Virus record (IMG/VR): IMGVR_UViG_3300012348_000120
Source: a virus
Taxonomy: Duplodnaviria; Heunggongvirae; Uroviricota; Caudoviricetes
DNA length: 64,000 bases
Direction: 5' to 3' (one strand)
Positions 1 through 64,000 of this stretch are shown piece by piece. The notes below the pieces were generated by a model, which saw only the letters and a list, made by a program, of their open reading frames with translations, was not told where the DNA came from and did no database searches. The translations under genes were made by a program, and so were the position numbers. How positions within the stretch are numbered: position 1 is the stretch's first letter; every line of letters begins with the position of its first letter.

Positions 1-69
1 GTATTGATGTCGCGACGAAAGTCATTGTTTTATTCCTTATTATCTTCTAAAGTTATTTATCTTTTTTCT

Positions 70-1152
70 TCATTTTAGTGATTTTATGGAGTTTATGAAC
101 AGTTTTTTGTCAAACCCCTGCAAATCTGTATCTTTTAGAAGGTCAATGAGTTCATCTAACGATACGTTCATGTTATTTAGCAATGGTTGAACTGGTATGG
201 ATGGGTTTATCTTTTTCATAAATCCCAAGAAACCAATGCCAAGTGCCACGTTTAGTTTGTTTGTGACTTCATTACGAATCGCACCAAGTAGGACACTCTT
301 GAACTGATTTGGATTTATTTGAAATCTACCGCTACTGTTACTGCCAACATTACGAAGGTCACCAAGTGTTTCAACGTCAGTATCGTTCAATGCCTTTATA
401 GCATTATCAAAACGTGCTTTCTTTTTTGCAGCAAGTCTTTCTTTTGGAGTAGAGCCTTTTTGGTCTGGAGACTGCTTGGCATAGAAATATGATGCTGCTT
501 TTTTCTTGTAATGTTCATACTGACGAGGTGTCAGTTTTTTGTAGTTAGAAAATCTACTCATCACACCATCAACAAAGTCTTTTACATTTGTAGCTTCCTC
601 ATCATGAAGATGATGTAGGAATGCCGCATCTATTTCAATGGGATCGGTGTGATAGTTGTATGCATCTGTCTGTTGAGTTCCTACCATCTTATGATAGAAT
701 GATCCAAACTGTCTGCGTTGCATTACGTGCCGTAGTTCATGAACCAAAGTAGTTTCCACTGATTTTGATTTTACTTCGGTGGTGGGTAAGCTACGTGGTT
801 CTGTTTTGAGAATAGCTGGAAGATACAAAACTATATCGTCTAAGTTAGATGCTTCTTGCGATGCAGAATGTGAGTATGCGCCTTTGAGTGAACCAGACGC
901 TCTATTTGCAAATATCAATGGAACATATTGTTCTAAGTATTCGCATAGCATATCAAAAATATCGCCATACTCTTTAAGCTGTTCTCTTACTGAATCTGAA
1001 ATACGTATTTTCATTCTGACAACTTCGTCTGCATCAATTCGATACTGGACGTTGCCAAGAATATCTTTTGCCATCATAGTAAGTGGTGTAAGTATTTTGT
1101 AGTTTGATTCAATGACCAGCATTGGATCAGACTTGAACTCAGAAAGTTTCAT
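70..1152 (-). CDS. hypothetical protein with HExxH zincin-like motif
   Basis: 360 aa; LVHELRHVMQ motif. Confidence 0.55.
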   Translation of the reverse strand: MKLSEFKSDPMLVIESNYKILTPLTMMAKDILGNVQYRIDADEVVRMKIRISDSVREQLKEYGDIFDMLCEYLEQYVPLIFANRASGSLKGAYSHSASQEASNLDDIVLYLPAILKTEPRSLPTTEVKSKSVETTLVHELRHVMQRRQFGSFYHKMVGTQQTDAYNYHTDPIEIDAAFLHHLHDEEATNVKDFVDGVMSRFSNYKKLTPRQYEHYKKKAASYFYAKQSPDQKGSTPKERLAAKKKARFDNAIKALNDTDVETLGDLRNVGSNSSGRFQINPNQFKSVLLGAIRNEVTNKLNVALGIGFLGFMKKINPSIPVQPLLNNMNVSLDELIDLLKDTDLQGFDKKLFINSIKSLK

Positions 1153-1176
1153 ATCATATCTCCAATGCTGGCCTAA

Positions 1177-1701
1177 TTAGTGCTTCATCCCTGCGAGGCG
1201 TTGTAGCCATCCCAAGTCGTCGCGTTCAGATTCGAAAACGAACGTATTCGCTTTCTTATTGTTGCGTAGGCGGGTGTAGATTTCACCTACCTTTCCTGGT
1301 TTTAATGTGCCTACGTCAAACATCACGCCGCCGTTTGTATCATAAACTTTGGCTCCGTCAGTTGTCTTTATCAAGACACCTTCCTGATTGTATTTAGCAC
1401 CCAGTTGAAGCATTTTTTCTTTGAAATCTTCATCACTGCCTTTTGGTGCTATAACAAAAATCGAATCTTCTGCTACATGAACTTCCTGTGGGGTTCCAGG
1501 ATTTTCAATCCAATACCCATCCACGAAGAAAAATCCATATCCTAGCTTTCTTATAGTTGCAGCAAGTTCTTTATTACGACGAACATTTTCTTCTCTGTCA
1601 TGCTCACTACGAAATGCAGTTAGAAGTGCAATCGGGCGATCAGATTCAGCATGTTGCCATACGCGACTTAGACTTGCTTCTGAAATCATTTTATTATTCA
1701 T
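1177..1701 (-). CDS. conserved hypothetical jumbo-phage protein
   Basis: 174 aa ORF with RBS; EASLSRV...TAFR start. Confidence 0.6.
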   Translation of the reverse strand: MNNKMISEASLSRVWQHAESDRPIALLTAFRSEHDREENVRRNKELAATIRKLGYGFFFVDGYWIENPGTPQEVHVAEDSIFVIAPKGSDEDFKEKMLQLGAKYNQEGVLIKTTDGAKVYDTNGGVMFDVGTLKPGKVGEIYTRLRNNKKANTFVFESERDDLGWLQRLAGMKH

Positions 1702-1748
1702 TTGTATAACTCCGACAATATACTCTTATTTATCTTATAAATATTCAT

Positions 1749-2033
1749 ATGTTCATATATATTATCGGTTCATCAGACAAACAAAAAATTGGAATAAGTG
1801 CAGACGTTTCCAAACGTCTCAAATCATTACAAACTGGAAATCCAGAACAACTTATTATTCATCACACGGTTGAGGTTCCAGATGATAGAGCATACATTAT
1901 GGAACAAAAGATACACCGAGAACTATCTCACTTACGTATGAAAGGTGAATGGTTTCGTATGACGCCTTCAATGGCAAAATCACAACTAAACTTTGCGATT
2001 ATACGTTGGCTTGATGATCCATTGCTGGATTAG
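1749..2033 (+). CDS. GIY-YIG-like (T5orf172/MUG113) nuclease domain protein
   Basis: FIYII...KIGIS...RLKSLQTGNP...E..IH...GEWF. Confidence 0.8.
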   Translation: MFIYIIGSSDKQKIGISADVSKRLKSLQTGNPEQLIIHHTVEVPDDRAYIMEQKIHRELSHLRMKGEWFRMTPSMAKSQLNFAIIRWLDDPLLD

Positions 2034-2284
2034 CCAAAGTAGAACAGTTCTACTTTTGATTCGACACGTTCTTGATAAACCTCAACAGGCGCACGATCTA
2101 CTACGATCAAACTTTTATCCTCTAAATCTTTGAGGTATAGTTCAATGTAGTCTTTTCCATCTTCATTCACTATTAGCAAAAATGAAGAATATCGGTCCTT
2201 GTATGATTCGGTAAGTTTATCAAGACGGTCAAGCAGCATTTTACCAAGAAAATCTGCACGGGCATCAATAACGTTGGATTTCAT
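2030..2284 (-). CDS. hypothetical protein
   Basis: 84 aa ORF in operon orientation. Confidence 0.55.
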   Translation of the reverse strand: MKSNVIDARADFLGKMLLDRLDKLTESYKDRYSSFLLIVNEDGKDYIELYLKDLEDKSLIVVDRAPVEVYQERVESKVELFYFG

Positions 2285-2293
2285 TTTTTCACT

Positions 2294-2830
2294 TTACTGG
2301 AAGTTGACGAACACGATACCGTCTTTGATTTGACGTTTTTTGTCTTTGCTTTCTTGGTATATTTCTTGTAGTTCGTAGAATCTACATATCAGCCCACTTG
2401 CGATTTCGTAGTCTCTGTTTACGTCAATACTGAGTTGAATGCTGTCAACGATGAAGTCGGACTGCTCTTTCAGTGAGTGTTGGAATATATCTATTTCTTC
2501 TTCCGTTGTCAAGTCAGAAAGTTCACTTCTAAACTCATGAGCGACTTGTAAGTCTTGTGGCAAAATGCTGTCATGAAAGTCTGCGTCCACGCCATGAAGT
2601 TGAACTATGTATCGTGCTCGTTCAATAGGATTGAGCAAAGTATGATATGCTCTACCAGCGAAAGACAACCGATCTCTTGTTATGAACGAATTGTCATTGG
2701 ACAAAAACGCGACCACTTTCTTGTAGTGAGAGGTTAGGCTTCTCACACTTATCGCAAACTTTTCTTCCATATTGAAGAACTCAAAATAGTTTTTTGAGTC
2801 GAAGTTGTATGTTTTTTTAGTCCCTGACAT
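2294..2830 (-). CDS. HscB/Hsc20-like J-domain co-chaperone (degenerate HPD)
   Basis: NYFEFF...AYHTLLNPIERARYIV resembles HscB N-terminus; no HPD tripeptide visible. Confidence 0.6.
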   Translation of the reverse strand: MSGTKKTYNFDSKNYFEFFNMEEKFAISVRSLTSHYKKVVAFLSNDNSFITRDRLSFAGRAYHTLLNPIERARYIVQLHGVDADFHDSILPQDLQVAHEFRSELSDLTTEEEIDIFQHSLKEQSDFIVDSIQLSIDVNRDYEIASGLICRFYELQEIYQESKDKKRQIKDGIVFVNFQ

Positions 2831-2856
2831 TTTTTACCTATATACGTATTTGTTCA

Positions 2857-2885
2857 ATAATAACTGATTCTATCCTGAGAGTCAA
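2857..2885 (-). promoter_or_regulatory. sigma70-like promoter, variant with GAATC in spacer
   Basis: TTGACT-ctcaggat-AGAATCA-gt-TATTAT (17-nt spacer). Confidence 0.5.
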
Positions 2886-3340
2886 GAAATTTTCTGCTTC
2901 GGAGTGAGATCATGATACGGGCGAAGTTTCGGATCAGTCTTCAATGTCTCGTTGAACACAAGTCCATATCTCCATCCAGCATCAACTTGCTGCTGTATCC
3001 ATCGGTTATGCTTTATCATTGCTAAGTCTTGGTCGCCTTCACAATTAGGCAAATCGAATCGTTCCGTTGTAGTGACTTCCATTTCGTAGTCTGAATCCGT
3101 CCAGTTATTCAATATGTCAAGTATCGTTTCTGCTTCCGCTTCATCAACATTTCTTACGAAATTGAAATCATATATATGCTTTCCGCTTCTTGAACGATAT
3201 ATAACGGCAGTTCCTTCTTCTGTCGGAGAAAATACGTTTGGCAACGACTGTTTGAATACTTTTATCAATCCCTTGACATCATGTTTGTCAAGAGGATCGT
3301 CAAAACTAATTCGTAAATAATGTTTGAAACTCGTTGCCAT
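2882..3340 (-). CDS. RyR (ryanodine receptor repeat) domain protein
   Basis: HNRWIQQQVDAGWRYG...KTDPKLRPYHDL. Confidence 0.75.
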   Translation of the reverse strand: MATSFKHYLRISFDDPLDKHDVKGLIKVFKQSLPNVFSPTEEGTAVIYRSRSGKHIYDFNFVRNVDEAEAETILDILNNWTDSDYEMEVTTTERFDLPNCEGDQDLAMIKHNRWIQQQVDAGWRYGLVFNETLKTDPKLRPYHDLTPKQKIS

Positions 3341-3348
3341 AATAATCC

Positions 3349-3672
3349 TTAGTTATCTCTTGTGTCATTCACAGATGAACTACTTCCTGTCGGTGTTGTA
3401 GACATTGATATGTTCTCAAATGTCGGCATTGATGTAGTGTGTTGTGTTGGAGTTCCACTAATATATAATCCAAACCATGCTGCACCAACTCCCACCAACA
3501 CAGATACTAATCCAGCTTGTTGAGTGTTTGGGTCTGGTATTAGCATAAACCATTGAACAACACTATACAGTAGATATATGTAAACCGATAAAAACACCCT
3601 CGGAAACACTCTCCACTTATCAAAATATTCTGGTGCCAACCAGATAATCATTGCCATCTTAGACCATTTCAT
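3349..3672 (-). CDS. two-TM membrane protein (holin-like candidate)
   Basis: DKWRVFPR plus two hydrophobic helices. Confidence 0.55.
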   Translation of the reverse strand: MKWSKMAMIIWLAPEYFDKWRVFPRVFLSVYIYLLYSVVQWFMLIPDPNTQQAGLVSVLVGVGAAWFGLYISGTPTQHTTSMPTFENISMSTTPTGSSSSVNDTRDN

Positions 3673-3709
3673 TTGCGTCTCCTAATATCTCTCTGAATGT
3701 ATTTATCCA

Positions 3710-3741
3710 AAAAGAAAGGGGAGCCTTTCGGCCCCCCTCCC
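3710..3741 (-). terminator. intrinsic terminator after the fibre gene
   Basis: GC-rich GAAA-loop hairpin followed by a T-rich tract on the minus strand. Confidence 0.6.
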
Positions 3742-3764
3742 GTATTAGTCAAACTTAGCGACTA

Positions 3765-6700
3765 TTATAGCTGAACGTATTCAACTGTTACTAGTGCTGC
3801 GCCTGCTGTTGCTGCTGAAACTAGAGAGATAGTTGCACCTGCTGCTGTAGCTGTTGCGAATGGTAGTTCTGCAACGTAGGTTCCAACTACATCTTCTTCG
3901 ATTTCTGCTGCTGACATTAGAGTATTTGTAGCATCAGAGATTGACACTTCTGCGTCATATGCTGATGTAACTTTTACTGTAATGCGTGAAACATAGTAGG
4001 TTTTGCCAGATACGTTCACGATTGAGCCGATTGAGCCTGATGTGCCCATTGTTGCGCGTAGAACGAAGGAGTTCTTGTTTGCAACTGCTGCATCTGCATA
4101 ATCTTGCATATCGGCTGTGTAGCCTGAATCTGCTAGGTATGCTGCAACGCGACCGTCTGTGTAGTATAGGTTGACTGAACCTTCTGCTAGTGCATCAGTG
4201 TCGTGGTTTGAAATGTCTGAAACTGTTCCAGTTACGTCACCAGTTAGATCACCAATGAAGTTTGCTGCAACGAAGTCTTCTGTTCCAACAGTCCAACGAT
4301 CAGTTGTTTCGTCCCATACAAGAGAAACATTTGTTGATGTTCCACGCTCAACTTCGATACCAGCGTCCTGTGATGGAGCACCAGTCAAGTTTGAGTTTAG
4401 AACGATTGTGTTGTCTGCTAGAGCGATAGTTTCAGTATTAACAGTGGTTGTTGTTCCTGCAACGATTAGGTTACCTGAGATTGTTACGTCTGCTGCGGTA
4501 ATGTCGTTTGAGAACAATGTTCCGTTGACAGTAACATCATTGAATGTTACGTCTGAGGTTGTTTCAACTGCCTGACCGATTGAGAATTCACCCGCTGAGT
4601 AGTGAACGCCTGTTCCTGCTGATAGGTGAGCACGAACTTCTGATGCTGATGGACCTGTGTAGGTGAATGCGCCTGTTGCTGAGTCATATGAGAATGAACC
4701 ATCGCCGCCTGCGTCAACTGCACTTAGTAGACCCTTGATGTATGCAGCATGGTTAGTAATGTCAGAAATCTGACCTGTTACGTCACCTGTTAGGTCTGCA
4801 TATACGTTGTTAGCATAAACGTTGTTCCACTCTTTTGAAGCAGTACCTAGATCGAATGTGCCTGTAACGTCTGGAATGAAGTCTGATGCTACGTCTGCAT
4901 TGAACTCAACATAATCTGTATCTGCGTCACCTACGATTAGGTTGCCTGATAGTGTCATGTTGTTACCATAGATGTTTGCTGAGAATGTTGCATCTCCTGC
5001 TACGGTTAGAGAACCGTTTACATCTAGGTTACCATCAACAGTTGCGTTTCCAGTAGCAGTTAGGTTGCCTGATAGTGCTGCTGAATTACCATTGACGGTT
5101 AGTGTTCCGCCGATGATCGCATCACCATTCTGACGAACTTCAAATAGCTTCAGTGCGTCTGATGAAACAACTTCAAATACGTTTGCAACGTTTGATCCTA
5201 GTGCTTTTGTTGCATTTGATTCTACAGTTACTAGTTGTGATAGAACTGTATTACCAACTACTTCTAGATCACCAGTCATAGTCATTACGTTTGCATTGAT
5301 GTTTGCTAGGAATGTAGCATCACCAGAAACAGTAATACCGCCGTCAACAGTTGCGTTTCCACCAATGTGAACATCGCCCGCAAATGAGGACTGTCCTGTT
5401 CCATTTACTGTTAGAACGCCACCAATGACTGTATCGCCGTTTTGCATAACTTGGAATAGTTTATCGTCGCCAGATGCATCTGAAACTTCAAATACTGCTG
5501 TTGTTGATGAACCTAGACCAGTTACGTCTGACTTGATGGTCACTTTTTCTGATAGGATTGTATCACCAGCAACGGTTAGGTTGCCTGATAGTGACATTGT
5601 ATTACCAGTGATGTTTGCTTGGAATGTTGAACCGCCTGTAACAGTCAACGCGCCACCAACTGTAATATTACCAGTTGCTGTTACGTTTGCAAATGTTACG
5701 CTGTCAGTTGTTCCAACTGCTTGACCGATTGAGAACTGACCGTTTGAGTAAGAAACGCCTGTTCCTGCTGATAGGTGAGCGCGAACTTCTGCTGCTGATG
5801 GACCAGTGTATGAGATTACACCAGTTGATGAGTTGTATGATAGAGAACCATCACCACCGTTATCAGTTACAGAAATTGCCGCACGTGCACGTGCGTCTGT
5901 GTAGTATAGGTTTGAACCTTCGTCGATGTCATCAGTGTCAACATTAACATTGACCCACTTTGAGCCGTTATACATTAGAAGATCGCCAGAAGCAGATGAT
6001 GTTAGGGTAACGTCATTTAGCTCTGATAGTGCGTCTTTTCCTGCTGCTACAGTAGTAATGTATGCACGTAGGTCGGTGTCTAGTGTTGAGATTTCACCGT
6101 CAGTGTAGGTGTTTGCATCTGCTTCTGCTTGGTCAGCGTATGACTGATATGCAGTTGTGATAGCAACTTCACGTGCATCTGTATATGCGTTTGCATCTGC
6201 TTCTGCTTTTGCAATTGAACCTTCTACGTTTGCAGCGCCTTCAATGATGTCTAGACGACCGTCTAGTGCATTTTCTGCGTTTGTTGCACGTGTTACTTCG
6301 TCAGCTAGATCATTTGTTAGAACTAGTTCTGCTGCCATTGCACGTGTTACTTCGTCAGCTAGATCATTTGTTAGAACTAGTTCTGCTGCCATTGCGCGTG
6401 TTTCTTCAGCATCAATGTTGTTTTGTAGAGTTGTATCGTTGTTGGAGCGTGTTGTTGCTTCTGCATCGATGTTGTCCTGTAGAACGCCATCTGCTGCTAG
6501 ACGTGTTGCTGCTTCTGATGCTAGATCGTTTGTTAGTGTGGTATCTGCTGCCTTATATGCAGTATCAACTGCTTTTAGTGCTGCGTCTAGTTTGTTGTCT
6601 GCATCTTTTAGAGATACTGCGTCTGCGATATAGTTCGCCAAAGCGTTTGCAGTGTAGCCACCATCGGTGCCTAGACCTGCGCCAGCCTGTGTTGCATCTA

Positions 6701-6938
6701 GTTCTGCTTGAACTGCTGCTGAGTCTGAACCTGACTTTGAATCAACATATGCTTTTGACGCTGCGTCATTTGCATGTGCTGGTGTGGTAGCAACGCGGAT
6801 GTTGTCTAGTGTGGAACCGTCAGCCTGTGTTACTTTGAATACTGAGTTACCAGCATCATATACAACACGGCCACCAGCTTTACCAAACTGAACGTCAGCG
6901 GAAATACCAGATAGACCGAAATTCTTGATATTAGCCAT
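3765..6938 (-). CDS. large virion structural / tail-fibre-like protein
   Basis: Gly/Thr/Asn-rich beta repeats and an N-terminal coiled coil; start moved to MANIKNF (AGGAG RBS). Confidence 0.7.
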   Translation of the reverse strand: MANIKNFGLSGISADVQFGKAGGRVVYDAGNSVFKVTQADGSTLDNIRVATTPAHANDAASKAYVDSKSGSDSAAVQAELDATQAGAGLGTDGGYTANALANYIADAVSLKDADNKLDAALKAVDTAYKAADTTLTNDLASEAATRLAADGVLQDNIDAEATTRSNNDTTLQNNIDAEETRAMAAELVLTNDLADEVTRAMAAELVLTNDLADEVTRATNAENALDGRLDIIEGAANVEGSIAKAEADANAYTDAREVAITTAYQSYADQAEADANTYTDGEISTLDTDLRAYITTVAAGKDALSELNDVTLTSSASGDLLMYNGSKWVNVNVDTDDIDEGSNLYYTDARARAAISVTDNGGDGSLSYNSSTGVISYTGPSAAEVRAHLSAGTGVSYSNGQFSIGQAVGTTDSVTFANVTATGNITVGGALTVTGGSTFQANITGNTMSLSGNLTVAGDTILSEKVTIKSDVTGLGSSTTAVFEVSDASGDDKLFQVMQNGDTVIGGVLTVNGTGQSSFAGDVHIGGNATVDGGITVSGDATFLANINANVMTMTGDLEVVGNTVLSQLVTVESNATKALGSNVANVFEVVSSDALKLFEVRQNGDAIIGGTLTVNGNSAALSGNLTATGNATVDGNLDVNGSLTVAGDATFSANIYGNNMTLSGNLIVGDADTDYVEFNADVASDFIPDVTGTFDLGTASKEWNNVYANNVYADLTGDVTGQISDITNHAAYIKGLLSAVDAGGDGSFSYDSATGAFTYTGPSASEVRAHLSAGTGVHYSAGEFSIGQAVETTSDVTFNDVTVNGTLFSNDITAADVTISGNLIVAGTTTTVNTETIALADNTIVLNSNLTGAPSQDAGIEVERGTSTNVSLVWDETTDRWTVGTEDFVAANFIGDLTGDVTGTVSDISNHDTDALAEGSVNLYYTDGRVAAYLADSGYTADMQDYADAAVANKNSFVLRATMGTSGSIGSIVNVSGKTYYVSRITVKVTSAYDAEVSISDATNTLMSAAEIEEDVVGTYVAELPFATATAAGATISLVSAATAGAALVTVEYVQL
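6286..6395. repeat. 54-bp tandem repeat (2 copies) in the coiled-coil region
   Basis: Encodes AMAAELVLTNDLADEVTR twice. Confidence 0.9.
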
Positions 6939-7095
6939 TAATTGTCTCCTTAAAAAAGCTATAATGGATGAAAAAAGCAAATCTGACGATCAGATTTGCT
7001 TTCATATACTCTGGGATAAACATCAGAGTGTAAGGGTTGTTTCCTCTCCCTACATATGTATTTATTAAACGCTTAAAAAATATAATATTCGGACA

Positions 7096-9099
7096 TTATA
7101 CATACGTTACTGTTATTTTTATTTCGCCACTTGTGGAACCATTATGTGCCAAGGTAGCTATGATATTAATTTCTTCTTCGCCGTCATAGTGGAAATCAGG
7201 AGTTAGATTGTATGATCCAATATTTTCAAGATCAATCAATGCATCACTCACAAGTTCTGATATATTACCATCTATACCGATATTTAGCGTTGGAGCACTA
7301 GAATAGCCATCAAATGGGGTAATAACCTCAACGAGTGCACTGACTACACGAGAGTGAGGACTGATGCGTCCCATCTCAATAACTTCAATGTCGCCGTCAA
7401 CTTGTGAAGGCATCACATATATATGATGTAGTGAGTTTGCGTCAGTTGCGGCACTGTCTTCTGTTGCAATTACTATCCATGCTGAACCATTCCATATGTA
7501 TAGACCCCATTCGTCTTGGCCAGCATTTAGGACATATGCTTGGTCACCAACCAACACATTTGACAATGCATCACGTGCTACAATATCAGATACAACAGTA
7601 ATTCCAGCTTTACGGATTCCTTGCTCAATGTCCATTCCGATTGTGTATGAACCATTGTGGCCCGATACTATTCCAAAATCTTCACAAGGTGTTCCCTCAA
7701 CGTTGCTTAGGATTATTTCGCCGCCATCGTTACGAGTCAAAACTAGTATCTTATCAATTGATGCAGCATATGAAGTGCCAAGTGATGAAATGGAATTTGG
7801 ACCAGCGAATGGATTTCCGTTTACGTCATTTGTTTGGTTGACTATAGTGATCGAACCCCCCTGTGTTTCTGTGATATATAGTTTTCCGCCAGAAGCTCTA
7901 GCTGATATATTGGGAATGTTTGCGGCAAGAATGTCTGCCACCATATCTTCTGCCACTGCAACGTTTTGCGAATACTCTGCATTTCCAGCAACCGTGGTAG
8001 TGAAGTTTACAGTTGTTCCATTTATTATTGCAGAAAATGGTGGGTATCCTCCAACCAATCCATATATAGAAGGATATGATACTGCATCAGATGACGCCTC
8101 TGTATATGGACTCTGAATAGATGATTCGACTTTGTGTTGTGATGTCAAACTGTTTATATTAGTTGTAACACTGTCTATATCGGTATTTGAAATATTTACA
8201 TTTATTCCATTGATTTCGATTATGCTTCCTGCTACTGTAGTTGCATTCAGAACTTTGCCTCTTACTGTGCTTGGCACTGCATTGCAGATATTCAAGAATA
8301 TAGCTGCGCCAGATGGTTCAGTTGTTAAGTCACCAGAGCCATCAGTTGATGCATAAACAAAATCTCCTGCACTTCCTGGGAGTGCTAGTGAAAAATCAAT
8401 AGTTCCGTTCATTGGTCTAATCATAAACTTGTGTGGACCAGGACCGACATGCGTAACAGTTCCGATTAGTTTGTCCAAATTTGAATCTGAAGACAATTCG
8501 TAAACTCCAAGATCGGAAAGTCCTATTACGTCACCGACTTCAAAGTTATGGTTTTCTTTTTCTAATACAAAGTGAGCACGTGGGTTTAGATACTTAAAAC
8601 GAGAGTTTACGTTCGCATAAAAATCGCTAGACACAATTCCTAATGGAAGAGGGTCTATCATAGGGTCACCAAATTCGTTCAATTCAAATATTACTGCTTG
8701 ACCTGGGACCGTGAATATACCAATACCTGTGGCATTTCTAAAAGTGTTATATCTTAGAATGTCTTCTACAACGCATACCGCACTTGTTTCTGTCTTTTCT
8801 GTAATGCTGACGATTTGCAAGGCTTTTCCATCCGTTGCCCCTGCAATAAAATCACCTACTAGAATGTCCAATCCGTCATACTTGAATGGTGTTCTTGTGC
8901 GATGTGAACCATGTGATATTTGGTTCACGGAAATGGTCAATTCCCAACGATACGGTTTTGGGTTTGCACCGCCACTCCACCACTTATCTCCCAATCCGTC
9001 ATCATAAATCCAATATTCTTTCATTGTCATATTGGTGACGGTGACTGGTAAAACTTTTGCCGGAACGTTTAGATCGGTTGAACTTGTTTTCATTGTCAT
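7096..9099 (-). CDS. virion structural protein
   Basis: 667 aa, beta-rich; C-terminus resembles that of the adjacent fibre gene. Confidence 0.6.
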   Translation of the reverse strand: MTMKTSSTDLNVPAKVLPVTVTNMTMKEYWIYDDGLGDKWWSGGANPKPYRWELTISVNQISHGSHRTRTPFKYDGLDILVGDFIAGATDGKALQIVSITEKTETSAVCVVEDILRYNTFRNATGIGIFTVPGQAVIFELNEFGDPMIDPLPLGIVSSDFYANVNSRFKYLNPRAHFVLEKENHNFEVGDVIGLSDLGVYELSSDSNLDKLIGTVTHVGPGPHKFMIRPMNGTIDFSLALPGSAGDFVYASTDGSGDLTTEPSGAAIFLNICNAVPSTVRGKVLNATTVAGSIIEINGINVNISNTDIDSVTTNINSLTSQHKVESSIQSPYTEASSDAVSYPSIYGLVGGYPPFSAIINGTTVNFTTTVAGNAEYSQNVAVAEDMVADILAANIPNISARASGGKLYITETQGGSITIVNQTNDVNGNPFAGPNSISSLGTSYAASIDKILVLTRNDGGEIILSNVEGTPCEDFGIVSGHNGSYTIGMDIEQGIRKAGITVVSDIVARDALSNVLVGDQAYVLNAGQDEWGLYIWNGSAWIVIATEDSAATDANSLHHIYVMPSQVDGDIEVIEMGRISPHSRVVSALVEVITPFDGYSSAPTLNIGIDGNISELVSDALIDLENIGSYNLTPDFHYDGEEEINIIATLAHNGSTSGEIKITVTYV

Positions 9100-9105
9100 A
9101 TATCC

Positions 9106-11199
9106 TTATGCTAGTAATGTGAATATAACCCAAGCATGGGTGGTTGTTCCGAATTGACGTGACGCGCCAGTATCCACTTCGGCCAACTTCAATGTCATTT
9201 TTACACTTCCGAAGTTGCCAAATGCAATCGGTGCGCCAGAAGTTCCTCCACCTGAAATTTTTCTTGTAGTCATGTCAGCGGTGATCGGTGTAATTACATA
9301 TTCGTTTGTCGCTCTTACGTATCCATAAATCATAGTGTTGGCAGGAGGCATCGTGTATGATGGGAATGTAAATTCAATAATTCCACCAACGGATGAGACA
9401 ACGTTTGAAGTGATTCCACCTGTTAGGTCAGATACACTTATCACTGAGCCATCAGTTGCATAGTTTATCTTTGCATACGCAACGGCTGTGGCAATAGGCT
9501 TGTCTATTAGATCGTTGTATGATCCAGTTGTTGCAACTTCTGAAAGGTCACTTACGTTTGCTTTTTGTGCCAAACCATCTGCCACACCTGTGAAGTAATT
9601 TGGGTCATTGTTTATTGCAGTTGCAAGTTCACTTAGAGTGTCTAATGTTTCTGGTGCCAACCCAACGATGTTCGCAAGTGCATTGTCAACATATGTGATA
9701 GTTGCATAATCAGTTTGCAGAGTTGTGTCTACGTATCCAACTGTTGCAAACTGTGTCAAATCTGGTAGATTTGTTAGAGTGTCGTATGAAACTTCTAGGT
9801 TTGCTAAGTCACTTTGAATTTGATTTACAGCATCAGCAAGAGTGATATATCCAATATCGTTATTGAATGAACTCAGCGCGGTAGGAGTATTGACCAGATT
9901 GGTATAGTCTTTACCGATGAAGATTTCAACTCCGTTGTATGTTAGGTCGCCTTCAACGTCAATACTTAGGGTGTTCTGTCCAATGTCAATTGTATTACCA
10001 GAAAGATACAAATCTCTGAAACGTCTGGTTGGTGAACCAAGGTCTTGTTGTTCATTCGTAGCAGGAATAAAACTCCAACCAGCATCCAGTGTTACTGTTT
10101 GCGCCTGAGTGTTTGAGGTAATTCCATCTATGCTTGTTATTGGGCTTCCGTTCCATAGAAGAATATCGCCATCTGAACTTAGAGTGTTTCCGTCCAGATA
10201 GATCGATGCATTTGACAGATATATTTCTGACCATCTATGATCTGCCGTTCCAAGTGTTTGCATTCCATCGTCAGTTGGCAAGAAAGTCCAGCCAGAGTCA
10301 AGTATTATATTCTGACCCATCTTTTCAATGGTTATACCTTCAAGGTCAGCTTCGGTCAAATCAAGATTTACTGAGTTTCCGTTTGAAATTGTAAGAGTAG
10401 TTCCGTTTAGTGATAGTAGCTGAACGGTTGATGAACCACCAGCACCAGAAGGCATAGCAGCAATCCATCGCTGTCCGTCATAAGCAAGTATGTCACCAAC
10501 GTTTCCAGATATAGTAAGATTGTCCGATAGAACAGCGGTTCCTTGCAGTGTTTCCGCATAAATGTCATTGAAACGGCGCTGAGAAGAGCCAATGTCCCAC
10601 ATATTATTTTGGTCTGGAACACTGTGACCATCGGTTCTGATGAACTTTCCTTCGGTCTCTGACTTAGAATATACATCAAGTGCAAGTCTTGCTTCTGCAA
10701 CATTACCCAAGTCAGACAGGTTATTGTCTATTTCAAGATATGCCCCTTGTCCTACACTTCCAGACAGTGAAACAGTTATAGTTGATCCATTGTCGGAAAT
10801 TGAAAGTCCATTTCCTACTGCGATACTTTTGAATTCAAAGTCGTCGTTGTTGTTCAACTGCGCAAAAATTGCGGTCCCGTTACCAAGATTGGTTGCAGTT
10901 TGAATTTCATTTTCAAATGTATTTGATATTACTAATGCATCACCATTATCAATGATTGAAATGTTGTTTCCAGCTATCAGAGTTTTTAATTCTAAATCAT
11001 TTCCAGTGACGCCATAAGATATTCCAACTCCAATTCCAACGTCAGTGACATTAGTTATTGGTGTAGTGTTTGCTCCAGTTCCAGAGCCATATGCGTTTAC
11101 AAATGCATTTTCACTTGTATCAAATATTAGTATTTGGTCTTGTTCTAGTGTCCCTACCAACTTAAATGTAGGTGAAAATGGTTGTGCGTTGATGCTCAT
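9106..11199 (-). CDS. virion structural / tail-fibre-like protein
   Basis: 697 aa; repeated LG..xxRF.D.Y and APETLDTLSELATAI fibre motifs. Confidence 0.65.
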   Translation of the reverse strand: MSINAQPFSPTFKLVGTLEQDQILIFDTSENAFVNAYGSGTGANTTPITNVTDVGIGVGISYGVTGNDLELKTLIAGNNISIIDNGDALVISNTFENEIQTATNLGNGTAIFAQLNNNDDFEFKSIAVGNGLSISDNGSTITVSLSGSVGQGAYLEIDNNLSDLGNVAEARLALDVYSKSETEGKFIRTDGHSVPDQNNMWDIGSSQRRFNDIYAETLQGTAVLSDNLTISGNVGDILAYDGQRWIAAMPSGAGGSSTVQLLSLNGTTLTISNGNSVNLDLTEADLEGITIEKMGQNIILDSGWTFLPTDDGMQTLGTADHRWSEIYLSNASIYLDGNTLSSDGDILLWNGSPITSIDGITSNTQAQTVTLDAGWSFIPATNEQQDLGSPTRRFRDLYLSGNTIDIGQNTLSIDVEGDLTYNGVEIFIGKDYTNLVNTPTALSSFNNDIGYITLADAVNQIQSDLANLEVSYDTLTNLPDLTQFATVGYVDTTLQTDYATITYVDNALANIVGLAPETLDTLSELATAINNDPNYFTGVADGLAQKANVSDLSEVATTGSYNDLIDKPIATAVAYAKINYATDGSVISVSDLTGGITSNVVSSVGGIIEFTFPSYTMPPANTMIYGYVRATNEYVITPITADMTTRKISGGGTSGAPIAFGNFGSVKMTLKLAEVDTGASRQFGTTTHAWVIFTLLA

Positions 11200-11211
11200 T
11201 TCCTTCGCCCC

Positions 11212-11580
11212 TTAGTAATTCAAATATATTTTTTCAATGTATCCAGCATTTGTTACGTTTGTAATACCGATAGAATCTCTATCCAATATCGCTCGTAAAA
11301 AAACTAGATTGGCGACGAAGGTAAATCCCTCAACGCCAGTGAATGATTGATAATCCTTGTAAGGCAATCCATTTAGAAGAATATTGAACCAATCGTTTTC
11401 AGTTGGATTTGTTGCCAATGTTCCTTGAATACGAACACGTCCAGACAAATTCTGCCCGTAAATGGCAATTGTGTGCAGCCCATCAGTATACCCGTAGTAG
11501 CTGTCACCAGGAACAGGCGTCCCCATGACGTTTAGATTTACTCCGCTGTTCCCCATTAGGGTAGAAGTTTTACGTGCCAT
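11212..11580 (-). CDS. putative structural protein
   Basis: 122 aa; IQGTLATNP...DWF motif, inside the structural cluster. Confidence 0.55.
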   Translation of the reverse strand: MARKTSTLMGNSGVNLNVMGTPVPGDSYYGYTDGLHTIAIYGQNLSGRVRIQGTLATNPTENDWFNILLNGLPYKDYQSFTGVEGFTFVANLVFLRAILDRDSIGITNVTNAGYIEKIYLNY

Positions 11581-11830
11581 CGTGATTGGTTCCTTACTCT
11601 TCTATTTTTTCTATTTCAACAACAACGCCTTTGCCCAGCAGTTCAGTCACGACTTGTTCCAATGTGGAAACAATGTCATCTGACAAAACGCTGGGTTCTA
11701 AATTTTCGTTGCTTTTGATAAGTGTGGATACTTTGACTAGAAGGATTTCTTCCTTTATGTGTGCCATGTTTGTTTCCTCTTGTTATGCTTATTCTTATTT
11801 ATCCAATAAGAACACAACAAGAGGAACGGA

Positions 11831-12565
11831 TTATTTCAGTTCTTCTATCAATACTGCTTTTTTTACTGACCTGACCATATCGCCACCAATCATAGCCAAA
11901 TAGCTTGCGGTTTCTTCATCGTCACAAGCTACTGCCAGCGTTGAGTATTGCCAGTATCTTACCTTGTGAGCTTGTTCAAGGTTTGGTGATATGTAGACTT
12001 TTTCAAGTGATGATGCCATATCTCGAAACGTAATTACGTCTTCAAGGTCAGCGTCATGTCCAGCAACCATCGTAATTTTATATCGGTGACGTTCATAATA
12101 TAAACATTTTCTTACTTCTTCGGTCACTGATAGTTTTGATGTTACTTGCTCGTAATCATCAAACGCTGGTTCACACACGTCAATCGCAAACTCTTTGTAG
12201 TTGGTAAAGTTTAGAATCTGATCGTATAGTTCTCTTGACGTAATATACACCATCGTGTGAATATTATCATTACGAACTTTGATTTCACCTTTGTTTGCTT
12301 GTGATAGTTTTTTTATTTGATCACTTAGTTCCAATCTACGTGCCAATTCTTCTTCGGTCGAAGGATAATGTCGCACCGCATAAGAAGTGGAATAGGCCAT
12401 ATACCTGACTTTTTCTGGCGTGATTTGTGATGGGTTCATTGAATACTGCAAATATGTATCATAGAAATTATCTATGAGTTTTGTTCGTATTCTGAACTTG
12501 TATTTTTTGTAAAATGGCTTTGTAGCTATTTCTTTTTTGATTCTTTTATACTTAAACATATTCAA
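11831..12565 (-). CDS. hypothetical protein (paralog of 49266..49922)
   Basis: KPFYKKYKFRIR...KAVLIEE. Confidence 0.6.
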   Translation of the reverse strand: MNMFKYKRIKKEIATKPFYKKYKFRIRTKLIDNFYDTYLQYSMNPSQITPEKVRYMAYSTSYAVRHYPSTEEELARRLELSDQIKKLSQANKGEIKVRNDNIHTMVYITSRELYDQILNFTNYKEFAIDVCEPAFDDYEQVTSKLSVTEEVRKCLYYERHRYKITMVAGHDADLEDVITFRDMASSLEKVYISPNLEQAHKVRYWQYSTLAVACDDEETASYLAMIGGDMVRSVKKAVLIEELK

Positions 12566-14771
12566 AGGTCAAACCCTCATCATTCGCAGATACATTTACG
12601 GTCCCGCCGTTGATCAATCTGCCAAACAAAATCTCTTTTGACAGTGGCTTCTTGATGCTGTCATGAACCACACGCTGCAACGGACGTGCGCCCATATTAG
12701 GCTGGTATCCCTTTTCACAAATCCAAGACTTTGCTTCTTCGGTGAGAACAATCTTCACGTTCTTTTCTTCCAGCATTCCGTTTAGTTCTTTCACAGCCTT
12801 ATCGACAATCATAAGAATATGATCTTTTCCAAGATTGACAAATTCTACCACTGCATCCAAACGATTGCGGAATTCAGGAGTAAAGAACTTTTCAACTGCA
12901 ATCTTACTTGCATCGTCATTGCTGGTGCTGAAACCAATTGCTTGCTTTGAACGCTGTGCTGCACCAAGGTTAGAAGTCATAATGAGAATGACGTTGCTGA
13001 AGTCAGCGGTCTTGCCAGTTGAAGAAGTTAGTTTACCATCATCCATCACTTGAAGCAGAAGGTTCATAACACTTGGGTGCGCCTTCTCTACTTCGTCAAG
13101 AAGAACAATACAGTTAGGTGTTTCTTCAACTTCATTGATTAGCTTACCAGAACCAACTCCACCTTCAGCATGACCAACGTAACCAGGAGGTGCGCCGATC
13201 AGTTTTGAAACTGAGTGTGATTCCATATATTCAGACATATCATACTTGCGAAGTTTGACGTTCAGGTTGTCAGCAAGTTGGCGACATACTTCTGTCTTAC
13301 CAGTGCCAGTAGGACCAACAAACAAGAATGAGCCAACTGGTTTATTACGTGGGCGCATACCAGCCTTTGCAACAAAGATTGCATCGGTTAGTTGTTGCAC
13401 TGCGGTATCTTGACCAAATATCTTTGACTTGATATTGGTTTCAAGATTGGCATAGTTTGTATTCTGCTTGACATCAATCATATCAATAGAGATGTTTGCA
13501 ATCTTTGAGATTGCTTTACGGATTTCATCATCAGTGATCCGATCAGTAGTCTTATGTAGTTTTGCTTGTGCGCCAGCAACGTCGATTACGTCAATCGCAC
13601 GGTCTGGGTTGAACTTATTGAAGATATAGCGTTCAGCCAAGTCTACTGCAAGATCAAGAGCACTGTCATCATATGTCACACCATGGAACGTCTCATAGTA
13701 TTCCCGTAGTCCACGAAGGATAAGTTTGGTGTCAGAATTATTTGGTTGATCAATGTTCAATCTCTGGAAGCGGCGTTGTAGAGCACGATCTTTTTCAAAG
13801 TTTTCACGGTATTCTTCGCTTGTGGTCGCACCGATACAGTGTAGCTTTCCACTTGCCAATAGAGGCTTCAATAGGTTTGCAATGTCAATGTTTGACCCGC
13901 CAGCATTACCAGCACCCATAATCATATGGATTTCGTCAATAAACAAAATTGCGTTGTCTTTTTTGGCAAGTTGATCAAATACAGTCTTCGCACGTTCTTC
14001 AAACTCGCCGCGATACTTGGTTCCAGCAACCATAGCAGTTACGTCAAGAGAGTAAACGATTTTGTTCTCTAATGTATGTGGAACTGTTCCTTCAACAATC
14101 ATAAGAGCAAGCCCTTCTGCGATTGCTGTTTTACCAACTCCTGGTTCGCCAACGATAATGACGTTGTTTTTCTTTCGACGTGCAAGAACTTCTGCAACTT
14201 CGGTAAGTTCGCGAGTTCTACCAATGATTGGGTCAATAAGACCTTCGGATGCCTGTCTGTTTAGGTTGGTGCAGAAGTCTTCAAATCGGATTTGTTGTGA
14301 GCCACCACCCGCTGTTCCTTGTGGTGCGAGACCAGCCGCCGCATTGTGCTCGTTTGTAATAATCTCAATTGCCTTGTTACGATCAGCACCATGCTTTTTC
14401 AGGACGAAGTAAGCATAGGAGTTTTTCTCACTTAGAAGTGAAACAAAAATATCCTTACACACGAGTTTTGTGCTGCCAGAGAAAATAGCTTGTGTGACTG
14501 CACGATTGAATACTCGATCCAGTGCAAGAGTTTTTCTTGGTTCTTGTCCATGTGCATTTGGAATGTCATCACGTTCACGCAGAAACGTTTCAAGGTCGGA
14601 TACGATTGCACCAACATCGACTCTCATTTTATTGAGAAACGAAATAACATCATCTTCTTCAAGAATAGAATAGAGAAGGTGTTCAAGCGTCACATATTCA
14701 TGTGCAAATGCTGTCGCTTTTTGAATTGCACGTTCAATTGAAAGGTTTACGCGGTCAGGTTGGTTGCTCAT
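12552..14771 (-). CDS. clpA: ATP-dependent Clp protease ATP-binding subunit ClpA
   Basis: HEYVTLEHLL N-domain; GEPGVGKT and GPTGTGKT Walker A motifs; GAPPGYVG; GARPL. Confidence 0.93.
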   Translation of the reverse strand: MSNQPDRVNLSIERAIQKATAFAHEYVTLEHLLYSILEEDDVISFLNKMRVDVGAIVSDLETFLRERDDIPNAHGQEPRKTLALDRVFNRAVTQAIFSGSTKLVCKDIFVSLLSEKNSYAYFVLKKHGADRNKAIEIITNEHNAAAGLAPQGTAGGGSQQIRFEDFCTNLNRQASEGLIDPIIGRTRELTEVAEVLARRKKNNVIIVGEPGVGKTAIAEGLALMIVEGTVPHTLENKIVYSLDVTAMVAGTKYRGEFEERAKTVFDQLAKKDNAILFIDEIHMIMGAGNAGGSNIDIANLLKPLLASGKLHCIGATTSEEYRENFEKDRALQRRFQRLNIDQPNNSDTKLILRGLREYYETFHGVTYDDSALDLAVDLAERYIFNKFNPDRAIDVIDVAGAQAKLHKTTDRITDDEIRKAISKIANISIDMIDVKQNTNYANLETNIKSKIFGQDTAVQQLTDAIFVAKAGMRPRNKPVGSFLFVGPTGTGKTEVCRQLADNLNVKLRKYDMSEYMESHSVSKLIGAPPGYVGHAEGGVGSGKLINEVEETPNCIVLLDEVEKAHPSVMNLLLQVMDDGKLTSSTGKTADFSNVILIMTSNLGAAQRSKQAIGFSTSNDDASKIAVEKFFTPEFRNRLDAVVEFVNLGKDHILMIVDKAVKELNGMLEEKNVKIVLTEEAKSWICEKGYQPNMGARPLQRVVHDSIKKPLSKEILFGRLINGGTVNVSANDEGLTFEYV

Positions 14772-15153
14772 TTTTGTCCTTGATTGTTACTAATAGGGTT
14801 AGGTTTGGCAGGATATTTTCAATTTTGATAGTATCGCCAACTCTTGTTTCGTATGGAACGAATATCTCAAAGTGATACTTATCTATTTCTATAAGAATGT
14901 TTTCTCCAAGGTAATCTTTCAACTCTTTGGGAGACATATACACTTTTGTTCTGAATGTGTTTATAGATGGTGGAAGGTTGGATAAAACTTCATACGCTTC
15001 AACTATCTGCCTAAATGTTTCTGGATTTCCGCCAACATCTGGATGATGCTTCTTTACAAGAGTGCTGAACTTTTTTTTGAGTTCTTCTTCTGTAAAATTA
15101 TTGGGAAGTCCAAACAAATTTAGAATGTTAGTCGGCAACATAGTATCGCTCAT
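14755..15153 (-). CDS. DnaJ-domain protein
   Basis: HHPDVGGNPETFRQIVEAYEVL. Confidence 0.85.
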   Translation of the reverse strand: MSDTMLPTNILNLFGLPNNFTEEELKKKFSTLVKKHHPDVGGNPETFRQIVEAYEVLSNLPPSINTFRTKVYMSPKELKDYLGENILIEIDKYHFEIFVPYETRVGDTIKIENILPNLTLLVTIKDKNEQPT

Positions 15154-15493
15154 AAGAAGCGATGATGCTTTTCTGTTGGGATACTAATTCCAAGATACTT
15201 GCCATGTTCAATGAAAGTTTTTCATATCCGTCTTTGTCCATGGCGAACAGAACCACAGAATTACCACCTTTTTCCATCTGCGCAAATACTTCATCAACAT
15301 TATCTTTTGTGACAACGATGTAATCAACACGTTGTAGATTTAATGGGGTGACTTGCGGCAAGACCAAGGCTGGTTTTGGTTCTGGGGTTGCAGTATATTC
15401 AACTTGTTTTGGCGTTGAACAAGCACTAAGGGCGATAGTTAGGATTGGCAATGTCAGTGCAACTGAGATTGATTTCGCTCGGTTTGGTCGCAT
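15128..15493 (-). CDS. o-spanin (Rz1-like lipoprotein)
   Basis: Lipobox ALSAC, Pro-rich; overlaps the upstream Rz-like gene. Confidence 0.7.
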   Translation of the reverse strand: MRPNRAKSISVALTLPILTIALSACSTPKQVEYTATPEPKPALVLPQVTPLNLQRVDYIVVTKDNVDEVFAQMEKGGNSVVLFAMDKDGYEKLSLNMASILELVSQQKSIIASYERYYVAD

Positions 15494-15902
15494 TCAATTC
15501 TTCCTGTGTGAGTGGGCTTCCACTTTGTATTTCAAAACATCTTAGCACATCTTTGGATGCTTTGTCAATGATTTTTTCTACCAATTGTGGTTTTGACTCA
15601 GCCAAAAATCCAAGATCGTGTTCGCTCAATTTGTCTTCAAGAAGGGCCACACGTTTGGACGCAATAGAAAATTGCTCTTGCGTCTGAGTGAACTCTGCTC
15701 GTATTTTGTCTATGCTTTTTCTTAGTTCAGTTATGGAAACTTCTGCGGACTGTTGAGATTGTTCTGCAAGTGCCGCATTTGTTCTATACGTCTGTATTTG
15801 ATTTTGTGTATATGTGTGATACTTCCAAGCACCGAACAACAGTATTGTGACCGCTCCACCAGTAATAAGATACTTTTGAATATTTTTGAATACTATCATC
15901 AT
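15426..15902 (-). CDS. i-spanin (Rz-like)
   Basis: N-terminal TM helix followed by a coiled coil. Confidence 0.7.
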
Positions 15903-16117
15903 TTATACCTATACGTTATTCGACCTTTCGTAAGGTCATATGGGGTCATTTCCATTTTAACTTTGTCGTAGAGAATGACCTTGATGTTGTTGGTTCTCAT
16001 TTTACCAGACAATATGCCTTCAACTTCGTGTCCGTTTTCTAACCTTATACGAAATCTACCATTTGGCAATACATCAACCACTTGCCCTTCTACTTCTATC
16101 GATTCTTCTTTAGCCAT
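15899..16117 (-). CDS. infA: translation initiation factor IF-1
   Basis: [11 protein letters not shown]...[35 protein letters not shown]; 72 aa from the internal ATG. Confidence 0.95.
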
Positions 16118-16509
16118 TCTTTGATTTGTTTCTCCGTTATGGTTATTTTGTTTCCTGAAAAAAACTGTAAGTTCCATGTTTGAATGTTGCATAGTTGCCC
16201 TGCATCCAGCAATATCTCAAATACAGTTTTCATCATTTCCAAGTTATTTTTGATTTCGATGAAAACAAGATAGAACCCAGAGTCATCTGGGTTTGGAGAA
16301 ACTTCAGTGTCAATAACTTTTGTTGCGCCTTTTTCTATAAAACTTGCCAAGTCTTGTGCTGGCGAATCATCAGATACATAAAATCCAAGAACTGTTACTT
16401 CATTGAAGTCGCCAGTCTTTGGTTCAAACTCTGCAATGCTTACTTGGTTTTTTACCAACGATTGAAGATCGCCTTTTTCTACACCTTCTAAAATTTCATG
16501 GCGTTTCAT
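16096..16509 (-). CDS. hypothetical protein
   Basis: 137 aa ORF coupled to its neighbours. Confidence 0.6.
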
Positions 16510-17024
16510 TTAGACCCTCCTTGATTTTCAATATTGGTTTCGTCATCCAATCCATCGTCATATGCTTGGTTCAATTCATCAACGTCAACGGAATCGCCAT
16601 CCACGTTAATCTTATCATCAGTGAACTCATCAATGAATCTTCTTGGCATCCAAACTTCAATCAACCAAACTTTATGTTTCTTGACTTTTGGTTTGTTATT
16701 TTCGTCCAAGTCTTCACGGGATTTCACATCAACTGGAACTTTCAACATTCCTTTATTGAACTCCACTTCACAACCAAGTTCTACCAAACGTCTTGCGCCT
16801 TTTGGGTCTGGCATCTTTTTATATGGATACATCAGCTTTACGTATAGCCAGTAACGAGAAAGAGATGGACCTTCCACCACTTCACCATATTTCCAGTTGT
16901 CATACACATACATACCTTGCTTATCAAAGACATGCTCAAATTCCAATAGCATATCAAGCAACGTGCCGTTTGCGTCAATATCTCGTAGATTGTCTAAGAC
17001 ATCATCATTATCTATTTCTGACAT
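16506..17024 (-). CDS. hypothetical protein
   Basis: 172 aa acidic ORF. Confidence 0.6.
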   Translation of the reverse strand: MSEIDNDDVLDNLRDIDANGTLLDMLLEFEHVFDKQGMYVYDNWKYGEVVEGPSLSRYWLYVKLMYPYKKMPDPKGARRLVELGCEVEFNKGMLKVPVDVKSREDLDENNKPKVKKHKVWLIEVWMPRRFIDEFTDDKINVDGDSVDVDELNQAYDDGLDDETNIENQGGSK

Positions 17025-17099
17025 ACATATTCTCCGTCAATTATAATGTATTTATCCGAGGTTTACAATAATAAATATTTTGAATAAGGAGAAAAGCCG

Positions 17100-17327
17100 A
17101 TGACCGACAATCCAAAACTTATCATTAGCATTGACGAAATATACGATATGAGAGATCGTAAACGTCTTGAATTAGACTATTATAACAAACAACTTCTTGA
17201 ATTGCAAGAGAAAATGTCATTTATCCGCCAAGAGATCGTATTGACTGAAACTATCATAAAGTTAGTTGAAAGCGATAAAGTGATAGACTTGATCAATGGA
17301 GACACATTCTTACTGCCTAAAAAATGA
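17100..17327 (+). CDS. hypothetical coiled-coil protein
   Basis: 75 aa; AAGGAG RBS. Confidence 0.6.
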   Translation: MTDNPKLIISIDEIYDMRDRKRLELDYYNKQLLELQEKMSFIRQEIVLTETIIKLVESDKVIDLINGDTFLLPKK

Positions 17328-17415
17328 TCAATATTGCACGTTATAGTTTGAAAAATGATAAGTAATAGTGAGTTAGTAAAAACTCACCTGAAAATCCCCC
17401 AACGGAGGAAAAAAT

Positions 17416-18168
17416 ATGGCACGAAAAAAGCGTGTTGAACGACAACCACAGCGAGTCAGCCATGAGACTCGTTCGTATGACTCAAATGGCAGTGTAGTTC
17501 CTCTGCACAGAAAAACAATCCCAACAATATTGCCACGAAATGTTGCACAAGAAGATTACCTATATCAGTTGGCCGATCCAAAAAACAATATCATTTTTGC
17601 GATTGGTCCAGCGGGAACTGGTAAAACTCTTCTTTGCACACAGATGGGCGTAAAGGCTTTTATGGAAAGAGAGGTGAAAAAGATTGTTATTACTCGTCCA
17701 GCCGTATCGGTAGACGAGCAACATGGTTTCTTACCAGGAGACTTGAATGAAAAAATGGCTCCTTGGACAAGACCAATATTTGATATACTTGAAAAGCATT
17801 TCACAGTAGATCAAATCACGATGATGTTAGAAAATCATATTATTGAAATCGCGCCACTCGCCTATATGCGCGGTAGAACATTTGAAGATTCTTGGATTAT
17901 TGCTGACGAAATGCAAAACGCAACAAAGTCGCAAATGAAAATGCTTCTAACACGTATCGGAAATAATACTAAGATGATAGTCACCGGAGACCTAAAACAG
18001 CATGATCGCGGATTTTCAGAAAATGGTCTTTCCGACTTTATGGACTTGGTAAAACGCTATGAAATGGCAAATCTAAAACACATCGCCATTTCACGGTTTG
18101 ATATGATGGACGTTGAACGCCATCCTGCCGTAGTGGAAGTTCTAAAAATATACGGAGAAGACGACTAA
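17416..18168 (+). CDS. phoH: PhoH-like ATPase
   Basis: GPAGTGKT, GFLPGDL, LAYMRGRTF, DEMQN, TGDLKQ. Confidence 0.95.
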   Translation: MARKKRVERQPQRVSHETRSYDSNGSVVPLHRKTIPTILPRNVAQEDYLYQLADPKNNIIFAIGPAGTGKTLLCTQMGVKAFMEREVKKIVITRPAVSVDEQHGFLPGDLNEKMAPWTRPIFDILEKHFTVDQITMMLENHIIEIAPLAYMRGRTFEDSWIIADEMQNATKSQMKMLLTRIGNNTKMIVTGDLKQHDRGFSENGLSDFMDLVKRYEMANLKHIAISRFDMMDVERHPAVVEVLKIYGEDD

Positions 18169-18193
18169 AAAAAGGGGGCATCAGCCCCCTTTT
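18167..18193. terminator. bidirectional intrinsic terminator
   Basis: A-run, ggggc/gcccc hairpin, T-run between convergent genes. Confidence 0.7.
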
Positions 18194-18648
18194 TCAACTT
18201 CTTGAAGTTTCGCCAAGATTTCAAGATAGAACCGATGATATTTTTCCATACGGAGAATATCCTTTTCGGTCACCCCTTTTAGCCTACGAACATCAGTATT
18301 ATGACGAAGGTCGCACATCTTGACTTTCATTGCGTCAACGTTTGCAAATACGCTTTCTTTGTATTCTTCATACGTCTGACCCGGCATTTTAGTAAGAGCA
18401 GCAATCCCTTTGATCACACGTTCACTGATTCCAGCATCTCGCAAATCTTTGTAAGTTACTTTTGTATCTTCAATCACATCATGACCAAGGGCGATACATT
18501 GAAGTTCCTCGTCATCTGTTTTGAGATAATGCATCACTTTCATCGGATGAAGAATGTAAGGAGTGCCACCACGATCAAACTGCCCGTCATGAGCATTGGT
18601 GGCAATCAAAATCATCTTACTGAGCATTTCACCTTTTTTCATCTTCAT
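18181..18648 (-). CDS. SpoT/Mesh1-like HD hydrolase ((p)ppGpp hydrolase-like)
   Basis: AH.GQ.D..G.PYILHP...LGHDVIEDT...VKMCDLRHN. Confidence 0.85.
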   Translation of the reverse strand: MKMKKGEMLSKMILIATNAHDGQFDRGGTPYILHPMKVMHYLKTDDEELQCIALGHDVIEDTKVTYKDLRDAGISERVIKGIAALTKMPGQTYEEYKESVFANVDAMKVKMCDLRHNTDVRRLKGVTEKDILRMEKYHRFYLEILAKLQEVEKGG

Positions 18649-18804
18649 CTCCTTTGTTACACTTATATCCTATCAGGGATAAGATATAATGTCAACGTGT
18701 TTTTTGAAGAATCTCCGAAAGTTCAAGAATTTCTTCAATGTCATCGGCATAAAGATTCATGAACTGTTTCAAGAACTCATTTTCTTCGTCTTCAAACTCA
18801 TCGG

Positions 18805-19011
18805 TCACTGCTTCGGCGTTGGGATTTGTTCGCATGTTTTTAGCACTTCCATTACTTCTGTTGCGGGGATTGGCGACTCCACCAAGTCACCGTTTGCGTC
18901 TATGATATACTTGATGTTATTGTTATATACCGTATCAATACTGTCCACTTTTACAAAGGTGTGATCACCGATTTGTAACCAGAAAAAGCCAGCGATGAGG
19001 ATGCAAGTCAT
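18805..19011 (-). CDS. hypothetical protein
   Basis: Start taken at MTCILIAG. Confidence 0.45.
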   Translation of the reverse strand: MTCILIAGFFWLQIGDHTFVKVDSIDTVYNNNIKYIIDANGDLVESPIPATEVMEVLKTCEQIPTPKQ

Positions 19012-19012
19012 C

Positions 19013-20140
19013 TTACATCCCCATCCATATTGCGCACTCATCCCACTTGGTGTTGGTGGTCAAGTGCTTTTCAATATGCTTCAAGATCATTTCGCGGCCA
19101 TCTTTGCCAACAAAACGACCAAACACATACTGCGGAGCAAACGAGTCATTCTTCTGAATCGTGGGCATCCATTCCTGTGCATACCGCTTACGGTCCAGAC
19201 CAGATGCCACAACAGTGTTGTAGTAACGGTCATAACCTTCAATCAAGGAATGCAGACGTTCCGCAAACCGCAGTTCAAAGTTGACGATGCGTTCTTTGGT
19301 GGCATTCGGCAACAAACCAACAGCGTCATCAATCTCTTCGTTCAAGATCAACGAAACGATGTTACGGTCAAACGTTACACGGTCCAACGTCTTGTGAATG
19401 CGGACATACCAGTCGTTTTTGATTTTGATCATATGACCATCAGCAAAGCGAATGATGTCGCCTTCGCGGTTCTCACGCTCACGAGCCTTGGCAATGTAGT
19501 CCGACAAGGATTCGTTTACCGAACCATAAACAGGAACAACATTGAACGGAACATCTTCATTGAACGGAACGTATTCACCAGTCAAGTTGTCACGAATAGC
19601 CAACAGAACCAAGTCTGCGGTTTCATAGGGCAACACAATCTGATTGTCGGGAGCAACATACTCAAAGATAGGAGTTTTGTTGTCGGCAATCATGATTTCA
19701 ATGAACTTGATCCGTTCTTCGTTCAGCAACTTTTCTGCATCTTCTGCAATATCAGTCACGCCCATCTTGGTGCCAAGACGGAACGAACCATTCAGAGGAA
19801 CAGGACGGATCATAGAACCATCCATTTTTTCCATAATGGTATGCGGAGCGGAAATATCAATCTCGTTGGACTGAGTTTCAGGACGTTCATTCACGTTGAA
19901 GAACTTATGAAACGGACGAGAGATCAGTTTGCCTTCTTTGTCGAAAATCAAACCACGACATTCGCGACGAATAGCACCGCCAAGGTCTTCGGGACCAATC
20001 ATATCAAACGTGTCAATCATAGACACGGCATAGTTGATGACAGTATAGTCGCCTTTGTCAGCAACGATAAACTCGTCACGACCTTCAATATGAGGCAACA
20101 CGTCATTGATAGTGCGGATTTCGGGGAACTTATATTTCAT
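19013..20140 (-). CDS. T4 Rnl1-like RNA ligase
   Basis: RECRGLIFD, RPFHKFFN, EKMDGS (KxDG), EGDII, KIKNDWY. Confidence 0.9.
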   Translation of the reverse strand: MKYKFPEIRTINDVLPHIEGRDEFIVADKGDYTVINYAVSMIDTFDMIGPEDLGGAIRRECRGLIFDKEGKLISRPFHKFFNVNERPETQSNEIDISAPHTIMEKMDGSMIRPVPLNGSFRLGTKMGVTDIAEDAEKLLNEERIKFIEIMIADNKTPIFEYVAPDNQIVLPYETADLVLLAIRDNLTGEYVPFNEDVPFNVVPVYGSVNESLSDYIAKARERENREGDIIRFADGHMIKIKNDWYVRIHKTLDRVTFDRNIVSLILNEEIDDAVGLLPNATKERIVNFELRFAERLHSLIEGYDRYYNTVVASGLDRKRYAQEWMPTIQKNDSFAPQYVFGRFVGKDGREMILKHIEKHLTTNTKWDECAIWMGM

Positions 20141-20205
20141 GATGGTGCCTCTCTTTCTTACTCAAACAACATAGCATAGACACTTGGCAGTGTCAATATG
20201 TTTTT

Positions 20206-20358
20206 TCAATCAATCCAAGTTTTGGTTTCGATGATCTTGCCGCAGCATTTGCAGTAGGTGATATACACAGTGTAGTAGAAGCCTTCTTGGACGGTGATTA
20301 CGTCCTTGAACTTTTCAGTATCGCTGTGGTTTTCTTTGTCTTTGCAGCAGTCGTTCAT
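20206..20358 (-). CDS. small Cys-rich protein (not in ORF track)
   Basis: MNDCCKDKENH...YCKCCGKIIETKTWID, 50 aa, downstream of a promoter. Confidence 0.5.
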   Translation of the reverse strand: MNDCCKDKENHSDTEKFKDVITVQEGFYYTVYITYCKCCGKIIETKTWID

Positions 20359-20386
20359 CGCTTCCCTCTCGTCTTGTTACAAGATA

Positions 20387-20415
20387 TGTATAGCGTGATT
20401 CGTATGAAATGTCAA
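20387..20415 (-). promoter_or_regulatory. sigma70 promoter with CGAATCA in spacer
   Basis: TTGACA-N7-CGAATCA-N3-TATACA. Confidence 0.85.
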
Positions 20416-20939
20416 GCAGCTTTGTATTCAGCAAAGAACATTTCTTTACCTTTCGCACAAAGATGGAGAGTAGAAAACCAAGAGTCAAATGACTGAATGG
20501 TTTCGTTCACCTTGAAATCTACTTCGGCAAAACGTTCTGCTTTTTTCAGATATTTGCGAACCCTTGCTTCCAGACGCACAACAGCATTTGGCTTTTGGTT
20601 GGGGGGAGAAGGACGAAACTTTTCAGCATCCTTGGTTCCACGATTGTTATTGCAAGCATAGCAAGATGCAGCAAGGTTTGCCCATTCGTTGGTTCCACCC
20701 TTTGATTTCGGAATGACATGCTCAACGGTCACACTGTTGCGTTTGCCATGAACTTCATGCATATAGCAACCGCAGAAGCAGCATTTCCAGTTCTGTGCTT
20801 CTGCGAGACGAGTGCGAAGATAAACCCATTTAGATTGTTTGTGTGCCAACCGAGCGGTCAACGAGTCTTCATAAATTTCACGAAAATATTTCGCATCATT
20901 CGGAGTCTCGTTGATGATCGGCATAACGTCAAACTTCAT
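20412..20939 (-). CDS. HNH endonuclease
   Basis: CCFCG...TVEHVIPKSKGG...NLAASCYACN. Confidence 0.9.
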   Translation of the reverse strand: MKFDVMPIINETPNDAKYFREIYEDSLTARLAHKQSKWVYLRTRLAEAQNWKCCFCGCYMHEVHGKRNSVTVEHVIPKSKGGTNEWANLAASCYACNNNRGTKDAEKFRPSPPNQKPNAVVRLEARVRKYLKKAERFAEVDFKVNETIQSFDSWFSTLHLCAKGKEMFFAEYKAA

Positions 20940-20966
20940 ATCGGCTTCCTCTCTGGATACAGATTA

Positions 20967-20995
20967 TGTATACAGTGATTCGTTCCGAATGTCAA
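20967..20995 (-). promoter_or_regulatory. sigma70 promoter with CGAATCA in spacer
   Basis: TTGACA-N7-CGAATCA-N3-TATACA. Confidence 0.85.
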
Positions 20996-21273
20996 GCATG
21001 TTTTGACGCAGAATCAAGCAGCGCCATTAGAGTTTCACCCATAAATCGCTGACTATCAGCAAGGTCCATATTCAGCAGTTCGCTGTCATTACCTTGAATT
21101 TGTTTACGAGAGTATTCAATATCTGTAGCCAGAACTTCAAGGTCTTCAGCAAGATTTGGATGCAGATATGAAACTGCACGAGCGATTGATTGAAGTTCAA
21201 ATGTCGCAGTTTGAATACGACTGTGAGAGGCAGAAGTATTCCGCCAAAGTTCTTCGCGTTTCGCATCCATCAT
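20992..21273 (-). CDS. hypothetical protein
   Basis: 93 aa. Confidence 0.5.
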   Translation of the reverse strand: MMDAKREELWRNTSASHSRIQTATFELQSIARAVSYLHPNLAEDLEVLATDIEYSRKQIQGNDSELLNMDLADSQRFMGETLMALLDSASKHA

Positions 21274-21430
21274 TCCGCAACCTCTCGCTCTACAACCTCA
21301 TCACCGTCTTCAAGGTATTCATCACCCATATATTCAGAATACGAGCGATACTTTTTGTTGAAAACGACTTTCATTTTTCTGACTACAACTTCAACGTAGC
21401 CATGGTCAGACGAGGGGACTAAAACTTTCA

Positions 21431-21712
21431 TCACAGGGGTCCATACATAAGTTCGTTACGGGCTTTTTCCCAATCAAATTCTTCAATCGCACGTTCACCA
21501 GCGATGGGAGAATACTTACCCCAAGTGAATACGCGGTAGACTTTCACGTATTCCTCAAGACCTTTCATCTTGGAACGATCACTCGCCCAACCAACAGCAC
21601 GAGTCACATCGGCAGTGGTGCCAAACACACCATCATAGTCCATCACGACATAACCAACGAAATCGGTGGTTTCAGCGATGTTGCGGATTTCAAGAGGGAA
21701 GGTCATTGGCAT
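21431..21712 (-). CDS. hypothetical protein
   Basis: 93 aa, behind a promoter and RBS. Confidence 0.55.
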   Translation of the reverse strand: MPMTFPLEIRNIAETTDFVGYVVMDYDGVFGTTADVTRAVGWASDRSKMKGLEEYVKVYRVFTWGKYSPIAGERAIEEFDWEKARNELMYGPL

Positions 21713-21738
21713 ATCTCCTTGTTGCCGATTACATAGTA

Positions 21739-21767
21739 TGTGTATCTGATTCGCGGGCGTTTGTCAA
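21739..21767 (-). promoter_or_regulatory. sigma70 promoter with CGAATCA in spacer
   Basis: TTGACA-N8-CGAATCA-N2-TACACA. Confidence 0.75.
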
Positions 21768-22042
21768 GAAGAATATAGAAAAGATTCCAGAGGAATGTAT
21801 ACGCGACCTGGAATTTCCATTCGCTTCACGCATTCCTCTTGTTCTTCTGTTTCGGGCGCAAAGACAAGATCGTCAATCATAAAATGACCAGCAGCACCAT
21901 CCCACACGCCACGAAACATCAAACCATTTTTGGCTTTCATAATCAGCAACGGCTGATCTTCATCATCTGTTTTTGGAAACTCTGAGATGGGACGCATATA
22001 GTCCAGATAGTTGATACGCACTTCGTCCATTTCGTCTCTCAA
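21764..22042 (-). CDS. hypothetical protein
   Basis: 92 aa. Confidence 0.5.
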   Translation of the reverse strand: MRDEMDEVRINYLDYMRPISEFPKTDDEDQPLLIMKAKNGLMFRGVWDGAAGHFMIDDLVFAPETEEQEECVKRMEIPGRVYIPLESFLYSS

Positions 22043-22404
22043 TACATCAGGTAGGTTACAGCTTTGATATTCGTTTCGGCTTCACCGATTTCAAGTGCGA
22101 CTTTCTTTGCTTCTTCTACCGCTTCAAGGAACGTAAGAGCATGAACCTTGTAAGGAGTCATCCGACCAACAAACTTCACTTCCCACACCGACTTGGTAAC
22201 AACGGGTTCTGCTTTTACTTCTTTGACTTCATGCAGAACACTCACGTTGCGACGACCCATCTTCTCCCAATGAAAGAAGTAATCTTCTTTCATTTTTTCA
22301 CAGAAAATCTCAAACGCTTCATGTTCAGTAGCAGCTTCAATTTCAAGATCAATCGACATTCCGCTCACCGGACCATATTCACCGACGACAAGATACTTGG
22401 TCAT
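22039..22404 (-). CDS. hypothetical protein
   Basis: 121 aa. Confidence 0.55.
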   Translation of the reverse strand: MTKYLVVGEYGPVSGMSIDLEIEAATEHEAFEIFCEKMKEDYFFHWEKMGRRNVSVLHEVKEVKAEPVVTKSVWEVKFVGRMTPYKVHALTFLEAVEEAKKVALEIGEAETNIKAVTYLMY

Positions 22405-22431
22405 TTCTCTCTCCTTGCTGACTACAGATTA

Positions 22432-22460
22432 TGTATACACTGATTCGTTCAGATTGTCAA
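22432..22460 (-). promoter_or_regulatory. sigma70 promoter with CGAATCA in spacer
   Basis: TTGACA-N7-CGAATCA-N3-TATACA. Confidence 0.85.
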
Positions 22461-22723
22461 GCCCAAGATACTTCAATCCACACATCAACAAACTGTAGGT
22501 CTTCACTTCGTGTGTTCACATTGTAACCAAGTTCAATAAGTTTTGTGTTCACCTCTGGGTTTTTGAAACGAGCCGAATACCCATGAAAAATACAATAATC
22601 ATATGGAACACGAATGTCTGTCTTTCCTTTGGCAGCAGCACTGCGAATCATTTTATCCAGTTCATCCAACACTTTTTCAATTGGAGCACCAGCAATTTCT
22701 TTTGCTTCTTTTGCACTAATCAT
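22457..22723 (-). CDS. hypothetical protein
   Basis: 88 aa. Confidence 0.5.
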   Translation of the reverse strand: MISAKEAKEIAGAPIEKVLDELDKMIRSAAAKGKTDIRVPYDYCIFHGYSARFKNPEVNTKLIELGYNVNTRSEDLQFVDVWIEVSWA

Positions 22724-22734
22724 ATCTTTTCCTT

Positions 22735-23016
22735 TCAGAGAAACATAGAGCGTTCAATGGTGATCGGAGCACCCAAGTCTCGCACACGAAACTGTTTACG
22801 AACCGAGTAACCACGTTCTTCGCAGAAGTTTTTATACCACTGTTCTTCATCGACACACTGTTCATTGGCAGCTTCTAATGTCGTAAACGACCATTTCAGT
22901 TGCCAGTTGTTGTCTGGGTCAATACCGTTGAGACGATAGTGTGCCTTATGTTCTTCGGGCAAATCTTCCAGATATTCAACAACAAAGCGATTGACAGTTT
23001 CAGTGTAGGTATTCAT
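22735..23016 (-). CDS. hypothetical protein
   Basis: 93 aa. Confidence 0.5.
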   Translation of the reverse strand: MNTYTETVNRFVVEYLEDLPEEHKAHYRLNGIDPDNNWQLKWSFTTLEAANEQCVDEEQWYKNFCEERGYSVRKQFRVRDLGAPITIERSMFL

Positions 23017-23237
23017 TCTGTTTTCCTCTCAACGATCCCAGTTGTTTTCATTCAACCATTCTTGAACAGTTCCCCAAACTACCAGATGAGTCAGAACCCC
23101 GATGGCGATTGCCCAGTTGGGGAGAACAGCGGGGGCAAAAACCCACACGATGCCACCAAGAAAGAAGGGAGCAAGAATGGTCCAAAACATATAAAAAGCA
23201 AAGCGCATCTATGTTTCTCCTTAGTGGCTACAGATTA

Positions 23238-23266
23238 TGTATACAGTGATTCGTCACCACTGTCAA
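23238..23266 (-). promoter_or_regulatory. sigma70 promoter with CGAATCA in spacer
   Basis: TTGACA-N7-CGAATCA-N3-TATACA. Confidence 0.85.
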
Positions 23267-23268
23267 CA

Positions 23269-23529
23269 TCAAAAGTAGTTTCGTTCCCAGTATTCTTCAT
23301 TTTCTTTTTCAATACCAACCCATTCGTCAATGAGTTCAAGAACTGTGTCAGGTGAAACTATATATGGTTCTTCCCAATCGGGGTCTTCGTGTGACGAATA
23401 CACAGAGCGACCGCCATACTGAACATGAAAGCATTCACTTTCATCTTCATAGATGCGAATGCCACCCCATTCTTCGTAGGTGTTCCAGTTTGCTTCATAT
23501 ACAAGATTCATGTTTGTTTCCTCGTTCAC
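23269..23529 (-). CDS. hypothetical protein
   Basis: 86 aa acidic ORF. Confidence 0.5.
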   Translation of the reverse strand: MNEETNMNLVYEANWNTYEEWGGIRIYEDESECFHVQYGGRSVYSSHEDPDWEEPYIVSPDTVLELIDEWVGIEKENEEYWERNYF

Positions 23530-23779
23530 AAGTAATGTATATAGAAGTTTACAAAGAAAGTCAAATAAAAAAGGCGACCGAAGCCGCCTTTTCTTTTATT
23601 TTGTAAGCAACTCATAGATGTCATCTGGTAAAATGCCATCGTGTTTCCCAAGAATGGAGACTGCATTTACTGCCGCAAGTTTTCTATTGCGTTCATCGTT
23701 TGCTTTCCATACCGCCGCCATCCAAGTAACATACTCTTTTGAAGAAGTATCAGAAAGGTCTTTTGGCGCTGAAGGAAAA

Positions 23780-25198
23780 TCACTCATAGCGAGACACCAT
23801 TTCAGGTTCAGGTTTGACAACCGCACGTTCACGGATTGCTTCAAACGTATCTTCAAGAATAAGATCACCGTTTTCATACACTGTGCGAAGAACTTTGTCT
23901 TCTTCACGAGCGTTCTTTTCTTCTACAGTTCTGAAACCGCAGCTTCCAAGACCGCATTCATGAACCAGTTCAAGGCGTCCTTTCTTAGAAAGTTTACCTT
24001 TGTCTGTGATAGGGTCTTTGTAAACATCAACCCAAACACCGTTCACAAGTGCAGCAGAACACTTCATCGCAAACTTCTGATCATCGCGTTGTGGAGCACC
24101 AAGTAGAGCACCACCCATACCAAAGGCAACGTTGTCAGCACAGAAACCATTTTCTTTCAGGCTTTCAAGAATAGCCTTGACACTATCTGCATTGATGCCA
24201 TCACCTTGAATGATGCGAACATGATTTAGAAGTTTGTAACCTTTTGCGTTTACAGTTGAACCAAAAGTCTTGTCCAACAGTTTTGCAACTTGTGTAACAA
24301 CCTCAACTGGATCACCAGAGTCGGGACGGACAACAAGAGTTGCACCAGACTTGATTACATCTTCGCGAAGTTCACCACCCCACAGGTTCTCAACAGCGTT
24401 GAAAATATCATAGCTGTCAGAAACAACAGCAAGGATTGACCCAGGTTTAGCGAACTGTTTCAGCATATTTTTGTATGCTTTGACTTCGTTTTCACGACCC
24501 CAAGAGGTGATGGTGCTATGTTCAGCCGCAGGAATAGAGAACCCTGCCATTGGCATTTTGTAGTAGCGTTTTGCGCCAACTACAGCAGCAATAGTATCAG
24601 TCCCCATAAAGCTGACCAAGTGAGCCATACCGCCAAGAGTGGCAGATTCATGCGAAGATGTTCCTCGCGCACCGAAGTCGTGTAGTTTGAAGTTGAGTCC
24701 AGCGAGATCGCCACCAGTTTCAACCATGAACTTCTGAATGATTTTCTTGATTTCACGGCTGGTAGTGGCAACAGTGGTTGGATACCAGATTGCACGAAGC
24801 AATGCAGTTTCCAAGTAGGTGGTCAACCAGAAACACTTTGGGTCAGTGTTTTCAACAGTAACCATTGCGTTGTGAACAGGAATCACAGTTCCTTCAGGCG
24901 CGGCTTTGATGCGAATAGGAAGTTTTCCGCCAAGTTCCTTGACGATGTATTCCCAACCTTCGCGGTTGAATGGTTCACCATGTGCAGTCCAGATTTCTTC
25001 TGCTTCATCAACGTCTGCCATCGTGATTGGTTCAAGCATATATTCTTTGATGAACGCTTGTAGACCGAAGAACACCAGTTCTTTGTATTTTCCGCCACGG
25101 CTTTCAATGTAGCTGAATACAGTTTCTGTATTTTCAGGGTATTGAACGAACATTGACGCTTTGTAGCTGTCGGTGTTTAGTAGTAGATTACTTTTCAT
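23780..25198 (-). CDS. nadV: nicotinamide phosphoribosyltransferase (NAMPT)
   Basis: LLLNTDSYKASM, LHDFGARG, IPAAEHSTITSWG, RPDSGDP, IIQGDGI. Confidence 0.95.
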   Translation of the reverse strand: MKSNLLLNTDSYKASMFVQYPENTETVFSYIESRGGKYKELVFFGLQAFIKEYMLEPITMADVDEAEEIWTAHGEPFNREGWEYIVKELGGKLPIRIKAAPEGTVIPVHNAMVTVENTDPKCFWLTTYLETALLRAIWYPTTVATTSREIKKIIQKFMVETGGDLAGLNFKLHDFGARGTSSHESATLGGMAHLVSFMGTDTIAAVVGAKRYYKMPMAGFSIPAAEHSTITSWGRENEVKAYKNMLKQFAKPGSILAVVSDSYDIFNAVENLWGGELREDVIKSGATLVVRPDSGDPVEVVTQVAKLLDKTFGSTVNAKGYKLLNHVRIIQGDGINADSVKAILESLKENGFCADNVAFGMGGALLGAPQRDDQKFAMKCSAALVNGVWVDVYKDPITDKGKLSKKGRLELVHECGLGSCGFRTVEEKNAREEDKVLRTVYENGDLILEDTFEAIRERAVVKPEPEMVSRYE

Positions 25199-25224
25199 AA
25201 TAGAACTCCTCTATTGTTAGATTG

Positions 25225-25241
25225 CCAAACTCTCTGTTTGG
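25225..25241 (-). promoter_or_regulatory. leader hairpin CCAAAC-AGAGA-GTTTGG upstream of nadV
   Basis: Perfect 6-bp stem, 26 nt upstream of the ATG. Confidence 0.6.
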
Positions 25242-25282
25242 ACTTGATGACATTACCACGTCATTGTGATAATGTCAATAGG

Positions 25283-25591
25283 TTATGCAGCGGTTGGTCT
25301 GGATTCTTGCCATTCTTTTGTCCACCTTGGCAACTCACGATACCCAACAGGCCAATCATTTAGCCCAATATCAGTTAGTTTGCCGCAGCATGGACACTTG
25401 AACGAAACCGCTGGATCACGACCACCCCAAGTTGGGCTATCGTTTCCTTGAAAATATCGTAGATCATCAAACTCAAGTTCAAGCAATGCTTCACAGCCAT
25501 TGCCGCTATTGCCCCAACCATTACAGCGATGCTGTAACGACCAAGTATTTTTTCCGTTTTTTCCCGCTTCAAGAATCTTCATTTTACTCAC
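25283..25591 (-). CDS. hypothetical Zn-ribbon protein
   Basis: C..C and CPCC motifs. Confidence 0.55.
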   Translation of the reverse strand: MSKMKILEAGKNGKNTWSLQHRCNGWGNSGNGCEALLELEFDDLRYFQGNDSPTWGGRDPAVSFKCPCCGKLTDIGLNDWPVGYRELPRWTKEWQESRPTAA

Positions 25592-26679
25592 CCGATGTTG
25601 ATAAAGTTGTCAATGATGTGAAAGTGATCTTCAAACATCTTTTCTTGCTTCACTTGGTTGAAGGGAACCCAGAATGCTTTCTCAGCATCATCGGAGCCTT
25701 TCACCTTTGGCAACTCGCCTACACCAAGATCAATATGGAATGCTTGCGTAATGGTGCGACCACGAGAAGAACGGTTCGGAGCATCAAAAGTCTTGGAACC
25801 CTTGATAGAACCTTTCAGCACTGGGACAGGAACCTTGATTTTGGTTTCTTCTTTCAATTCACGAATAGCACCATCAAGCATAGTTTCATCTTGGTTCAGG
25901 AAACCGCCAGGGAGCGCCCATTGGCCCTTGCCAGGCATATCCCCACGCTTAACCAGCAGGATGTGGCCAGACTGCACTACAACGGCGTCTACGGTCATAA
26001 AGGTAGGCGGGAAAGGTGCAGCCTTCCATGCTTCCTTATATTTCTTGACCATCTGGTATTCTTGGAATAGAGTCTCAAACCAAGGAGAAACCACACTGTC
26101 TTTCATAATAATAGAGTGCATAGTCTCTACTGCCCGTTTGTTCATAGTTTTAGCAACAAATTGTTCATAAATTTTATGAATAACAGTTGGAAGAATAGTT
26201 GAACTATCAGGAGAAGATGCAAACAGCGCCTCACGAATGTCAGTAGCGTTGATTCCACCGACATCAGGAACTTCAACATGGTTCTTCCATCGAGGGAAGA
26301 TGTTCAAGTAGTAGCTGGTGCTGTCTTTTGAGTGACCAATCAGGCCAACGTCTTGTGCATGAGGAATAGTTTCGTCAACAATCTTCTGGATTGCATTGAC
26401 CCATTTGTTGTCATCATACGGAAAGTCCGAGACGGGAACAATGTGAAGTCGCTTCAACCTTTCATGAAATTTTGCCTTTCCAGTTTCTTCTGGAAACACG
26501 GCTTCAATCATAGCCTTGCGTTCTTGGAATGTAAAGGGATTACGAATATTACGAGCAGCGAAACTTGAGCCTACGACTACAACGACTTCTTTTGCTTGTT
26601 CAAGTGCAGCATCGATAACTGCTTTGTGTCCATTGTGAAACGGCTGGAACCGACCGATAAAAACGAGTGCGTCTCGCAT
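25588..26679 (-). CDS. nadM: bifunctional NMN adenylyltransferase / ADP-ribose pyrophosphatase (NadM-Nudix)
   Basis: IGRFQPFHNGH; Nudix box GGFLNQDETMLDGAIRELKEET. Confidence 0.93.
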   Translation of the reverse strand: MRDALVFIGRFQPFHNGHKAVIDAALEQAKEVVVVVGSSFAARNIRNPFTFQERKAMIEAVFPEETGKAKFHERLKRLHIVPVSDFPYDDNKWVNAIQKIVDETIPHAQDVGLIGHSKDSTSYYLNIFPRWKNHVEVPDVGGINATDIREALFASSPDSSTILPTVIHKIYEQFVAKTMNKRAVETMHSIIMKDSVVSPWFETLFQEYQMVKKYKEAWKAAPFPPTFMTVDAVVVQSGHILLVKRGDMPGKGQWALPGGFLNQDETMLDGAIRELKEETKIKVPVPVLKGSIKGSKTFDAPNRSSRGRTITQAFHIDLGVGELPKVKGSDDAEKAFWVPFNQVKQEKMFEDHFHIIDNFINIG

Positions 26680-26703
26680 TGCAAAAACTCCTTTTGCTGT
26701 TAT

Positions 26704-26726
26704 GTGAAGGACTCTCTGTCCTTCAC
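26704..26726 (-). promoter_or_regulatory. leader hairpin GTGAAGGAC-AGAGA-GTCCTTCAC upstream of nadM
   Basis: Perfect 9-bp stem, 24 nt upstream of the ATG. Confidence 0.65.
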
Positions 26727-26763
26727 TATTATTTATACTTTATTTTCAAATATTTGTCAAGCA

Positions 26764-27774
26764 TCAATCTTCATATTCGAACTCTTTTTCACGAGCATTC
26801 ATCACATCAATAGAAATTTTGTTGAGTAGACGATACTCTGCATATTCTTCTGACTGCGAACCTTGATGCATAACAGGCAACCAAACTTTGCGAGTTACTT
26901 CCATAAAGCTGTTTACCATCTTACCAAGAAGTGCTTCCCGCATCAGTTCGTATGCACCTTCTTTGTTTCCAGAAATAAACATTTCCAGAATAGGGTCAGA
27001 AAAGTTTACAATATGTGCAAACCCACCACCAGCATAACCACTGCCAAATGCATGACCAAACGTGTCAGACAGAATGTGATCACGACTTCCTTCAAAGAAA
27101 TACTGACGCATAAACAGGTCATTTAGAATGTCACGCTTTTTTTGTGCGTTTTCGTCATCGTCTTTGATGATGTCATTCACAGAGCCGTGTCGTGGAGATT
27201 GTTTGTTGGCACAAAACTCCATATAATCAGGAATCAAACCAGCGAGTTTTGCGTAGGTGACATTCTTGAAATAGTATTGATCAGACTCAAATCCTTCTGG
27301 GATTTCTGCATCCTTGCGCTTATACCAATCAAAAGTCCATTCATTCCACAGACGATCAACCACATCTTTGCGAATCATAGTAAAGAAAACTTCTTTATAT
27401 TGTGGTTGACCTTCATATCCACGAAGTGGATTGTTCACACGAAGGCGTTTTTCATGAACAACTTCAAAGAACGTGTCAATATCAAAGCCTTCACGTTTTA
27501 CAGCGATGTCATGATATTTGTTCTCGCCAACTTCCATTTCAATCAGATTTTTACGAACACCGTCAACAATCAAGTCAAGAGCAACACCATTGCATTCTTC
27601 GCCCGCGCCGTAATCATTGTATTTCGCACGAAACGGAATGATGACAGGATTATATAGTGCCGTAGAATAGCAAAAACTATCACGATACGATTCCACAATA
27701 GGGAATACGTATACTTCTTCACCAGAAATGATAGGTAGACTCGTCAGGCCACAAGTTGCGTTCCAGCATCCCAT
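26764..27774 (-). CDS. hypothetical protein
   Basis: 336 aa; MGCWNATCGLTSLPI start. Confidence 0.65.
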   Translation of the reverse strand: MGCWNATCGLTSLPIISGEEVYVFPIVESYRDSFCYSTALYNPVIIPFRAKYNDYGAGEECNGVALDLIVDGVRKNLIEMEVGENKYHDIAVKREGFDIDTFFEVVHEKRLRVNNPLRGYEGQPQYKEVFFTMIRKDVVDRLWNEWTFDWYKRKDAEIPEGFESDQYYFKNVTYAKLAGLIPDYMEFCANKQSPRHGSVNDIIKDDDENAQKKRDILNDLFMRQYFFEGSRDHILSDTFGHAFGSGYAGGGFAHIVNFSDPILEMFISGNKEGAYELMREALLGKMVNSFMEVTRKVWLPVMHQGSQSEEYAEYRLLNKISIDVMNAREKEFEYED

Positions 27775-27785
27775 TTTATATTCCT

Positions 27786-28361
27786 TTATTTGTTGTTACG
27801 GATTGCAGTTGATAGATTGATAGTCAGGTTGATGCCACTACTCACATCTATCCAAAACTGAAGATGTTCATCGGAATCATAGAAAGAGTTGTTGATTGCA
27901 GTTTCGAGCAGTTTCAGCATAAAGTCAAGGTTTTTTTCTGCAAATGTGTTCACAGAAACATCGTATAGATACATACTTTCTTCCATAACCTTTGCATAGT
28001 TTATGACAGTAGTATGAGTAGAAGCCAATCCATGCAAGTCTGCACGAATCATCCAACGAGTTGCTTCATCCATATCGGGCGTGATTTCATGATGTGCGGT
28101 TGCCAGAATGATTTCGGCAGCTTTTGTTCTGTTTGGATAGTATTTCAGCAAGAAGTGAGCAGAACGTTCTTCTTTCAATGGGTCTTTATCGTATACAACA
28201 TCATGAAACAACACGGCATAATCCAAATCCTCATCGTATGGAGCATTCATACGCTCTAAAAACATATAGCATTCTTGAATATGATCTGGGTTATGGTATG
28301 CAAGATTTTTGGCATACCATAACTCAGCAAATTGATTATTACCTAACCTAGACCATTGCAT
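27786..28361 (-). CDS. HD-superfamily phosphohydrolase
   Basis: YHNPDHI...LFHDVVYD...ATAHH...ADL. Confidence 0.7.
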   Translation of the reverse strand: MQWSRLGNNQFAELWYAKNLAYHNPDHIQECYMFLERMNAPYDEDLDYAVLFHDVVYDKDPLKEERSAHFLLKYYPNRTKAAEIILATAHHEITPDMDEATRWMIRADLHGLASTHTTVINYAKVMEESMYLYDVSVNTFAEKNLDFMLKLLETAINNSFYDSDEHLQFWIDVSSGINLTINLSTAIRNNK

Positions 28362-28875
28362 TTTTCAGTTCCTTGCCACTACCATACATATCAAAAATAC
28401 CGACCTGATCAAACCCTTCATCCAGTTCGGGTTCAACATACGTATCCATCATACGATTGATGATGTCAACAGGAATGGTCTTGCCAGGCCGACCAGCCAG
28501 ACGTTTCTGCCATTCAGCATAATCTTCATCAGTGGCGGGCGGTTCAATACAATCACACACAACGCGGTAGCCCGCTTGTTTCATACGATTGATGATTTTA
28601 CGGCGCTTACCAACAGCGAGGTTCGTTTGATCCCAGATGATATCGCGCTTGTTACGAATAGCTTCATCAAGCCACTCGTTCATTTGCTTTGTGGCTTTGT
28701 CAATATACTTGTCAAATGCCATATCATACGACCATCCCATCTTGGCACCCCATTCTTCAATGAGGTTGTCGGTGCTGTAAACAAACGCATTCGGATAAAT
28801 CCGATAAAGCAACTGAACGCGAGTGCTCTTGCCGCTGCCGGGGTAGCCGACCATAACAATACAGACAGGTTTCAT
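28348..28875 (-). CDS. P-loop kinase (AAA_33, Pnk-like)
   Basis: GYPGSGKST, DQTNL..KRR. Confidence 0.8.
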   Translation of the reverse strand: MKPVCIVMVGYPGSGKSTRVQLLYRIYPNAFVYSTDNLIEEWGAKMGWSYDMAFDKYIDKATKQMNEWLDEAIRNKRDIIWDQTNLAVGKRRKIINRMKQAGYRVVCDCIEPPATDEDYAEWQKRLAGRPGKTIPVDIINRMMDTYVEPELDEGFDQVGIFDMYGSGKELKNAMV

Positions 28876-29072
28876 CGAATCGTCTCCATTACGTTTCCGC
28901 TTACACGATAATATACGCTATATTCTTCGGTTTGGCAAGACCAAAAATCTTCATATTTGGTCAAAGCCTCATTTTCATTTTCAGCCATCACGATACGAAT
29001 GTCCTGAAACTCTTTGGTGTCGCTCATATAATCAGTGCGATACACAGTGCCTTTGACCAAATACGGAATCAT
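28872..29072 (-). CDS. hypothetical protein
   Basis: 66 aa, coupled. Confidence 0.45.
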   Translation of the reverse strand: MIPYLVKGTVYRTDYMSDTKEFQDIRIVMAENENEALTKYEDFWSCQTEEYSVYYRVSGNVMETIR

Positions 29073-29329
29073 AGTGCAGTTTCTTTCATATAACGAGTTG
29101 CGATTTCAAATGCTTCTTCCAACGTAAAACGTGTAGAAGCGATAAACTCTGGTGTTCGGCTGGAAGGCATCGCTTCAAAGATACGATGCAATCCTTTATC
29201 CAACACAGTTGTTTCAAATACTTTCACACACCATTTATCTTGGCCACGTTTTTCAATAGTGACATCATCGCCAAGATCAAATCGTGTTGCCAGTTTTAGC
29301 ATATCATTTGGAGTCATTCTCCCACCCAC
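29069..29329 (-). CDS. hypothetical protein
   Basis: 86 aa, coupled. Confidence 0.45.
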   Translation of the reverse strand: MGGRMTPNDMLKLATRFDLGDDVTIEKRGQDKWCVKVFETTVLDKGLHRIFEAMPSSRTPEFIASTRFTLEEAFEIATRYMKETAL

Positions 29330-29541
29330 TTTCCACGAAGAACAGCAAAAGGACCAACGTAAAGATAGGTAAACAGAACAGTTTGGCCTTCGCCCAGTTC
29401 CGTCACTTTACTGAAATATGGCTGAATAAGGTTGTTGTGCCGCCATGGAGTTTTGGATGCCCAATCGTCCGACCAGAAAAACTTGATGATCCGTTCCTTG
29501 GATTTCAGTTCAAACAGTTCGGTTGCCATCACTTCCCCCAA
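29314..29541 (-). CDS. hypothetical protein
   Basis: 75 aa. Confidence 0.4.
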   Translation of the reverse strand: MGEVMATELFELKSKERIIKFFWSDDWASKTPWRHNNLIQPYFSKVTELGEGQTVLFTYLYVGPFAVLRGKWVGE

Positions 29542-29897
29542 TGACCGATGAAGTTGTTCATGTATTCAAAGATATTTTCGGCACCAACGGGGTTCTTGGA
29601 ATGAACCATAAATGCAAACTTCTCAGGAAGTTCTTCAACTCCATCCATCACCATTTCACTGATGCGCTGTGCGATTTCGTAACCAGTCGGTTCGTTTTCG
29701 CCAAGGTCATGATCAAAACTGATCATTACAGGCATACCGTAAGCCAGAATGATATTCTCAGTTTCATACCAGTTACGAGCAATAATCCAATCATGAACAG
29801 TATACATATATTGTTCAGTGAGATTATTCGCCCAAGTCACATCGCTTGGAACTCGCTCATCATCGATGAACAGATTGTAAGTCATTTCATTCTCCAT
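29529..29897 (-). CDS. receiver-like (cyclic-phosphate-processing REC-type) domain protein
   Basis: LFIDDER...SFDHDLG...TGYEIA...HSKNPVG. Confidence 0.7.
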   Translation of the reverse strand: MENEMTYNLFIDDERVPSDVTWANNLTEQYMYTVHDWIIARNWYETENIILAYGMPVMISFDHDLGENEPTGYEIAQRISEMVMDGVEELPEKFAFMVHSKNPVGAENIFEYMNNFIGHWGK

Positions 29898-30162
29898 ATA
29901 TCAATACAAATGCAGCATACTCTGATTCGTTTTGAAAGTCAAGCCAAAACCTGTCCTTTTTTTCATTGAACGTGCATCCATATTGTTTGAGTTCGTTGTT
30001 CAAAAATTTTACAGAAAACCCATCGTCCCTTGTATACCCACTGTCTGGATTGGAAGAATACGTATCTTCCAGATAGTTCATAAAGTTCACCCAATAGACG
30101 GGACACAAATATAATGTGTTACCAAGGTCAACTTTAATGGACATTGATCTTAGCCCCCACAA
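29887..30162 (-). CDS. hypothetical protein
   Basis: 91 aa. Confidence 0.5.
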   Translation of the reverse strand: MWGLRSMSIKVDLGNTLYLCPVYWVNFMNYLEDTYSSNPDSGYTRDDGFSVKFLNNELKQYGCTFNEKKDRFWLDFQNESEYAAFVLIYGE

Positions 30163-30505
30163 GGTTCCATTCCCCCCATTCGTCAGTTATACTATTCTCT
30201 TTGTAGCGGCAATAAGAAGCATCTATCTTTGTCTTGAATTCACCAATGACAGCATCAATCACTTCGTTTTTACATTCACTAAAACGACTTTCATGCGCCA
30301 ACGGAATACCAAGAATAATATAGAGTGTGCAAACCCATGCCGACAATACTAACAGTAAGTTAGTTGATCGGCTTAATGCATATATAAAAATCGGAATGGT
30401 AAGACCACATAGAACAAGAAATACCCACAGCGCAGACTCACTTACGTGTGAGGTTCCAAATATTAGTTCCCCAAGAACCTCAAGGAAAGTGATAAAAGCA
30501 TTCAT
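30134..30505 (-). CDS. membrane protein
   Basis: Two hydrophobic segments. Confidence 0.5.
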   Translation of the reverse strand: MNAFITFLEVLGELIFGTSHVSESALWVFLVLCGLTIPIFIYALSRSTNLLLVLSAWVCTLYIILGIPLAHESRFSECKNEVIDAVIGEFKTKIDASYCRYKENSITDEWGEWNLVGAKINVH

Positions 30506-30668
30506 CCTGTGACCATAAGAGATTTGAAAGTTTCTGCTGCGAAGGTGGACATTTCATTCAGTCCAGATTCATACCCTGCAAACCAAGCACGATAAAGAAG
30601 TTCAGTTGTATCATTGCGCAGCAATGACTCAAGTTCTTCTTTGTTTTCTTCAAACCATTCATCAAACA

Positions 30669-30857
30669 TTATTTTGTTTCCTTGCCATTTTCATATCCAG
30701 AAATATATGCATGTTCAAGCCACGCATATAATCTTCGTCTTGCTAAGTTATGAGACATACGACCTGTCATTACCTTAGCAAGATCAACTTCATCGTTTAT
30801 ACGTTCTCGTCTGGTTGATGAGTTTTCAATTTCATTCAACCATTCATCAAAGTCCAT
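30669..30857 (-). CDS. hypothetical protein
   Basis: 62 aa. Confidence 0.45.
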   Translation of the reverse strand: MDFDEWLNEIENSSTRRERINDEVDLAKVMTGRMSHNLARRRLYAWLEHAYISGYENGKETK

Positions 30858-31100
30858 TTATTCGTTGTCCCGAAGTGCATAGATGCGTTTGATAGTTTCA
30901 ACCGCAAAGTATGAGTTCGCCACTACAAGTAGTGCCATAACTGCTGCGGTAATATATTGTCCTTCCATAATGTTCAGAACAAAAGCCGCTACGGAACTTA
31001 CGATTCCCAACAGATTAATTGCAAAGCCAATATAATTAAAAGTAAGCATGTTCATTCTTGTTCTCCATATTTTGCCCAAGTCCCAGTTTCGTAATTCCAA
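30858..31100 (-). CDS. membrane protein
   Basis: Two TM segments. Confidence 0.45.
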   Translation of the reverse strand: MELRNWDLGKIWRTRMNMLTFNYIGFAINLLGIVSSVAAFVLNIMEGQYITAAVMALLVVANSYFAVETIKRIYALRDNE

Positions 31101-31402
31101 TGATTTACATTATAAATTTTACAAGCAATCATATATCCAAACAACTCAATGTGAATACTTGGACCAGCATGATCTGTCCCACGCCAACAAGTGTCCAAGT
31201 CTAATCTGAACAACTCTGTTGGCGACCATTTTGTAATCTGAAGTTCTGCCGCCCAGTTGTCAGAAAGTCGTTTGTCCCAATAAACAAAATCTTTGCTATC
31301 TACATTATCCTTTGCCCAAGGATTAGTAACTGCAATACTGAATCGGATCATGGTTTCCTCCATAGTGTTGGGCCGAATACAGAATTTTCTTCCACATAGC
31401 AA
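31052..31402 (-). CDS. hypothetical protein
   Basis: 116 aa, Trp-rich. Confidence 0.5.
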   Translation of the reverse strand: MLCGRKFCIRPNTMEETMIRFSIAVTNPWAKDNVDSKDFVYWDKRLSDNWAAELQITKWSPTELFRLDLDTCWRGTDHAGPSIHIELFGYMIACKIYNVNHWNYETGTWAKYGEQE

Positions 31403-31698
31403 TAGCTTGGAACATAATATTCGATGAACATAGTTTTTGCCTCTACTCTGAACACACTTGCCCTATCTTCTGGCTTGTCGCCATGATTGATTACTTCAAG
31501 AGCAATGTCTCTGTTTGTCTTTCCACTTTCCCATTTTGTTTTGTTGTCGGAAAGCATCCGTTGAATGTGGTGTCCAAACCAAACATCATTGAAGTTTCGA
31601 ATACATGGTTTCGGAGTATTGTATTCTTTCTGGTATACGGTGCCAGCACTGAAAGCCAATGCTGCGATACCAACGCCAAGAGCGAGTTGCTTGATCAT
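31348..31698 (-). CDS. hypothetical exported protein
   Basis: N-terminal hydrophobic segment. Confidence 0.5.
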   Translation of the reverse strand: MIKQLALGVGIAALAFSAGTVYQKEYNTPKPCIRNFNDVWFGHHIQRMLSDNKTKWESGKTNRDIALEVINHGDKPEDRASVFRVEAKTMFIEYYVPSYCYVEENSVFGPTLWRKP

Positions 31699-31973
31699 TC
31701 TTTATACTTCTCATCTGTCGGAAGCATCGTATTTTCACAAGACACTGTAAACTGATTTGTCTCAAAAACGTTCAGTTCGATGATTTCCGATTTGGTATCT
31801 GGATCAGCATACGCCGCTGCAATATCGCTCATAATGAGTTCGCCAAGGCGTTTACATTCATCTTCTGTTTGTCCCTCATAACCCATAGAAAAGACCACAG
31901 CGCCCGCATACCAAAGAGTAGTCCAAAATGTCATATTATTTCCTTTTGAATTTTTTAGGCATCGCCATTTCAA
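31695..31973 (-). CDS. hypothetical protein
   Basis: 92 aa. Confidence 0.45.
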   Translation of the reverse strand: MKWRCLKNSKGNNMTFWTTLWYAGAVVFSMGYEGQTEDECKRLGELIMSDIAAAYADPDTKSEIIELNVFETNQFTVSCENTMLPTDEKYKE

Positions 31974-32166
31974 TCAATTCATCCGTGATTTCCTTGACAC
32001 GGACCTTTACGCTTTCATCGCCATTGGCTAACTTGGATAGTAAAACTTGTCGTTCACGATACAAGTCGCCGCGCTTTGACCCAATCCATAGACCAGGAGC
32101 AACCTCATATGGATCAATCATTCCAGTCCCAACATCAAACGAGCAGCAGGAATGCATTGCGACCAA
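31936..32166 (-). CDS. hypothetical protein
   Basis: 76 aa. Confidence 0.45.
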   Translation of the reverse strand: MVAMHSCCSFDVGTGMIDPYEVAPGLWIGSKRGDLYRERQVLLSKLANGDESVKVRVKEITDELIEMAMPKKFKRK

Positions 32167-32278
32167 AGATCATATGGCAAGTTTTCACCATATTCATCTT
32201 TTGTTAGTCCCATCTTTTGAGCAGCAATCATACGAGCAAGAGGTTCTACCTTATCTTCAAGCCAGCTACGATCAAACA

Positions 32279-32635
32279 TTACTTTTCCACTTCTGGTTTT
32301 GGAATGACAGGTTCTACTGCAATCTTTTCAGAAATATCAGCTACATATTCTTTTCTGGATTCCTCGTATGCTTTCAGAAAGTCAAGACGAACCCCTTCGG
32401 AAAGTTCATTTGGAACCAATGAGATATTGCTACCGTGACACCCGCGACCGAAACATGGTTCGTCTTTCCACACTGGATACCCATTCTTGAGAATGGTTAT
32501 TCCATCTGTCGCTACTGTGTAACCATGTGCAGCCATATATGGGTTAAGTTCGACTCCCCATAGTCGCGGATAAGGTTTGTCATCTATACACGCGGATAGA
32601 AGAAGAACAAGTAAGAGTGCTTTTTTCATGTCCAC
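32279..32635 (-). CDS. putative lipoprotein
   Basis: MKKALLLVLLLSAC lipobox. Confidence 0.6.
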   Translation of the reverse strand: MDMKKALLLVLLLSACIDDKPYPRLWGVELNPYMAAHGYTVATDGITILKNGYPVWKDEPCFGRGCHGSNISLVPNELSEGVRLDFLKAYEESRKEYVADISEKIAVEPVIPKPEVEK

Positions 32636-32826
32636 CCACTCCTGTTGCGTTCTTCATCTGTAAACTGACCACCCATACGGTCAGGGTTCAGTCGCCAGCC
32701 CATTTCACTGTTGCTTTCTTCCAGAGCACTGACACGTTTTTGAAGTTGGCGAACTGCCATTTGCAAATGCAATGCATACACCATAAGTTCTTCGTGGCTC
32801 ATTTTTTCAACATCAGGAGTATTCAT
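32626..32826 (-). CDS. hypothetical protein
   Basis: 66 aa. Confidence 0.45.
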   Translation of the reverse strand: MNTPDVEKMSHEELMVYALHLQMAVRQLQKRVSALEESNSEMGWRLNPDRMGGQFTDEERNRSGWT

Positions 32827-33017
32827 TATACTTCTCCATCCAGAGTTTTGATGCCACGGCGTTTCAATTCACGAAGAATCATAAACTCAGCGGCAGCTTG
32901 ATCAACCGCAGAGTCAATCGCCATTAACTGTTTTGATTGAAGAACGTCAAGAGTTTCAAAAAGAGATTCATTGTCAAAACGACGAAGAAGGAAAGAACGG
33001 AAGAACAGTTTCAGCAT
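32826..33017 (-). CDS. hypothetical protein
   Basis: 63 aa. Confidence 0.45.
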   Translation of the reverse strand: MLKLFFRSFLLRRFDNESLFETLDVLQSKQLMAIDSAVDQAAAEFMILRELKRRGIKTLDGEV

Positions 33018-33223
33018 TCTACAATCTCCACAATGTTAGCGTCATGACCAAGAGCATTACCATTCAAGTCCCAGAACAAATCATCGTCAGACCATCCGTA
33101 GGCACAGATGACAGAATCAATCCAACCATCCGAACCAGCAGGAATCAAATGAATAGTCCATTCGCTTCCATCAGAAAGGCGAACCACTTCTTGGCGGCGG
33201 GCGGCATCAGTGAAGTCATTCAT
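33011..33223 (-). CDS. hypothetical protein
   Basis: 70 aa, behind a promoter. Confidence 0.5.
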   Translation of the reverse strand: MNDFTDAARRQEVVRLSDGSEWTIHLIPAGSDGWIDSVICAYGWSDDDLFWDLNGNALGHDANIVEIVEC

Positions 33224-33251
33224 CTGTTGTTTTCCTCTTGGCTACACAATA

Positions 33252-33280
33252 TGTATATATTGATTCGCCTTGAATGTCAA
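33252..33280 (-). promoter_or_regulatory. sigma70 promoter with CGAATCA in spacer
   Basis: TTGACA-N7-CGAATCA-N3-TATACA. Confidence 0.85.
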
Positions 33281-33287
33281 GACAAAT

Positions 33288-33479
33288 CTACTGTTCTGCT
33301 ACCACTTCAAAATCATTCATTGACATATTTGACTTGAAATCACGAAAGCGAGAATGGCTGTCAAACATAACGCCAATCTCAACCTTGTGATTATAAGGAT
33401 GTGCTTTGTGGCCACTGCCCCGCCCATTTGTCGTGATGGTATAGAGTAACCCATTTTTCTTGTAACGAAAAAGTGTCAT
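33288..33479 (-). CDS. hypothetical protein
   Basis: 63 aa. Confidence 0.45.
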   Translation of the reverse strand: MTLFRYKKNGLLYTITTNGRGSGHKAHPYNHKVEIGVMFDSHSRFRDFKSNMSMNDFEVVAEQ

Positions 33480-33655
33480 TTAGACCTCAGATGTTTTTGA
33501 TTTCTTTTTCAATGATGTCAGGGATTGCCCACTTTTTAGAAAGTGCTTTTGAATGAGAAACAGCCGCTTCTTTGTTGGAAAAGACTTCATCAACTTTTCC
33601 ATTACGAAGAACAATCCACACTTTGTCCATTTGGCTTCTCCGTTGTTACTCTATT

Positions 33656-33684
33656 CTTATACAGTGATTCGGAGAGAATGTCAA
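33656..33684 (-). promoter_or_regulatory. sigma70 promoter with CGAATCA in spacer
   Basis: TTGACA-N7-CGAATCA-N3-TATAAG. Confidence 0.8.
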
Positions 33685-34064
33685 TCCTCTCCGAACTGGT
33701 CTTTCAACCTTTCATACAAAGTTCTGTCATTTTCTTCTTTTTGAATACGCTTGCGTTCTTCATCCCTCACCCGAAACTCGTATTCAACATCGGTTTCATA
33801 ACGCTCACCATATAGGACATATGAAGGGCTACAAGAACAATCATGGTAACAACCGCAATCGCGCCTTTCTTCAAATCCCATCTTTTGGTATCGGTCGCGA
33901 TGTTCCGTTTGAAGACATACCAGTTCATTGATCAGACTTTTCAATGAACTGGTAGGGTAAAGAGTTTGACGGTGATAACCGTAATCAAGGTATTCCGTAG
34001 TGCTACCACGATATCTCTTTACCGTAGCAGTGGCACCAACAGGAACACGAATCATCTTTTTCAT
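33681..34064 (-). CDS. hypothetical protein
   Basis: 127 aa; CGCYHDCSC. Confidence 0.55.
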   Translation of the reverse strand: MKKMIRVPVGATATVKRYRGSTTEYLDYGYHRQTLYPTSSLKSLINELVCLQTEHRDRYQKMGFEERRDCGCYHDCSCSPSYVLYGERYETDVEYEFRVRDEERKRIQKEENDRTLYERLKDQFGED

Positions 34065-34456
34065 TACAGTTCGCCAAACTTTTCTTTCAGACGCAGAAAC
34101 TCAACGTATTCAGCATCTTTTTTTAGTTTCTTTTTTTCAGCCATAGCTTTACGTTTGGCAGCAGCATCTTCTTTCCGCTTGGCTTCGGCTTTTTCACGAG
34201 CAGCTTTTTCCTTGTCGGTTTCAGTCCGATCAAAGTAATACGTGATTTTCAATTCGTAGTCATCATCGTAATAACCACCACGAACAGTCGCCATATCAAA
34301 CGTGCCTTCGTCAACCATGCCTTTGGCACGGGCTTTATCTACCACCAAATCTATGTTGGCTTTGATCTGATCAGCCGTGCCTTCAAAGTCATAGCGGCTT
34401 ACTTCAAACTCGTCGCGAACCAGCCATTCACCTTCAACATTACGAGCCATACCCAT
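34064..34456 (-). CDS. hypothetical protein
   Basis: 130 aa. Confidence 0.55.
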   Translation of the reverse strand: MGMARNVEGEWLVRDEFEVSRYDFEGTADQIKANIDLVVDKARAKGMVDEGTFDMATVRGGYYDDDYELKITYYFDRTETDKEKAAREKAEAKRKEDAAAKRKAMAEKKKLKKDAEYVEFLRLKEKFGEL

Positions 34457-34467
34457 TTGGTTTCCTT

Positions 34468-34830
34468 TCAGAGATTCAGTTCAGCGCGTTCTTCGGCAGT
34501 CAACTTTGCCAGAGCATTCCGACGAACTTGACGTTTACGTTCACGTTCACGTTCTTCATTTTCCTTGGATTCCAAAGTCCAATCCATTTCCGTCAAAGCG
34601 GAGTGGCTTTTCTCCGTATATTGGAGAGTCAGAACAAAACGATTTTCGAGATCATCCCGATCAACCACCAAGAACTCGCCATTACGAACTTCAAGTTCGT
34701 AATTCATTTTAGTTGCGCGTTCCAAAGTAGCCATCAGAAAAGTTGGATATTCCGCCTTGGACTGTTCCAGCAGTTCTTCTGCTTTTTTGGCATATCGGAC
34801 GTTTCTCTCTTCTTTGGTTTCGCGGGCCAT
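34468..34830 (-). CDS. hypothetical protein
   Basis: 120 aa; ends ALAKLTAEERAELNL. Confidence 0.55.
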   Translation of the reverse strand: MARETKEERNVRYAKKAEELLEQSKAEYPTFLMATLERATKMNYELEVRNGEFLVVDRDDLENRFVLTLQYTEKSHSALTEMDWTLESKENEERERERKRQVRRNALAKLTAEERAELNL

Positions 34831-34857
34831 GATCTTCTCTCTTTTGCTTACAGATTA

Positions 34858-34886
34858 TGTATAAGCTGATTCGCTACGATTGTCAA
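34858..34886 (-). promoter_or_regulatory. sigma70 promoter with CGAATCA in spacer
   Basis: TTGACA-N7-CGAATCA-N3-TATACA. Confidence 0.85.
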
Positions 34887-34891
34887 GCAGA

Positions 34892-35530
34892 TTATGCCAA
34901 GATTTTGTCGGCCACTTCGTTCATATCATGAAGGGCAAGAATACGAGGATCGCTTTCGTCTTTGTTGTGACCATGTTCAACCAAGAAAGTAGTCAATCCA
35001 AGGTTAGCACCAACTACGGCGTTTTCCCATTTGTCTTCTACCCAGTATTTTACACCTTCGTATTTCTTGATGTATTCAGAAAGAATTTCATCTTTGTCTG
35101 CGCCAGTATCAAGGCAGACAAGTTCTTTCAGCCATCCTTTTCCGAATACTTCTTCAAGGTTCCGCTGACGAGCATGTTTCGCTGCGGGGTCAAGACTGAG
35201 TGAGGTGATTACCACAAACTCATATCCTGCTTCTACCAACCGAGCAATACCAGCACGAGCACCACGAAACGCTTCGAGTTCGCCCATCCAAGCACTTTCG
35301 TTGAACTGACGAACCAATTGTTTCCCCAAGTCACGGGGAATACCAAACTGTTTATCAATCGCATATTGATTTGCATCAACATGGACATAGCCATGTTGAA
35401 CCATCCACCGCTGGAAGGATTTCTCCCAGTCTAGGATCACACCGTCACAGTCGGTGAAGATTACTTTTTCTGACATTTCAATTCCTTTTCTCTTCATTAT
35501 TCTTATACTACCATTTACTCTAAATGTCAA
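34892..35530 (-). CDS. HAD-family phosphatase (5'-nucleotidase-like)
   Basis: DCDGVILDW, VITS, WVEDKWEN. Confidence 0.8.
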   Translation of the reverse strand: MTFRVNGSIRIMKRKGIEMSEKVIFTDCDGVILDWEKSFQRWMVQHGYVHVDANQYAIDKQFGIPRDLGKQLVRQFNESAWMGELEAFRGARAGIARLVEAGYEFVVITSLSLDPAAKHARQRNLEEVFGKGWLKELVCLDTGADKDEILSEYIKKYEGVKYWVEDKWENAVVGANLGLTTFLVEHGHNKDESDPRILALHDMNEVADKILA

Positions 35531-35536
35531 GAAGTT

Positions 35537-35815
35537 TTACAGATAAATGTAGTTTGGTGGTGCTTGCCACACATTTCGGACGATAAAAAAATCATCCAGT
35601 TCAAGAACTTCTACTTGTGGGCGATTGCTATATTTGTGGTCTGGCGTCCTACCAGCAGGAAGATTGCGAGTTACATTATGTAGACTCGCTGCTTCAATTG
35701 CTGCTTGTTTTCGTTTATATTTCCGAGCAGTTTGGACAGACTTTTGTTGTGGACCAAACCCGCCGTTTGGACCCAAGAACATATTCGATTCGCTATCAAA
35801 CAATACGTAGATCAT
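35537..35815 (-). CDS. hypothetical protein
   Basis: 92 aa. Confidence 0.5.
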   Translation of the reverse strand: MIYVLFDSESNMFLGPNGGFGPQQKSVQTARKYKRKQAAIEAASLHNVTRNLPAGRTPDHKYSNRPQVEVLELDDFFIVRNVWQAPPNYIYL

Positions 35816-35987
35816 CAGAGATACCCCAAGACCATTCCATCATCTTCGTCAAGGATTTCAATCAGACACTTCCCAGTTCCAGTAGGGTCTTCCTTGATGC
35901 GATATTCATTCGGCTCCATCAGCCGACATGTTTCTTCCGCAGCAGCACGATTTTTGAAAACCGTGTGGGGAGTATTGAGCAATGCTT

Positions 35988-36263
35988 TCATTTCACTTCC
36001 CGTTCTTTGATGTCAAAGCGATTCCAATCCATTCGCCAATCTTTTTGTTCTTTGAGACTGGAAATGAATGCTTCTGCTTTGTCTGCCGTGGAAAAGAGTC
36101 CCAAACTTTTGGGTTCACCGATAGATGCCCAATCAACTTGTGAAGTCAATCCAATTACTTCAAAGACTATCATATCAAACCTCCGACAGAGTGTAGTAGG
36201 TAGAGACAGAAGTTCCAGCAGCAGTCGGAACCAGCATCGGGCGAAGTTCCGAGAACACTGCAT
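35988..36263 (-). CDS. hypothetical protein
   Basis: True start probably at MIVFEVIG. Confidence 0.4.
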   Translation of the reverse strand: MQCSRNFARCWFRLLLELLSLPTTLCRRFDMIVFEVIGLTSQVDWASIGEPKSLGLFSTADKAEAFISSLKEQKDWRMDWNRFDIKEREVK

Positions 36264-36420
36264 GCCCGAAACCCTTGACTTTCATGCCTTTCATCAGAAG
36301 GCGGGCTTTGAACTGAGTCCGTTTGGTGTAGGGGTCGGTTTCAAGCGCATAGCGAAACTCACCACCATTTTTGAGAATTTCAACAGCTTTGATTGCGCGA
36401 GTAGAAAGTGCAGCGGTCAT
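36175..36420 (-). CDS. hypothetical protein
   Basis: 81 aa, behind a promoter. Confidence 0.55.
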   Translation of the reverse strand: MTAALSTRAIKAVEILKNGGEFRYALETDPYTKRTQFKARLLMKGMKVKGFGHAVFSELRPMLVPTAAGTSVSTYYTLSEV

Positions 36421-36445
36421 GTCATTCCCTCTTTGTTACAGTGTA

Positions 36446-36474
36446 TGTATATAGTGATTCGAAGGGATTGTCAA
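36446..36474 (-). promoter_or_regulatory. sigma70 promoter with CGAATCA in spacer
   Basis: TTGACA-N7-CGAATCA-N3-TATACA. Confidence 0.85.
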
Positions 36475-36480
36475 CTACTT

Positions 36481-37236
36481 TTATTGAGGAGCAAGACCAG
36501 ACTGGTGTATGTCATTTGAAATTGTGTAATAGTTTCTTGTGTTTAGCGGATGAAGGGAATTCGGAAAATCAAAATTATTATCAATCCAAGAATTTACATA
36601 TTTCGCAACTTCTTCATTTTGAGTTCGGCTCATGTGATTCGTTCTACGTGAGGTTTCATTGTATGTTTGAAACTTTTCTGCATCTAACTTGGTTATATTC
36701 CAAAGACATTTTTCATCAAACAGATCAAATGCATATACAAAATATACATCTGGTCTTAGCATTTTTATATGAGAAATCATAGAATAGTAACTTAAAATTT
36801 CATTTGAATATCCGCTATATGCCCAATCTAAGAATTTATTTTCTATATACCGTTTTGAAGTATTAGTTGTTTTAATTCCATTCATATGAGATGTTATACC
36901 TTTTACTTCTCCATATAAACCGTATATTCCAGAAACTTTTAAATTAGTTATGCTTTCTTCTATATCTGTTATAGCCTGATTATTATCATGAACAAACAAA
37001 GTCCCTCTAAAAATATTAGCAGCGACAAAAATTATTTTCTCATGTAGGTGATGTGTTTTTAAAAAGTTGTAATATGAATAATCAACACCAGTTCCAGCAA
37101 ATCCATAATTTGTTATTTTATGTCCGTAGTCTTGATGCAATTTGTATGTCCAAGAATTAACATCTGTTATTTTCTCATGGTCATCATTAATTGAACCTAC
37201 GAAACTGTCTCCATAAATCCCAACATCATAAGGCAT
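36481..37236 (-). CDS. SGNH/GDSL-like protein
   Basis: IYGDSF, NYGFAGTG, RRTNHMS; AT-rich. Confidence 0.55.
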   Translation of the reverse strand: MPYDVGIYGDSFVGSINDDHEKITDVNSWTYKLHQDYGHKITNYGFAGTGVDYSYYNFLKTHHLHEKIIFVAANIFRGTLFVHDNNQAITDIEESITNLKVSGIYGLYGEVKGITSHMNGIKTTNTSKRYIENKFLDWAYSGYSNEILSYYSMISHIKMLRPDVYFVYAFDLFDEKCLWNITKLDAEKFQTYNETSRRTNHMSRTQNEEVAKYVNSWIDNNFDFPNSLHPLNTRNYYTISNDIHQSGLAPQ

Positions 37237-37249
37237 TTTCTCTCCAGTA

Positions 37250-37546
37250 TTATTTCTTGTATTTATTTACTAATGGAGAAATGTTTATAGTGGGTTCTGG
37301 TTCTTTTACTTTCACTATATTTTTCTTTTTTATGAGAACTTTCCAAGCACCCTCATTGAGTTGTTCGCATTTCAAAGCATATGGGTCAGACAAAACCCAG
37401 TGGTGAAACTGACTTTGCATCTGACCCATACCTGTAATCACAACTATGTATTTTTTATTATTCCAGTAACTTTCTTGTGTTACTCTGCGATACTCTTTCC
37501 AAGCATCATGTATTGGAAAACCGTGCAAATCCAGTTTCATAATCAA
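37250..37546 (-). CDS. stand-alone Smr domain protein
   Basis: KLDLHGF...VVITGMG...NEGAWKV. Confidence 0.75.
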   Translation of the reverse strand: MIMKLDLHGFPIHDAWKEYRRVTQESYWNNKKYIVVITGMGQMQSQFHHWVLSDPYALKCEQLNEGAWKVLIKKKNIVKVKEPEPTINISPLVNKYKK

Positions 37547-38391
37547 TCGCCACTGTGCTTATCCAAATCAACGTTTTCTTGAAATAGCCCACGACGATAT
37601 TCGTCAAAGTATAAAACATGTGTTGGATGTGGTCTTGGCTCTGTCCAACGAAACAAATGCGAACGATATATGCCAAACTTTACCTCTGGGGTTTTTGCGC
37701 CATTCTGCATGTCGTTATACACATCATTTGGTAGTGTGGCACCTGAATAGTCAACTATCTTTTTTCCGTCAACGTATGTAATCATTCTGCCAGATTGAGG
37801 GTCACCGCTCCAAACAATATTGACCTCAAAGTCATGCCACTCGCCCAATGTCAATACATCTTTGCCAAGATTATACTGAGTGGTGGTTTTACCAACTTCG
37901 GTTAGTATATCAATATTGAAGTTATTTTTATTCAAGTGATAATATATCGCAGGGGCTGGACCTGCATGCCACTGAAAAAATATCTGTTTTGGATACATTG
38001 GTTCATAGTCAGTTGGAATATAAACACTGAATGCATACCATACACTTTTATCAAGTGGAGGGTTCCAACGTTCTCTTACTTCTGATCGTTCTCTGTCTAA
38101 TGTGCAATCGTTCCAACCTTGTGTTGGATTATCTGGATACGCAGTGTAACAATCACCATCACGCAACTCAAATCGTAGAGCGGTTTGACCCTTTCTCTTT
38201 GTGTCGGTCACAACATCATATGCGTAATCTTGCGCATCTAAGTCAATCGTCTGAAACCATTGACCACGATTCTCATCAGTTGGAAGTTCATCAATAGTTC
38301 CAGCTTGTGCGAAACTGGAAATCAGAAGTGAACATATCAGAAGAAGTTTCTTCATAGAGTAAATGTAGGCGCGAGTCCTTCTCGCACACAT
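37543..38391 (-). CDS. secreted polysaccharide lyase-like protein
   Basis: Signal peptide; RFELRDGD, ERSEV, IFFQWH, KFGIYR. Confidence 0.75.
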   Translation of the reverse strand: MCARRTRAYIYSMKKLLLICSLLISSFAQAGTIDELPTDENRGQWFQTIDLDAQDYAYDVVTDTKRKGQTALRFELRDGDCYTAYPDNPTQGWNDCTLDRERSEVRERWNPPLDKSVWYAFSVYIPTDYEPMYPKQIFFQWHAGPAPAIYYHLNKNNFNIDILTEVGKTTTQYNLGKDVLTLGEWHDFEVNIVWSGDPQSGRMITYVDGKKIVDYSGATLPNDVYNDMQNGAKTPEVKFGIYRSHLFRWTEPRPHPTHVLYFDEYRRGLFQENVDLDKHSGD

Positions 38392-38675
38392 TCTTGAATG
38401 AAGCCAGCAAACTTGTCTGGATACTTCATTTTGACATGGTTGATGATTTGATTAAAATCAGTAGTGTCAGCAGAGTTCTTTTCAACTTTTGTGTCTGTGA
38501 TATTCAAAATAGTAGTAGCGGTTTGCCACCAACGTTTGCGAATGCGGGTTACGAAAAAAATAGTCTCAATCATTTGCTGTGACTTTTCCGCGTTTGCCCA
38601 ACCCTTGACGCTTGTATTTACACCAGGCGCAGGAATGTATGAATGTTGTATTACAATGTATGCTTTTTGTGCCAT
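38352..38675 (-). CDS. hypothetical protein
   Basis: 107 aa. Confidence 0.5.
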   Translation of the reverse strand: MAQKAYIVIQHSYIPAPGVNTSVKGWANAEKSQQMIETIFFVTRIRKRWWQTATTILNITDTKVEKNSADTTDFNQIINHVKMKYPDKFAGFIQECVREGLAPTFTL

Positions 38676-38701
38676 ATTATTTTCCGTTATTCTGTTCTGT
38701 A

Positions 38702-39106
38702 TTAACGAATTTGAAACTTTCCATCTTCTATATACAGGTCTTTGTGTTCATCAATATTTATCATATAGATGATCCATTCTTTGTTTCGTATATAGCGAGA
38801 TGAATACTTGCTCTCGTCATTGAGGCGGTCTAATACTTCAAGACTGTAACCCAATGGTGCGGGATCACCGATAATTACAGTTTCTTCTATCCCATCGTCT
38901 ATCTTTTCTTCAAAGTGTTTGACAACAAATGGCAGATCATTTGTGTCATTCAATACTATTTTTATACCGATAGTTTCGGTTATTGCTTTTCGAAATGGAT
39001 TTGGAGAATCCAAATTCTTGGCGTAGGACGCAAGTTCTCTGTGAAGCATCAATTCGTATTCATCATACCACTCAGGCATAATAATTCGTTTTGGTTCATA
39101 ATCCAT
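38702..39106 (-). CDS. hypothetical protein
   Basis: 134 aa. Confidence 0.5.
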   Translation of the reverse strand: MDYEPKRIIMPEWYDEYELMLHRELASYAKNLDSPNPFRKAITETIGIKIVLNDTNDLPFVVKHFEEKIDDGIEETVIIGDPAPLGYSLEVLDRLNDESKYSSRYIRNKEWIIYMINIDEHKDLYIEDGKFQIR

Positions 39107-40038
39107 TATGCCTGTCCTGCGATATATTGAAGTTCAAGTAGAGTTGCACTAAGATTGATTTCTGGGTCCGCAACTAAGGCATGATTTACCAATCCATCAC
39201 GAATACAAAGCAATGCTCTGCCTTTGGTTTTAGTATCTTCGCCAAACCAATCAAGGTTTTCATATAGCTTACGGAAAACACTTTCATATTCTTCTGGACG
39301 TGCTTTCTCAACGATCATCTTACGGGCTTCGGCTACTTTCTTGATTTGAAACAATGCGACATATTCCAGAATCCAATCACTTTCGCCGCCTTCACCTGAA
39401 CTCGGTTCTTGCAGCTTGTCATCAACCACGTTCTGTTGAACCATACCGATGCACTTGCGCAAGTCTGGGTAGGTAGACTTTACATATACATCAAGGTCAT
39501 CTGGTTGGAATGTGATTCCTTCTTCCAACAGAATGGTTGCAATACGAACTGTAAACTCTGTCTGATCCAACTTGGCAATATGAAACCCTTGGCAACGAGA
39601 GTGAAGCGCAGGAATGACCTTGTTTGGGTAGTTACAGGTCAAAATAAAGCGACAAGTTGAGGAATAAGTCTCCATCATATTGCGAAGAATAGCTTGTGCG
39701 TTCTGAGTAAGATAGTCAGCTTCGTCAAGTAGAACATACTTGAAGTCGCCAGAGAATGGAAGCGAACCAGCGAAACCGCTGATTTTGTTTCGCATCGTAT
39801 CAACGTTATTCTCATTGGATGCGTTGATAATCATAATATCGCCGCCATCTACGTCGAGTTCATTCAGAAGTATTTTTGCGAGTGTGGTTTTGCCTGTCCC
39901 CGCAGCACCAGAGAAAAGAAGGTGTGGAACTGCCCCTGATTTTACCCAGTTCTTTACCTGATGTTTCTGCTTTTCGTCACGAAACACATAGTCTTCTAAT
40001 GTCTGCGGGCGATACTTCTCAGTCCAAAGTTCTCTCAT
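39106..40038 (-). CDS. sliding-clamp loader subunit (RFC / T4 gp44-like)
   Basis: LWTEKYRPQTL, GAAGTGKTT, LLDEADYL, SRC. Confidence 0.93.
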   Translation of the reverse strand: MRELWTEKYRPQTLEDYVFRDEKQKHQVKNWVKSGAVPHLLFSGAAGTGKTTLAKILLNELDVDGGDIMIINASNENNVDTMRNKISGFAGSLPFSGDFKYVLLDEADYLTQNAQAILRNMMETYSSTCRFILTCNYPNKVIPALHSRCQGFHIAKLDQTEFTVRIATILLEEGITFQPDDLDVYVKSTYPDLRKCIGMVQQNVVDDKLQEPSSGEGGESDWILEYVALFQIKKVAEARKMIVEKARPEEYESVFRKLYENLDWFGEDTKTKGRALLCIRDGLVNHALVADPEINLSATLLELQYIAGQA

Positions 40039-40039
40039 C

Positions 40040-40468
40040 TTATTTCTCTTTCAACAGGTCTAATGCTACATAGTCAGTGACAGTATTGTCGTAATGTTCA
40101 TACGAAAGTTTTTTTAGTTCTGGATACTTTTCTTCTAACCGTCTATTTCGCATATCGATCTTTAATGCATACGTAGTGGACTTGTGAGAAAATCCATCGC
40201 CTTCAAAACCAACATATGGGACTACTTTTCGGTCATCAGATGGACCATCATACACTACTTTTTCTGTAATTACAACAACTCTTCCATCGCCCAAGCAAAA
40301 TTTACAAGAAGTTCTGACAGTAGTGTAATCGTTGCGATGGTAGTCAGTTAGTTCTTCGCGTGTTATGATTCCTATGCCATTACAATGTGGGCATAGTTGA
40401 ATCTCATTGGTTTCTATAAATCTAACTGCACTTCTGCGCTCTACAAGTATGTTGATGTCTTTAATCAT
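40040..40468 (-). CDS. DnaJ-type Zn-finger protein
   Basis: CPHCNGIG and CKFCLGDG. Confidence 0.6.
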   Translation of the reverse strand: MIKDINILVERRSAVRFIETNEIQLCPHCNGIGIITREELTDYHRNDYTTVRTSCKFCLGDGRVVVITEKVVYDGPSDDRKVVPYVGFEGDGFSHKSTTYALKIDMRNRRLEEKYPELKKLSYEHYDNTVTDYVALDLLKEK

Positions 40469-40937
40469 CTTCGCTTCGTATTGCCTCTTTATACTCTGGA
40501 CTATCTGGCATTGTGAATGGAAATGTTATAGGAACTCTACTATCACGACTTGTAAAGTATGACTTGAATGGTTTTCCATTATCAATGTCTGGGCTGGAAT
40601 ACCATTCCCAGAACACAATGCCATCTTGCCAGTATGCACCTGTATTATCTTTGAACACGTTAGAGGCACGGCGGTTCTGAAAAAGTCCATCTGCAACTTC
40701 GTTCCACTCGTCATCTTCACCAGTAAGTGGGGTCAGTGGTTTGTATGCAAGAACACGTTGCAAGATGGATAGTGCATATGACGCACTAAATCCAGAATGT
40801 CCTTCTTCCGAAAAGACTTCTACCATACGAATGATGTGATCTCTCATATGATAATCCATACTTTCACCAGTTCGGTCATTATTTCCAAGATTGAGAATAT
40901 CCAATTCGGATTTTGCGTAATTCAAGAGGTTGCCCAT
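40461..40937 (-). CDS. conserved phage hypothetical protein
   Basis: FSEEGHSGFSA...PLTPLTGEDDEW. Confidence 0.6.
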   Translation of the reverse strand: MGNLLNYAKSELDILNLGNNDRTGESMDYHMRDHIIRMVEVFSEEGHSGFSASYALSILQRVLAYKPLTPLTGEDDEWNEVADGLFQNRRASNVFKDNTGAYWQDGIVFWEWYSSPDIDNGKPFKSYFTSRDSRVPITFPFTMPDSPEYKEAIRSEDD

Positions 40938-40946
40938 GTTGTCCTA

Positions 40947-41162
40947 TTATTTGTAAAATATCACAACAGCAAGAAAAAGCTGTGTAAGTATGCTTATAGC
41001 AAGAAGTGATTTGATTGATGAGATTGTATCGGGAAGTTTTGAAATATTCTTGTTCAGACTTTCCCACATTTGCATTCTGCGTTTGGTTGCAGCATCAATC
41101 GTAGACGGAGTTGCATCATCAAGACCGAAAGCGATGCGGTCTTCCTTTGATGTTTCGGTCAT
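40947..41162 (-). CDS. membrane-anchored protein
   Basis: C-terminal TM segment. Confidence 0.45.
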   Translation of the reverse strand: MTETSKEDRIAFGLDDATPSTIDAATKRRMQMWESLNKNISKLPDTISSIKSLLAISILTQLFLAVVIFYK

Positions 41163-41497
41163 TAGTTTACCTCGTCTGGTTTAGTTTCACTCATTCCAAG
41201 AATACCGTTTGGGTCACCCAACCAGAAACGAATTTCTGTTTCGCCCAAGTCTAAGTTCTGACCTAGACTCCAACGGCCATGATCCATCAATACCCATTGG
41301 CCAACTTTTACATCTTTTTGTTCTGGGCCAACCGCATAAACTTCTGCCCATCTTGCACGAATGCCACGGTCACCAGCTTCGGTAGTGCTGTCATCAATAA
41401 GAATAAGACCATTTGCTGTTTTTTTCTCGCCATGATCCAAGTTGATTAGAATGATATTGTTTCCTAACGGACGCAATGTTCTCATTTTATACCTCAC
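41162..41497 (-). CDS. groES: co-chaperonin GroES
   Basis: LRPLGNNII...GLILID...EVYAVGPEQKDVKVGQWV. Confidence 0.85.
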   Translation of the reverse strand: MRYKMRTLRPLGNNIILINLDHGEKKTANGLILIDDSTTEAGDRGIRARWAEVYAVGPEQKDVKVGQWVLMDHGRWSLGQNLDLGETEIRFWLGDPNGILGMSETKPDEVN

Positions 41498-41825
41498 TAT
41501 CAGTTTCTAGGTTTTCAGAGAATGTTGGAGTTGGCGCTGGTGCGTATTTTTTGGTAGTTTGCGGTTCAAGCCCAACTGGAAGTTCTTCTTTTGCAGCGTC
41601 AATTTTGATTGATGCCTTTTTTACTGCCTTTGGGTTGTTTTGATTGTAGTGCTCACGAGCAATTTGGTCTGCGGTTTTCTCAATCTTTCCGCCTTTGCCA
41701 AGTTGATCACCACGTGCATTTGTTCTTGTGTTGCCAACCGCAATATTCTTTTCTTGTTCGATTTGTAGCTTTTCAAAGTCTACTTCTACGCCTCTTGAAC
41801 TTTTTCTTATCATATTATTCCTCAT
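41487..41825 (-). CDS. hypothetical protein
   Basis: AVGNTRTNARGDQLGKGG. Confidence 0.55.
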   Translation of the reverse strand: MRNNMIRKSSRGVEVDFEKLQIEQEKNIAVGNTRTNARGDQLGKGGKIEKTADQIAREHYNQNNPKAVKKASIKIDAAKEELPVGLEPQTTKKYAPAPTPTFSENLETDSEV

Positions 41826-42018
41826 TCATTTCAAAGATTCTTTTTAGAAATTCTCGCATTATCATTTCTGATTGGTATTTTCGTTCATCGTCTGATATAT
41901 ATGGATTTTTATTTATATATGCTTGGTGAACAAGATTAATGCATACTCTTAATTCCTGTTCTTCTTGAATAGAAAGTTTACGCTTACTGGCAGGAAACTT
42001 TATTATCATGTCTCTCAT
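41815..42018 (-). CDS. hypothetical protein
   Basis: 67 aa; NPYISDDE. Confidence 0.45.
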   Translation of the reverse strand: MRDMIIKFPASKRKLSIQEEQELRVCINLVHQAYINKNPYISDDERKYQSEMIMREFLKRIFEMNEE

Positions 42019-42542
42019 TTTAGAAACTCTCGTATGTCCAATCCATATTTCACACTGTCAATCTTGTGAATGCCGATGACGTAAAGAACATAACTGGCAA
42101 CACTTGATCCGCGTCCAACTCCCCATACTACGTTGTGGTTTCGCATTTGCTCAACTAAGTAGACACACAAACGAAGAACGTCTAACAATTCATATTTATC
42201 ATACAACTCTAACTCTGTTTCGACTCGGTGCATCCTGTCCAAAGGTGTTTTGTTTTTGATGTAAGAACATATGTCCATCTTCATATATTCATCTGGAACA
42301 AACCATTTTCTTTGGTGTTCAATATCGAACTCACTTACATCAACGTTATAATGGCTGAGAGGTTGTAACGGTGAGTCAGAAAGATGGTTAAGAGTTAAAG
42401 CAGTATTATACTTATCAAAATCTTCATTCCATTCAACTTGGTCTACATTTGATAAGTCAACTCCTTGATAAAGAAGTTCGTATAAATCATGGCGATTGTA
42501 GATGACTCGACCATATTGGTCGGTAGTCACCTTATCAATCAT
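42015..42542 (-). CDS. DNA polymerase III alpha (DnaE)-like fragment
   Basis: RVETELELY...VWGVGRGSSVASYVLYVIGIHKID; start moved to MIDKV. Confidence 0.8.
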   Translation of the reverse strand: MIDKVTTDQYGRVIYNRHDLYELLYQGVDLSNVDQVEWNEDFDKYNTALTLNHLSDSPLQPLSHYNVDVSEFDIEHQRKWFVPDEYMKMDICSYIKNKTPLDRMHRVETELELYDKYELLDVLRLCVYLVEQMRNHNVVWGVGRGSSVASYVLYVIGIHKIDSVKYGLDIREFLK

Positions 42543-43197
42543 CAATGACTTTGGGCTTCCATCTTGGAATTTCAATGATTTCTCCATTCTTTGGGGCGCT
42601 CATTTCCCCAGAGACGATTTTTTCTATATCTTCAAATATAGTATCAGAGTATGGAGGAATTGTCAAGTCTTCATCATCTTCTGCCAAATAATCTTGGCAC
42701 TCTGTGGATGATCTGAACCACCAAGGAACATCATAAAAATGCCTTCCCTCTCCGATGAAAGTTTTCAGGTCTGGAAGCATATGATATGAGTTGTCCGCAT
42801 ACGTGTATGTAATTGAAGGATTAGAATGCTTACTTCCTACCTTTACACTTAGAATTTCTAGGTTTTCGTCTGCAATTGCATTCAGCTTGGCATGAAGTGT
42901 AATTGCAATTACATCATTCGTTGGGACATACGGAAACAATACAACGTTGTTGTCTGCAAAATCAATATCAATAGGAGAATTTATATGAGTCAAAATACTA
43001 TGTTGTAATACTTCTTCAAGAAAGAATTTGACTTTAACAAAAGCGGTATTTCCCTTTTGTAAATCTGGAGTGGTCCAAGCAAAGTCAATAGAAACTTCAA
43101 AAATGTCACTAAGAATAATAGGCTCTGCTTGGATTAGTGTAGCGTTAAAATGAGTGGTAAATGTTGAATAACTACTTACCATAAAGTCGTCTGGCAT
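42535..43197 (-). CDS. hypothetical protein
   Basis: 220 aa. Confidence 0.6.
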   Translation of the reverse strand: MPDDFMVSSYSTFTTHFNATLIQAEPIILSDIFEVSIDFAWTTPDLQKGNTAFVKVKFFLEEVLQHSILTHINSPIDIDFADNNVVLFPYVPTNDVIAITLHAKLNAIADENLEILSVKVGSKHSNPSITYTYADNSYHMLPDLKTFIGEGRHFYDVPWWFRSSTECQDYLAEDDEDLTIPPYSDTIFEDIEKIVSGEMSAPKNGEIIEIPRWKPKVIDD

Positions 43198-43566
43198 TTA
43201 TACCTCGTATGTTTGTAAACCATTGTCATTGTCGGTTATGTCGCCATTGTGCAAATAAATGGTGGCTTGTTCAAAATATTCGTCTGATTCCGTGTAGAAA
43301 TCATACATAATATATAGTCTTGGGAATATACGGCTAAGTTTCACTACGAGCTTCAGCAAGTTTACCTTGTCAGATTCCGTGGAAAATCTTAGATTATCAT
43401 GCCCAAGATCATATTTTACATCAGTGAAGTTTAGTTGAGATTGCCAAGTTTGAAACCATTGGCCATACATATATTCCACAAAACGTGTTATATCTACATC
43501 GGTTCCGTCCACAGTCAAGCTGTGGTTTACCTTTTTAATCTGTATCGGTTGATGCATCGGTGTCAT
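43198..43566 (-). CDS. hypothetical protein
   Basis: 122 aa. Confidence 0.5.
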   Translation of the reverse strand: MTPMHQPIQIKKVNHSLTVDGTDVDITRFVEYMYGQWFQTWQSQLNFTDVKYDLGHDNLRFSTESDKVNLLKLVVKLSRIFPRLYIMYDFYTESDEYFEQATIYLHNGDITDNDNGLQTYEV

Positions 43567-43792
43567 TGTCTTCTCCTATGATGAATGAGTCAGGAGTGCG
43601 GTCATTGATAATATCAAAACGCATCCGTTCCAATCTTTCGTTGAGTTCCAGTCGCAACACACCTAAGTGATATTGCAACTGTTGCACAACATGGTCCATT
43701 CCCTGACGATGAGCGATGTTTATTTTTCTCATAACATCTTCCATCTTTTCATCTAGTTCTTCTTCGGAGAGACTTGAATAATCATTATACAT
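43535..43792 (-). CDS. hypothetical protein
   Basis: 85 aa. Confidence 0.5.
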   Translation of the reverse strand: MYNDYSSLSEEELDEKMEDVMRKINIAHRQGMDHVVQQLQYHLGVLRLELNERLERMRFDIINDRTPDSFIIGEDNDTDASTDTD

Positions 43793-43823
43793 ATAAAAGT
43801 CCTTATGCCTTCTTCATATGTAT

Positions 43824-44156
43824 TTATCTTTTGGTCAAAATACTGTTTAAAACTTCTTTGTCTATTGTTTCTTGTAGTATTTTTGCCAACTCTTCATTGA
43901 TTATATGCACAGCTTCATTATCTTTTTCTATCTTATTTAGATAGTCAGAATATGACAATCCGAGCAAACTCATCATTTGGTGATACACTTCTGGTTGGTC
44001 GGCAACATTGGCAAGAACTTCATATTCTTTCTGTTGAAGTTCATTCCATTCCTCTTCAGAAAGAGTATGCTCTATTGTCCAACTGGCAGACAGGGTGCGG
44101 CTTTTAGCTTGCACCTCAATCTTTTCTATTTTGATGTCTGATAGATCAAAACTCAT
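43824..44156 (-). CDS. hypothetical protein (T4 gp23-like C-terminal motif)
   Basis: VQAKSRTLSASWTIE...LAKILQETIDKEVL. Confidence 0.45.
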   Translation of the reverse strand: MSFDLSDIKIEKIEVQAKSRTLSASWTIEHTLSEEEWNELQQKEYEVLANVADQPEVYHQMMSLLGLSYSDYLNKIEKDNEAVHIINEELAKILQETIDKEVLNSILTKR

Positions 44157-44590
44157 AGATCGCCAGCTTTACGATTTTCAGAATAGTAGGGGTCAAAGTT
44201 CCCACCTGGGTATCGGGCTTCCAACTTACGAACATTTTCTGCAATGACTTCGTTTGGATTATGTCCAATAGCACGACACGCATTCACAAAATACCAAGCA
44301 ATATCACCAAGTTCACGCTTCATATGAAAAATGGTTTCTTCGTTCATTGGTTTGCCTTGAAACACACACTTCTTGGCAATTTCTGCAAACTCGCCGCCCT
44401 CTGCACTCATGCCAATAGCACCTGTAAGGAGCAGGGCAATATTTACGGTTTCGTTTAGTTCACGAAGTCGGGTAATCATAGTTTCAAGATCATTCGATGC
44501 GCCAGATGTTACTGCTGATACGAAGTCCTGATATTTTTGTAGATCAATTTGTTGAGACATTTGATTCCTCTTGGTTAAATAATAACTCAT
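44153..44590 (-). CDS. mazG: MazG-like NTP pyrophosphohydrolase
   Basis: EGGEFAEIAKK...ELGDIAWY...ENVRKLEARYP. Confidence 0.85.
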   Translation of the reverse strand: MSYYLTKRNQMSQQIDLQKYQDFVSAVTSGASNDLETMITRLRELNETVNIALLLTGAIGMSAEGGEFAEIAKKCVFQGKPMNEETIFHMKRELGDIAWYFVNACRAIGHNPNEVIAENVRKLEARYPGGNFDPYYSENRKAGDL

Positions 44591-44618
44591 TATATCGTAT
44601 TACGGGAGAATTTTCAAG

Positions 44619-44652
44619 AAAAAAAGACCCGATAGAAAAGAATCTACCGGGC
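44619..44652 (-). terminator. intrinsic terminator
   Basis: cccggtaga/tatcggg hairpin followed by a T-run. Confidence 0.5.
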
Positions 44653-44756
44653 CAGTTGGCGAAGAGGACTAGAGTTTGATGCAGGGAGCATCAAACAAAA
44701 GTGCAGGGAGAACCCCTGCAATAGTATTTACCAACTGACCATACAATATTATGTGC

Positions 44757-45179
44757 CTACATACATTTGATTTCTTGTTCATTCGTGCTGTAATAGACTT
44801 TTCTCAGTCCAAACGTGGAAATACATTTTGCACAGCCATCACACGGTTTGGCAATACCATAAACAATCTTATTACTGGTGGAACTTTTCTGTTTTGCACG
44901 AATGATAAACAAGTCGCACTTAGACAGTTGATCAACCGAAATACGCTTCAATGCATTTTTGATGGCATCGGTTTCAGCATGAAGATAGATTGCATCTTCA
45001 TTTTTTTGATATGGAATGATGAACGGATGCGATTTGAGTTGATTGAAACCGTAGCTTATGATTTGATTTTTGTAAGCAACGGCTGCAACAATCTTGGCAT
45101 TGCTGGTCGGTGCATGATCAATAGCAAGCATAAACAACGTATCCACAATCTTACTTTGCTTATGGGTTAGCATTTTCAT
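44757..45179 (-). CDS. Zn-dependent cytidine/dCMP/adenosine deaminase family protein
   Basis: LHAETDAI and AKPCDGC. Confidence 0.85.
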   Translation of the reverse strand: MKMLTHKQSKIVDTLFMLAIDHAPTSNAKIVAAVAYKNQIISYGFNQLKSHPFIIPYQKNEDAIYLHAETDAIKNALKRISVDQLSKCDLFIIRAKQKSSTSNKIVYGIAKPCDGCAKCISTFGLRKVYYSTNEQEIKCM

Positions 45180-45345
45180 ACTTCATTAGTAGATATTTGT
45201 AAGCAGTGTCATTCGTAGAAATAGGCTCTGGTTCCATACCAAGAGATTCAGATGCGTTCCACACTTCAAAACCCATAAGTGCAAGATGGGCTGCTTGCCA
45301 ATCTTGCAACAAGTGGACCTCATTATCTACGAGATAAAGATACAA
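45160..45345 (-). CDS. hypothetical protein
   Basis: 61 aa. Confidence 0.4.
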   Translation of the reverse strand: MYLYLVDNEVHLLQDWQAAHLALMGFEVWNASESLGMEPEPISTNDTAYKYLLMKYENANP

Positions 45346-45348
45346 TGG

Positions 45349-45579
45349 TTAGTCGCCCATGCACTCGCCAGGTTCAACCACGCAACGCTGTTCATACATA
45401 TTCCAATAATATTGGTCAACATCAATCTTCCAACGCGCTACTTCCTCACGATTGGTTGTCGCAACGACAATCACAACGATGACAAAAGCAGCAGCAACCG
45501 AAACCAGAATATCACGAATGGCCTGAAGAGTCATTTTATTTTCCTTATGATAAGAAGATGAGATACGTAAGCGATGCAA
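45349..45579 (-). CDS. membrane protein
   Basis: One TM segment. Confidence 0.4.
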   Translation of the reverse strand: MHRLRISSSYHKENKMTLQAIRDILVSVAAAFVIVVIVVATTNREEVARWKIDVDQYYWNMYEQRCVVEPGECMGD

Positions 45580-45671
45580 TCATACTCAGAAAAATAAACA
45601 CAGAAACACTTATTGCTATGTTCGCAAAAAGGTTCATGTGCCATTTTACTGGCGGTGTTTCTTTTTGTTTT

Positions 45672-46034
45672 TTACCGAAGATAGTTCGGACCAGTCCACG
45701 AAATCGCATATCCACCTTCCAGAATGTTGCCCCGTGCAGCGTTCCGAGCAGGAGTGGCCCACGATGCGGGTTTCAGAATGTCACCTTTTTTGAATTTCTT
45801 GTCATCTTCACCTTTTACGATGAAGCCCCAGACAGAACCGCCTTTGGTGATTTTGACATATTTTGCGCCAACCGTGTATGCCAGCGACTCGTTGAAATCT
45901 TCAATCATTTCTTTGTTGATTTCGTTGAGTTCTTTCGTTCCGTTACGAGTCGTCCATTTCACATAGTCAGCTTTGATGGCGCTCAGAAGGTCTTCAATCT
46001 TGTCAAGCATTTCTTCTCTCTCTTGGCTACACAT
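45672..46034 (-). CDS. conserved phage hypothetical protein
   Basis: KYVKIT..GSVWGFIVK...GDILKPASWATPARN. Confidence 0.65.
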   Translation of the reverse strand: MCSQEREEMLDKIEDLLSAIKADYVKWTTRNGTKELNEINKEMIEDFNESLAYTVGAKYVKITKGGSVWGFIVKGEDDKKFKKGDILKPASWATPARNAARGNILEGGYAISWTGPNYLR

Positions 46035-46036
46035 TA

Positions 46037-46065
46037 GTTATAGAGTGATTCGCAGGATTTGTCAA
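46037..46065 (-). promoter_or_regulatory. sigma70 promoter with CGAATCA in spacer
   Basis: TTGACA-N7-CGAATCA-N3-TATAAC. Confidence 0.85.
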
Positions 46066-46229
46066 GCACTTTTTGGATAAAGATTTGAAAGAATTTGCCA
46101 TTCTCCGTTGAGAAGGATTTCAACCTTCACTCCAAGTGATTCAGAATACCGATAAGCACAAGAAAGATCACTAAATTCAATTCGTCCAGCACGGTATTTC
46201 ATTGTGATTTCCTGATTTGTTACAAGACT

Positions 46230-46258
46230 TGTATATAGTGATTCGGTTGTTTTGTCAA
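46230..46258 (-). promoter_or_regulatory. sigma70 promoter with CGAATCA in spacer
   Basis: TTGACA-N7-CGAATCA-N3-TATACA. Confidence 0.85.
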
Positions 46259-46417
46259 CCGTCTAATCCACTATCTTGTGTTGGCCATTGCAAGTATGCA
46301 TCTACTTCATTCAGAAGGGTGTTGACTTCACCAACAGACATACTTGAAAAGTCTTTTCCAGATACGTTTTTGACGTATTCAAGAAGATCGTTTGGAACAG
46401 ATTCCAAAGTCTGAAAG

Positions 46418-46642
46418 TTATACTTCTTCATCATGACGCAGAATATCCTCTTCCCATTTTCCGTTCTTCAAAGTTTTCCGAGTTTTGATGAACCCGTTGT
46501 CGATAAGATTTTGAATTGTGGAATCAATGATATGCGGTGCAAGGGCGCGGGCTTTACTCACTCCCTTGATGTAACCCATATAAAAGATCAGAAGTCCAAG
46601 TCCGACCCCAATCCAGCCATTAGCATCAGTGAAGTATTCCAT
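46418..46642 (-). CDS. membrane protein
   Basis: 74 aa with an N-terminal TM segment. Confidence 0.5.
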   Translation of the reverse strand: MEYFTDANGWIGVGLGLLIFYMGYIKGVSKARALAPHIIDSTIQNLIDNGFIKTRKTLKNGKWEEDILRHDEEV

Positions 46643-46653
46643 GCGTTTCTCCT

Positions 46654-47277
46654 TTATGAGTTGAACATATTATGATTCGCGGTGTTTGTCAAGTGATTTT
46701 TTATAATTTCGATTACATCGTTGGAATACAAAACATCATAATGATCCTCATCAATCATGACGTAATCAATATCTGAACGACACATCATACTATGTTTTGT
46801 CACCACACCATCATTTGGCAAAATATGTATTGGATGGTGACCACGTGTAGTCACTATCTGTGTCCAAGGCACATCAATGTGTATTAGATTAGATGAATAT
46901 ATTGGCGGGCTACTTGGGCATATATCACTGAACAACGCATACGATGGAAACATTTGTCTAAAAAAGAAAGCGAGTGCTGATCCACCATATGGAGTTGATA
47001 TGGTTACTGCTCCTTTTACCTTATTTTTGAAATGATGATATAGATGAACGCTATACAATCCACCAAGAGAGTGAGCAACAAAAAACACTTCTTTTAGGTG
47101 TGACATCTCATTCTTCATTTGCTCCAAGTTACAAGCAAACGAATTTCTACTATCGTAGTCAAAGTGCGTATAAGAGTGAGGTTGCAAATGTGCTATAATA
47201 TGCGACCAACAAGAAGACGACTGATTTGCTCCATGTATGAATACTAAATGCGGAATCGTCGTTGGTAGTTCTGTCAT
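46654..47277 (-). CDS. alpha/beta hydrolase
   Basis: FIHGAN, AHSLGG nucleophile elbow, NDGVV, DHYD. Confidence 0.85.
   Translation of the reverse strand: MTELPTTIPHLVFIHGANQSSSCWSHIIAHLQPHSYTHFDYDSRNSFACNLEQMKNEMSHLKEVFFVAHSLGGLYSVHLYHHFKNKVKGAVTISTPYGGSALAFFFRQMFPSYALFSDICPSSPPIYSSNLIHIDVPWTQIVTTRGHHPIHILPNDGVVTKHSMMCRSDIDYVMIDEDHYDVLYSNDVIEIIKNHLTNTANHNMFNS
46664..46692 (-). promoter_or_regulatory. sigma70 promoter with CGAATCA in spacer
   Basis: TTGACA-N7-CGAATCA-N3-TATGTT. Confidence 0.75.
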
Positions 47278-47284
47278 GCTGCCC

Positions 47285-47620
47285 TTACTGCTTATCTATA
47301 ACCTTTTCCAACTTTACGAACTCTATGCGATGATTTGGGACATAACGCCAAATGGTCTTTTCATCTCGTTCTATTTCAAAAATTGTTTCTTTGAGGCTTA
47401 TAGATATAATCGTTGCTGGTTCCCCATCAACGTAGACGCCATCTCCAGGAGAAAACGCTTTGTTTCGTAAAAACGCCCAACCTTTTGCAAAGTTAGTCGC
47501 ACTCTCTTTTAGCCATATAGTTACAAAAATTGAAATTAACAGCGCCACCCAAGGCATAGCCGCTTCAGTCAAAGTTGTTGCAAATACATCTATGTTTCCC
47601 ATCTCGTTTCTCCTACTCAT
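47285..47620 (-). CDS. MscS-like membrane protein (partial domain)
   Basis: TM segment then FSPGDGVYVDG..ATIISISLKETIF. Confidence 0.55.
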   Translation of the reverse strand: MSRRNEMGNIDVFATTLTEAAMPWVALLISIFVTIWLKESATNFAKGWAFLRNKAFSPGDGVYVDGEPATIISISLKETIFEIERDEKTIWRYVPNHRIEFVKLEKVIDKQ

Positions 47621-47657
47621 TAGTATTTATCTACGATAAGGAAAGAAATAAGAATGG

Positions 47658-48047
47658 TTATTTTGTAAGTAAGATTTTCATTGCTTCATACTGCTCCCAC
47701 GCATCTTGTAGGGCTGGATGCTGCTTACGAAGTTTTTCTTCTTCGTGTCTTGCTTTCATTATGTCCTCGTAATATTTTCTCCTTACGGGAGTATCATCAT
47801 ATTGACTATCAACTGAACGATGACGACTACTGGACTGTTCACAATAATCCAAATAGTCAAGTAGATTATACAATGAGTGTTCAGTCATATTGACGCTTAC
47901 GGTTTTTACTTTTTTGGCATGATATGTATCCATTGATGCCGTGTATAAAAAGTCCGTGTTTATTCTCATGTCATATGCATAACCAGAATCTTGGACTCTG
48001 GCATCGTATCGGCGTTCAAACTTTTCAATATGTTTTTCAAAAATCAT
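47658..48047 (-). CDS. hypothetical protein
   Basis: Ends HPALQDAWEQYEAMKILL. Confidence 0.55.
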   Translation of the reverse strand: MIFEKHIEKFERRYDARVQDSGYAYDMRINTDFLYTASMDTYHAKKVKTVSVNMTEHSLYNLLDYLDYCEQSSSRHRSVDSQYDDTPVRRKYYEDIMKARHEEEKLRKQHPALQDAWEQYEAMKILLTK

Positions 48048-48169
48048 TATATCCCTCCATAATTAGGATATAATATCATTTTTCTGCTACGTTGTCAATC
48101 ATCGAGTTGACAAGTTGGATATATGCGTATCTCAGAATACGCAACGTTTCCTTGTGTTTCAATAAGTCC

Positions 48170-49006
48170 TCACTTAAATAGTTTTGAGAGTGTTGAGGTT
48201 CCAGCGATTCCGTCTGCTGCCAGACCATTTTTCAGTTGAAACTTCATAACTGCTTCTTTTGTTGCTGGACCAAAATTTCCATCTGCAAGAAGGCCAAGTG
48301 CTTGTTGAAGTTTTGCAACGTCACTGCCTTTTGATCCAAGTTTCAACACAGTGTTGGATGGTTGTTCGGTCAACTGACTTCCACCAATAACTGCTAATGC
48401 TTTGTTGTAGTATTTCATACGATCTTCAAGACCATTGAACCCACCATTGATACGTCTTGTAAGTGCTTTCATATCTTGAATGTCAGCAAGTGCGTTCAGA
48501 TTATTTTTGGTCCAGAACCAGCAAGCTGATTCAATTGCACCTTCTTTTGTTTCAAGATATGCAATAGCTTGGTCAACGGTCATATTGATAGATTTAGCAA
48601 ACAGAGTGTAGTTGTCTTTTCCGGTAAGTTGTATTAGACCACGACCACGGTGCTTCCATCCATCTCCTTGCTCAGTATTGCCCATACGACCACCATATAC
48701 AACATTGGCGATCTTTTCAGGTTGACGTGAAAATTCCGCTGCATTACGTCCAGCATTGATAAAATATTTAGGGAATACCTTATTCAATCCCTCTGCGGAA
48801 TAATTCAGATTTTCTTGAATGGTTGTAAACTGACCACTTTCATGAGCACATTGGGCAATAAATGCGGCAACTCTGTGTGCAGTAGTAATATCATACTTTG
48901 GTAGGATTTTTGCAAGTGGTTCATACCAAGAACCAGCATCTTTGTTATTGGATAGAATTGAGGAAAGTTGATCTTTTGATATTGGCAATGACATTTGTGC
49001 CTCCAT
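48170..49006 (-). CDS. endolysin: GH19 catalytic domain plus C-terminal PG-binding domain
   Basis: AAFIAQCAHES, ENLNYS, RGRGLIQLTGKDNY, RINGG; LKLGSKGSDV..LQ...ADG.FG..T. Confidence 0.92.
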   Translation of the reverse strand: MEAQMSLPISKDQLSSILSNNKDAGSWYEPLAKILPKYDITTAHRVAAFIAQCAHESGQFTTIQENLNYSAEGLNKVFPKYFINAGRNAAEFSRQPEKIANVVYGGRMGNTEQGDGWKHRGRGLIQLTGKDNYTLFAKSINMTVDQAIAYLETKEGAIESACWFWTKNNLNALADIQDMKALTRRINGGFNGLEDRMKYYNKALAVIGGSQLTEQPSNTVLKLGSKGSDVAKLQQALGLLADGNFGPATKEAVMKFQLKNGLAADGIAGTSTLSKLFK

Positions 49007-49042
49007 ATGTTTGATATGATATTTATCATATCTTGCATAAGA

Positions 49043-49282
49043 TTAGGCATGTGTCATTGCAAATATTGCAGCATCAAGTTCTGAATCAAATTTTAGTTTT
49101 CGTTCTCTATGATATTGAATGACTACTGCACCATGCTCGTATAGCCAATCTTCAAAATCTTGACATACCTTGTGCGCTCTCCATTGTGCAGAATATAATG
49201 TCCCACGATGGACAACTGAATTTGCGTTCATCCAGTTTGCCCATATATCATCTAACACATGACTGTCAAGTAATACCGCCAT
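49043..49282 (-). CDS. hypothetical protein
   Basis: 79 aa. Confidence 0.5.
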   Translation of the reverse strand: MAVLLDSHVLDDIWANWMNANSVVHRGTLYSAQWRAHKVCQDFEDWLYEHGAVVIQYHRERKLKFDSELDAAIFAMTHA

Positions 49283-49922
49283 CGTCCACCCAAGGATTTT
49301 CTACTTCTTTTATCAATACTGCTTCGTAAATCTTTTTTATCTTGACATGTTGAAACATCATTGCTGCGTAAGAAACTTGTTCATATGTTTCAAAATATAT
49401 TGGTTCTGGAGAATAAATGGAAATCGTGTATGGCATCCATTTACCATTGTCTCTTACGTTTAGTGTAGTCATAACGTCAGTTACAGACTGTGTTGCTGCT
49501 TCTCTCTCGGTGTAGCTTTGACACGCAATCATCATCTTGTAACGATACATACCATGATACAAACCTTTACGAAGTTCAGCGTTTGTGTTCAATCCTTTGT
49601 AAATAGAACTCATATCCTTACGATATGGAACAGTGGCTTCTTCTATGAACTTTGAATAGTTCTCACACAAATGCTGAAAAACATATTCATCTTCCAAAAA
49701 GTAAGAATGGCCCATTTCAATGCGAGTTTTGTAATCAACTGCTTCTTTTTTCAAATACAAATCAACATTCTTGTATGCTGCCCGAATATCTTTGTGTCGT
49801 TCATTGTATTCATCACTATCATAACTGTTTCCGTTATGATAGGCATAAGAAGATGCGCTTTCAAATCGTATACGATAGGGATATTTGCGGTAGAATAATT
49901 TTATTGTTTCTGTTTTTTTCAT
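49266..49922 (-). CDS. hypothetical protein (paralog of 11831..12565)
   Basis: KLFYRKYPYRIR...EAVLIKE. Confidence 0.6.
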   Translation of the reverse strand: MKKTETIKLFYRKYPYRIRFESASSYAYHNGNSYDSDEYNERHKDIRAAYKNVDLYLKKEAVDYKTRIEMGHSYFLEDEYVFQHLCENYSKFIEEATVPYRKDMSSIYKGLNTNAELRKGLYHGMYRYKMMIACQSYTEREAATQSVTDVMTTLNVRDNGKWMPYTISIYSPEPIYFETYEQVSYAAMMFQHVKIKKIYEAVLIKEVENPWVDDGGIT

Positions 49923-50264
49923 TTACCATACCAAACCAAATGTCATCGCATCAGTCTCGTCCTCAAACATAAAGAGTTGTCCAGCAACATAGTAATGACA
50001 CTTGCAGTTTTCTTTGCACCATTCAATCATTTCTTTACGAGTAGCAGAATTAGAATCCAAATATATAGGAATGTATCCTTTGCTTTTGTATTCATTGACC
50101 TCTTTGATCTGTTGATTCAAATATTCAATCATCATTGACTGACTATTTGATTTTCCTGATGCTCTGCCACTCATAACCAAGGATACTTCCCCACTTGGAA
50201 TTCCACAGCTTAGGTTTAGAAACTTTTTTATTGCAGCATCGCGTTGTTGTTTCATGGTGCCCAA
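49923..50264 (-). CDS. hypothetical protein
   Basis: SGRASGKS; ends FEDETDAMTFGLVW. Confidence 0.5.
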   Translation of the reverse strand: MGTMKQQRDAAIKKFLNLSCGIPSGEVSLVMSGRASGKSNSQSMMIEYLNQQIKEVNEYKSKGYIPIYLDSNSATRKEMIEWCKENCKCHYYVAGQLFMFEDETDAMTFGLVW

Positions 50265-50557
50265 CTCACAAAGTCTGCCTGTTCTGCCACAAAGAGCATA
50301 CGAGTGAACTCATCTTTGTCAAACTTCATATCACCGTCTCGTGACTTGATAACACGAATAGGTTCGTTGTTCACTTGAAGCCAAACCTTTTCTGCTTTTT
50401 GCGCTCTGCCCATACTAGCATCGGAAAATGCAAAACCCTCATCATTGAATAGTCTTGGGTGTTTCACTGTCATTTGAGCAAGAGGTAAGCCAAAATGCTC
50501 GGCAACATTATGTGAGTAGCGATACCAGTATTTTACTGTTGCGTTCTCATAAATCAT
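50252..50557 (-). CDS. hypothetical protein
   Basis: 101 aa. Confidence 0.5.
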   Translation of the reverse strand: MIYENATVKYWYRYSHNVAEHFGLPLAQMTVKHPRLFNDEGFAFSDASMGRAQKAEKVWLQVNNEPIRVIKSRDGDMKFDKDEFTRMLFVAEQADFVSWAP

Positions 50558-50615
50558 AGTATACTCAGGTTGATGCTTTACTCTACATTTATATACGATT
50601 TCTAACTGTTTGTCA

Positions 50616-50640
50616 ATAAAAAAACGCCCCGAAGGGCGTT
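50616..50640 (-). terminator. intrinsic terminator
   Basis: aacgccc-ttcg-gggcgtt followed by a T-run. Confidence 0.8.
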
Positions 50641-50644
50641 AGGT

Positions 50645-50873
50645 GAGAAGAAAAGTAAGTAACAGACACAGCAATCTACAACGGCATCTGGGCCACTCAA
50701 GCAATGTGCAATCTACAAAATGCAATCACACCATATTACCGACAATCAAAATGCAAGTCCGTTGGTATATCGGATAAAAATGTCGGGACACGGTAGAATA
50801 ATTGAACATGCGAGTTCATTGAACTATTTTGTAACTTGACAGTTACGAATCTGTCCTAATCTCTTTTCTTCTC
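50645..50873 (-). ncRNA. candidate structured ncRNA downstream of the 187-aa gene
   Basis: 11-bp closing stem GAGAAGAAAAG/CTTTTCTTCTC; internal short repeats; lies between a UUCG hairpin and a terminator. Confidence 0.55.
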
Positions 50874-50902
50874 TAAGTGGAACCCGAAGGTTCCACTATC
50901 TC

Positions 50903-51466
50903 TTACAGAACTGACGCCTGTTCCAGAACAGCAACAGCATTGTCTGACAGTTCAATCTGAAGTCGGACGTTCAGTTCAAGAAGTTCATCTTGAATGGCTT
51001 GCTTGCGAAGTTTTAGTTCAGCAAGTTTTTCCTTGAAACCAAGGATGTCAGACTCATCAAAAATGGAAGTGCGAACTTCGTCATCAAAACGGTTATAAGG
51101 GTCTGGCTCACGACCTTTGATCTTACCAAGTTTACCGATAAGGACATCTTGCGAAACGGCTGGTGCAGTTCCCGCAAGACGCTTGATGAGCGTAATCTCT
51201 TTTTCAAGGCGGGCAACAGCGGCAAGACGCACGTTCACACCATTTCCTTCGTTCTGCATACCAACAGCGACACGAATGTCATAAAGCACGTCTAACAGTG
51301 CTTCCCGTTTGGCAAGATCAGCAGAAAACTTACTCTTTACGATTTGAATTTTGTCAGTTGGGCGCTCAAACTCATTGATTGAGACTTCGGTTGGCAATGC
51401 CAATGCATTGATTACTTCGTTGATTGAACGCTGGATTGCGTCTGCTTTGCGTAGCGAGATTTTCAT
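50903..51466 (-). CDS. conserved phage coiled-coil protein
   Basis: MKISLRKADAIQ...IQDELLELNVRLQIEL. Confidence 0.7.
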   Translation of the reverse strand: MKISLRKADAIQRSINEVINALALPTEVSINEFERPTDKIQIVKSKFSADLAKREALLDVLYDIRVAVGMQNEGNGVNVRLAAVARLEKEITLIKRLAGTAPAVSQDVLIGKLGKIKGREPDPYNRFDDEVRTSIFDESDILGFKEKLAELKLRKQAIQDELLELNVRLQIELSDNAVAVLEQASVL

Positions 51467-51702
51467 TTCATTTCCTCTTTGATTATTTTATTACTATAAC
51501 AGTAAGTGACTGATTTGTCAAGACTTTTTTTGCTGGTTTATTTTTTCTTTTGCGCCTACCACATTATACAATGCAAAATCAAGTAGGTAATCCGAATCTC
51601 TGTGTTCTAAAAATAATTGCAGATTGCGAATGGCAGTCTCAATATCATTTTCAACTGTATTCTTGGTGGCTAAAGCAAATAAACCCATTCTTGTTTCCTA
51701 TT

Positions 51703-51779
51703 TGGTGCTCCCGACAGGATTCGAACCTGTAACCCTCGGTTTCGAAGACCGATGCTCTATCCAGTTGAGCTACGGAAGC
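51703..51779 (-). tRNA. tRNA-Arg(UCG)
   Basis: Full cloverleaf, tcggt-ct-TCG-aa-accga, encoded CCA. Confidence 0.95.
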
Positions 51780-51785
51780 GTTATT

Positions 51786-52418
51786 TCAAGGTAGACGATT
51801 TTCCACGTCAAATGTTGTGATCGGACCTTTTGATCCTTTTTGATAAACCCCAACACATAGTCGGTTGGTGTAAAATGCACCACAATCCAAGTTACAACGA
51901 TTTATTGCGAACACTGGACCGTCACCATGCGGAGTATGCCCATGGTTCAAATACATAGTCGGATGATCAAACGATGCATACCTACCACGTCTACGCCAAA
52001 TCATCGCATGTTCAAGTTGCTGACTTGCTTCAAGTCGTTCATCCCAGTCGGCATGAACAAAGATATTATCGTCTTCAATGTGATAGATTTTGAGTTTATT
52101 GATCCAACGCAATACTTCGTCGTCAATAAATCCGCCAAAACTATCTAATATTTTTGGATCATATAGCTGATTTGACGAGCACCAATCATACATCAACATA
52201 TCTTCATGGTTGCCTTTGAGGCAAATATATTCCCAACCAGTTGGCGGAACACTCATCAAGTAACGAACAACCCCGCCACTATCTGGCCCACGATCAACAT
52301 AATCCCCAAGAAAGATAATCTTTCCAGAATCCTGACGTGAGAATATCTCCTTCAATGCAAGATCAAGTAAATCTTTTCTTCCATGAATATCTGCTATGGC
52401 GTAATATATTTCACTCAT
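51786..52418 (-). CDS. Ser/Thr protein phosphatase (metallophosphoesterase)
   Basis: IADIHG, GDYVDRG, LKGNHE, HGHTP, DCGA. Confidence 0.92.
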   Translation of the reverse strand: MSEIYYAIADIHGRKDLLDLALKEIFSRQDSGKIIFLGDYVDRGPDSGGVVRYLMSVPPTGWEYICLKGNHEDMLMYDWCSSNQLYDPKILDSFGGFIDDEVLRWINKLKIYHIEDDNIFVHADWDERLEASQQLEHAMIWRRRGRYASFDHPTMYLNHGHTPHGDGPVFAINRCNLDCGAFYTNRLCVGVYQKGSKGPITTFDVENRLP

Positions 52419-52437
52419 AATAATTCTTTCTAAATAT

Positions 52438-52592
52438 TGGTCAAGTGGGAAGGACTCGAACCTTCAACTGAGTTACAACTTACACATACTCTTGCAAATG
52501 GGTTCGTCTCGAGCCTACTACCACCCACTCAATGTGCCTCACTGTAACTCCACGGCCATCTGCCGCTGCGTCTACCATTTCGCCACCACTCG
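52438..52592 (-). ncRNA. tRNA-Leu-like RNA with truncated anticodon arm and ~85-nt variable domain
   Basis: CGAGTGG/CCACTTG-A-CCA acceptor; D arm TGGCGAAATGGTAGACGC; T arm gaagg-TTCGAGT-ccttc. Confidence 0.8.
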
Positions 52593-52611
52593 TAAGACGA
52601 TTTTGAGAAAG

Positions 52612-52773
52612 TCATCCCTTGTCAAAATCGTCTTGGGTCTTATTACCCTTGCGCAAATCTACCTTATCATCACGGCGTTGCGCTTTTTTGCTCTTTCCAT
52701 GAGCACCACTTTTTTTCGTAATCAGGTGTTGCACGAAGGGATTACGAGCCTTCGGAAGTTTTTTTCGTTTCAT
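52612..52773 (-). CDS. small basic protein (not in ORF track)
   Basis: MKRKKLPKARNPFVQHLITKKSGAHGKSKKAQRRDDKV..., 53 aa, AGGAG RBS. Confidence 0.7.
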   Translation of the reverse strand: MKRKKLPKARNPFVQHLITKKSGAHGKSKKAQRRDDKVDLRKGNKTQDDFDKG

Positions 52774-53051
52774 TTTCAATCTCCTGAATTTCTACCTTTG
52801 CTTCTAACTTGTCGACTTCATAGGCATGAACAATTGCCTTCGCATCTTCTTCTTTTGTGGTGATTGCCACTATCTCATCGTTCACAATCACATAGTATGT
52901 CATTCGGATTTCTCCGTTTCATATGGAATGAACTCAACCGTCCACTTTCCATCTGACCAAGTTTTCAGATGCTTCATCCAATATTTGAGTTTGCCATACT
53001 TCTTCTGATGAAGGCGAGTAAGGTAAGAAAGGTTTCCACTGTGAATGTTGT

Positions 53052-53279
53052 TCATTCTTTGCTCCAATCATAGACATCATCAAAGTCAAGTCCCTGAGAC
53101 TTGAGGTCGCTGGCGATTTTCTTGACTTCTTCGAGATCACCGTCAAAACCAAGGTCTTCACGAATAGCTTCTTCGGTTTCACCATGGAAGAACCAGCAGA
53201 CAGCTTCTTTGAAAATCTTGGTCATTTCGTCTCTCCCTCTTACTTGTATAGATATACACTGATTCGTATGAGAAGTCAA
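53052..53279 (-). CDS. hypothetical protein
   Basis: True start probably at MTKIFKEAV. Confidence 0.45.
   Translation of the reverse strand: MTSHTNQCISIQVRGRDEMTKIFKEAVCWFFHGETEEAIREDLGFDGDLEEVKKIASDLKSQGLDFDDVYDWSKE
53251..53279 (-). promoter_or_regulatory. sigma70 promoter with CGAATCA in spacer
   Basis: TTGACT-N7-CGAATCA-N3-TATATC. Confidence 0.8.
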
Positions 53280-53288
53280 TACATATTT

Positions 53289-53552
53289 TTACGGTCGGAC
53301 CATAGGACGACCAGTAAAGGCTTCAAGAATTCCATAATACCAATCCTCATTCGCATCACGAAGGATTGCCAACGGGGCGTTATCTTTTGCCATTTCGGCA
53401 AAGTAACTCTCAACAGTATGGTTAGAAATCAGTTCTTTCAAGAACTTTGCCTTGGTAAAGGGACCACGATGCTTGAAACGAGCAACGAACTTACCCTCGT
53501 AACGAACATATTCACCAGAAGTTTCGAATTTGGCTTTTACAAACTTTGTCAT
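53289..53552 (-). CDS. hypothetical protein
   Basis: 87 aa. Confidence 0.55.
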   Translation of the reverse strand: MTKFVKAKFETSGEYVRYEGKFVARFKHRGPFTKAKFLKELISNHTVESYFAEMAKDNAPLAILRDANEDWYYGILEAFTGRPMVRP

Positions 53553-53576
53553 GGTGTCTCTCCTTGTTGCAGTATT

Positions 53577-53605
53577 TTTATATACTGATTCGTGGAAAGA
53601 GTCAA
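53577..53605 (-). promoter_or_regulatory. sigma70 promoter with CGAATCA in spacer
   Basis: TTGACT-N7-CGAATCA-N3-TATAAA. Confidence 0.85.
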
Positions 53606-53631
53606 CAAGAATATGAACGATGTATGTAAAA

Positions 53632-53706
53632 TGGTGCTGCGAAAGAGGATTGAACTCTTGACCTCTGCTTTACCAAAGCAGTGCTCTACCACTGAGCTAC
53701 CGCAGC
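53632..53706 (-). tRNA. tRNA-Thr(GGU)
   Basis: Cloverleaf, ctgct-tt-GGT-aa-agcag, CCA. Confidence 0.95.
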
Positions 53707-53716
53707 ATAAAAATAT

Positions 53717-54358
53717 TTATCTTCTCACTACCCATCCACGAAAATTGTAGCTTTGCCATACTTGATCAGCATGTCCAAGATACTTCAACTCTTCTGTGAT
53801 TTCAGCATTAGTCAAACAAAACATCTTTCCAATAAGGCTGTAGTCTTTGTCTAAAATCTCTTTGTCAGTGAAGTGCTTTCGTTTTTGATTGTAGTGTTCT
53901 TTTGTCATAATAGAGTTTAGTTTTGCGGTGTCACTAAACACTTTTTCTGCAAGTAATAACGTTGCACCGTTGTCTATCAACTCTTTCAGCTTATTTACCA
54001 CTTGCCTACGCTTGTATTTGCCAAGAAACTGCAAAGTAAACATAGATACGATCAGGTCAACGGATGTAAAGTTTTCCAATGCAGTGATTACATCTTGGTT
54101 GAGAAACACAAAGTTTTTCTCAGATGCCATTTCAACTACATCAACACCCACATAGAAGCCTTCTGTTGAGGCTGATAGGTCGTTGAGAAACTTGCCAGTG
54201 CTGCATCCAATATCAATACACTGGCCTTCTGGTGGCATATATTCAAGGGCTATGGCCCTAAAAACGTCATACAGTCCTTGATAGTTTGGAATGGAAAGGT
54301 TGATATGATTGTCAAAATCTTCAACCTTCTGAAAGTCAAACTTGTTGTGCATCATCAA
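53717..54358 (-). CDS. CmoA-like carboxy-SAM synthase / SAM methyltransferase
   Basis: FDF..VEDFDNHINLSIPNY, IDIGCSTG, FTLQFL, LAEK. Confidence 0.8.
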   Translation of the reverse strand: MMMHNKFDFQKVEDFDNHINLSIPNYQGLYDVFRAIALEYMPPEGQCIDIGCSTGKFLNDLSASTEGFYVGVDVVEMASEKNFVFLNQDVITALENFTSVDLIVSMFTLQFLGKYKRRQVVNKLKELIDNGATLLLAEKVFSDTAKLNSIMTKEHYNQKRKHFTDKEILDKDYSLIGKMFCLTNAEITEELKYLGHADQVWQSYNFRGWVVRR

Positions 54359-55229
54359 ATTCCCGTATCAGTTCGCCAACATGTTGAATTACATTCACTG
54401 TCATTCCATTGTAGACAAACTTTTGCGTGTCAGTCAAATTGCACCCATCGAACCAATCAATCGGAAATGATTGTAATAGCAGTCGTTCAGTAGGTGTAAC
54501 TCTACGAATTCTATTTTCAGTGATTACCAAATCAGTAAACTGCTTGTAGTCTCTTTTGCAAAGAGTAGAGGCTAATCCTGATTCGGTAAATTCTGCATTG
54601 CTTTGACGAGTGATGTAGGTAAATCCTTCTTGCCCTCTTTCTGGCTTCGCCTCAAAACTCCACTTAAAGCCTTGTGCGATAGATTCCACTTTTCGTCTGT
54701 GTTCGTCTGTATCACGTTCTCTAAACTTGAAGATTTCGGTTCCAAGGGGGATTCCGTCACGGACGGCCACAATGTAAACTCTACGTCTTCGTTGGGGAAC
54801 TCCAAAAAACTTGGAGTCGTAGATTGTCCAAGTCGCATCGTACCCGATTTGGGCAAGGTCGTGTAAGACGACTTCAATTCCTCTGCCAAGGATTGCAAAG
54901 ACGTTTTCAATGATCGCATATTTTGGTTTTCCTTCATCTATAAGTCGTAGATACTCTTTCCATAGTCCAGAACGTTCACCAGTAATACCAGCACCTTTTC
55001 CGCCTACAGAAATGTCTTGGCAGGGGAAACCCCCACACATAACGTCATATTCTCCACCATTCAGATGGAGTGTTTTTACATTGTCAAAAATGATAGTATC
55101 TGGAAAATTCTTTTTTAGAACTCGTGTAGCTGGTTCCTCAATTTCACACATAGCAGAAATATCAAATCCTGCTCGTTGAAGACCGAGTTCAAACCCACCA
55201 ACACCACTAAATAGTCCCAATACTTTCAT
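54336..55229 (-). CDS. C5-cytosine DNA methyltransferase family protein
   Basis: LFSGVGG, GGFPCQDIS, IENV, QRRRRVY. Confidence 0.92.
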   Translation of the reverse strand: MKVLGLFSGVGGFELGLQRAGFDISAMCEIEEPATRVLKKNFPDTIIFDNVKTLHLNGGEYDVMCGGFPCQDISVGGKGAGITGERSGLWKEYLRLIDEGKPKYAIIENVFAILGRGIEVVLHDLAQIGYDATWTIYDSKFFGVPQRRRRVYIVAVRDGIPLGTEIFKFRERDTDEHRRKVESIAQGFKWSFEAKPERGQEGFTYITRQSNAEFTESGLASTLCKRDYKQFTDLVITENRIRRVTPTERLLLQSFPIDWFDGCNLTDTQKFVYNGMTVNVIQHVGELIREFDDAQQV

Positions 55230-55274
55230 TCTTCACCTCATTTTTATAGATAATATCAAAAAAAACTAACGTTG

Positions 55275-55466
55275 TCAAGAGATAAGAAAGTTTGCATCTT
55301 CCAAATCTTCGCGTAATACGAAGTCATCGGGAAGCTGAACAGACTTACCTTCCATCACGCTTTCAATTAGTCTTTTACTTTCTAACAGACTTTTACCAGT
55401 ATGCTTTCTAACGGCAGTTATGGCATCAATTGATTTAGCATTATGCTTGCATCCGATTATATACAT
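55275..55466 (-). CDS. small protein, ribosomal L7/L12 C-terminal-like
   Basis: SIDAITAVRKHTGKSLLESKRLIE resembles [24 protein letters not shown]. Confidence 0.5.
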   Translation of the reverse strand: MYIIGCKHNAKSIDAITAVRKHTGKSLLESKRLIESVMEGKSVQLPDDFVLREDLEDANFLIS

Positions 55467-55489
55467 ATCCTTTCTCCTTTAGAATAGAA

Positions 55490-55565
55490 TGGTCCCCAAG
55501 GACGGAATCGAACCGCCGACACCAGCATCTTCAATGCCGTGCTCTACCAACTGAGCTACTTGGGG
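55490..55565 (-). tRNA. tRNA-Phe(GAA)
   Basis: Cloverleaf, CCA. Confidence 0.95.
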
Positions 55566-55719
55566 ACAACCAGTTTTGAGACATGGGGGGTCAACCGCTC
55601 TTTAACGACAACGGTGGTCGGAACACCTTTACATCAGGTTCCTATGACATATCTTTACATCGTTTAGCTCACAACGACTGGGAATACATGCTAACCCGCT
55701 GCTTCGTAATCTTACCATC

Positions 55720-55795
55720 AGTGACCCAAAGGGATTCGAACCCTCACCTTTGCTTTTTTGCAGCAACGTCCTATCCTTACTTGGACCATGTGTAT
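55720..55795 (-). pseudogene. degenerate tRNA (loop gcAAAaa)
   Basis: D, anticodon and T arms present; acceptor stem broken; no CCA. Confidence 0.55.
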
Positions 55796-55810
55796 GTAGT
55801 AAGATAATTT

Positions 55811-55881
55811 TGGAACCCCCGAAAGGAATCAAACCTTTCATCGTAGGCTTAGAAGGCCATGTCCGTCTCAGCGGCGAGGGT
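55811..55881 (-). tRNA. tRNA-Arg(UCU)-like, degenerate D and anticodon stems
   Basis: ACCCTCG/CGGGGGT acceptor, loop ctTCTaa, T arm, CCA. Confidence 0.6.
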
Positions 55882-55888
55882 GTTATTA

Positions 55889-55963
55889 TGGTGCGGTTTA
55901 ATGGATTTGAACCATTGACCTCTGTCGAGTCAGGACAGCGTTCTACCCCTGAACTAAAACCGC
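55889..55963 (-). tRNA. tRNA-Val(GAC)
   Basis: Cloverleaf, ctgtc-ct-GAC-tc-gacag, CCA. Confidence 0.93.
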
Positions 55964-55966
55964 ATT

Positions 55967-56198
55967 GTTCAATAGTGTGCTACTACGCCAAAGGAAAACA
56001 GAGCCAAAAATATCATACGAGAGATTGTGTTTCAAACATCATGACGAGCGATTATGTTTCTGCTACTGTCCGCATTTTCCCGCCTGACATCTCCCTATAC
56101 CACTTGTTTTCACAGCCCGATATAGTCTCTTTGCGTCTCCGGTGCTTCGTTCCACTCTTTAAAGGATGTGCTGCCTCTAAGCCAACCTCCTACTGAAC
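55967..56198 (-). ncRNA. 23S rRNA GTPase-associated-centre (H43-H44) mimic RNA with a 165-nt insert
   Basis: AGGAGGTTGGCTTAGAGGCAGCACATCCTTTAAAGAGT [165 nt] GCGTAGTAGCACACT; 9-bp closing stem GTTCAGTAG/CTATTGAAC. Confidence 0.85.
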
Positions 56199-56906
56199 TT
56201 TCAAGTAATCATATTCTCCACTAAGTAACTTCTCAACAAATGCAGGAACCATTTCAGTTGCAACTCCACCCATAGTCTCTGTAAACATAAAGTTATTATC
56301 AGAAGGATGTAGATTGATTTCAACCGTATGCGCTCTTGCTTTTTTCTTTGCAGTTTTCACAAAACCAGCCGCAGGATAAACTGTTCCAGATGTTCCGATT
56401 GAAACGAAAATGTCACAGGTTCTTAATGCATCATCAATTATTTCCATATGATATGGAAATTCTCCAAACCACACAATGTTTGGTCGCAATGCAGGATGAT
56501 AGCAATCGTCACATATATCGTGTGTTTGCATTACGCTATTTGCAGTCGTAATGTCTCCACACTTTCTACAAATAGATTCGTGTAAACTTCCATGCATATG
56601 AATTACTCTTGTTGACCCTGCTTTTTCGTGCAAGTCATCAACGTTCTGAGTAATCAAAGTAACATCAAAATTTTCATTATGCTGTAACGCTGCTAATGCA
56701 TAATGCGCCTTGTTTGGTTTAGCATACGAAACTTCTTCACGTCTATGGTTATAAAAGTCTAAAACGAGTTTAGGGTTTTTATAGAAGCCTTCTGGTGTTG
56801 CTACATCAGTTACATCGTATTCATTCCAACGTCCATCGGTGTCACGAAATGTTTTAATTCCGCTTTCTGCGGAAATACCCGCACCTGTTAATATACATAC
56901 CTTCAT
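56190..56906 (-). CDS. cobB: Sir2-family NAD-dependent deacylase (CobB-like)
   Basis: GAGISAESGIKTFRD, ITQNVDDLHEKAG, HMHG, RPNIVWFGE, IGTSGTVYPAA. Confidence 0.95.
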   Translation of the reverse strand: MKVCILTGAGISAESGIKTFRDTDGRWNEYDVTDVATPEGFYKNPKLVLDFYNHRREEVSYAKPNKAHYALAALQHNENFDVTLITQNVDDLHEKAGSTRVIHMHGSLHESICRKCGDITTANSVMQTHDICDDCYHPALRPNIVWFGEFPYHMEIIDDALRTCDIFVSIGTSGTVYPAAGFVKTAKKKARAHTVEINLHPSDNNFMFTETMGGVATEMVPAFVEKLLSGEYDYLKVQ

Positions 56907-56926
56907 TTCGTGTTCCTATAAGTTAT

Positions 56927-57002
56927 TGGTGGTGCTGGTTGGAATCGAACCAACGACAACCTAGTTATGAGCCAGGCACTCTACCGACTGAGTTACAGCA
57001 CC
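56927..57002 (-). tRNA. tRNA(CAU), elongator Met or Ile2
   Basis: Cloverleaf with G1-C72, CCA; TilS gene nearby. Confidence 0.9.
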
Positions 57003-57022
57003 GAAATTTATAGCCAGAAGCA

Positions 57023-57095
57023 AAACTGTTACAGGATTCGAACCCGCCTCTCCCCCGACTCCGCAGGAGTATCCTTTCCTATAGACGAAACAGTC
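57023..57095 (-). pseudogene. tRNA-like element with collapsed anticodon loop
   Basis: GACTGTT/AACAGTT acceptor, T arm, ACTCC-TGC-GGAGT hairpin, no CCA. Confidence 0.55.
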
Positions 57096-57170
57096 TACCT
57101 ATCAACACCTCTACGACGATGATTGAAGATAGTCTTCCAGCTAAGGTAGTCGCAGCTACCTATTCTATCT

Positions 57171-57247
57171 TGGTGGCGGGTGAGGGATTTGAACCCCCGA
57201 TCTTCTGGTTATGAGCCAGACGAGATAGACCACTTCTCCAACCCGCA
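57171..57247 (-). tRNA. tRNA-fMet(CAU)-like
   Basis: U1:C72 mismatch, initiator-like body, CCA. Confidence 0.88.
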
Positions 57248-57252
57248 TCAAT

Positions 57253-57368
57253 TGGCATCCCGTTAGCCGATATAGAGTGGAACCTATATATCCGACCCTA
57301 CTACTTTCGTAGTAAATATTTTACATCACTATCTCTCATGAGAAGAATTGAGAGGTCTGACACGGGAC
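57253..57368 (-). ncRNA. CCA-ended non-canonical RNA
   Basis: GTCCCGT/ACGGGAT-G-CCA stem; internal tactac-GAAA-gtagta and other hairpins. Confidence 0.6.
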
Positions 57369-57382
57369 AACATCTTACTTTA

Positions 57383-57474
57383 TGGCGGTGAGTAAGGGAT
57401 TTGAACCCTTGGGAGAACTTACATTCTCCGACAGTTTAGCAAACTGCTGGCATAAACCACTCGCCCAACTCACC
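57383..57474 (-). tRNA. tRNA-Ser(GCU)
   Basis: Type II cloverleaf, G73, CCA. Confidence 0.95.
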
Positions 57475-57475
57475 A

Positions 57476-57670
57476 TTATGTTTTTAGTTGTAAGTTTTTT
57501 TCTTTGATAAAGTTAGCAATATCGCTAGGTCTAACACGAACTTCCCAATCATCAATTACATATCCGATTTCGCGTTTGTCAAATGCTCCAACATATCTGA
57601 TTTTGACATGTGAACGTCCAACGGAATATTCAAATGTTTGATCATTTACTTCAATCTTACGATAACTCAT
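57476..57670 (-). CDS. hypothetical protein
   Basis: 64 aa, AAGGAG RBS. Confidence 0.55.
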   Translation of the reverse strand: MSYRKIEVNDQTFEYSVGRSHVKIRYVGAFDKREIGYVIDDWEVRVRPSDIANFIKEKNLQLKT

Positions 57671-57713
57671 TACGTTCTCCTTACGGGTTGCTAGGCACTA
57701 TGCCTATGAAATA

Positions 57714-57788
57714 TGGCGAGAGAGGTAGGAATTGAACCCACGACACCGAGTTTTGGAGACTCGTGTTCTACCACTGAACTACACTCCC
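57714..57788 (-). tRNA. tRNA-Trp(CCA)
   Basis: Cloverleaf, CCA. Confidence 0.93.
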
Positions 57789-57796
57789 ACTTATAG

Positions 57797-57876
57797 TGGT
57801 ATCAATCCCCTTACCCCGATGATGCTATCTTTGGACAACAGTATCGCTACTGCTTTTCTATGATGGATAGATTGAT
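57797..57876 (-). ncRNA. CCA-ended non-canonical RNA
   Basis: ATCAATC/GATTGAT-A-CCA stem; gcagta-GCGA-tactgt hairpin; no T loop. Confidence 0.5.
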
Positions 57877-57884
57877 TACATATT

Positions 57885-57960
57885 TGGTGAATCGGGTGGG
57901 ATTCGAACCCACGTATCCCGATTAAAAGTCGGGTGCTAAAACCAACTCAGCTACCGATCC
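57885..57960 (-). tRNA. tRNA-Lys(UUU)
   Basis: Cloverleaf, CCA. Confidence 0.95.
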
Positions 57961-58149
57961 ATAAACTTTACTGGTTCTCACATCTTGAACCGAATGTTGT
58001 CTAGCATTGTGACCCCGACCCCCCGCTACTTGCGGGATGGAAGTATCTAGATCAAACTCGCATTACCTTCACCGACTAGCTTATCACTGCCAATGCACTG
58101 TGGTCAGACTCATCATCACTTCGCGGTGTATTTCTACACAAGGTAAACT

Positions 58150-58226
58150 TGGCACTTCCGACAGGATTCGAACCTGTAACCTTTCGCTTCGTAGGCGAAT
58201 GCTCTATCCAGTTGAGCTACGGAAGT
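58150..58226 (-). tRNA. tRNA-Arg(ACG)
   Basis: Cloverleaf, CCA. Confidence 0.95.
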
Positions 58227-58279
58227 ATATTCAGTCGGAATTTCTTTTAACGTGCTGCCGAATCAGACACAGGTATTTT

Positions 58280-58363
58280 TGGTGGGAGTGGAAGGAATCG
58301 AACCTACCGTGCGTTACCGCGAGGGATTTACAATCCCCGGCCTCACCTTGAGGCGACACTCCC
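58280..58363 (-). tRNA. tRNA-Tyr(GUA)
   Basis: Type II cloverleaf, CCA. Confidence 0.93.
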
Positions 58364-58368
58364 AATTA

Positions 58369-58497
58369 TGGTGCTGGATTTTTTCGGCGTCAACACTACA
58401 CTTGAGGAAGACATTCCCAGTAGAGAATGTCTATCACTTGTCAACTGCTGACGTTTTGACTTTACATGGATTAGAATAAACCGCTTCCACAACCAGC
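58369..58497 (-). ncRNA. CCA-ended non-canonical RNA
   Basis: GCTGG/CCAGC-A-CCA stem; agacattc/gaatgtct and gtcaa/ttgac hairpins. Confidence 0.55.
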
Positions 58498-58503
58498 TTA
58501 GAT

Positions 58504-58550
58504 GACCGACCTGTAATATGGTGACTTGACCATATCAGGGAGAGTCGGTC
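58504..58550. other. stable intergenic hairpin
   Basis: gaccgac/gtcggtc outer stem and atatgg/ccatat inner stem. Confidence 0.5.
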
Positions 58551-58558
58551 TTAATATT

Positions 58559-58647
58559 TGGAGGACGTGGTGTGATTCGAACACACGGTATAACTTTCGT
58601 TAGCCGGATTTGCAATCCGGTGCCTTGAACCGCTCGGCCACACGTCC
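58559..58647 (-). tRNA. tRNA-Cys(GCA) with long variable arm
   Basis: U73, ccgga-tt-GCA-aa-tccgg, variable hairpin taac-GAAA-gtta. Confidence 0.9.
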
Positions 58648-58665
58648 ATTTTATCTCTTGCATTA

Positions 58666-58694
58666 TGTATAACCTGATTCGCATCAAGAGTCAA
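58666..58694 (-). promoter_or_regulatory. sigma70 promoter with CGAATCA in spacer (inside the tRNA array)
   Basis: TTGACT-N7-CGAATCA-N3-TATACA. Confidence 0.85.
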
Positions 58695-58703
58695 CAACTA
58701 TTT

Positions 58704-58793
58704 TGGCGGATGGTGAGGGATTCGAACCCCCGCTACACTTTCATGTAGCCGCCCTTTCCAGGGGCGGATAATAAACCACTCTAACAACCATCC
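58704..58793 (-). tRNA. tRNA-Ser(GGA)
   Basis: Type II cloverleaf, G73, CCA. Confidence 0.95.
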
Positions 58794-58809
58794 ATTGTTT
58801 AGGGTATTT

Positions 58810-58888
58810 TGGTCCTGCGGGAAGGATTCGAACCTTGCTCTCTCTGATCCACAATCAGATGTGCTAACCGTTGACACTACTTCGCAGG
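58810..58888 (-). tRNA. tRNA-His(GUG), A73, no G-1
   Basis: tctga-tt-GTG-ga-tcaga; slightly irregular acceptor/D junction. Confidence 0.85.
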
Positions 58889-58895
58889 ATTATTT

Positions 58896-58978
58896 TGGCA
58901 TACGTGGGAGGAATCGAACCCCTTGTGGACGGTTTTGGAGGCCGTTGTCATTACCAAATAACTTTACACTCCACGTAT
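58896..58978 (-). tRNA. second tRNA-Trp(CCA)-like, irregular
   Basis: About 7 extra nt between acceptor and D arm; one mismatch in the anticodon stem; CCA. Confidence 0.65.
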
Positions 58979-58985
58979 ATATTTT

Positions 58986-59063
<78 letters not shown>

Positions 59064-59074
59064 ACATTTTAGTT

Positions 59075-59194
59075 TGGTGCGTATGGCTGGAGTTGAACCA
59101 GCATGTCACCATGACTCATTCAACCACCGTTGAACTTATGGATTTGAACCACCTTACGTCCGTCGACGTGCGTCTACCATTTCGCCACATACGC
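59075..59194 (-). ncRNA. tRNA-Leu-like RNA without anticodon loop, expanded variable region
   Basis: GCGTATG/CATACGC-A-CCA; D arm TGGCGAAATGGTAGACGC; ACGTC-GACG-GACGT; extra T-like arm. Confidence 0.8.
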
Positions 59195-59201
59195 AAATAT
59201 T

Positions 59202-59276
59202 TGGTTGCCCCTACTGGATTTGAACCAGTGACCTATCCCTTATCAGGGGATTGCTCTACCACTGAGCTAAGAGGCA
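59202..59276 (-). tRNA. tRNA-Ile(GAU)
   Basis: Cloverleaf, CCA. Confidence 0.95.
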
Positions 59277-59288
59277 ATATTCATTATT

Positions 59289-59378
59289 TGGAAGATAGTA
59301 TCAAGGGTCGCAAATTCCTTGTGTAGCCCACTTCAAAGCAAACTTAATTACCCAAGCTACTGCGATAGAATACTATCA
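59289..59378 (-). ncRNA. CCA-ended non-canonical RNA
   Basis: GATAGTAT/ATACTATC-TT-CCA; gtagc/gctac and caagg/ccttg stems. Confidence 0.5.
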
Positions 59379-59387
59379 TCAAAATAA

Positions 59388-59473
59388 TGGTGTGGGGGGC
59401 TGGATTCGAACCAGCGTTGCTTTTCAGCGCCTGATTTACAGTCAGGTGGTTTCAACCACTCACCCACCCCCAC
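59388..59473 (-). tRNA. second tRNA-Tyr(GUA)
   Basis: Type II cloverleaf, CCA. Confidence 0.95.
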
Positions 59474-59477
59474 AAGA

Positions 59478-59572
59478 ACACAGTGACACTAACCGCTCTG
59501 ACCACTGAGCTACATTGCAGCCATACGCGCCGCAATGGATGGCTTTGAACCACCGACCTGTTGAGTATGTGT
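59478..59572 (-). ncRNA. circularly permuted tRNA-like RNA (YrlA/Y-RNA-like architecture)
   Basis: Order is T arm, looped acceptor stem, D arm; the 5' and 3' ends pair. Confidence 0.7.
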
Positions 59573-59579
59573 ATATTTT

Positions 59580-59668
59580 GTAATGAGTGCTCTATCTGGA
59601 TTCGAACCCTCGGACAGCATCAGCCCTACACCTACCGATCTGCTGATCGGAAAATAGGAGATCATTAC
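59580..59668 (-). ncRNA. T-loop-containing structured RNA
   Basis: GTAATGA/TCATTAC ends; ccgatc-agca-gatcgg; gg-TTCGAAT-cc. Confidence 0.5.
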
Positions 59669-59673
59669 ATAGC

Positions 59674-59756
59674 CCGCACAACCACGAATCGAACGTGTTT
59701 TCGTATCTGAATACATATGGACCGACCACCAAGTAGCTACTATTGGTTGTTGTGCG
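59674..59756 (-). ncRNA. tRNA-like RNA with 8-bp acceptor and tetraloop in the anticodon position
   Basis: CGCACAAC/GTTGTGCG; cacg-TTCGATT-cgtg; gtat-tcag-atac; no CCA. Confidence 0.55.
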
Positions 59757-59801
59757 ATTGATGTTAAGGTTTACCTTGGGTCATTTTAACTTGACATCAA
59801 T

Positions 59802-59936
59802 ATTTCTGTTTTCATCTACACAAAGGATGGATTCGAACCATCGTTTATCCGCACAGGGAATCGAACCCCATCAACTCGCTACCACTCAATGGATAGGTTG
59901 CGCCACCAGCGACCTTGTGTATGTGAAAACAGAAAT
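59802..59936 (-). ncRNA. long-stem RNA with two T-arm modules
   Basis: 14-bp terminal stem; gggg-TTCGATT-ccct and gatgg-TTCGAAT-ccatc. Confidence 0.65.
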
Positions 59937-60004
59937 TATTTCATTCTGTTTTTTTCTAAATTGTCAAAGAGCAATGAAGCATCGCTTCGTTTTCTTACAT
60001 TGTC

Positions 60005-60033
60005 TTTATAGACTGATTCGCTTATAAAGTCAA
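60005..60033 (-). promoter_or_regulatory. sigma70 promoter with CGAATCA at the head of the tRNA array
   Basis: TTGACT-N7-CGAATCA-N3-TATAAA. Confidence 0.85.
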
Positions 60034-60048
60034 CATCTTTTTTCAATA

Positions 60049-60082
60049 AAAAACCCTCCGAAGATTTTCATCTTGGAGGGTT
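60049..60082 (-). terminator. intrinsic terminator
   Basis: aaccctcc-aagat-gaaa-atctt-c-ggagggtt followed by a T-run. Confidence 0.8.
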
Positions 60083-60116
60083 CCTGTGTTCGTTAGAACT
60101 ATATGGATATGTAAGT

Positions 60117-60212
60117 TTACATTCCCATACCAAGACCCTCGCAGCCGCTATACATAAAGCGACCACACCAAGTGCGGCGAATAATCATCTTATGTGTAGA
60201 AGCGGTTTTCAT
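60117..60212 (-). CDS. 31-aa small ORF in a mini transcription unit
   Basis: MKTASTHKMIIRRTWCGRFMYSGCEGLGMGM; AAAGGA RBS; own promoter and terminator. Confidence 0.45.
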   Translation of the reverse strand: MKTASTHKMIIRRTWCGRFMYSGCEGLGMGM

Positions 60213-60248
60213 TGAAAGTCTTAGTCCTTTGTTTATTTCTATTCTCTA

Positions 60249-60277
60249 TATATAACACTATCAGTGTGATTCGTCAA
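60249..60277 (-). promoter_or_regulatory. sigma70 promoter with CGAATCA overlapping the -35 box
   Basis: TTGACG-aatca..-TATATA, 17-nt spacer. Confidence 0.7.
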
Positions 60278-60319
60278 GCATTATCTTCTATTTTATTTAT
60301 CTTTTTTGTATTTTTTTTC

Positions 60320-61447
60320 TTAGATTACGACAACACCAAGTGGCGGAAACCCATTGAACGCAACCGTTGAGTATGTAGTTGTGTATGCTCCACAGTTCTT
60401 GATAAAGATTCTATCACCAGACTTCAAGTCAGTTGGAAACTTTACTTTGTTGTTTTCATACAGAACATCTGCACTATCACAAGTAGGACCAGCAAGAATA
60501 CAGAACATTGTATCATTACTATGGCAATCTGGCGTAACAAACTGATACTTGATTGCTTCCTCTGCGGTTTCTGCAAGACCACTGAACTTACCAATATCTA
60601 AGTAAACCCAACGAACTTCGTCACCCTCATTTTTTGTTGACACAAGTAGAACATTGGCAGAAATCATACCAACATTTCCAACCATACCACGGCCAGGTTC
60701 AGCCATAATATACTGAACATCACCAAACTTTTGATAAATCATATCGGTAAGTAGTTGGCAATATGTCTCAGACTCGGTGATAGGAACGCCGTAGAAGGCA
60801 GGAAATCCACCGCCTATGTTGAGTAGTCTCATATCAAAACCCTTGCTCACAGCGTCTCTCCAGACCTCTGAGGCATAGGTTAGAGTGTCATCCCACATCT
60901 CTGGATGACGTGTCTGAGAACCAACATGGAAACTTATACCAATAGGTTTCAGTCCAACGTTCTTTGCATACTCCATAAGTGGAATAGCTTTTGATTGCCC
61001 ACATCCAAACTTACGGCTCAATGGCCATTCTGCTTGTGAGTTTGTAACCAACAGGCGAATGAATACCTCGCTGTTTGGTGCGTATTTTGCTATTTTGTCA
61101 AGTTCTTCTTCTGCATCTGCTGCATAAAGTTTTATGCCTTGTGCATATGCATATTCAAGGTCTGCTGGACGCTTTACTGTGTTTCCAAAGCTGATATGTT
61201 CTGGTTGCGCACCAGCATTCAAACAGATACGTATCTCTTCTGCACTTGCTGCATCAAATCTGCATCCAAGTTCATTGAGACGATTTATGATTTCCTTTTG
61301 TGGATTTGCTTTCACCGCATAGTGAATATGGGCATTTCCAAGACCAGATTTCAATTTTTTGTAGTTTTCTTCTACCTTCTCCACATCTAGAACGAGGGTT
61401 GGATAGTCGAAAACATTCGCACGAATGTAATCTTCTAATTTATCCAT
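60320..61447 (-). CDS. ornithine/lysine decarboxylase (fold-type III PLP)
   Basis: HYAVKANP, FDAAS, SRKFG, FHVGSQ, NIGGGFP, EPGRG, GPTCDSAD, GAYT. Confidence 0.95.
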   Translation of the reverse strand: MDKLEDYIRANVFDYPTLVLDVEKVEENYKKLKSGLGNAHIHYAVKANPQKEIINRLNELGCRFDAASAEEIRICLNAGAQPEHISFGNTVKRPADLEYAYAQGIKLYAADAEEELDKIAKYAPNSEVFIRLLVTNSQAEWPLSRKFGCGQSKAIPLMEYAKNVGLKPIGISFHVGSQTRHPEMWDDTLTYASEVWRDAVSKGFDMRLLNIGGGFPAFYGVPITESETYCQLLTDMIYQKFGDVQYIMAEPGRGMVGNVGMISANVLLVSTKNEGDEVRWVYLDIGKFSGLAETAEEAIKYQFVTPDCHSNDTMFCILAGPTCDSADVLYENNKVKFPTDLKSGDRIFIKNCGAYTTTYSTVAFNGFPPLGVVVI

Positions 61448-61492
61448 AGTGTTGTGACCCTTTCATAAAACAACAAAGGTATTTATAATATA

Positions 61493-61582
61493 TGGCGGAA
61501 GGTGTGGGATTCGAACCCACGAGAGGTTTCACCCCCTGCTCGTTTAGTAGACGAGTGCCATCGACCGCTCGGCCAACCTTCC
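61493..61582 (-). tRNA. tRNA-Ser(ACU)
   Basis: Type II cloverleaf, ctcgt-ct-ACT-aa-acgag, G73, CCA. Confidence 0.92.
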
Positions 61583-61585
61583 TTA

Positions 61586-62296
61586 TTATTTTTGTATCAC
61601 CACAGTGTATGAACCAAGTTCTGCATCTGGATAAGAACCAAGCATTGGAACTATGTCACACTTTCCATATTTAGAGAAAAAATCTTTGTTATAGAATGTG
61701 AGTGTAGTAGTTTTATATTTCTCAGACAGTTGTTCAAGAGTTAGATTTTGACGCTTGGCTTGTTTTGCTTTGAACAAATGCTCAGTCTCTTTGTCTTTCA
61801 CATCGGATATAACAACACCGTCCTTTGAGCAACGCAACATTTCTTGAATAACGTAATCGGCATCATCATATGATAGGTATTGAAAAACTGAATTTGATAC
61901 AAACCAATCAACAGAACTATCACTCATTCTTATTTCTTTGTCAGACACATAAAAATGATGTGCTTGCATAGGAAACAGTATCATGCATTGATCTATCAGA
62001 TTTTTGCTTATGTCTATTCCATAAACATCATTTCCATATGTGTGGTGAAGATAATGCAATAACGCAGCATTTCCACAACCAAATTCTGCAACTGATGTGT
62101 TTGTTCCTACGAAACTGATCATATATTCTACATATGATCTGAATGTGATTTCATCGCAATCAAATATAGCTTTGTGCAATTCAAACGAAGACTCAAATAC
62201 AGATTTATCAGTTGATAATAAAACTTTGTTTGTATCTAACACCCATGAAAGGTCTGGCCTATTGAATATTTTATTCCAAGTTACTATTTCTGTCAT
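61586..62296 (-). CDS. class I SAM-dependent methyltransferase
   Basis: VAEFGCGNA, YGIDIS, NSVFQYL. Confidence 0.85.
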   Translation of the reverse strand: MTEIVTWNKIFNRPDLSWVLDTNKVLLSTDKSVFESSFELHKAIFDCDEITFRSYVEYMISFVGTNTSVAEFGCGNAALLHYLHHTYGNDVYGIDISKNLIDQCMILFPMQAHHFYVSDKEIRMSDSSVDWFVSNSVFQYLSYDDADYVIQEMLRCSKDGVVISDVKDKETEHLFKAKQAKRQNLTLEQLSEKYKTTTLTFYNKDFFSKYGKCDIVPMLGSYPDAELGSYTVVIQK

Positions 62297-62519
62297 CGGG
62301 AATTTCTTTTCTTACTTTCCAATAAACCCAACTTTCCATACAATGATGTTCATCATTAAATACCAAGTTTATTATCCAAACCACATTTGGTTTATTATTT
62401 CTTTTCCAATGCCAATTTCTTGCACTAAAAGTTTGATTACTTTGTCCACCGATAATAACGTTGAAAAGAATGCTAAAAGCAGTCCCAATTCTTTTTATAT
62501 ATTCTAATATCTTTATCAT
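62271..62519 (-). CDS. hypothetical protein
   Basis: GGQSNQTFSARNW...HCMESW. Confidence 0.55.
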   Translation of the reverse strand: MIKILEYIKRIGTAFSILFNVIIGGQSNQTFSARNWHWKRNNKPNVVWIINLVFNDEHHCMESWVYWKVRKEIPDDRNSNLE

Positions 62520-62530
62520 AAAGGTATTTA

Positions 62531-62694
62531 TATAAAACCCCCAACCAGATGCTTATGCGCGGGAACACGACATTTTACGGTATACCAGCATCATTCTCTG
62601 TATCAGAGAGGAACAGATTTCAAAGATTGTAAAGGATAAGTCCCATCCACAGCCACAAGGGTAAACTTACGTGGCAAATCCAAAGGGTTTTATA
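62531..62694 (-). ncRNA. candidate multi-branch ncRNA
   Basis: 10-bp closing stem TATAAAACCC/GGGTTTTATA with three internal hairpins; strand inferred from context. Confidence 0.5.
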
Positions 62695-62697
62695 ACT

Positions 62698-62794
62698 TGG
62701 TGTTGGTATGGGATTTGAACCCAGTTTTGAACAATTTGCCACACCGCCTGCCCGTAGTGTATATGGCAACATCAGCACACCATGCCAGACCAAC
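62698..62794 (-). ncRNA. CCA-ended RNA with acceptor and T arm but novel body
   Basis: GTTGGT/ACCAAC-A-CCA; tggg-TTCAAAT-ccca; ttgcca/tggcaa stem. Confidence 0.65.
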
Positions 62795-62892
62795 ATAATT
62801 TGTCGTATGCATCTTTAGAAATTCTACCCAGTCCGCTGTATATGTGCCGCAGCAAGTTATACAGCATCAACCTAGTCCAATCATCAACACTT

Positions 62893-63002
62893 ACGTGCTA
62901 CGCTACACGGCATTACTCTGCTTCGGGTTCTTTGTTACAGTTGCTACACTGTTTCTCATCATAGGGAAACCACTCCCTACTAGCTGCTGCTACACAGCAC
63001 GT
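62893..63002 (-). ncRNA. candidate RNA with three GTGTAGC repeats
   Basis: acgtgct/agcacgt closing stem; GTGTAGC three times, at least two in hairpin loops. Confidence 0.5.
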
Positions 63003-63005
63003 CTA

Positions 63006-63090
63006 TGGTGCCCATAGAGGGACTTGAACCCCCACTCCGTTAGGAACCTGATTTTGAGTCAGGCGCGTCTACCAATTTCACCATATGGGC
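63006..63090 (-). tRNA. tRNA-Leu(CAA)
   Basis: Type II cloverleaf, CCA. Confidence 0.95.
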
Positions 63091-63095
63091 ATAAC

Positions 63096-63311
63096 TTACA
63101 AATCTTTTGTATTCTCTACCGTTCTTCCAAGAGAAATATTCTTTTGTGCTCTTACTTTGTTATTAGGCCAAGTCCAGCACTGCCCGTCATCGTCTCCAAA
63201 ACATACCCACATAATGTTATGCTCTGGCCCATAGTCTATCAAAACATGAGCAAGTGCTGGCCCACGAGGTGTATAGACAGGAATTGGAGGGTTTAGCTGT
63301 AACATGTTCAT
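63096..63311 (-). CDS. hypothetical protein
   Basis: LQLNPPIPVYTPRG...IDYGPEHNIMWVC. Confidence 0.6.
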   Translation of the reverse strand: MNMLQLNPPIPVYTPRGPALAHVLIDYGPEHNIMWVCFGDDDGQCWTWPNNKVRAQKNISLGRTVENTKDL

Positions 63312-63318
63312 ACATTAT

Positions 63319-63945
63319 TTATGCTACAGATGAATCCTTTACGACTTTTGACACTACCTTATACAAACCTGGATTTACAACAAGTGCTTTTGGCATCAAC
63401 TCATGACGAATAAAGTTTCGCATATACTTCGTATCGCTGTTGCTCTTGTCTTCAATCCAAGAAATACCTTTGCGTTCACACCAATTAACAAACTCAAACT
63501 TACGGTTCATACGAAACGGGCGAATAACATTCATATTGCGATACGGAATGATCTTTCCACATCCATTCAGAGACGACCAAATCCAAGTTTCAGTGCAGTC
63601 ATCCAGATGGTGGCAAGTTACAACTGGCACATCCATACTATGGAAGATTTTGTATCGCTCGTTTCTCCAATGTTCTTCTTGTGAAGTATTTTTTGGAAGG
63701 TCATCACTTGAAATGTAAGTCTTGATAAGACTATCACCAAAAACACCATCAAGAAACTTTTCTGCTTCTTTACTTGTTTCAGTTCCATGATTTACAAATA
63801 GGGGACGGACTGTATGATTGCGACTCAGAAAGTCAACGACTGCCATACTATCAACGCCACCACTACAAGCAACAATCACTTCACGTGGAATTTTACCTTG
63901 GATTTTGATCATATTCGAAACAGTCTTTTCCTGTTTGGTGTTCAA
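63319..63945 (-). CDS. tilS: tRNA(Ile)-lysidine synthetase (short form)
   Basis: VACSGGVDSM, FVNHG, RNERY, TCHHLDDCTET, DKSN...MRNFIRH. Confidence 0.9.
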   Translation of the reverse strand: MNTKQEKTVSNMIKIQGKIPREVIVACSGGVDSMAVVDFLSRNHTVRPLFVNHGTETSKEAEKFLDGVFGDSLIKTYISSDDLPKNTSQEEHWRNERYKIFHSMDVPVVTCHHLDDCTETWIWSSLNGCGKIIPYRNMNVIRPFRMNRKFEFVNWCERKGISWIEDKSNSDTKYMRNFIRHELMPKALVVNPGLYKVVSKVVKDSSVA

Positions 63946-64000
63946 ATGTTAGAAGTCCGAGTCGTGGAGACTTTTTATTCGCACATACACCATAATCAAA

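Follow-up and report, generated by a model that had tools for sequence, protein, structure and literature searches.

A conserved GcrA-type box in the spacer of putative early promoters of uncultured phages

Introduction

[quoted passage not shown] We know of no sequence-specific contact between sigma70 holoenzyme and a 7-bp stretch of spacer. An original prediction, made for the 64,000-nucleotide stretch of viral DNA analysed here (IMGVR_UViG_3300012348_000120; hereafter the window), proposed that early transcription reads host methylation through GcrA. We have examined this proposal in the window and in related phage sequences.

Results

How many such promoters are there, and might they have arisen by chance? 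TTGACW-N7-CGAATCA has 16 matches in the 64-kb window, confined to the minus strand, and all exact copies lie on the coding strand (table 1). Shuffled sequences yielded a mean of 0.03 matches and a maximum of 1. The earlier estimate of 0.003 was thus a rough figure, but its conclusion, that the motif exceeds chance, holds. Three spacing variants beside the exact copies bring the number of box promoters to about 19. The sites originally listed are real, with TGATTCG on the plus strand at all of them, and re-inspection of the sequence bears out the N8/N2 arrangement described at 21747, and likewise the two variants at 60267 and 2865; one exact copy, at 29923, had been missed.

The sigma70-type core TTGACW-N17-TATAMA is present in the 16 copies and the three variants. 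The fuller consensus, TTGACA-N7-CGAATCA-N3-TATACA-TAATCTGTA, is longer than first described, and what is repeated is a cassette: a UP-like A tract, the -35, the box, the -10, TAATCTGTA and a short leader. The template strand of the window's boxes reads TGATTCG, the exception being TGATTCT at 2865. We rejected membership of the T4 MotA middle-promoter class, in which the MotA box at -30 replaces the -35; here the -35 TTGACA is still present, without variation, and the box occupies -21 to -17.

Table 1. Positions of the box promoters in the window, with the genes that follow them.
Feature	Position	Strand	Downstream gene and remarks
Box promoter TTGACA-N7-CGAATCA-N3-TATACA	20387..20415	-	50-aa ORF, start 20358; box missing from G001 orthologue
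Box promoter, -10 TATACA	20967..20995	-	175-aa ORF, start 20939
N8/N2 variant TTGACA-N8-CGAATCA-N2-TACACA	21739..21767	-	
Box promoter, -10 TATACA	22432..22460	-	121-aa ORF
Box promoter, -10 TATACA	23238..23266	-	59-aa ORF
Box promoter, TTGACT, -10 TATGCT	29914..29942	-	118-aa ORF; absent from the original list
Box promoter, -10 TATACA	33252..33280	-	70-aa ORF
Box promoter, -10 TATAAG	33656..33684	-	47-aa ORF
Box promoter, -10 TATACA	34858..34886	-	120-aa ORF
Box promoter, -10 TATACA	36446..36474	-	81-aa ORF
Box promoter, -10 TATAAC	46037..46065	-	112-aa ORF
Box promoter, -10 TATACA	46230..46258	-	46-aa ORF
Box promoter, -10 TATGTT	46664..46692	-	74-aa ORF
Box promoter, TTGACT, -10 TATATC	53251..53279	-	57-aa ORF
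Box promoter, TTGACTC (second GANTC, GACTC, centre near -31), -10 TATAAA	53577..53605	-	87-aa ORF
Box promoter, TTGACTC, -10 TATACA	58666..58694	-	tRNA-Cys (58559-58647) follows directly, then the tRNA array
Box promoter, TTGACT, -10 TATAAA	60005..60033	-	
Variant, box overlapping the -35 as TTGACGAATCA, GAATC centre about -28, TATATA at spacer 17	60249..60277	-	
Variant TTGACT-N8-AGAATCA-N2-TATTAT	2857..2885	-	Reverse complement of AGAATCA, TGATTCT, fits YGAKTCK

What do these promoters serve? An SD and a start codon lie 21-29 nt past the -10, or else tRNAs lie downstream. The ORFs behind them are of 46-175 aa, and tRNA-Cys comes right after the promoter at 58666..58694, in agreement with the view that small accessory genes and the tRNA array are the targets. 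Downstream of 60005..60033 we found neither an SD nor a start codon, so that this copy probably drives an RNA or tRNA-region transcript. The structural block had been described as free of the class, and we found no box promoter between 2885 and 20387 of the window. That block carries instead late-type boxes of the form GATAAATA, a T4-late-like element of a separate late class (12 copies against 3.1 expected). One of these, at 60294-60301, precedes the variant at 60249..60277, which is kept in the relative G001. The box promoters themselves are probably the early promoters of an uncultured phage of about 350 kb, read by host sigma70.

Is the heptamer itself maintained? In 15 pairs of orthologous promoters from the window and G001, a relative 82-92% identical, neither the heptamer (0/105) nor the -35 hexamer (0/90) has acquired a single substitution, against 30/105 in the N7 and 11/45 in the N3 segment (Fisher p = 1.7e-10). 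The remaining spacer bases are thus free to vary, as had been claimed. In relatives whose ClpA-like protein is 68-71% identical, the heptamer is kept across a changed spacer (N7 to N6), with another -10 and another leader. We conclude that the heptamer is under purifying selection.

What might recognize it? For strong GcrA sites MEME gives the consensus TGATTCG, YGAKTCK being the broader form (PMC4647560), and crystals of the GcrA DNA-binding domain, which contacts all seven bases, were made with TGATTCG DNA (PMC5887438). Published GcrA boxes are centred at -20±1 or -30±2, with a third listed class at +5 to +30 relative to the TSS; the non-template strand of the cryo-EM scaffold reads TTGACA-N6-CGAATCC-N4-TATAAT, methylated as CG(m6A)ATCC (PMC9976885). 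Counted from a -10 hexamer set as -12 to -7, the GANTC core of the phage promoters spans about -21 to -17, with its centre at -19. In the window, 14 of the 22 strong sigma70-like sites have GANTC centred there, and the peak is identical in four relatives; the variant at 60267, with a centre near -28 by the same count, would fall within the -30±2 class. The non-template strand reads CGAATCA, the cryo-EM orientation, and 91 of 100 boxes from five phage sequences likewise have YGAKTCK on the template strand, with a flip of orientation now and then. YGAKTCK fits 96 of the 100, whereas GANTC heptamers in the background conform in 24.6% of cases. The core GANTC never changes, and the flanks vary inside YGAKTCK. 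The heptamer is, as proposed, a motif of the GcrA type: it is the top published GcrA motif (PMC4647560), and its strand, and its position as counted from the -10, agree with the cryo-EM structure (PMC9976885). The extended form of the motif comes from work in Caulobacter; Brevundimonas subvibrioides did not show it (PMC7987155).

How widely is the box distributed? Only a single group of uncultured phages, together with T4-like phages more distantly related to it, has the class. It is absent from the six cultured phages that we examined, among them four infecting Alphaproteobacteria (Atu_ph07, Phosso, Cr30 and HTVC008M), and from two related contigs, which are fragments 50 kb and 127 kb long. 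When phage genomes were searched with a GcrA matrix in an earlier study, no signal emerged (PMC9437464). In G003-type relatives the box occurs together with an extended -10 and -7T; it is therefore not simply compensating for a weak -10.

Which host do these phages infect? Alpha-type two-piece tmRNAs occur in relatives: Rfam alpha_tmRNA matches of 88-126 bits were obtained in G002, G003, G005, G027 and G028, and ARAGORN reports a permuted tmRNA in G004. In the N7-type clades, -7T occurs in just 13 of 80 box promoters; its absence is an alphaproteobacterial trait (PMC7703639, PMC8407463). Among GTDB genomes, close matches to the ClpA-like protein (66-70% identity) were found only in one GcrA-encoding MAG of the Alphaproteobacteria, a link by co-binning, of 34% GC fragments among contigs of 59-60% GC. 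A host outside the Alphaproteobacteria was the outcome that the original prediction held against itself; tmRNAs, scarce -7T and the GcrA-bearing MAG point the other way. The case for an alphaproteobacterial host is circumstantial, tmRNA type and -7T usage being lineage signals and not proof.

Do the phages bring a reader or a writer of methylation? A search for GcrA homologs found none in these phages, consistent with the host reader originally envisaged; a GcrA-type reader would thus have to be supplied by the host. Beta-class N6/N4 methyltransferases are encoded by G001, G004 and G005; none was found in G002 or G003, and the complete G003 genome yielded no PF01555 or PF02086 methyltransferase. 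The phage enzymes do not keep the residues with which CcrM recognizes bases (Arg44, Pro45, loop 45), so that GANTC specificity is unsupported for them. GANTC is moderately under-represented genome-wide. The DNA of a fast-replicating phage may receive little methylation if the phage brings no enzyme of its own, and the beta-class methyltransferase of some relatives could make host methylation unnecessary. GANTC methyltransferases are frequent in alphaproteobacterial phages (PMC5537653).

Discussion

How might such a promoter work? What the sequences show is a motif fixed in position and strand, kept by purifying selection and spread through related phages, together with indirect signs of an alphaproteobacterial host. 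From these we infer methylation of the box promoters, their binding by GcrA and their activation, and it seems probable that the early promoters are read by host sigma70-GcrA. The host would be an alphaproteobacterium whose polymerase bears GcrA on domain 2 of sigma70. Host CcrM would N6-methylate the GANTC adenines; in some relatives the phage beta-class methyltransferase might do so instead. The GcrA DNA-binding domain would dock on the box, on the spacer face opposite the polymerase, and would raise polymerase binding and open-complex formation, assistance that would suit -10 elements mostly devoid of -7T (TATACA, TATAAA). Small accessory genes and the tRNA array would be strongly expressed straight after infection, and this early expression would hinge on whether the host supplies GcrA and on how the phage DNA is methylated. 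The proposal that early transcription proceeds via host GcrA and methylation finds circumstantial support in motif identity, position, strand, the YGAKTCK variants and the alpha-type host signals.

Might a DNA-binding protein of the phage itself, possibly delivered with the virion, recognize CGAATCA instead, as an activator or as a repressor that sits in the spacer and shuts off early transcription? A strongly conserved, phage-specific promoter element is typical of phage regulators, the class is limited to one uncultured group and its distant T4-like relatives, and the G003-type promoters, with their extended -10 and -7T, should be strong unaided, which fits a shut-off operator. But perfect sigma70 promoters at small genes and tRNAs look immediate-early, active before phage proteins exist, and the match to the GcrA optimum in seven bases, position and strand would have to be coincidence. 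An invariant palindromic GANTC, with flanks bound to YGAKTCK and occasional flips, is also more what one expects of a methylation site than of an arbitrary operator, and we think a phage-encoded protein unlikely.

Alternatively, GANTC could serve as a methylation mark without GcrA. Spacer m6A, placed by host CcrM or a phage enzyme, would directly alter the binding of RNA polymerase or a nucleoid protein; parental, fully methylated genomes would be told apart from new, hemi- or unmethylated ones, and early promoters would go off after replication. Methylation-sensitive promoters occur in mobile elements elsewhere (IS10, P1 cre, Mu mom). The invariance of the GANTC core, the moderate genome-wide under-representation of GANTC, the enzymes of G001, G004 and G005, and the commonness of phage GANTC methyltransferases in alphaproteobacterial phages (PMC5537653) are all compatible with such a mark. 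A bare site, however, needs no conserved flanks, and YGAKTCK is found in 96/100 boxes against the 24.6% background; with phage methyltransferases lacking the CcrM recognition residues, and G002 and G003 lacking such enzymes, we rate this account as quite improbable. Very improbable, in our judgement, is a heptamer that is either a functionless passenger in a duplicated promoter-leader cassette spread by recombination, like the T4-like promoter-early-stem-loop (PeSL) cassettes, or a contact for a non-alphaproteobacterial RNA polymerase. The entire cassette is indeed repeated, from A tract to leader and including TAATCTGTA, yet within it N7 and N3 diverge and the heptamer does not; the heptamer also survives the change from N7 to N6 with a new -10 and leader (ClpA-like protein 68-71% identical), and there are the signs of an alphaproteobacterial host.

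If host sigma70-GcrA does read these promoters, what follows? GcrA is an unusual activator that reads DNA methylation while bound to sigma70, and to our knowledge it has been described only at cell-cycle genes of the host. We lean towards regarding the box promoters as a new phage use of this known system; it would be the first virus to employ the GcrA methylation reader for its own transcription. In abundant aquatic Alphaproteobacteria the success of infection would then be coupled to the methylation of DNA and to the cell-cycle state of the host. The host of an uncultured phage could also be predicted from sequence alone, by the combination of an alpha-type tmRNA, few -7T and a GcrA box at -20. 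The phage promoters also form a natural set of near-consensus GcrA boxes, differing in spacer (N6 or N7) and in the presence of an extended -10 and of -7T, as material for dissecting GcrA action, and although the phage is uncultured the idea is directly testable with existing Caulobacter reagents. A bolder version, possible but doubtful, is that a widespread group of aquatic phages, uncultured and about 145 to 350 kb in size, gates its immediate-early programme on CcrM/GcrA: promoters would fire only in cells that contain GcrA (S-phase-like cells) and only from injected DNA with m6A at GANTC, and would be silenced as replication dilutes methylation. This would amount to an early-to-middle switch without a phage regulator, and to the GcrA counterpart of CtrA-based lytic deferment.

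Comparison with known systems

T4-type early promoters and PeSL cassettes likewise place strong sigma70 promoters and short leaders at many small early genes, and the separate late class (GATAAATA) is a further likeness to T4; in T4 early promoters, unlike the phage promoters, nothing sequence-specific is conserved at -20. Other phages engage the CcrM/GcrA module by carrying a reader or a writer. The phiCbK-like phages encode GcrA homologs (PMC3556154), whereas here we find a cis element and no GcrA homolog; Sinorhizobium and Paracoccus phages encode GANTC methyltransferases (PMC5537653), whereas only some relatives here have a beta-class enzyme.

CtrA lytic deferment (Mascolo et al. 2022, PMC9437464) would be a parallel case: promoters of alphaproteobacterial phages contain sites for a host cell-cycle regulator and are tied to host state. 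The CtrA sites, TTAA-N7-TTAA, are clustered in few intergenic regions, whereas the putative GcrA box described here lies inside the core promoter and is in principle methylation-dependent.

The nearest parallel is with the GcrA/CcrM spacer-box promoters of Caulobacter crescentus (PcsM; PMC9976885, PMC4647560, PMC5887438). Both have sigma70 -35 and -10 elements, a 16-17 bp spacer and a TGATTCG/YGAKTCK box with CGAATC on the non-template strand. Counted from the -10, the phage box would be centred at -19, close to the -20 of Caulobacter, and a minority phage variant would belong to the -30±2 class. The phage boxes stand in a phage genome, not a host chromosome, and 1 bp nearer the -10 than in the cryo-EM scaffold. 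With about 19 near-identical copies in 64 kb, and 96/100 boxes conforming to YGAKTCK, the phage set has a uniformity well beyond that of the host regulon.

The box promoters of the window

How often does the window carry a sigma70-type promoter with a GANTC heptamer in its spacer? The arrangement TTGACW-N7-CGAATCA occurs 16 times, always on the minus strand, where 0.03 copies are expected; the recurrent promoter of the original prediction is thus well beyond chance. The heptamer, or box, reads CGAATCA on the non-template strand and TGATTCG on its complement, and TGATTCG itself is found 30 times in the window against 12 expected. One exact copy, at 29923, was absent from the original list. When the copies are aligned, the consensus proves longer than first stated: an A-rich tract upstream, then TTGACA-N7-CGAATCA-N3-TATACA-TAATCTGTA. 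A Shine–Dalgarno sequence and a start codon follow 21–29 nt past the −10 hexamer. A conserved TGTA, 6–9 nt past the −10, coincides with the expected start site; the leaders would be short, about 18–22 nt, and all transcripts of this class would start with nearly identical few bases. Maximal-order Markov k-mer enrichment, a method unsuited to such a motif, did not recover it.

The window has a GC content of about 41% and encodes a ClpA-like ATPase, NAMPT, a NadR-like protein, tail-fibre proteins and 20 tRNAs. No near-identity match to 12 kb of it was found among cultured phages. A box promoter stands directly upstream of the tRNA array, which fits the proposal that the array is a target, and the structural block is free of the class as claimed, with no copy between about 2.9 and 20.4 kb. 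In place of box promoters, this block has the late-type (T4-late-like) box GATAAATA, of which the window holds 12 copies, all on the minus (coding) strand, against 3.1 expected. Along the window these copies are interspersed with box promoters, and one of them stands some 20 bp upstream of the variant promoter at 60267. A second candidate late box, TATAAATA, was rejected, as its 5 copies in the window (2.7 expected) show no enrichment. Public runs containing at least half of window 20300–30000 are labelled freshwater or microbial-mat metagenomes.

Coordinates of promoters, boxes and genes in the window and in related uncultured phages
Feature	Sequence	Position	Detail
Box promoter, tRNA array	window	58675	directly upstream of tRNA-Cys and tRNA array
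Spacing variant	window	21747	N8/N2
Spacing variant	window	2865	N8/N2, heptamer AGAATCA
Overlap variant	window	60267	box overlaps −35 (TTGACGAATCA)
Late-type box GATAAATA	window	54, 1727, 3700, 11796, 17049, 38755, 42193, 43821, 47624, 49020, 53714, 60294	minus strand
Promoter with box lost in G001	window	20387-20415 (box 20396)	G001 orthologue at about 97.1 kb
Beta-class methyltransferase	G001	L083:349-1800	483 aa, large insertion
Beta-class methyltransferase	G004	L081:1339-2205	288 aa
Beta-class methyltransferase	G005	L082	288 aa
Radical-SAM/SPASM proteins, adjacent	G003	L084:1165-2592, 2579-3604	475 and 341 aa
Box promoter at 5' edge of alpha-type tmRNA gene	G027	C1:52749-53102 (-), 53074-53098 (-)	78-kb T4-like contig
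Double-GANTC promoters	G003	80841, 169062, 337735	
Double-GANTC promoter	G002	38986	
Double-GANTC promoter	G029	49035	

Constraint on the heptamer

Is the box conserved for its own sake, or does it merely travel with a repeated cassette? We counted substitutions in 15 orthologous promoter pairs, with the box kept in both copies, between the window and a relative, the IMG/VR record G001, which is collinear with the window at 82–92% DNA identity. The heptamer carried none in 105 positions and the −35 hexamer none in 90, against 30 of 105 in N7, 11 of 45 in N3 and 5 of 90 in the −10 hexamer; N7 and heptamer differ at p = 1.7e-10 (Fisher). The constraint on the heptamer therefore equals that on the −35, and the claim that it is under selection while the other spacer bases are free holds. 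That the box is a functionless cassette passenger is contradicted by this pattern. In a sixteenth pair the box is gone from the G001 orthologue; the allele there, TTGACA-N13-TGTATATA, is a natural box-minus version of the promoter of the same gene.

Promoter architecture in related phages

The box class extends to relatives further removed, with a ClpA-like protein of only 68–71% identity. G004 and G005 share the N7 architecture of the window with TATAAA as −10, and the −10 hexamers of the window, G001, G004 and G005 mostly end in A (TATACA, TATAAA). G002 and the complete genome G003 mostly use TTGACA-N6-(C/A)GAATC(G/A)-TGT-TATATT, with a 16-bp spacer, an extended −10 and a T at −7; in promoters of the G003 type −7T is present in 18 of 20 and the TG of the extended −10 in 16 of 20. 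An earlier view that G003 is without the class arose from requiring N7 and was rejected. The same box thus sits within two promoter architectures. What stays fixed is its distance to the −10: with the −10 set at −12 to −7, the GANTC centre is at −19 in all five sequences.

In some relatives, promoters have two GANTC sites: one follows the −35 directly (TTGACA-GAATC or GATTC), and the other, 8 nt further downstream, is the usual box. In G003, 3 of 18 promoters have this double arrangement, against about 0.4% per promoter by chance.

An exact-pattern scan of IMG/VR returned at least 119 stretches, and most among the matches listed belong to this phage group. Four box-promoter copies were found in G028, a 145-kb, 95%-complete, T4-like contig, and none in two related fragments of 50 kb and 127 kb. 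The G004 relative was found in marine and seawater runs. The class was not found in six cultured phages (Atu_ph07, Phosso, PA5oct, Melnitz, Cr30 and HTVC008M), so none of these is usable as a model.

Methyltransferases, GcrA and the host

Do the phages themselves encode a reader or writer of the mark? A search for gcrA or ccrM homologs had been proposed. Five related records gave no GcrA with the Pfam profile PF07750, and when every ORF of the window and of four relatives was searched with a custom HMM made from nine GcrA proteins, nothing scored below E = 0.05. G001, G004 and G005 encode beta-class N6/N4 DNA methyltransferases, for which CcrM is the best solved relative. GANTC specificity is unsupported for these enzymes, since the recognition residues of CcrM are not conserved. 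Co-occurrence of methyltransferase and motif was dropped, since neither G002 nor G003, both of which carry the motif, has a PF01555 or PF02086 enzyme. A weak methyltransferase match in G003 proved to be a radical-SAM protein, from one of two adjacent genes (table). GANTC shows a moderate deficit in each of the five sequences.

What might the host be? ARAGORN identifies permuted tmRNAs in G003, G004 and G005, and the Rfam alpha_tmRNA model scores 88–126 bits in G002, G003, G005, G027 and G028 (gathering score 50); Caulobacter was its only match among 14 control genomes. In G027, judging from its placement, a box promoter may drive the alpha-type tmRNA gene. Promoters outside Alphaproteobacteria have −7T in 90–99% of cases, against 30–43% within (PMC7703639, PMC8407463); in the N7-type clades (window, G001, G004, G005) it is present in 13 of 80 box promoters. 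Among 185,579 species genomes, the only close matches to the ClpA-like protein (66–70% identity) were on two short contigs of the MAG 'Alphaproteobacteria bacterium SI073_bin67', which encodes GcrA, as do 20 of 20 sampled relatives. These phage-like contigs (L139 and L207; 2.3 and 3.8 kb) have 34% GC against 59–60% for the MAG, which makes the co-binning weak evidence for the host: the fragments are either a hint of the host or a binning error. The tmRNA type, −7T usage, co-binning and lack of a phage GcrA all bear indirectly on the question of an alphaproteobacterial host.

Comparison with known systems

The strong GcrA sites of Caulobacter have the consensus TGATTCG, more broadly YGAKTCK (Haakonsen et al., PMC4647560), and the DNA-binding domain of GcrA, crystallised on TGATTCG, contacts all seven bases (Wu et al., PMC5887438). 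Upstream of start sites, GcrA boxes have their centres at −20 ± 1 or −30 ± 2 and lie on the spacer face opposite the polymerase; in the cryo-EM scaffold, the non-template strand is TTGACA-N6-CG(m6A)ATCC-N4-TATAAT (PMC9976885). The phage promoters carry this element in the same strand orientation, as TTGACA-N7-CGAATCA-N3-TATACA, with the box 1 bp nearer the −10; the variant at 60267 would fall in the −30 ± 2 class.

In a census of 100 boxes from the window and four relatives, sequences that are not phylogenetically independent, 96 fit YGAKTCK and 82 fit YGAKTCG, against 24.6% and 8.4% of background GANTC heptamers. YGAKTCK lies on the template strand in 91 of the 100; the few boxes in flipped orientation (top strand CGATTCG or TGATTCG) are still within the consensus. 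Flanks that vary only inside the GcrA rule, around a palindromic core that is invariant, are the pattern expected of a methylation site that GcrA reads.

The box might instead be the activator site or shut-off operator of a protein that the phage encodes or delivers with the virion, or it might form a GcrA-independent methylation switch that distinguishes parental from replicated DNA. Both readings are weakened by the match to the GcrA site in seven bases, position and strand, and by the flank rule. The best-supported reading of these sequences is that the host sigma70–GcrA holoenzyme would read the phage early promoters: GcrA would dock on the presumably methylated box and, once docked, would increase polymerase binding and open-complex formation.

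Full-text literature searches turned up no earlier description of phage promoters that form a class around a GcrA box. Phage use of CtrA sites is known, and the same study's scan of phage genomes for GcrA sites found nothing (PMC9437464). Known phages carry GcrA homologs of their own, as does phiCbK (PMC3556154), or their own GANTC methyltransferases (PMC5537653).

What the first reader, a model, noticed from the sequence alone, without database searches (positions are those of the whole stretch)
55967..56198. Phage RNA that copies the 23S rRNA GTPase-associated centre (L11/thiostrepton site), split by a 165-nt insert
Seen (minus strand): GTTCAGTAG-GAGGTTGGCTTAGAGGCAGCACATCCTTTAAAGAGT-[165 nt, 56153-55989]-GCGTAGTAGCACA-CTATTGAAC, closed by a 9-bp stem. 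Joining the two parts and aligning by hand to E. coli 23S nt 1054-1105 (recalled from memory) gives 45/52 identities plus one extra A. A1067 and A1095 loop positions are kept, U1058-A1080 is replaced by a compensating G-C, and 1090/1101 becomes U-A. Established: H43-H44 binds uL11/uL10 and contacts EF-G, EF-Tu, IF2, RF3 and RelA. The element overlaps the Sir2 stop codon and ends 3 nt before tRNA-Val. No other rRNA sequence flanks it, so it is not a captured rrn operon. Inference: a decoy for L11/L10, RelA activation or GAC-targeting enzymes. The insert begins after U and ends in G, as in group I splicing, but its ends also pair (GGAA/TTCC), so it may be an expansion helix or an RNase III-type intervening sequence.
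Basis: partly seen in the sequence, partly recalled or inferred. Interest (0 to 1): 0.95.

Follow-up and report, generated by a model that had tools for sequence, protein, structure and literature searches.

The report
Phage RNA copying ribosome's L11-binding domain
This freshwater phage encodes, among its tRNA genes, a 232-nt non-coding RNA whose two ends fold into a near-exact copy of the 23S rRNA domain that binds protein uL11 and meets the translation GTPases. It belongs to a large phage RNA family that I could not find described, and it most likely acts as a free-standing mimic or decoy of that ribosomal site.

Summary
Window 56198..55967 (minus strand) has a 9-bp outer stem, a 36-nt H43-like half, a 165-nt insert and a 13-nt H44 half. 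Joined, the halves match E. coli 23S 1054-1105 at 45/52 positions plus one extra A.

It is not a one-off. Almost every match has this split architecture, and none is a contiguous 23S.

Across 81-84 distinct cores the GAC helices and the 1082-1086 tertiary pair covary, and U1060-A1088 is invariant. A model built from 31 other members scores the window at 64.8 bits (E≈1e-18). It also recognises the real E. coli GAC.

The insert always sits after U1090, is closed by a covarying helix plus a UUUG linker, and is hypervariable (135 unique inserts, 90 clusters, 28-437 nt). It is an extra arm, not a group I intron. Four long-insert members carry a sarcin-ricin-loop-like hairpin.

The elements lie on the tRNA strand, often 0-10 nt from tRNAs. 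Rfam 15 and the searchable literature hold nothing like it.

The function (uL11 sponge, toxin decoy or factor trap) is inferred. This scan met the family before on at least 10 other genomes.

The parts
55967..56198 (-). Whole element (232 nt): split replica of 23S rRNA H42-H44 with an inserted arm
   Evidence: Family covariance model R1 hit at 56198..55963, 64.8 bits, E=9.2e-19, full model length; sequence read
56190..56198 (-). 5' strand of the outer (H42-like) stem, GUUCAGUAG, equivalent to E. coli 1047-1055; its last three bases are the Sir2 stop codon
   Evidence: Pairs with 55975-55967 (9 pairs, one G-U). In the family this stem is most often 9 bp and covaries with all Watson-Crick types
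56154..56189 (-). H43 and the H43/H44 junction (equivalent to 1056-1090), including the A1067 loop and one extra A after C1075
   Evidence: Rfam LSU_rRNA_bacteria local hit; alignment to E. coli 23S. The extra A is shared with relatives L117 and L084
55989..56153 (-). 165-nt inserted arm after U1090. Base helix GGAA (56153-56150) / UUCC (55996-55993), then the linker UUUG (55992-55989)
   Evidence: Coordinates. Family-wide the insert ends pair (at least 3 bp in nearly all, GC/AU/UA/CG covariation). The linker is UUUG in 83/108 members retrieved without reference to it
56017..56042 (-). 26-nt segment inside the arm that the near-identical relative L117 lacks; part of an imperfect tandem repeat (AATCGCTCGTCATGAT / AATCTCTCGTATGAT)
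   Evidence: Pairwise alignment of the window element with L117
55976..55988 (-). H44 3' half, GCGUAGUAGCACA (equivalent to 1091-1103), with the A1095 loop and the family-specific A1101
   Evidence: A1101 occurs in 106/108 members retrieved by the 5' half only, whereas E. coli has U
55967..55975 (-). 3' strand of the outer stem, CUAUUGAAC (equivalent to 1104-1112)
55889..55963 (-). tRNA-Val(GAC), 3 nt downstream. RNase P cleavage at its 5' end would set the element's 3' end (inferred)
   Evidence: ARAGORN, Rfam tRNA 65 bits. In the family the gap to a flanking tRNA is 0-10 nt in nearly all cases where one is adjacent
56190..56906 (-). Sir2-family ORF (238 aa) whose last codons and stop overlap the outer stem; context, not part of the RNA
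   Evidence: ORF list; Pfam PF02146, E=2.6e-46

Best explanation
The element is a stable non-coding RNA made from the phage's tRNA transcript. Its ends are probably set by tRNA-processing enzymes: RNase P cutting 3 nt downstream at tRNA-Val, and upstream either a cut in the Sir2 3' end or a start at a promoter-like site. Its two ends fold into the three-way junction of the 23S rRNA GTPase-associated centre (H42-like stem, H43 with the A1067 loop, H44 with the A1095 loop), including that domain's tertiary pairs. A variable structured arm leaves H44 between U1090 and G1091 and stays in the mature RNA. The RNA most likely works as a free-standing molecular mimic of this ribosomal site. Because it keeps every known folding and uL11-recognition feature of the 58-nt domain, the most likely partner is the host's uL11. 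Binding would either sequester uL11 or form a protected RNP, so the RNA acts as a sponge or decoy for whatever normally recognises the GAC. Shown here: the family, the fold (by covariation), the position and closure of the arm, and the tRNA-array context. Inferred: expression, retention of the arm, uL11 binding, and the benefit to the phage.
For: The sequence equals E. coli 23S 1054-1105 at 45/52 positions, and Rfam's LSU model hits it. Covariation in 81-84 distinct cores: 1058-1080 is UA/GC/AU/CG and 100% paired; 1057-1081 is AU/CG; the tertiary pair 1082-1086 is UA/CG/AU and 98% paired; the outer stem is 81-100% paired. All exceed the maximum of 1000 shuffles and the slide controls. Invariant positions that the search did not force: G1059, U1060, A1077, C1079, A1084, A1085, G1087, A1088. 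From established knowledge of the uL11-GAC structures, these are the tertiary-core residues. Model R1 scores the window at 64.8 bits and the genuine E. coli GAC (23S 1047-1116) at 48.6 bits. Context: 658 tRNAs on the same strand and 0 on the opposite strand in 111 loci, with gaps of 0-10 nt to adjacent tRNAs. The family is phage-enriched: only 13 of 120 pattern matches in bacterial genome contigs are real elements. No phage-encoded uL11 or uL10 in 50 element-bearing genomes and no recurrent neighbouring protein, which points to a host partner. The arm is closed by a covarying helix and is never absent.
Against: There is no expression or binding data for any member. The factor- and antibiotic-contacting bases are less conserved than the folding core (A1067 90%, G1068 77%, A1070 81%, position 1096 A/G, position 1097 U/C). 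That fits fold plus uL11 binding but weakens a pure factor-mimic reading. Most cellular uL11 is already on ribosomes, so how effective a sponge could be is unclear. The arm's obligatory presence and its hypervariability are not explained by simple uL11 sequestration. Whether the arm at 1090/1091 is sterically compatible with uL11 binding was not tested. Part of the apparent conservation in the H43 and H44 loops reflects how the members were retrieved.
Confidence: 0.6

Rival explanations
1. Anti-defence decoy substrate. The RNA soaks up host or competitor enzymes that attack the ribosome's factor-binding site. Examples are ADP-ribosyltransferases that modify the H44 loop, or nucleases and N-glycosidases aimed at the sarcin-ricin loop. 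This would spare ribosomes during infection.
For: Such enzymes exist. Tre23 ADP-ribosylates 23S nt 1095-1098 in H44 of the GAC and impairs EF-G GTPase activity, and the same paper lists VapC-mt20/26 and ricin as attacking the SRL (PMC8661411; PMC13768812). The phage RNA keeps the H44 loop exposed on an intact fold. Four long-insert members add an SRL-like hairpin, AGUA-C-GNRA-G-GA on covarying stems, and uL11 does not bind that element. The element sits among phage tRNAs, which from general knowledge are themselves proposed to counter tRNA-targeting defences.
Against: No GAC-targeting anti-phage defence system is known; Tre23 is an interbacterial T6SS toxin. Only about 3% of members carry the SRL-like hairpin. 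A stoichiometric decoy against a catalytic toxin has to be very abundant. The window's own arm has no SRL-like motif.
Confidence: 0.15
2. Scaffold-and-cargo RNA. The GAC module is only a conserved handle, a compact nuclease-resistant fold that abundant uL11 binds. The hypervariable arm is the functional part and differs from phage to phage.
For: The core is nearly invariant, whereas 135 unique inserts fall into 90 sequence clusters and range from 28 to 437 nt. The arm is always present. Some contigs carry two copies with different arms (L145; L024 and Milchi/Astolliot by eye). Recurrent arm modules, such as the CCCC-NNNN-GG-UAA-GG bulged hairpin and the GUGCGAAAUG motif, suggest that the arms are selected structures.
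Against: No target or activity can be proposed for the arms. Arms as small as a single 6-bp hairpin (L016/L043) can hardly be cargo. Hypervariability could equally mean weak constraint.
Confidence: 0.12
3. Factor trap or miniature GTPase centre. The RNA, with uL11 and perhaps the stalk, binds translational GTPases (EF-G, EF-Tu, IF2, RF3), release factors or RelA off the ribosome. This would retune host translation or block the stringent response.
For: A1067 and A1095, which contact factors, are kept in the window and in 90-94% of members. SRL-like hairpins occur in four members, so GAC and SRL sit together on one RNA. bL12-like domains occur in 7 of 50 element-bearing phage genomes, and phage acquisition of bL12 is documented (PMC6375957).
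Against: Factor-contact positions are more variable than the folding core. The outer stem is short (most often 9 bp) and unconserved, with none of H42's features, so uL10 binding is doubtful. bL12 is not significantly enriched: 8/52 with the element against 1/29 without it. No uL10 in 50 genomes.
Confidence: 0.08
4. An rRNA fragment interrupted by an intron or intervening sequence. The insert is removed, by group I self-splicing or RNase III excision, to give a contiguous or two-piece 58-nt GAC.
For: U precedes the insert in 100% of members, and G ends it in about 89%. The insert ends pair.
Against: No Rfam intron model matches the window at E<=10 or 19 other members at E<=0.5. Inserts of 28-65 nt cannot hold a group I core. 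The inserts fall into 90 unrelated clusters. The base helix is only 3-5 bp in most members and 4 bp here, which is short for RNase III. About 11% of members end in A.
Confidence: 0.04
5. Non-functional debris: captured host rRNA or an assembly artefact.
For: Some phage records do hold genuine contiguous 23S fragments (Paenibacillus Pd_22F and small Staphylococcus/Listeria records).
Against: The pairs covary. Family-specific signatures (A1101, G1089-U1090, the UUUG linker) are absent from host rRNA. Members occur in complete, terminally repeated phage genomes. The tRNA association is strand-perfect.
Confidence: 0.01

Closest known systems
GTPase-associated centre of bacterial 23S rRNA (H42-H44, E. 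coli 1051-1108; the 58-nt uL11- and thiostrepton-binding domain)
   Same: Same sequence at 45/52 positions, the same helices, and the same tertiary pairs (U1060-A1088, 1082-1086). The A1067 and A1095 loops are kept. The family model scores the genuine E. coli GAC at 48.6 bits.
   Different: It stands alone and is closed by its own roughly 9-bp stem. It is encoded by phages among tRNAs. It always carries an extra arm between 1090 and 1091 with a UUUG linker. It has A1101 pairing with U1090 instead of U1101. Positions 1067-1070 and 1096-1097 are more variable than in rRNA.
Ribosomal-protein mRNA leaders that mimic rRNA binding sites (for example the L10 leader, RF00557, and the L1, S8 and L20 leaders)
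   Same: An RNA outside the ribosome that reproduces an r-protein binding site and competes with rRNA for the protein (established knowledge).
   Different: Those are cis-regulatory, lie upstream of r-protein genes in cellular genomes, and resemble rRNA only loosely. This one is a near-exact copy, is not next to any r-protein gene, and matches no Rfam leader.
Small stable RNAs and tRNA-like RNAs encoded inside phage tRNA clusters (for example T4 species 1 and 2 RNAs, from my own knowledge; GOLLD and ROOL near phage tRNAs)
   Same: Non-coding RNAs embedded in phage tRNA arrays on the tRNA strand, presumably released by tRNA-processing enzymes.
   Different: None of them is known to copy an rRNA domain. 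No Rfam family, GOLLD and ROOL included, matches here.
Tre23 target site (ADP-ribosylation of the H44 loop, nt 1095-1098) and thiopeptide binding site
   Same: The same RNA surface is present and presumably exposed on the phage RNA (PMC8661411).
   Different: There is no evidence that the phage RNA meets such enzymes or drugs. Positions 1096 and 1097 vary in the family.

Membership tests
23S rRNA GTPase-associated centre fold (H42-H44) | H43 helix pairs 1057-1081, 1058-1080, 1059-1079 and 1062-1064/1074-1076 | tested here: met
   The window has A-U, G-C, G-C, then GGC/GC(A)C with one extra A. In the family these pairs are 95-100% paired with compensatory changes.
23S rRNA GTPase-associated centre fold (H42-H44) | Tertiary pairs U1060-A1088 and 1082-1086; conserved A1084/A1085 and G1087-C1102 | tested here: met
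   All are present in the window. In the family, 1082-1086 covaries (UA/CG/AU, 98%) and the others are invariant.
23S rRNA GTPase-associated centre fold (H42-H44) | A1067 and A1095 hairpin loops | tested here: met
   Both are kept in the window. In the family the frequencies are 90% and 94%, partly constrained by the retrieval patterns.
23S rRNA GTPase-associated centre fold (H42-H44) | Part of a contiguous 23S rRNA gene | tested here: not met
   There is no other rRNA in the window. The element is interrupted by 165 nt and closed by its own stem.
23S rRNA GTPase-associated centre fold (H42-H44) | Binds uL11 and thiostrepton | not testable with these tools
   Needs gel-shift or ITC with purified protein.
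Phage split-GAC RNA family (undescribed; defined here) | Significant full-length match to a covariance model built from other members | tested here: met
   R1 was built from 31 members outside the window's cluster. The window scores 64.8 bits, E=9.2e-19, over model positions 1-162.
Phage split-GAC RNA family (undescribed; defined here) | Arm inserted exactly between U1090 and G1091, closed by a helix and followed by a UUUG linker; A1101 | tested here: met
   The window has GGAA/UUCC, then UUUG, and A1101. In the family: helix in nearly all members, UUUG in 83/108, A1101 in 106/108.
Phage split-GAC RNA family (undescribed; defined here) | Lies in a phage tRNA array on the tRNA strand | tested here: met
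   The window has 20 tRNAs, all on the minus strand, and the element ends 3 nt before tRNA-Val. In the family, 658 tRNAs lie on the same strand and 0 on the opposite strand.
Group I intron | Conserved catalytic core (P3-P9) detectable by Rfam Intron_gpI | tested here: not met
   No intron hit at E<=10 in the window region or at E<=0.5 in 19 members.
Group I intron | Size sufficient for the core (roughly 200 nt or more, from established knowledge) | tested here: not met
   The window's insert is 165 nt. Family inserts go down to 28-65 nt at the same site.
Group I intron | U before the 5' splice site and G as the last intron base | tested here: met
   U1090 is invariant. The terminal G is present in the window and in about 89% of members; the rest have A. 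This alone does not define the class.
RNase III-excised rRNA intervening sequence | Long, nearly perfect duplex at the base of the insert | tested here: not met
   The base helix is 4 bp in the window and 3-5 bp in most members.
Ribosomal-protein leader (rRNA-mimic regulator) | Located in the 5' leader of an r-protein gene or operon | tested here: not met
   The element is followed by tRNA-Val, not an ORF. No uL11 or uL10 gene in 50 element-bearing genomes.

The most novel reading that the evidence does not exclude
The family is a phage-made, free-standing imitation of the ribosome's translation-factor docking site. The GAC module recruits host uL11, and perhaps stalk proteins. The variable arm carries a literal sarcin-ricin-loop copy in some members and possibly functional analogues in others, and supplies the second half of the site. 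The particle then engages translational GTPases or RelA off the ribosome, or intercepts enzymes aimed at the GAC or SRL. That would be a new layer of phage control over host translation and immunity.
Probability: 0.2. Interest if true: 0.95.

Novelty: categorically new. Interest (0 to 1): 0.86.

Why it matters
Phages are known to carry tRNAs and a few ribosomal proteins. A widespread phage RNA that copies a functional centre of the ribosome down to its tertiary contacts has not, as far as I could find, been described. If it binds uL11 or other GAC ligands, it would be a new way for viruses to interfere with translation, the stringent response or ribosome-directed toxins. It would also give the well-studied uL11/thiostrepton RNA domain a natural extraribosomal role. 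It occurs in cultured phages (pf16, GAP32, CBB, XacN1, Aeromonas 4_4572 and others), where it is currently unannotated, so the question can be tested directly.

Tried and rejected
Expression:
- No whole genome is held for the window.
- The run search listed only DNA holders from freshwater metagenomes. A second search listed RNA runs with small shares.
- Laying four of those runs showed contigs covering only tRNA-Val look-alikes, or the 39-nt H43 part that then runs straight into genuine 23S sequence. They say nothing about the phage RNA.

Folding:
- The single-sequence MFE of the window element is unremarkable (z = -0.63).
- RNAalifold on the four close relatives mis-pairs the core.
- RNAalifold on 24 class-A arms gave no consensus because MAFFT cannot align them.

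Arms as rRNA copies or known families:
- blastn-short of all inserts against E. coli 16S, 23S and 5S gave only chance-level words apart from the SRL hits.
- The Rfam scan found no known family on any insert.
- I considered a sarcin-ricin-type AGUA/GAA motif in class-A arms, including the window's GGACAGUAG and CGAAG. I dropped it because the flanking pairs fail in many members on inspection.

Protein partners:
- No recurrent neighbouring protein: at most 10 of 159 loci, all from related phages.
- No uL11 or uL10 in 50 element-bearing genomes.
- bL12-like domains in 7/50, against 1/29 in element-free tRNA-bearing controls. This is not significant.

Other checks:
- Short model hits that looked like insert-less copies were only the 5' halves of long-insert members.
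- Promoter-like sites near the element are not above chance.
- Nine literature searches found no description of the family. Two catalogues of structured RNAs do not mention it.

Full report
**Observation**

On the minus strand, window 56198..55967 reads as follows:
- outer stem GUUCAGUAG
- 36 nt that follow 23S rRNA H43 and the H43/H44 junction
- a 165-nt insert (56153-55989)
- GCGUAGUAGCACA
- CUAUUGAAC, which pairs with the first nine bases (nine pairs, one G-U)

I fetched the real E. coli rrlB sequence and aligned the joined halves to positions 1054-1105. The differences are these: U1058-A1080 becomes G-C, A1090-U1101 becomes U-A, and positions 1070, 1089 and 1096 change.

Rfam's bacterial LSU model gives the predicted local hit on the 5' half (model 1096-1145, E=0.0067). 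At gathering score the 64-kb window contains only tRNAs, so this is not part of an rrn operon. The element overlaps the stop codon of a Sir2-family ORF and ends 3 nt before tRNA-Val(GAC). It is the only copy in the window.

**It is one member of a large phage RNA family**

A sensitive blastn against about 50,000 phage records found the same 5' half in unrelated phages: Pseudomonas pf16, UNO-G1W1, Milchi and Astolliot, Aeromonas 4_4572, and Xanthomonas XacN1 and XaC1. It was never annotated, and it always lay on the tRNA strand in or beside a tRNA array. A shorter query added Cronobacter GAP32, Pectobacterium CBB, Serratia BF, XbC2 and several Erwinia jumbo phages. Reading these loci showed one architecture: a covarying outer stem, the H43-like half, a variable insert, then TTTGGCGTAxxAGCxCAC and the stem's other strand.

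I then ran two independent scans:
Of 127 loci examined, 111 carry the H43-like half upstream on the same strand. The covariance model later recovered several of the rest.
- A second scan used only an 18-nt H43-loop word and also reached its limit. Of 119 matches, 108 are split elements and none is a contiguous 23S.
- In 596 Gb of bacterial and archaeal genome contigs, only 13 of the first 120 pattern matches are real elements. Several of those sit in dense tRNA arrays, so they are probably prophages or binned phage contigs.

As a rough prevalence, 2 of 31 control viral contigs of at least 50 kb, chosen only for carrying a common tRNA word, hold the element's exact 3' signature. The model found a third element in another control locus.

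**The ends fold as a genuine GAC**

In 84 distinct members with a gap-free core:
- Pair 1058-1080 occurs as UA, GC, AU and CG and is always paired.
- Pair 1057-1081 is AU or CG.
- The long-range pair 1082-1086 is UA, CG or AU in 98% of members.
- The H42-like stem uses all Watson-Crick types.

Positions that the retrieval did not fix are invariant: G1055, G1059, U1060, A1077, C1079, A1084, A1085, G1087, A1088 and U1090 (G1089 is 99%). Observed pairing exceeds the maximum of 1000 partner shuffles for every variable pair, and it exceeds the slid-partner controls.

From established knowledge of the uL11-GAC crystal structures, U1060-A1088, U1082-A1086 and the 1084-1088 turn are the tertiary core of the 58-nt domain. 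The bases that contact factors and thiopeptides are kept but are less strict: A1067 90%, G1068 77%, A1070 81%, A1095 94%, and positions 1096 and 1097 variable. Part of that conservation comes from how the members were retrieved.

A covariance model built from 31 short-insert members, excluding the window's cluster, scores the window element at 64.8 bits (E about 9e-19) over its full length. The same model scores E. coli 23S 1047-1116 at 48.6 bits. This formally ties the family to H42-H44. It also shows that the model alone does not separate phage elements from rRNA. The insert, A1101 and the context do that.

**The insert is an obligatory, closed, hypervariable arm, not an intron**

- It always lies between U1090 and G1091.
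- In the set retrieved from the 5' half alone, the four bases before G1091 are UUUG in 83 of 108 members, and A1101 replaces the rRNA's U in 106 of 108. This creates a U1090-A1101 pair that closes the new three-way junction.
- The two ends of the insert pair in almost every member, 3-5 bp in most, with GC, AU, UA and CG at each position.
- Lengths run from 28 to 437 nt. The smallest member (L016/L043, about 88 nt in all) has a single 6-bp hairpin. No insert-less member turned up.
- 135 unique inserts fall into 90 sequence clusters.
- No Rfam family, group I and II introns included, matches the window's insert at E<=10 or the inserts of 19 diverse members at E<=0.5.
- About 11% of members end the insert in A rather than G.

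The window's arm clusters with L117, L046, L084 and L206. It is nearly identical to L117 apart from a 26-nt internal duplication (56017-56042) and a few substitutions. It shares the motifs CGAAGYA and GGAYAGYAR with the largest arm class (pf16-like). It has replaced that class's conserved CCCC-NNNN-GG-UAA-GG bulged hairpin with a different hairpin.

**A sarcin-ricin-loop copy in some arms**

Four members of one long-arm class (L052, L074, L104, L158; arms of 300-350 nt) carry a hairpin at the same relative position. Its stems differ and its loop reads AGUA-C-GNRA-G-GA, which is the SRL bulged-G/GNRA signature. L104 matches E. coli 2654-2665 exactly. By my own calculation, about 0.04 such matches at one mismatch or fewer would be expected by chance in roughly 20 kb of inserts. 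The window's arm has no such motif. Otherwise the arms show only chance-level similarity to rRNA.

**Context and likely biogenesis**

- In 111 loci, ARAGORN finds 658 tRNAs on the element's strand and none on the other.
- Where a tRNA is adjacent, the gap to the outer stem is 0-10 nt in nearly all cases (L071 is an example).
- The outer stem is most often 9 bp, and the median element is 206 nt.

I infer that the RNA is cut out of the tRNA precursor by RNase P and the tRNA 3'-end enzymes. In the window the 3' end would come from RNase P acting at tRNA-Val. The 5' side lies in the Sir2 3' end. A sigma-70-like site ends 10 nt upstream, but such sites are not above chance in this region.

**Partners**

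- No protein family recurs beside the element: at most 10 of 159 loci, all from related phages.
- None of 50 element-bearing viral genomes (26 at least 90% complete, 81-518 kb) encodes uL11 or uL10.
- bL12-like domains occur in 7 of the 50, including the 518-kb phage that holds L084. Against 1 of 29 element-free controls this is not significant.

The partner is therefore most likely a host component. Because the RNA keeps every fold determinant of the uL11-binding domain, host uL11 is the prime candidate (inference).

**Function**

I commit to a free-standing mimic of the GAC that binds host uL11 and acts as a sponge or decoy (confidence 0.6 for this statement as a whole; the fold and the family are close to certain).

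A serious rival is a decoy substrate for enzymes aimed at this site. Tre23, an Rhs toxin, ADP-ribosylates 23S nt 1095-1098 in H44 and impairs EF-G GTPase activity, and SRL-directed toxins are known (PMC8661411; PMC13768812).

Other rivals are a scaffold-and-cargo RNA in which the arm is the active part, and an off-ribosome factor trap. Splicing or excision of the insert and non-functional debris are poorly supported or refuted.

**Novelty**

Rfam 15 has no family for it. Nine full-text searches found nothing. A catalogue of about 10,000 viral structured-RNA candidates states that no rRNA predictions overlapped its candidates. Subscription-only literature could not be searched.

This scan's earlier notes show that the same family was met on at least 10 other genomes, with similar readings. 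Those are AI notes, not independent evidence. Every claim made here was re-derived here.

Noticed in passing
window 56190-56906 (-): A Sir2-family NAD-dependent deacylase ORF (PF02146, E=2.6e-46) sits inside the tRNA array between tRNA-Met and the GAC-like RNA. Its stop codon is part of the RNA's outer stem.
   Followed up: partly
window 54336-55229 (-): A 297-aa ORF with the GGFPCQDIS motif typical of C5 cytosine DNA methyltransferases, just downstream of the tRNA block.
   Followed up: no
window 55727-55790 (-): A weak, partial Rfam tRNA hit (30.2 bits, model positions 6-65) that ARAGORN does not call, lying between tRNA-Val and tRNA-Phe. It may be a degenerate or non-canonical tRNA-like RNA. 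Earlier notes on this window describe many such RNAs between the tRNAs.
   Followed up: no
window 56017-56042 (-): A 26-nt segment present in the window's arm but absent from the otherwise near-identical L117/L046 copies. It forms an imperfect tandem repeat, which shows how the arms grow.
   Followed up: yes
L004 about 1440-1490, L005 about 1440-1490, L024 40-390; L145 5124-5366 and 5441 onward: Some phages carry two GAC-like elements in tandem with different arm classes. The upstream copy in Milchi, Astolliot and L024 looks degenerate (TTTGGTGTCATAACACGCC). L145 has two copies with exact H43 loops.
   Followed up: partly
L014, L087, L088, L118, L126, L128: About 8 of 110 members have a second expansion: an extra hairpin of 16-30 nt inserted in the 3' strand of H43 after GCAGCCA (about position 1077).
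   Followed up: no
L008 828-1478 (Xanthomonas phage XacN1): In XacN1 the element lies directly downstream of a gene annotated as 2'-5' RNA ligase. This is interesting for RNA processing, but neighbour analysis shows it is not a recurrent neighbour.
   Followed up: partly
L006 (Paenibacillus phage Pd_22F, MZ092003.1 about 83.4-84.1 kb): This phage record holds an ordinary contiguous stretch of 23S rRNA, not a split element. It is probably host DNA or an assembly artefact. Several small Staphylococcus, Listeria and Escherichia 'phage' records are likewise plain 23S.
   Followed up: partly
L074 4144-4232 (-): A tmRNA-like hit (41.2 bits, below the gathering score of 47) lies immediately beside the SRL-bearing GAC-like element and a tRNA.
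   Followed up: no
G028:C1:9780-9983 (518-kb phage holding L084); G021, G045, G030 and others: bL12-like domain ORFs occur in 7 of 50 element-bearing phage genomes. They are not significantly enriched over a small control set.
   Followed up: partly

Follow-up and report, generated by a model that had tools for sequence, protein, structure and literature searches.

The tRNA-like domain of tmRNA imitates an acceptor stem and a T arm and is charged with alanine without an anticodon. Bacterial LeuRS does not read the anticodon. In A. aeolicus, the LeuRS reaction depends critically on A73 and on the U8-A14, G18-U55 and G19-C56 core of the tRNA; removing the anticodon stem-loop entirely reduces affinity by only 2.5-fold, and editing requires the anticodon arm (PMC2377443). 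Phage T4 encodes two stable RNAs, C and D (species 1 and 2), which are small non-tRNA RNAs located among tRNA genes of the same strand. RNA C is 139 nt long and has a T arm and an acceptor-like end; the roles of both RNAs are still unknown (PMC3014915). The bacterial tRNA-like RNAs YrlA, a Y RNA, and b7a-tRNA are non-decoding tRNA mimics whose genes adjoin those of RtcB and other RNA ligases, and they have been proposed to aid RNA ligation (bioRxiv 10.1101/312249). The RNA gene described below most likely belongs among the phage tRNA mimics.

The window analysed here is a 64,000-nt stretch of DNA from a large uncultivated phage (IMG/VR record IMGVR_UViG_3300012348_000120). Its minus strand, from 59194 to 59075, reads as a candidate 120-nt RNA gene with an encoded CCA. 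The outer parts of the predicted mature RNA (59075-59194; all its parts are given here on the minus strand) are those of a bacterial or phage class II tRNA-Leu, namely a 7-bp acceptor stem, U8, a 3-bp D stem with the loop AAATGGTAGA (G18 G19), a T arm, A73 and CCA. The 5' strand of the acceptor stem (positions 1-7, 59188-59194) forms seven perfect pairs with the 3' strand at 59079-59085 (GCGTATG/CATACGC). It is followed by T8 G9 (59186-59187) and directly by the Leu-type D arm (59170-59185), which reads GCG-AAATGGTAGA-CGC. Unlike tRNA-Leu, the element has neither an anticodon arm of 5 bp and a 7-nt loop nor an ordinary variable arm; their place is taken by a stump closed by a tetraloop and by a module of 55 nt that includes a second T loop. 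The stump, hairpin 1 (59157-59168), reads CGTC-GACG-GACG and consists of 4 bp and the tetraloop GACG, with an optional fifth pair A26-T39. An internal T-arm-like hairpin, T1, lies at 59138-59152 (GTGG-TTCAAAT-CCAT; 4 bp, loop TTCAAAT), hairpin 2 at 59119-59134 (TTCAAC-GGTG-GTTGAA; 6 bp, or 7 with a G-U pair, and the tetraloop GGTG) and a D-loop-like GG motif at 59103-59113, with G85 G86 at 59110-59109. The canonical T arm, T2 (59086-59102; GCTGG-TTCAACT-CCAGC; 5 bp, loop TTCAACT), precedes the closing segment at 59075-59085, which holds the acceptor 3' strand, the discriminator A73 at 59078 and CCA at 59075-59077.

The Rfam tRNA model RF00005 aligns to 59078-59194 with 39.7 bits under relaxed filters (gathering score 29, E 2e-7). 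The alignment jumps 60 nt at the position of the anticodon arm and, together with the sequence, keeps the cloverleaf order of 7-bp acceptor, D arm and T arm. The anticodon arm standard for tRNAs (5-bp stem, 7-nt loop, U33, purine 37) is not present, hairpin 1 having 4-5 bp and a 4-nt loop, and neither ARAGORN nor Rfam calls the element at default settings. The element cannot read a codon. An initial annotation of this DNA had noted the A73-CCA end and a 4-nt loop where the anticodon belongs, and both are there. It had also reported that the 18-nt D-arm sequence recurs in a second RNA at 52438-52592. The 18-mer TGGCGAAATGGTAGACGC, comprising T8 G9 and the D arm, has exactly two minus-strand copies and no others in the window (59170-59187 and 52568-52585), with a chance expectation of 0.

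The closest known RNAs are class II tRNA-Leu for the chassis, T4 RNAs C and D for the setting, YrlA and b7a-tRNA for a similar logic in a different build, and the tRNA-like domain of tmRNA. The element resembles the two T4 RNAs as a small non-tRNA RNA among same-strand phage tRNA genes. It differs from them in that no Leu-type D arm is seen in the RNA C/D sequence, and the family model R1 presented below matches only the tRNAs of T4 (L128), not 4909-5172. A T arm, a closed hairpin and a D-loop-like GG give the inner module a likeness to the tRNA-like head of YrlA, which is permuted. The two RNAs differ in that the element lacks a Ro60-binding stem and has an acceptor stem that is open and ends in CCA, and the YrlA model (RF02553) gives no match to the element at E values up to 10. 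Unlike tmRNA, it has no mRNA-like part and no pseudoknots, is of Leu type rather than Ala type and possesses a genuine D arm; neither the element nor its family members are matched significantly by the Rfam tmRNA model.

A family pattern combining the D arm, the inner T loop and the terminal T loop was scanned over metagenome contigs and returned 78 stretches, many of them with the whole plan of the 59075-59194 element. The covariance model R1, built from 19 of these stretches, identifies 35 distinct sequences in viral and metagenome contigs as members, each scoring at least 62 bits. The window element scores 108.2 bits over the full model length, and ordinary tRNA-Leu genes score about 35-50 bits. 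When the pattern was applied to one genome each of 185,579 prokaryote species, four stretches were returned and none was a family member. Since, in addition, several R1 members sit on IMG/VR viral contigs or beside phage genes, the family looks phage-borne. Near and distant BLAST searches with the element and two family members found no homolog in 50,697 phage records. One match of 40 nt, found in SBSphiJ-group Bacillus phages, falls inside a coding gene and was rejected as a family member. The Rfam scan of family members returned generic tRNA and no other family, and the literature on anticodon-less, tRNA-Leu-like or phage tRNA-like RNAs gave no description of the R1 family. The element is a member of a conserved phage RNA family, apparently undescribed in the literature searched.

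The architecture is supported by covariation. In the alignment fitted to the R1 model, on which the main count rests, standard pairs fill 95.9% of pair cells; shuffles reach 63.5% and slid partners 37-41%. A MAFFT alignment, which is not fitted to any model, gives 89.8% against 63.5% and 34-44%, respectively. Compensatory changes in the model-fitted alignment affect all seven acceptor pairs, the four pairs of hairpin 1, the five modelled pairs of hairpin 2, both variable pairs of the inner T stem and three variable pairs of the terminal T stem. Hairpin 2 is paired in 81% of cells across the family in this same fitted alignment, and is the one helix of six not recovered by RNAalifold alone. The Leu identity positions are strictly kept, with T8 and G18 G19 in 35/35 members, A73 in 32/35 and a near-invariant D arm, while the acceptor stems vary freely. 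The loop of hairpin 1 is a tetraloop in 24 of the 35 members, usually GGCA (the window copy departs from this, with GACG here and GGTG in hairpin 2), and none of the 35 has a 7-nt loop there; ARAGORN finds no tRNA with a triplet anticodon among them. The initial annotation had named intact 7-nt anticodon loops in homologs as the observation that would speak for recent degeneration, and had preferred a functional class to random decay. Its preference agrees with 35 distinct sequences sharing one architecture, compensatory changes in all helices and conservation at the level of tRNAs against the close relative L121.

The extra T-like arm that it described is retained as a GGTTCRANNCC hairpin in 34/35 members. 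The inner loop follows the rule TTCRANN with invariant GG/CC closing pairs, and half of the members have a pyrimidine at what would be position 37 of an anticodon loop; it is therefore a T loop and not an anticodon loop. Among the three extra hairpins listed in the same annotation, the T-like one and hairpin 2 are family features. The third (catg-gtga-catg), which overlaps the T stem by one base (G93), is not conserved in relatives, which keep a GG motif at that place instead. This GG, between hairpin 2 and the terminal T arm, is found in 30/30 linkers against 14.7 expected, a value reached by none of 2000 shuffle sets, and in several members the site reads AATGGTAGA, identical to the D loop of the same RNA. 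The presence of two T loops and two GG loops suggests two D-loop/T-loop elbows, the second being a permuted one that the T arm, the closed hairpin and the D-loop-like GG strand of the inner module may form.

In the window, the element lies in a tRNA array of 20 ARAGORN calls, all on the minus strand between 51.7 and 63.1 kb. Protein genes lie scattered among these tRNAs and encode an ornithine-decarboxylase-like enzyme, methyltransferases, a Sir2 protein, a PP-loop ATPase and a phosphoesterase. The nearest neighbours of the element are a tRNA-Ile(GAT) and a tRNA-Met, 7 and 11 nt away. The best cultured relative of the decarboxylase belongs to a 469-kb Sinorhizobium phage (45% identity), and two IMG/VR contigs encode it at 94%. 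Syntenic loci of more distant relatives, with decarboxylases 58-65% identical, contain neither the element nor intermediate homologs. Because the element is absent from a more distant relative that is 92% complete, it is accessory. Compared with the close relative L121, it differs at one of 120 bases, in a region where identity is 86-91% in aligned blocks and just 57-88% in some non-coding stretches nearby; its conservation equals that of the surrounding true tRNAs.

The CCA end is encoded at all six loci whose tRNAs encode CCA and at none of the eight whose tRNAs lack it (Fisher estimate ~3e-4, or ~1e-3 once close relatives are merged). At the loci examined, the element always occupies the strand of its tRNAs. 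Since its CCA state follows that of the tRNAs of the same locus and the strand is always shared, the RNA is probably matured like a tRNA, with a CCA end. Upstream on the minus strand (60005-60082), a terminator-like hairpin with a T run can be read at about 60082-60046, followed by TTGACT-17-TATAAA at 60033-60005. As a start of the tRNA-array transcript this site is a weak candidate, because it is absent from the sites of a consensus scan that itself shows no excess over chance; promoter and terminator consensus scans found sites no more often than expected by chance.

Other features of the window deserve mention. A tRNA-shaped segment at 58889-58985 (minus strand), between a tRNA-His and a tRNA-Met, is passed over by ARAGORN and has a weak tRNA-Sec match of 29 bits as its only Rfam match; its slot does not align in L121 (8% identity). 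ARAGORN calls a tRNA-Ser with anticodon ACT at 61493-61582 and a 97-nt tRNA-Cys with anticodon ACA at 62699-62795, both on the minus strand. These anticodons are unusual and may mark further non-canonical tRNAs. At 40461-40937 (minus strand), an ORF strongly matches Tad3, an inhibitor of type I Thoeris (PF25185, E 2e-36), and lies near genes for a MazG-like pyrophosphohydrolase and a dCMP-deaminase-like protein.

In one clade of the family, the RNA gene is found outside any tRNA array, between genes for RtcB and an Rnl-type RNA ligase. The RtcB side is seen in contigs L136, L146, L169 and L172, and the Rnl-type side in L159 (with a gap of 16 nt), L176, L191 and L204. Within this solitary clade the RNAs are 92-100% identical, compared with 71-82% for the flanking RtcB genes and 80-88% for the Rnl genes at the DNA level. 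A compact cassette of RtcB, Leu-frame RNA and Rnl-type ligase is represented by L169 3388-4921, L159 651-1436 and L204 1003-2040, and the stretches examined contain no tRNA genes. Small ORFs between RtcB and the clade RNA have no Pfam match. The linkage with ligases is limited to this clade. In G001, a close relative of the window that is 56% complete, RtcB was not found, and an Rnl gene some 30 kb away from the element is the only ligase detected. Searches of five related viral contigs revealed no gene for a class Ia synthetase and none for RtcB; one of the five has a TROVE/Ro60 gene, and G001 has none.

The Leu-type frame extends beyond the R1 family. The exact D-arm 18-mer is present in at least 120 IMG/VR stretches, many of which are ordinary tRNA-Leu genes according to ARAGORN. 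About 48 distinct oversized frames of 90-202 nt keep the acceptor, D and T arms around unrelated middle sequences. These anticodon-less phage RNAs have the same Leu-type frame as the element, with the anticodon arm replaced; most of them have unrelated inserts and are devoid of the inner T arm and GG module that define the R1 subfamily. In the window, the sister RNA at 52438-52592 (minus strand) is 155 nt long, holds a different insert of about 100 nt and has diverged copies in L063 and L133; a calcineurin-like phosphoesterase gene (51786-52418) lies directly downstream of it. The initial annotation treated the two RNAs as copies of one design with different inserts. This holds for the Leu frame, which they have in common, and not for the inner module, which the sister lacks (53.8 bits on R1, against 108.2).

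Some metagenome contigs carry four to six Leu-frame RNAs in tandem (L137 607-1636, also L210, L151 and L155), with identical acceptor (AGTCAGG), D and T arms and different inner parts. The AGTCAGG-acceptor frame was encountered in dozens of unrelated viral contigs. In L024 (6164-6355, plus strand), a group I intron match is located just upstream of a Leu-frame RNA, and in L118 (2507-2945, minus strand) a tmRNA gene resides inside a phage tRNA array. An unannotated Leu-frame RNA is also present in the model Bacillus phage SPP1 (X97918; L231) between genes 10 and 11, at 6647-6756 on the plus strand. It has a 7-bp acceptor, a Leu-type D arm and a T arm with the loop TGCAAAT, without an anticodon arm or an inner T arm, and scores 26.9 bits on R1. 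The SPP1 RNA may offer an experimental handle on the broader class.

The element is in all likelihood a functional, non-decoding member of its family. As a whole, we read it as a tRNA-Leu-derived mimic that would act as a decoy or cofactor in a conflict over tRNA cleavage and repair, a reading from sequence to which we assign a probability of roughly 55%. The RNA would be transcribed together with the tRNA array, cleaved by RNase P at G1 and trimmed at its 3' end to the encoded CCA. It would fold as the top half of a class II tRNA-Leu, the acceptor stacked on the T arm and the D loop joined to the T loop in an elbow, with a tetraloop-capped stump instead of an anticodon arm; a second elbow would probably be formed by the inner module, with its T-loop hairpin, hairpin 2 and GG loop. 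The LeuRS identity set is complete in the window copy, with A73, U8-A14, G18 G19 facing U55 C56 and a class II D arm. Because the family keeps exactly the core that is critical for LeuRS, binding by this enzyme is plausible and leucylation conceivable; the chances of the RNA being bound or charged seem evenly balanced. Two considerations count against it: the anticodon arm is needed for editing in the A. aeolicus study, and the bulky inner module may interfere with LeuRS binding or charging. Such an RNA would present no loop for anticodon nucleases to cut, and its mimicry of tRNA-Leu could make it a decoy for tRNA-directed enzymes or a ligase cofactor in the conflict of phage and host over tRNA damage. 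A role in tRNA damage is favoured because the anticodon loop is absent, RtcB and Rnl ligases are neighbours in one clade and tRNA-like RNAs adjacent to RtcB are known. The specific assignment as decoy or repair cofactor is put forward tentatively.

The alternative that survives best, although we think it unlikely, takes the tRNA frame as a mere chassis providing RNase P and CCA processing and stability. The inner module would then do the work, its binding partner being a protein of phage or host or another tRNA's elbow, with no part for LeuRS or leucine. Conservation and covariation of the inner module agree with this, as do the more than 40 other oversized Leu-frame RNAs of viral contigs, whose unrelated inserts in the same frame resemble cargo on a scaffold, and the contigs such as L137 where several RNAs combine identical frames with different inserts. 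What the chassis explanation leaves unaccounted for is the strictness of the D arm and of A73 next to freely varying acceptor stems: any tRNA type could serve as a chassis, so that a strict Leu identity counts against it.

Less likely still is a dedicated leucine carrier, charged by LeuRS, whose Leu-RNA would feed an aminoacyl-transferase or sequester LeuRS or EF-Tu and thereby reshape host translation. The analogy is with tmRNA, charged without an anticodon, and with the non-decoding tRNAs kept by some bacteria for cell-wall synthesis. The complete LeuRS identity set and a CCA end that co-varies with the tRNAs would suit such a carrier. On the other hand, no gene for an aminoacyl-transferase or an aminoacyl-tRNA synthetase was found near the element, nor was a class Ia synthetase in any of the five related contigs.

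Given the family data, hidden decoding and pseudogene decay are both close to excluded. A real decoding tRNA would have to be spliced to a normal tRNA-Leu or use the TTCAAAT inner loop as its anticodon loop. If the inner loop of the window copy is placed at positions 32-38, it does supply U33 and an anticodon CAA that would read as Leu, and RtcB, the tRNA-splicing ligase of archaea and animals, adjoins the RNA gene in one clade. The anticodon CAA was nevertheless rejected on the family-wide loop data: TTCRANN and the invariant closing pairs hold throughout, the purine at position 57 would decide whether the supposed anticodon is CGA (Ser) or CAA, and the supposed position 37 is a pyrimidine in 17 of the 35 members. 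Splicing fares no better, as every excision tried failed to produce a stem of 5 bp capped by a 7-nt loop. The insert amounts to no more than about 60 nt, and neither a group I intron (Intron_gpI, at E values up to 10) nor another Rfam family was matched. That the gene is the recent wreck of a real tRNA-Leu, as its place in a tRNA array and the silence of ARAGORN might suggest, is just as improbable in view of a non-tRNA architecture shared by 35 diverged sequences with compensatory changes, of conservation equal to that of tRNAs against L121 and of the absence of an anticodon loop from every homolog.

Under our preferred reading of the element as a non-decoding tRNA-Leu mimic, a bolder and rather doubtful extension would see in a family of anticodon-free, two-elbow leucine acceptors of phages a novel type of RNA serving anti-defence or repair. 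LeuRS would bind or charge their outer tRNA-Leu body, which would withstand anticodon nucleases. Their inner elbow would either trap an immune nuclease or toxin directed at tRNA or bring RtcB and Rnl ligases to broken tRNAs.

For genome annotation, ARAGORN and default Rfam searches overlook these genes, and miscalls as odd tRNAs are possible. The old puzzle of the stable RNAs of phage tRNA clusters, exemplified by T4 RNAs C and D, gains a sharper form with a defined, covarying architecture. The family has retained the features that LeuRS requires and lost those on which the ribosome and anticodon nucleases depend, and one of its clades travels with two RNA ligases. If these RNAs are charged or act as decoys, they would represent a novel weapon at the RNA level in the struggle over tRNA cleavage and a natural aminoacylatable RNA outside decoding.
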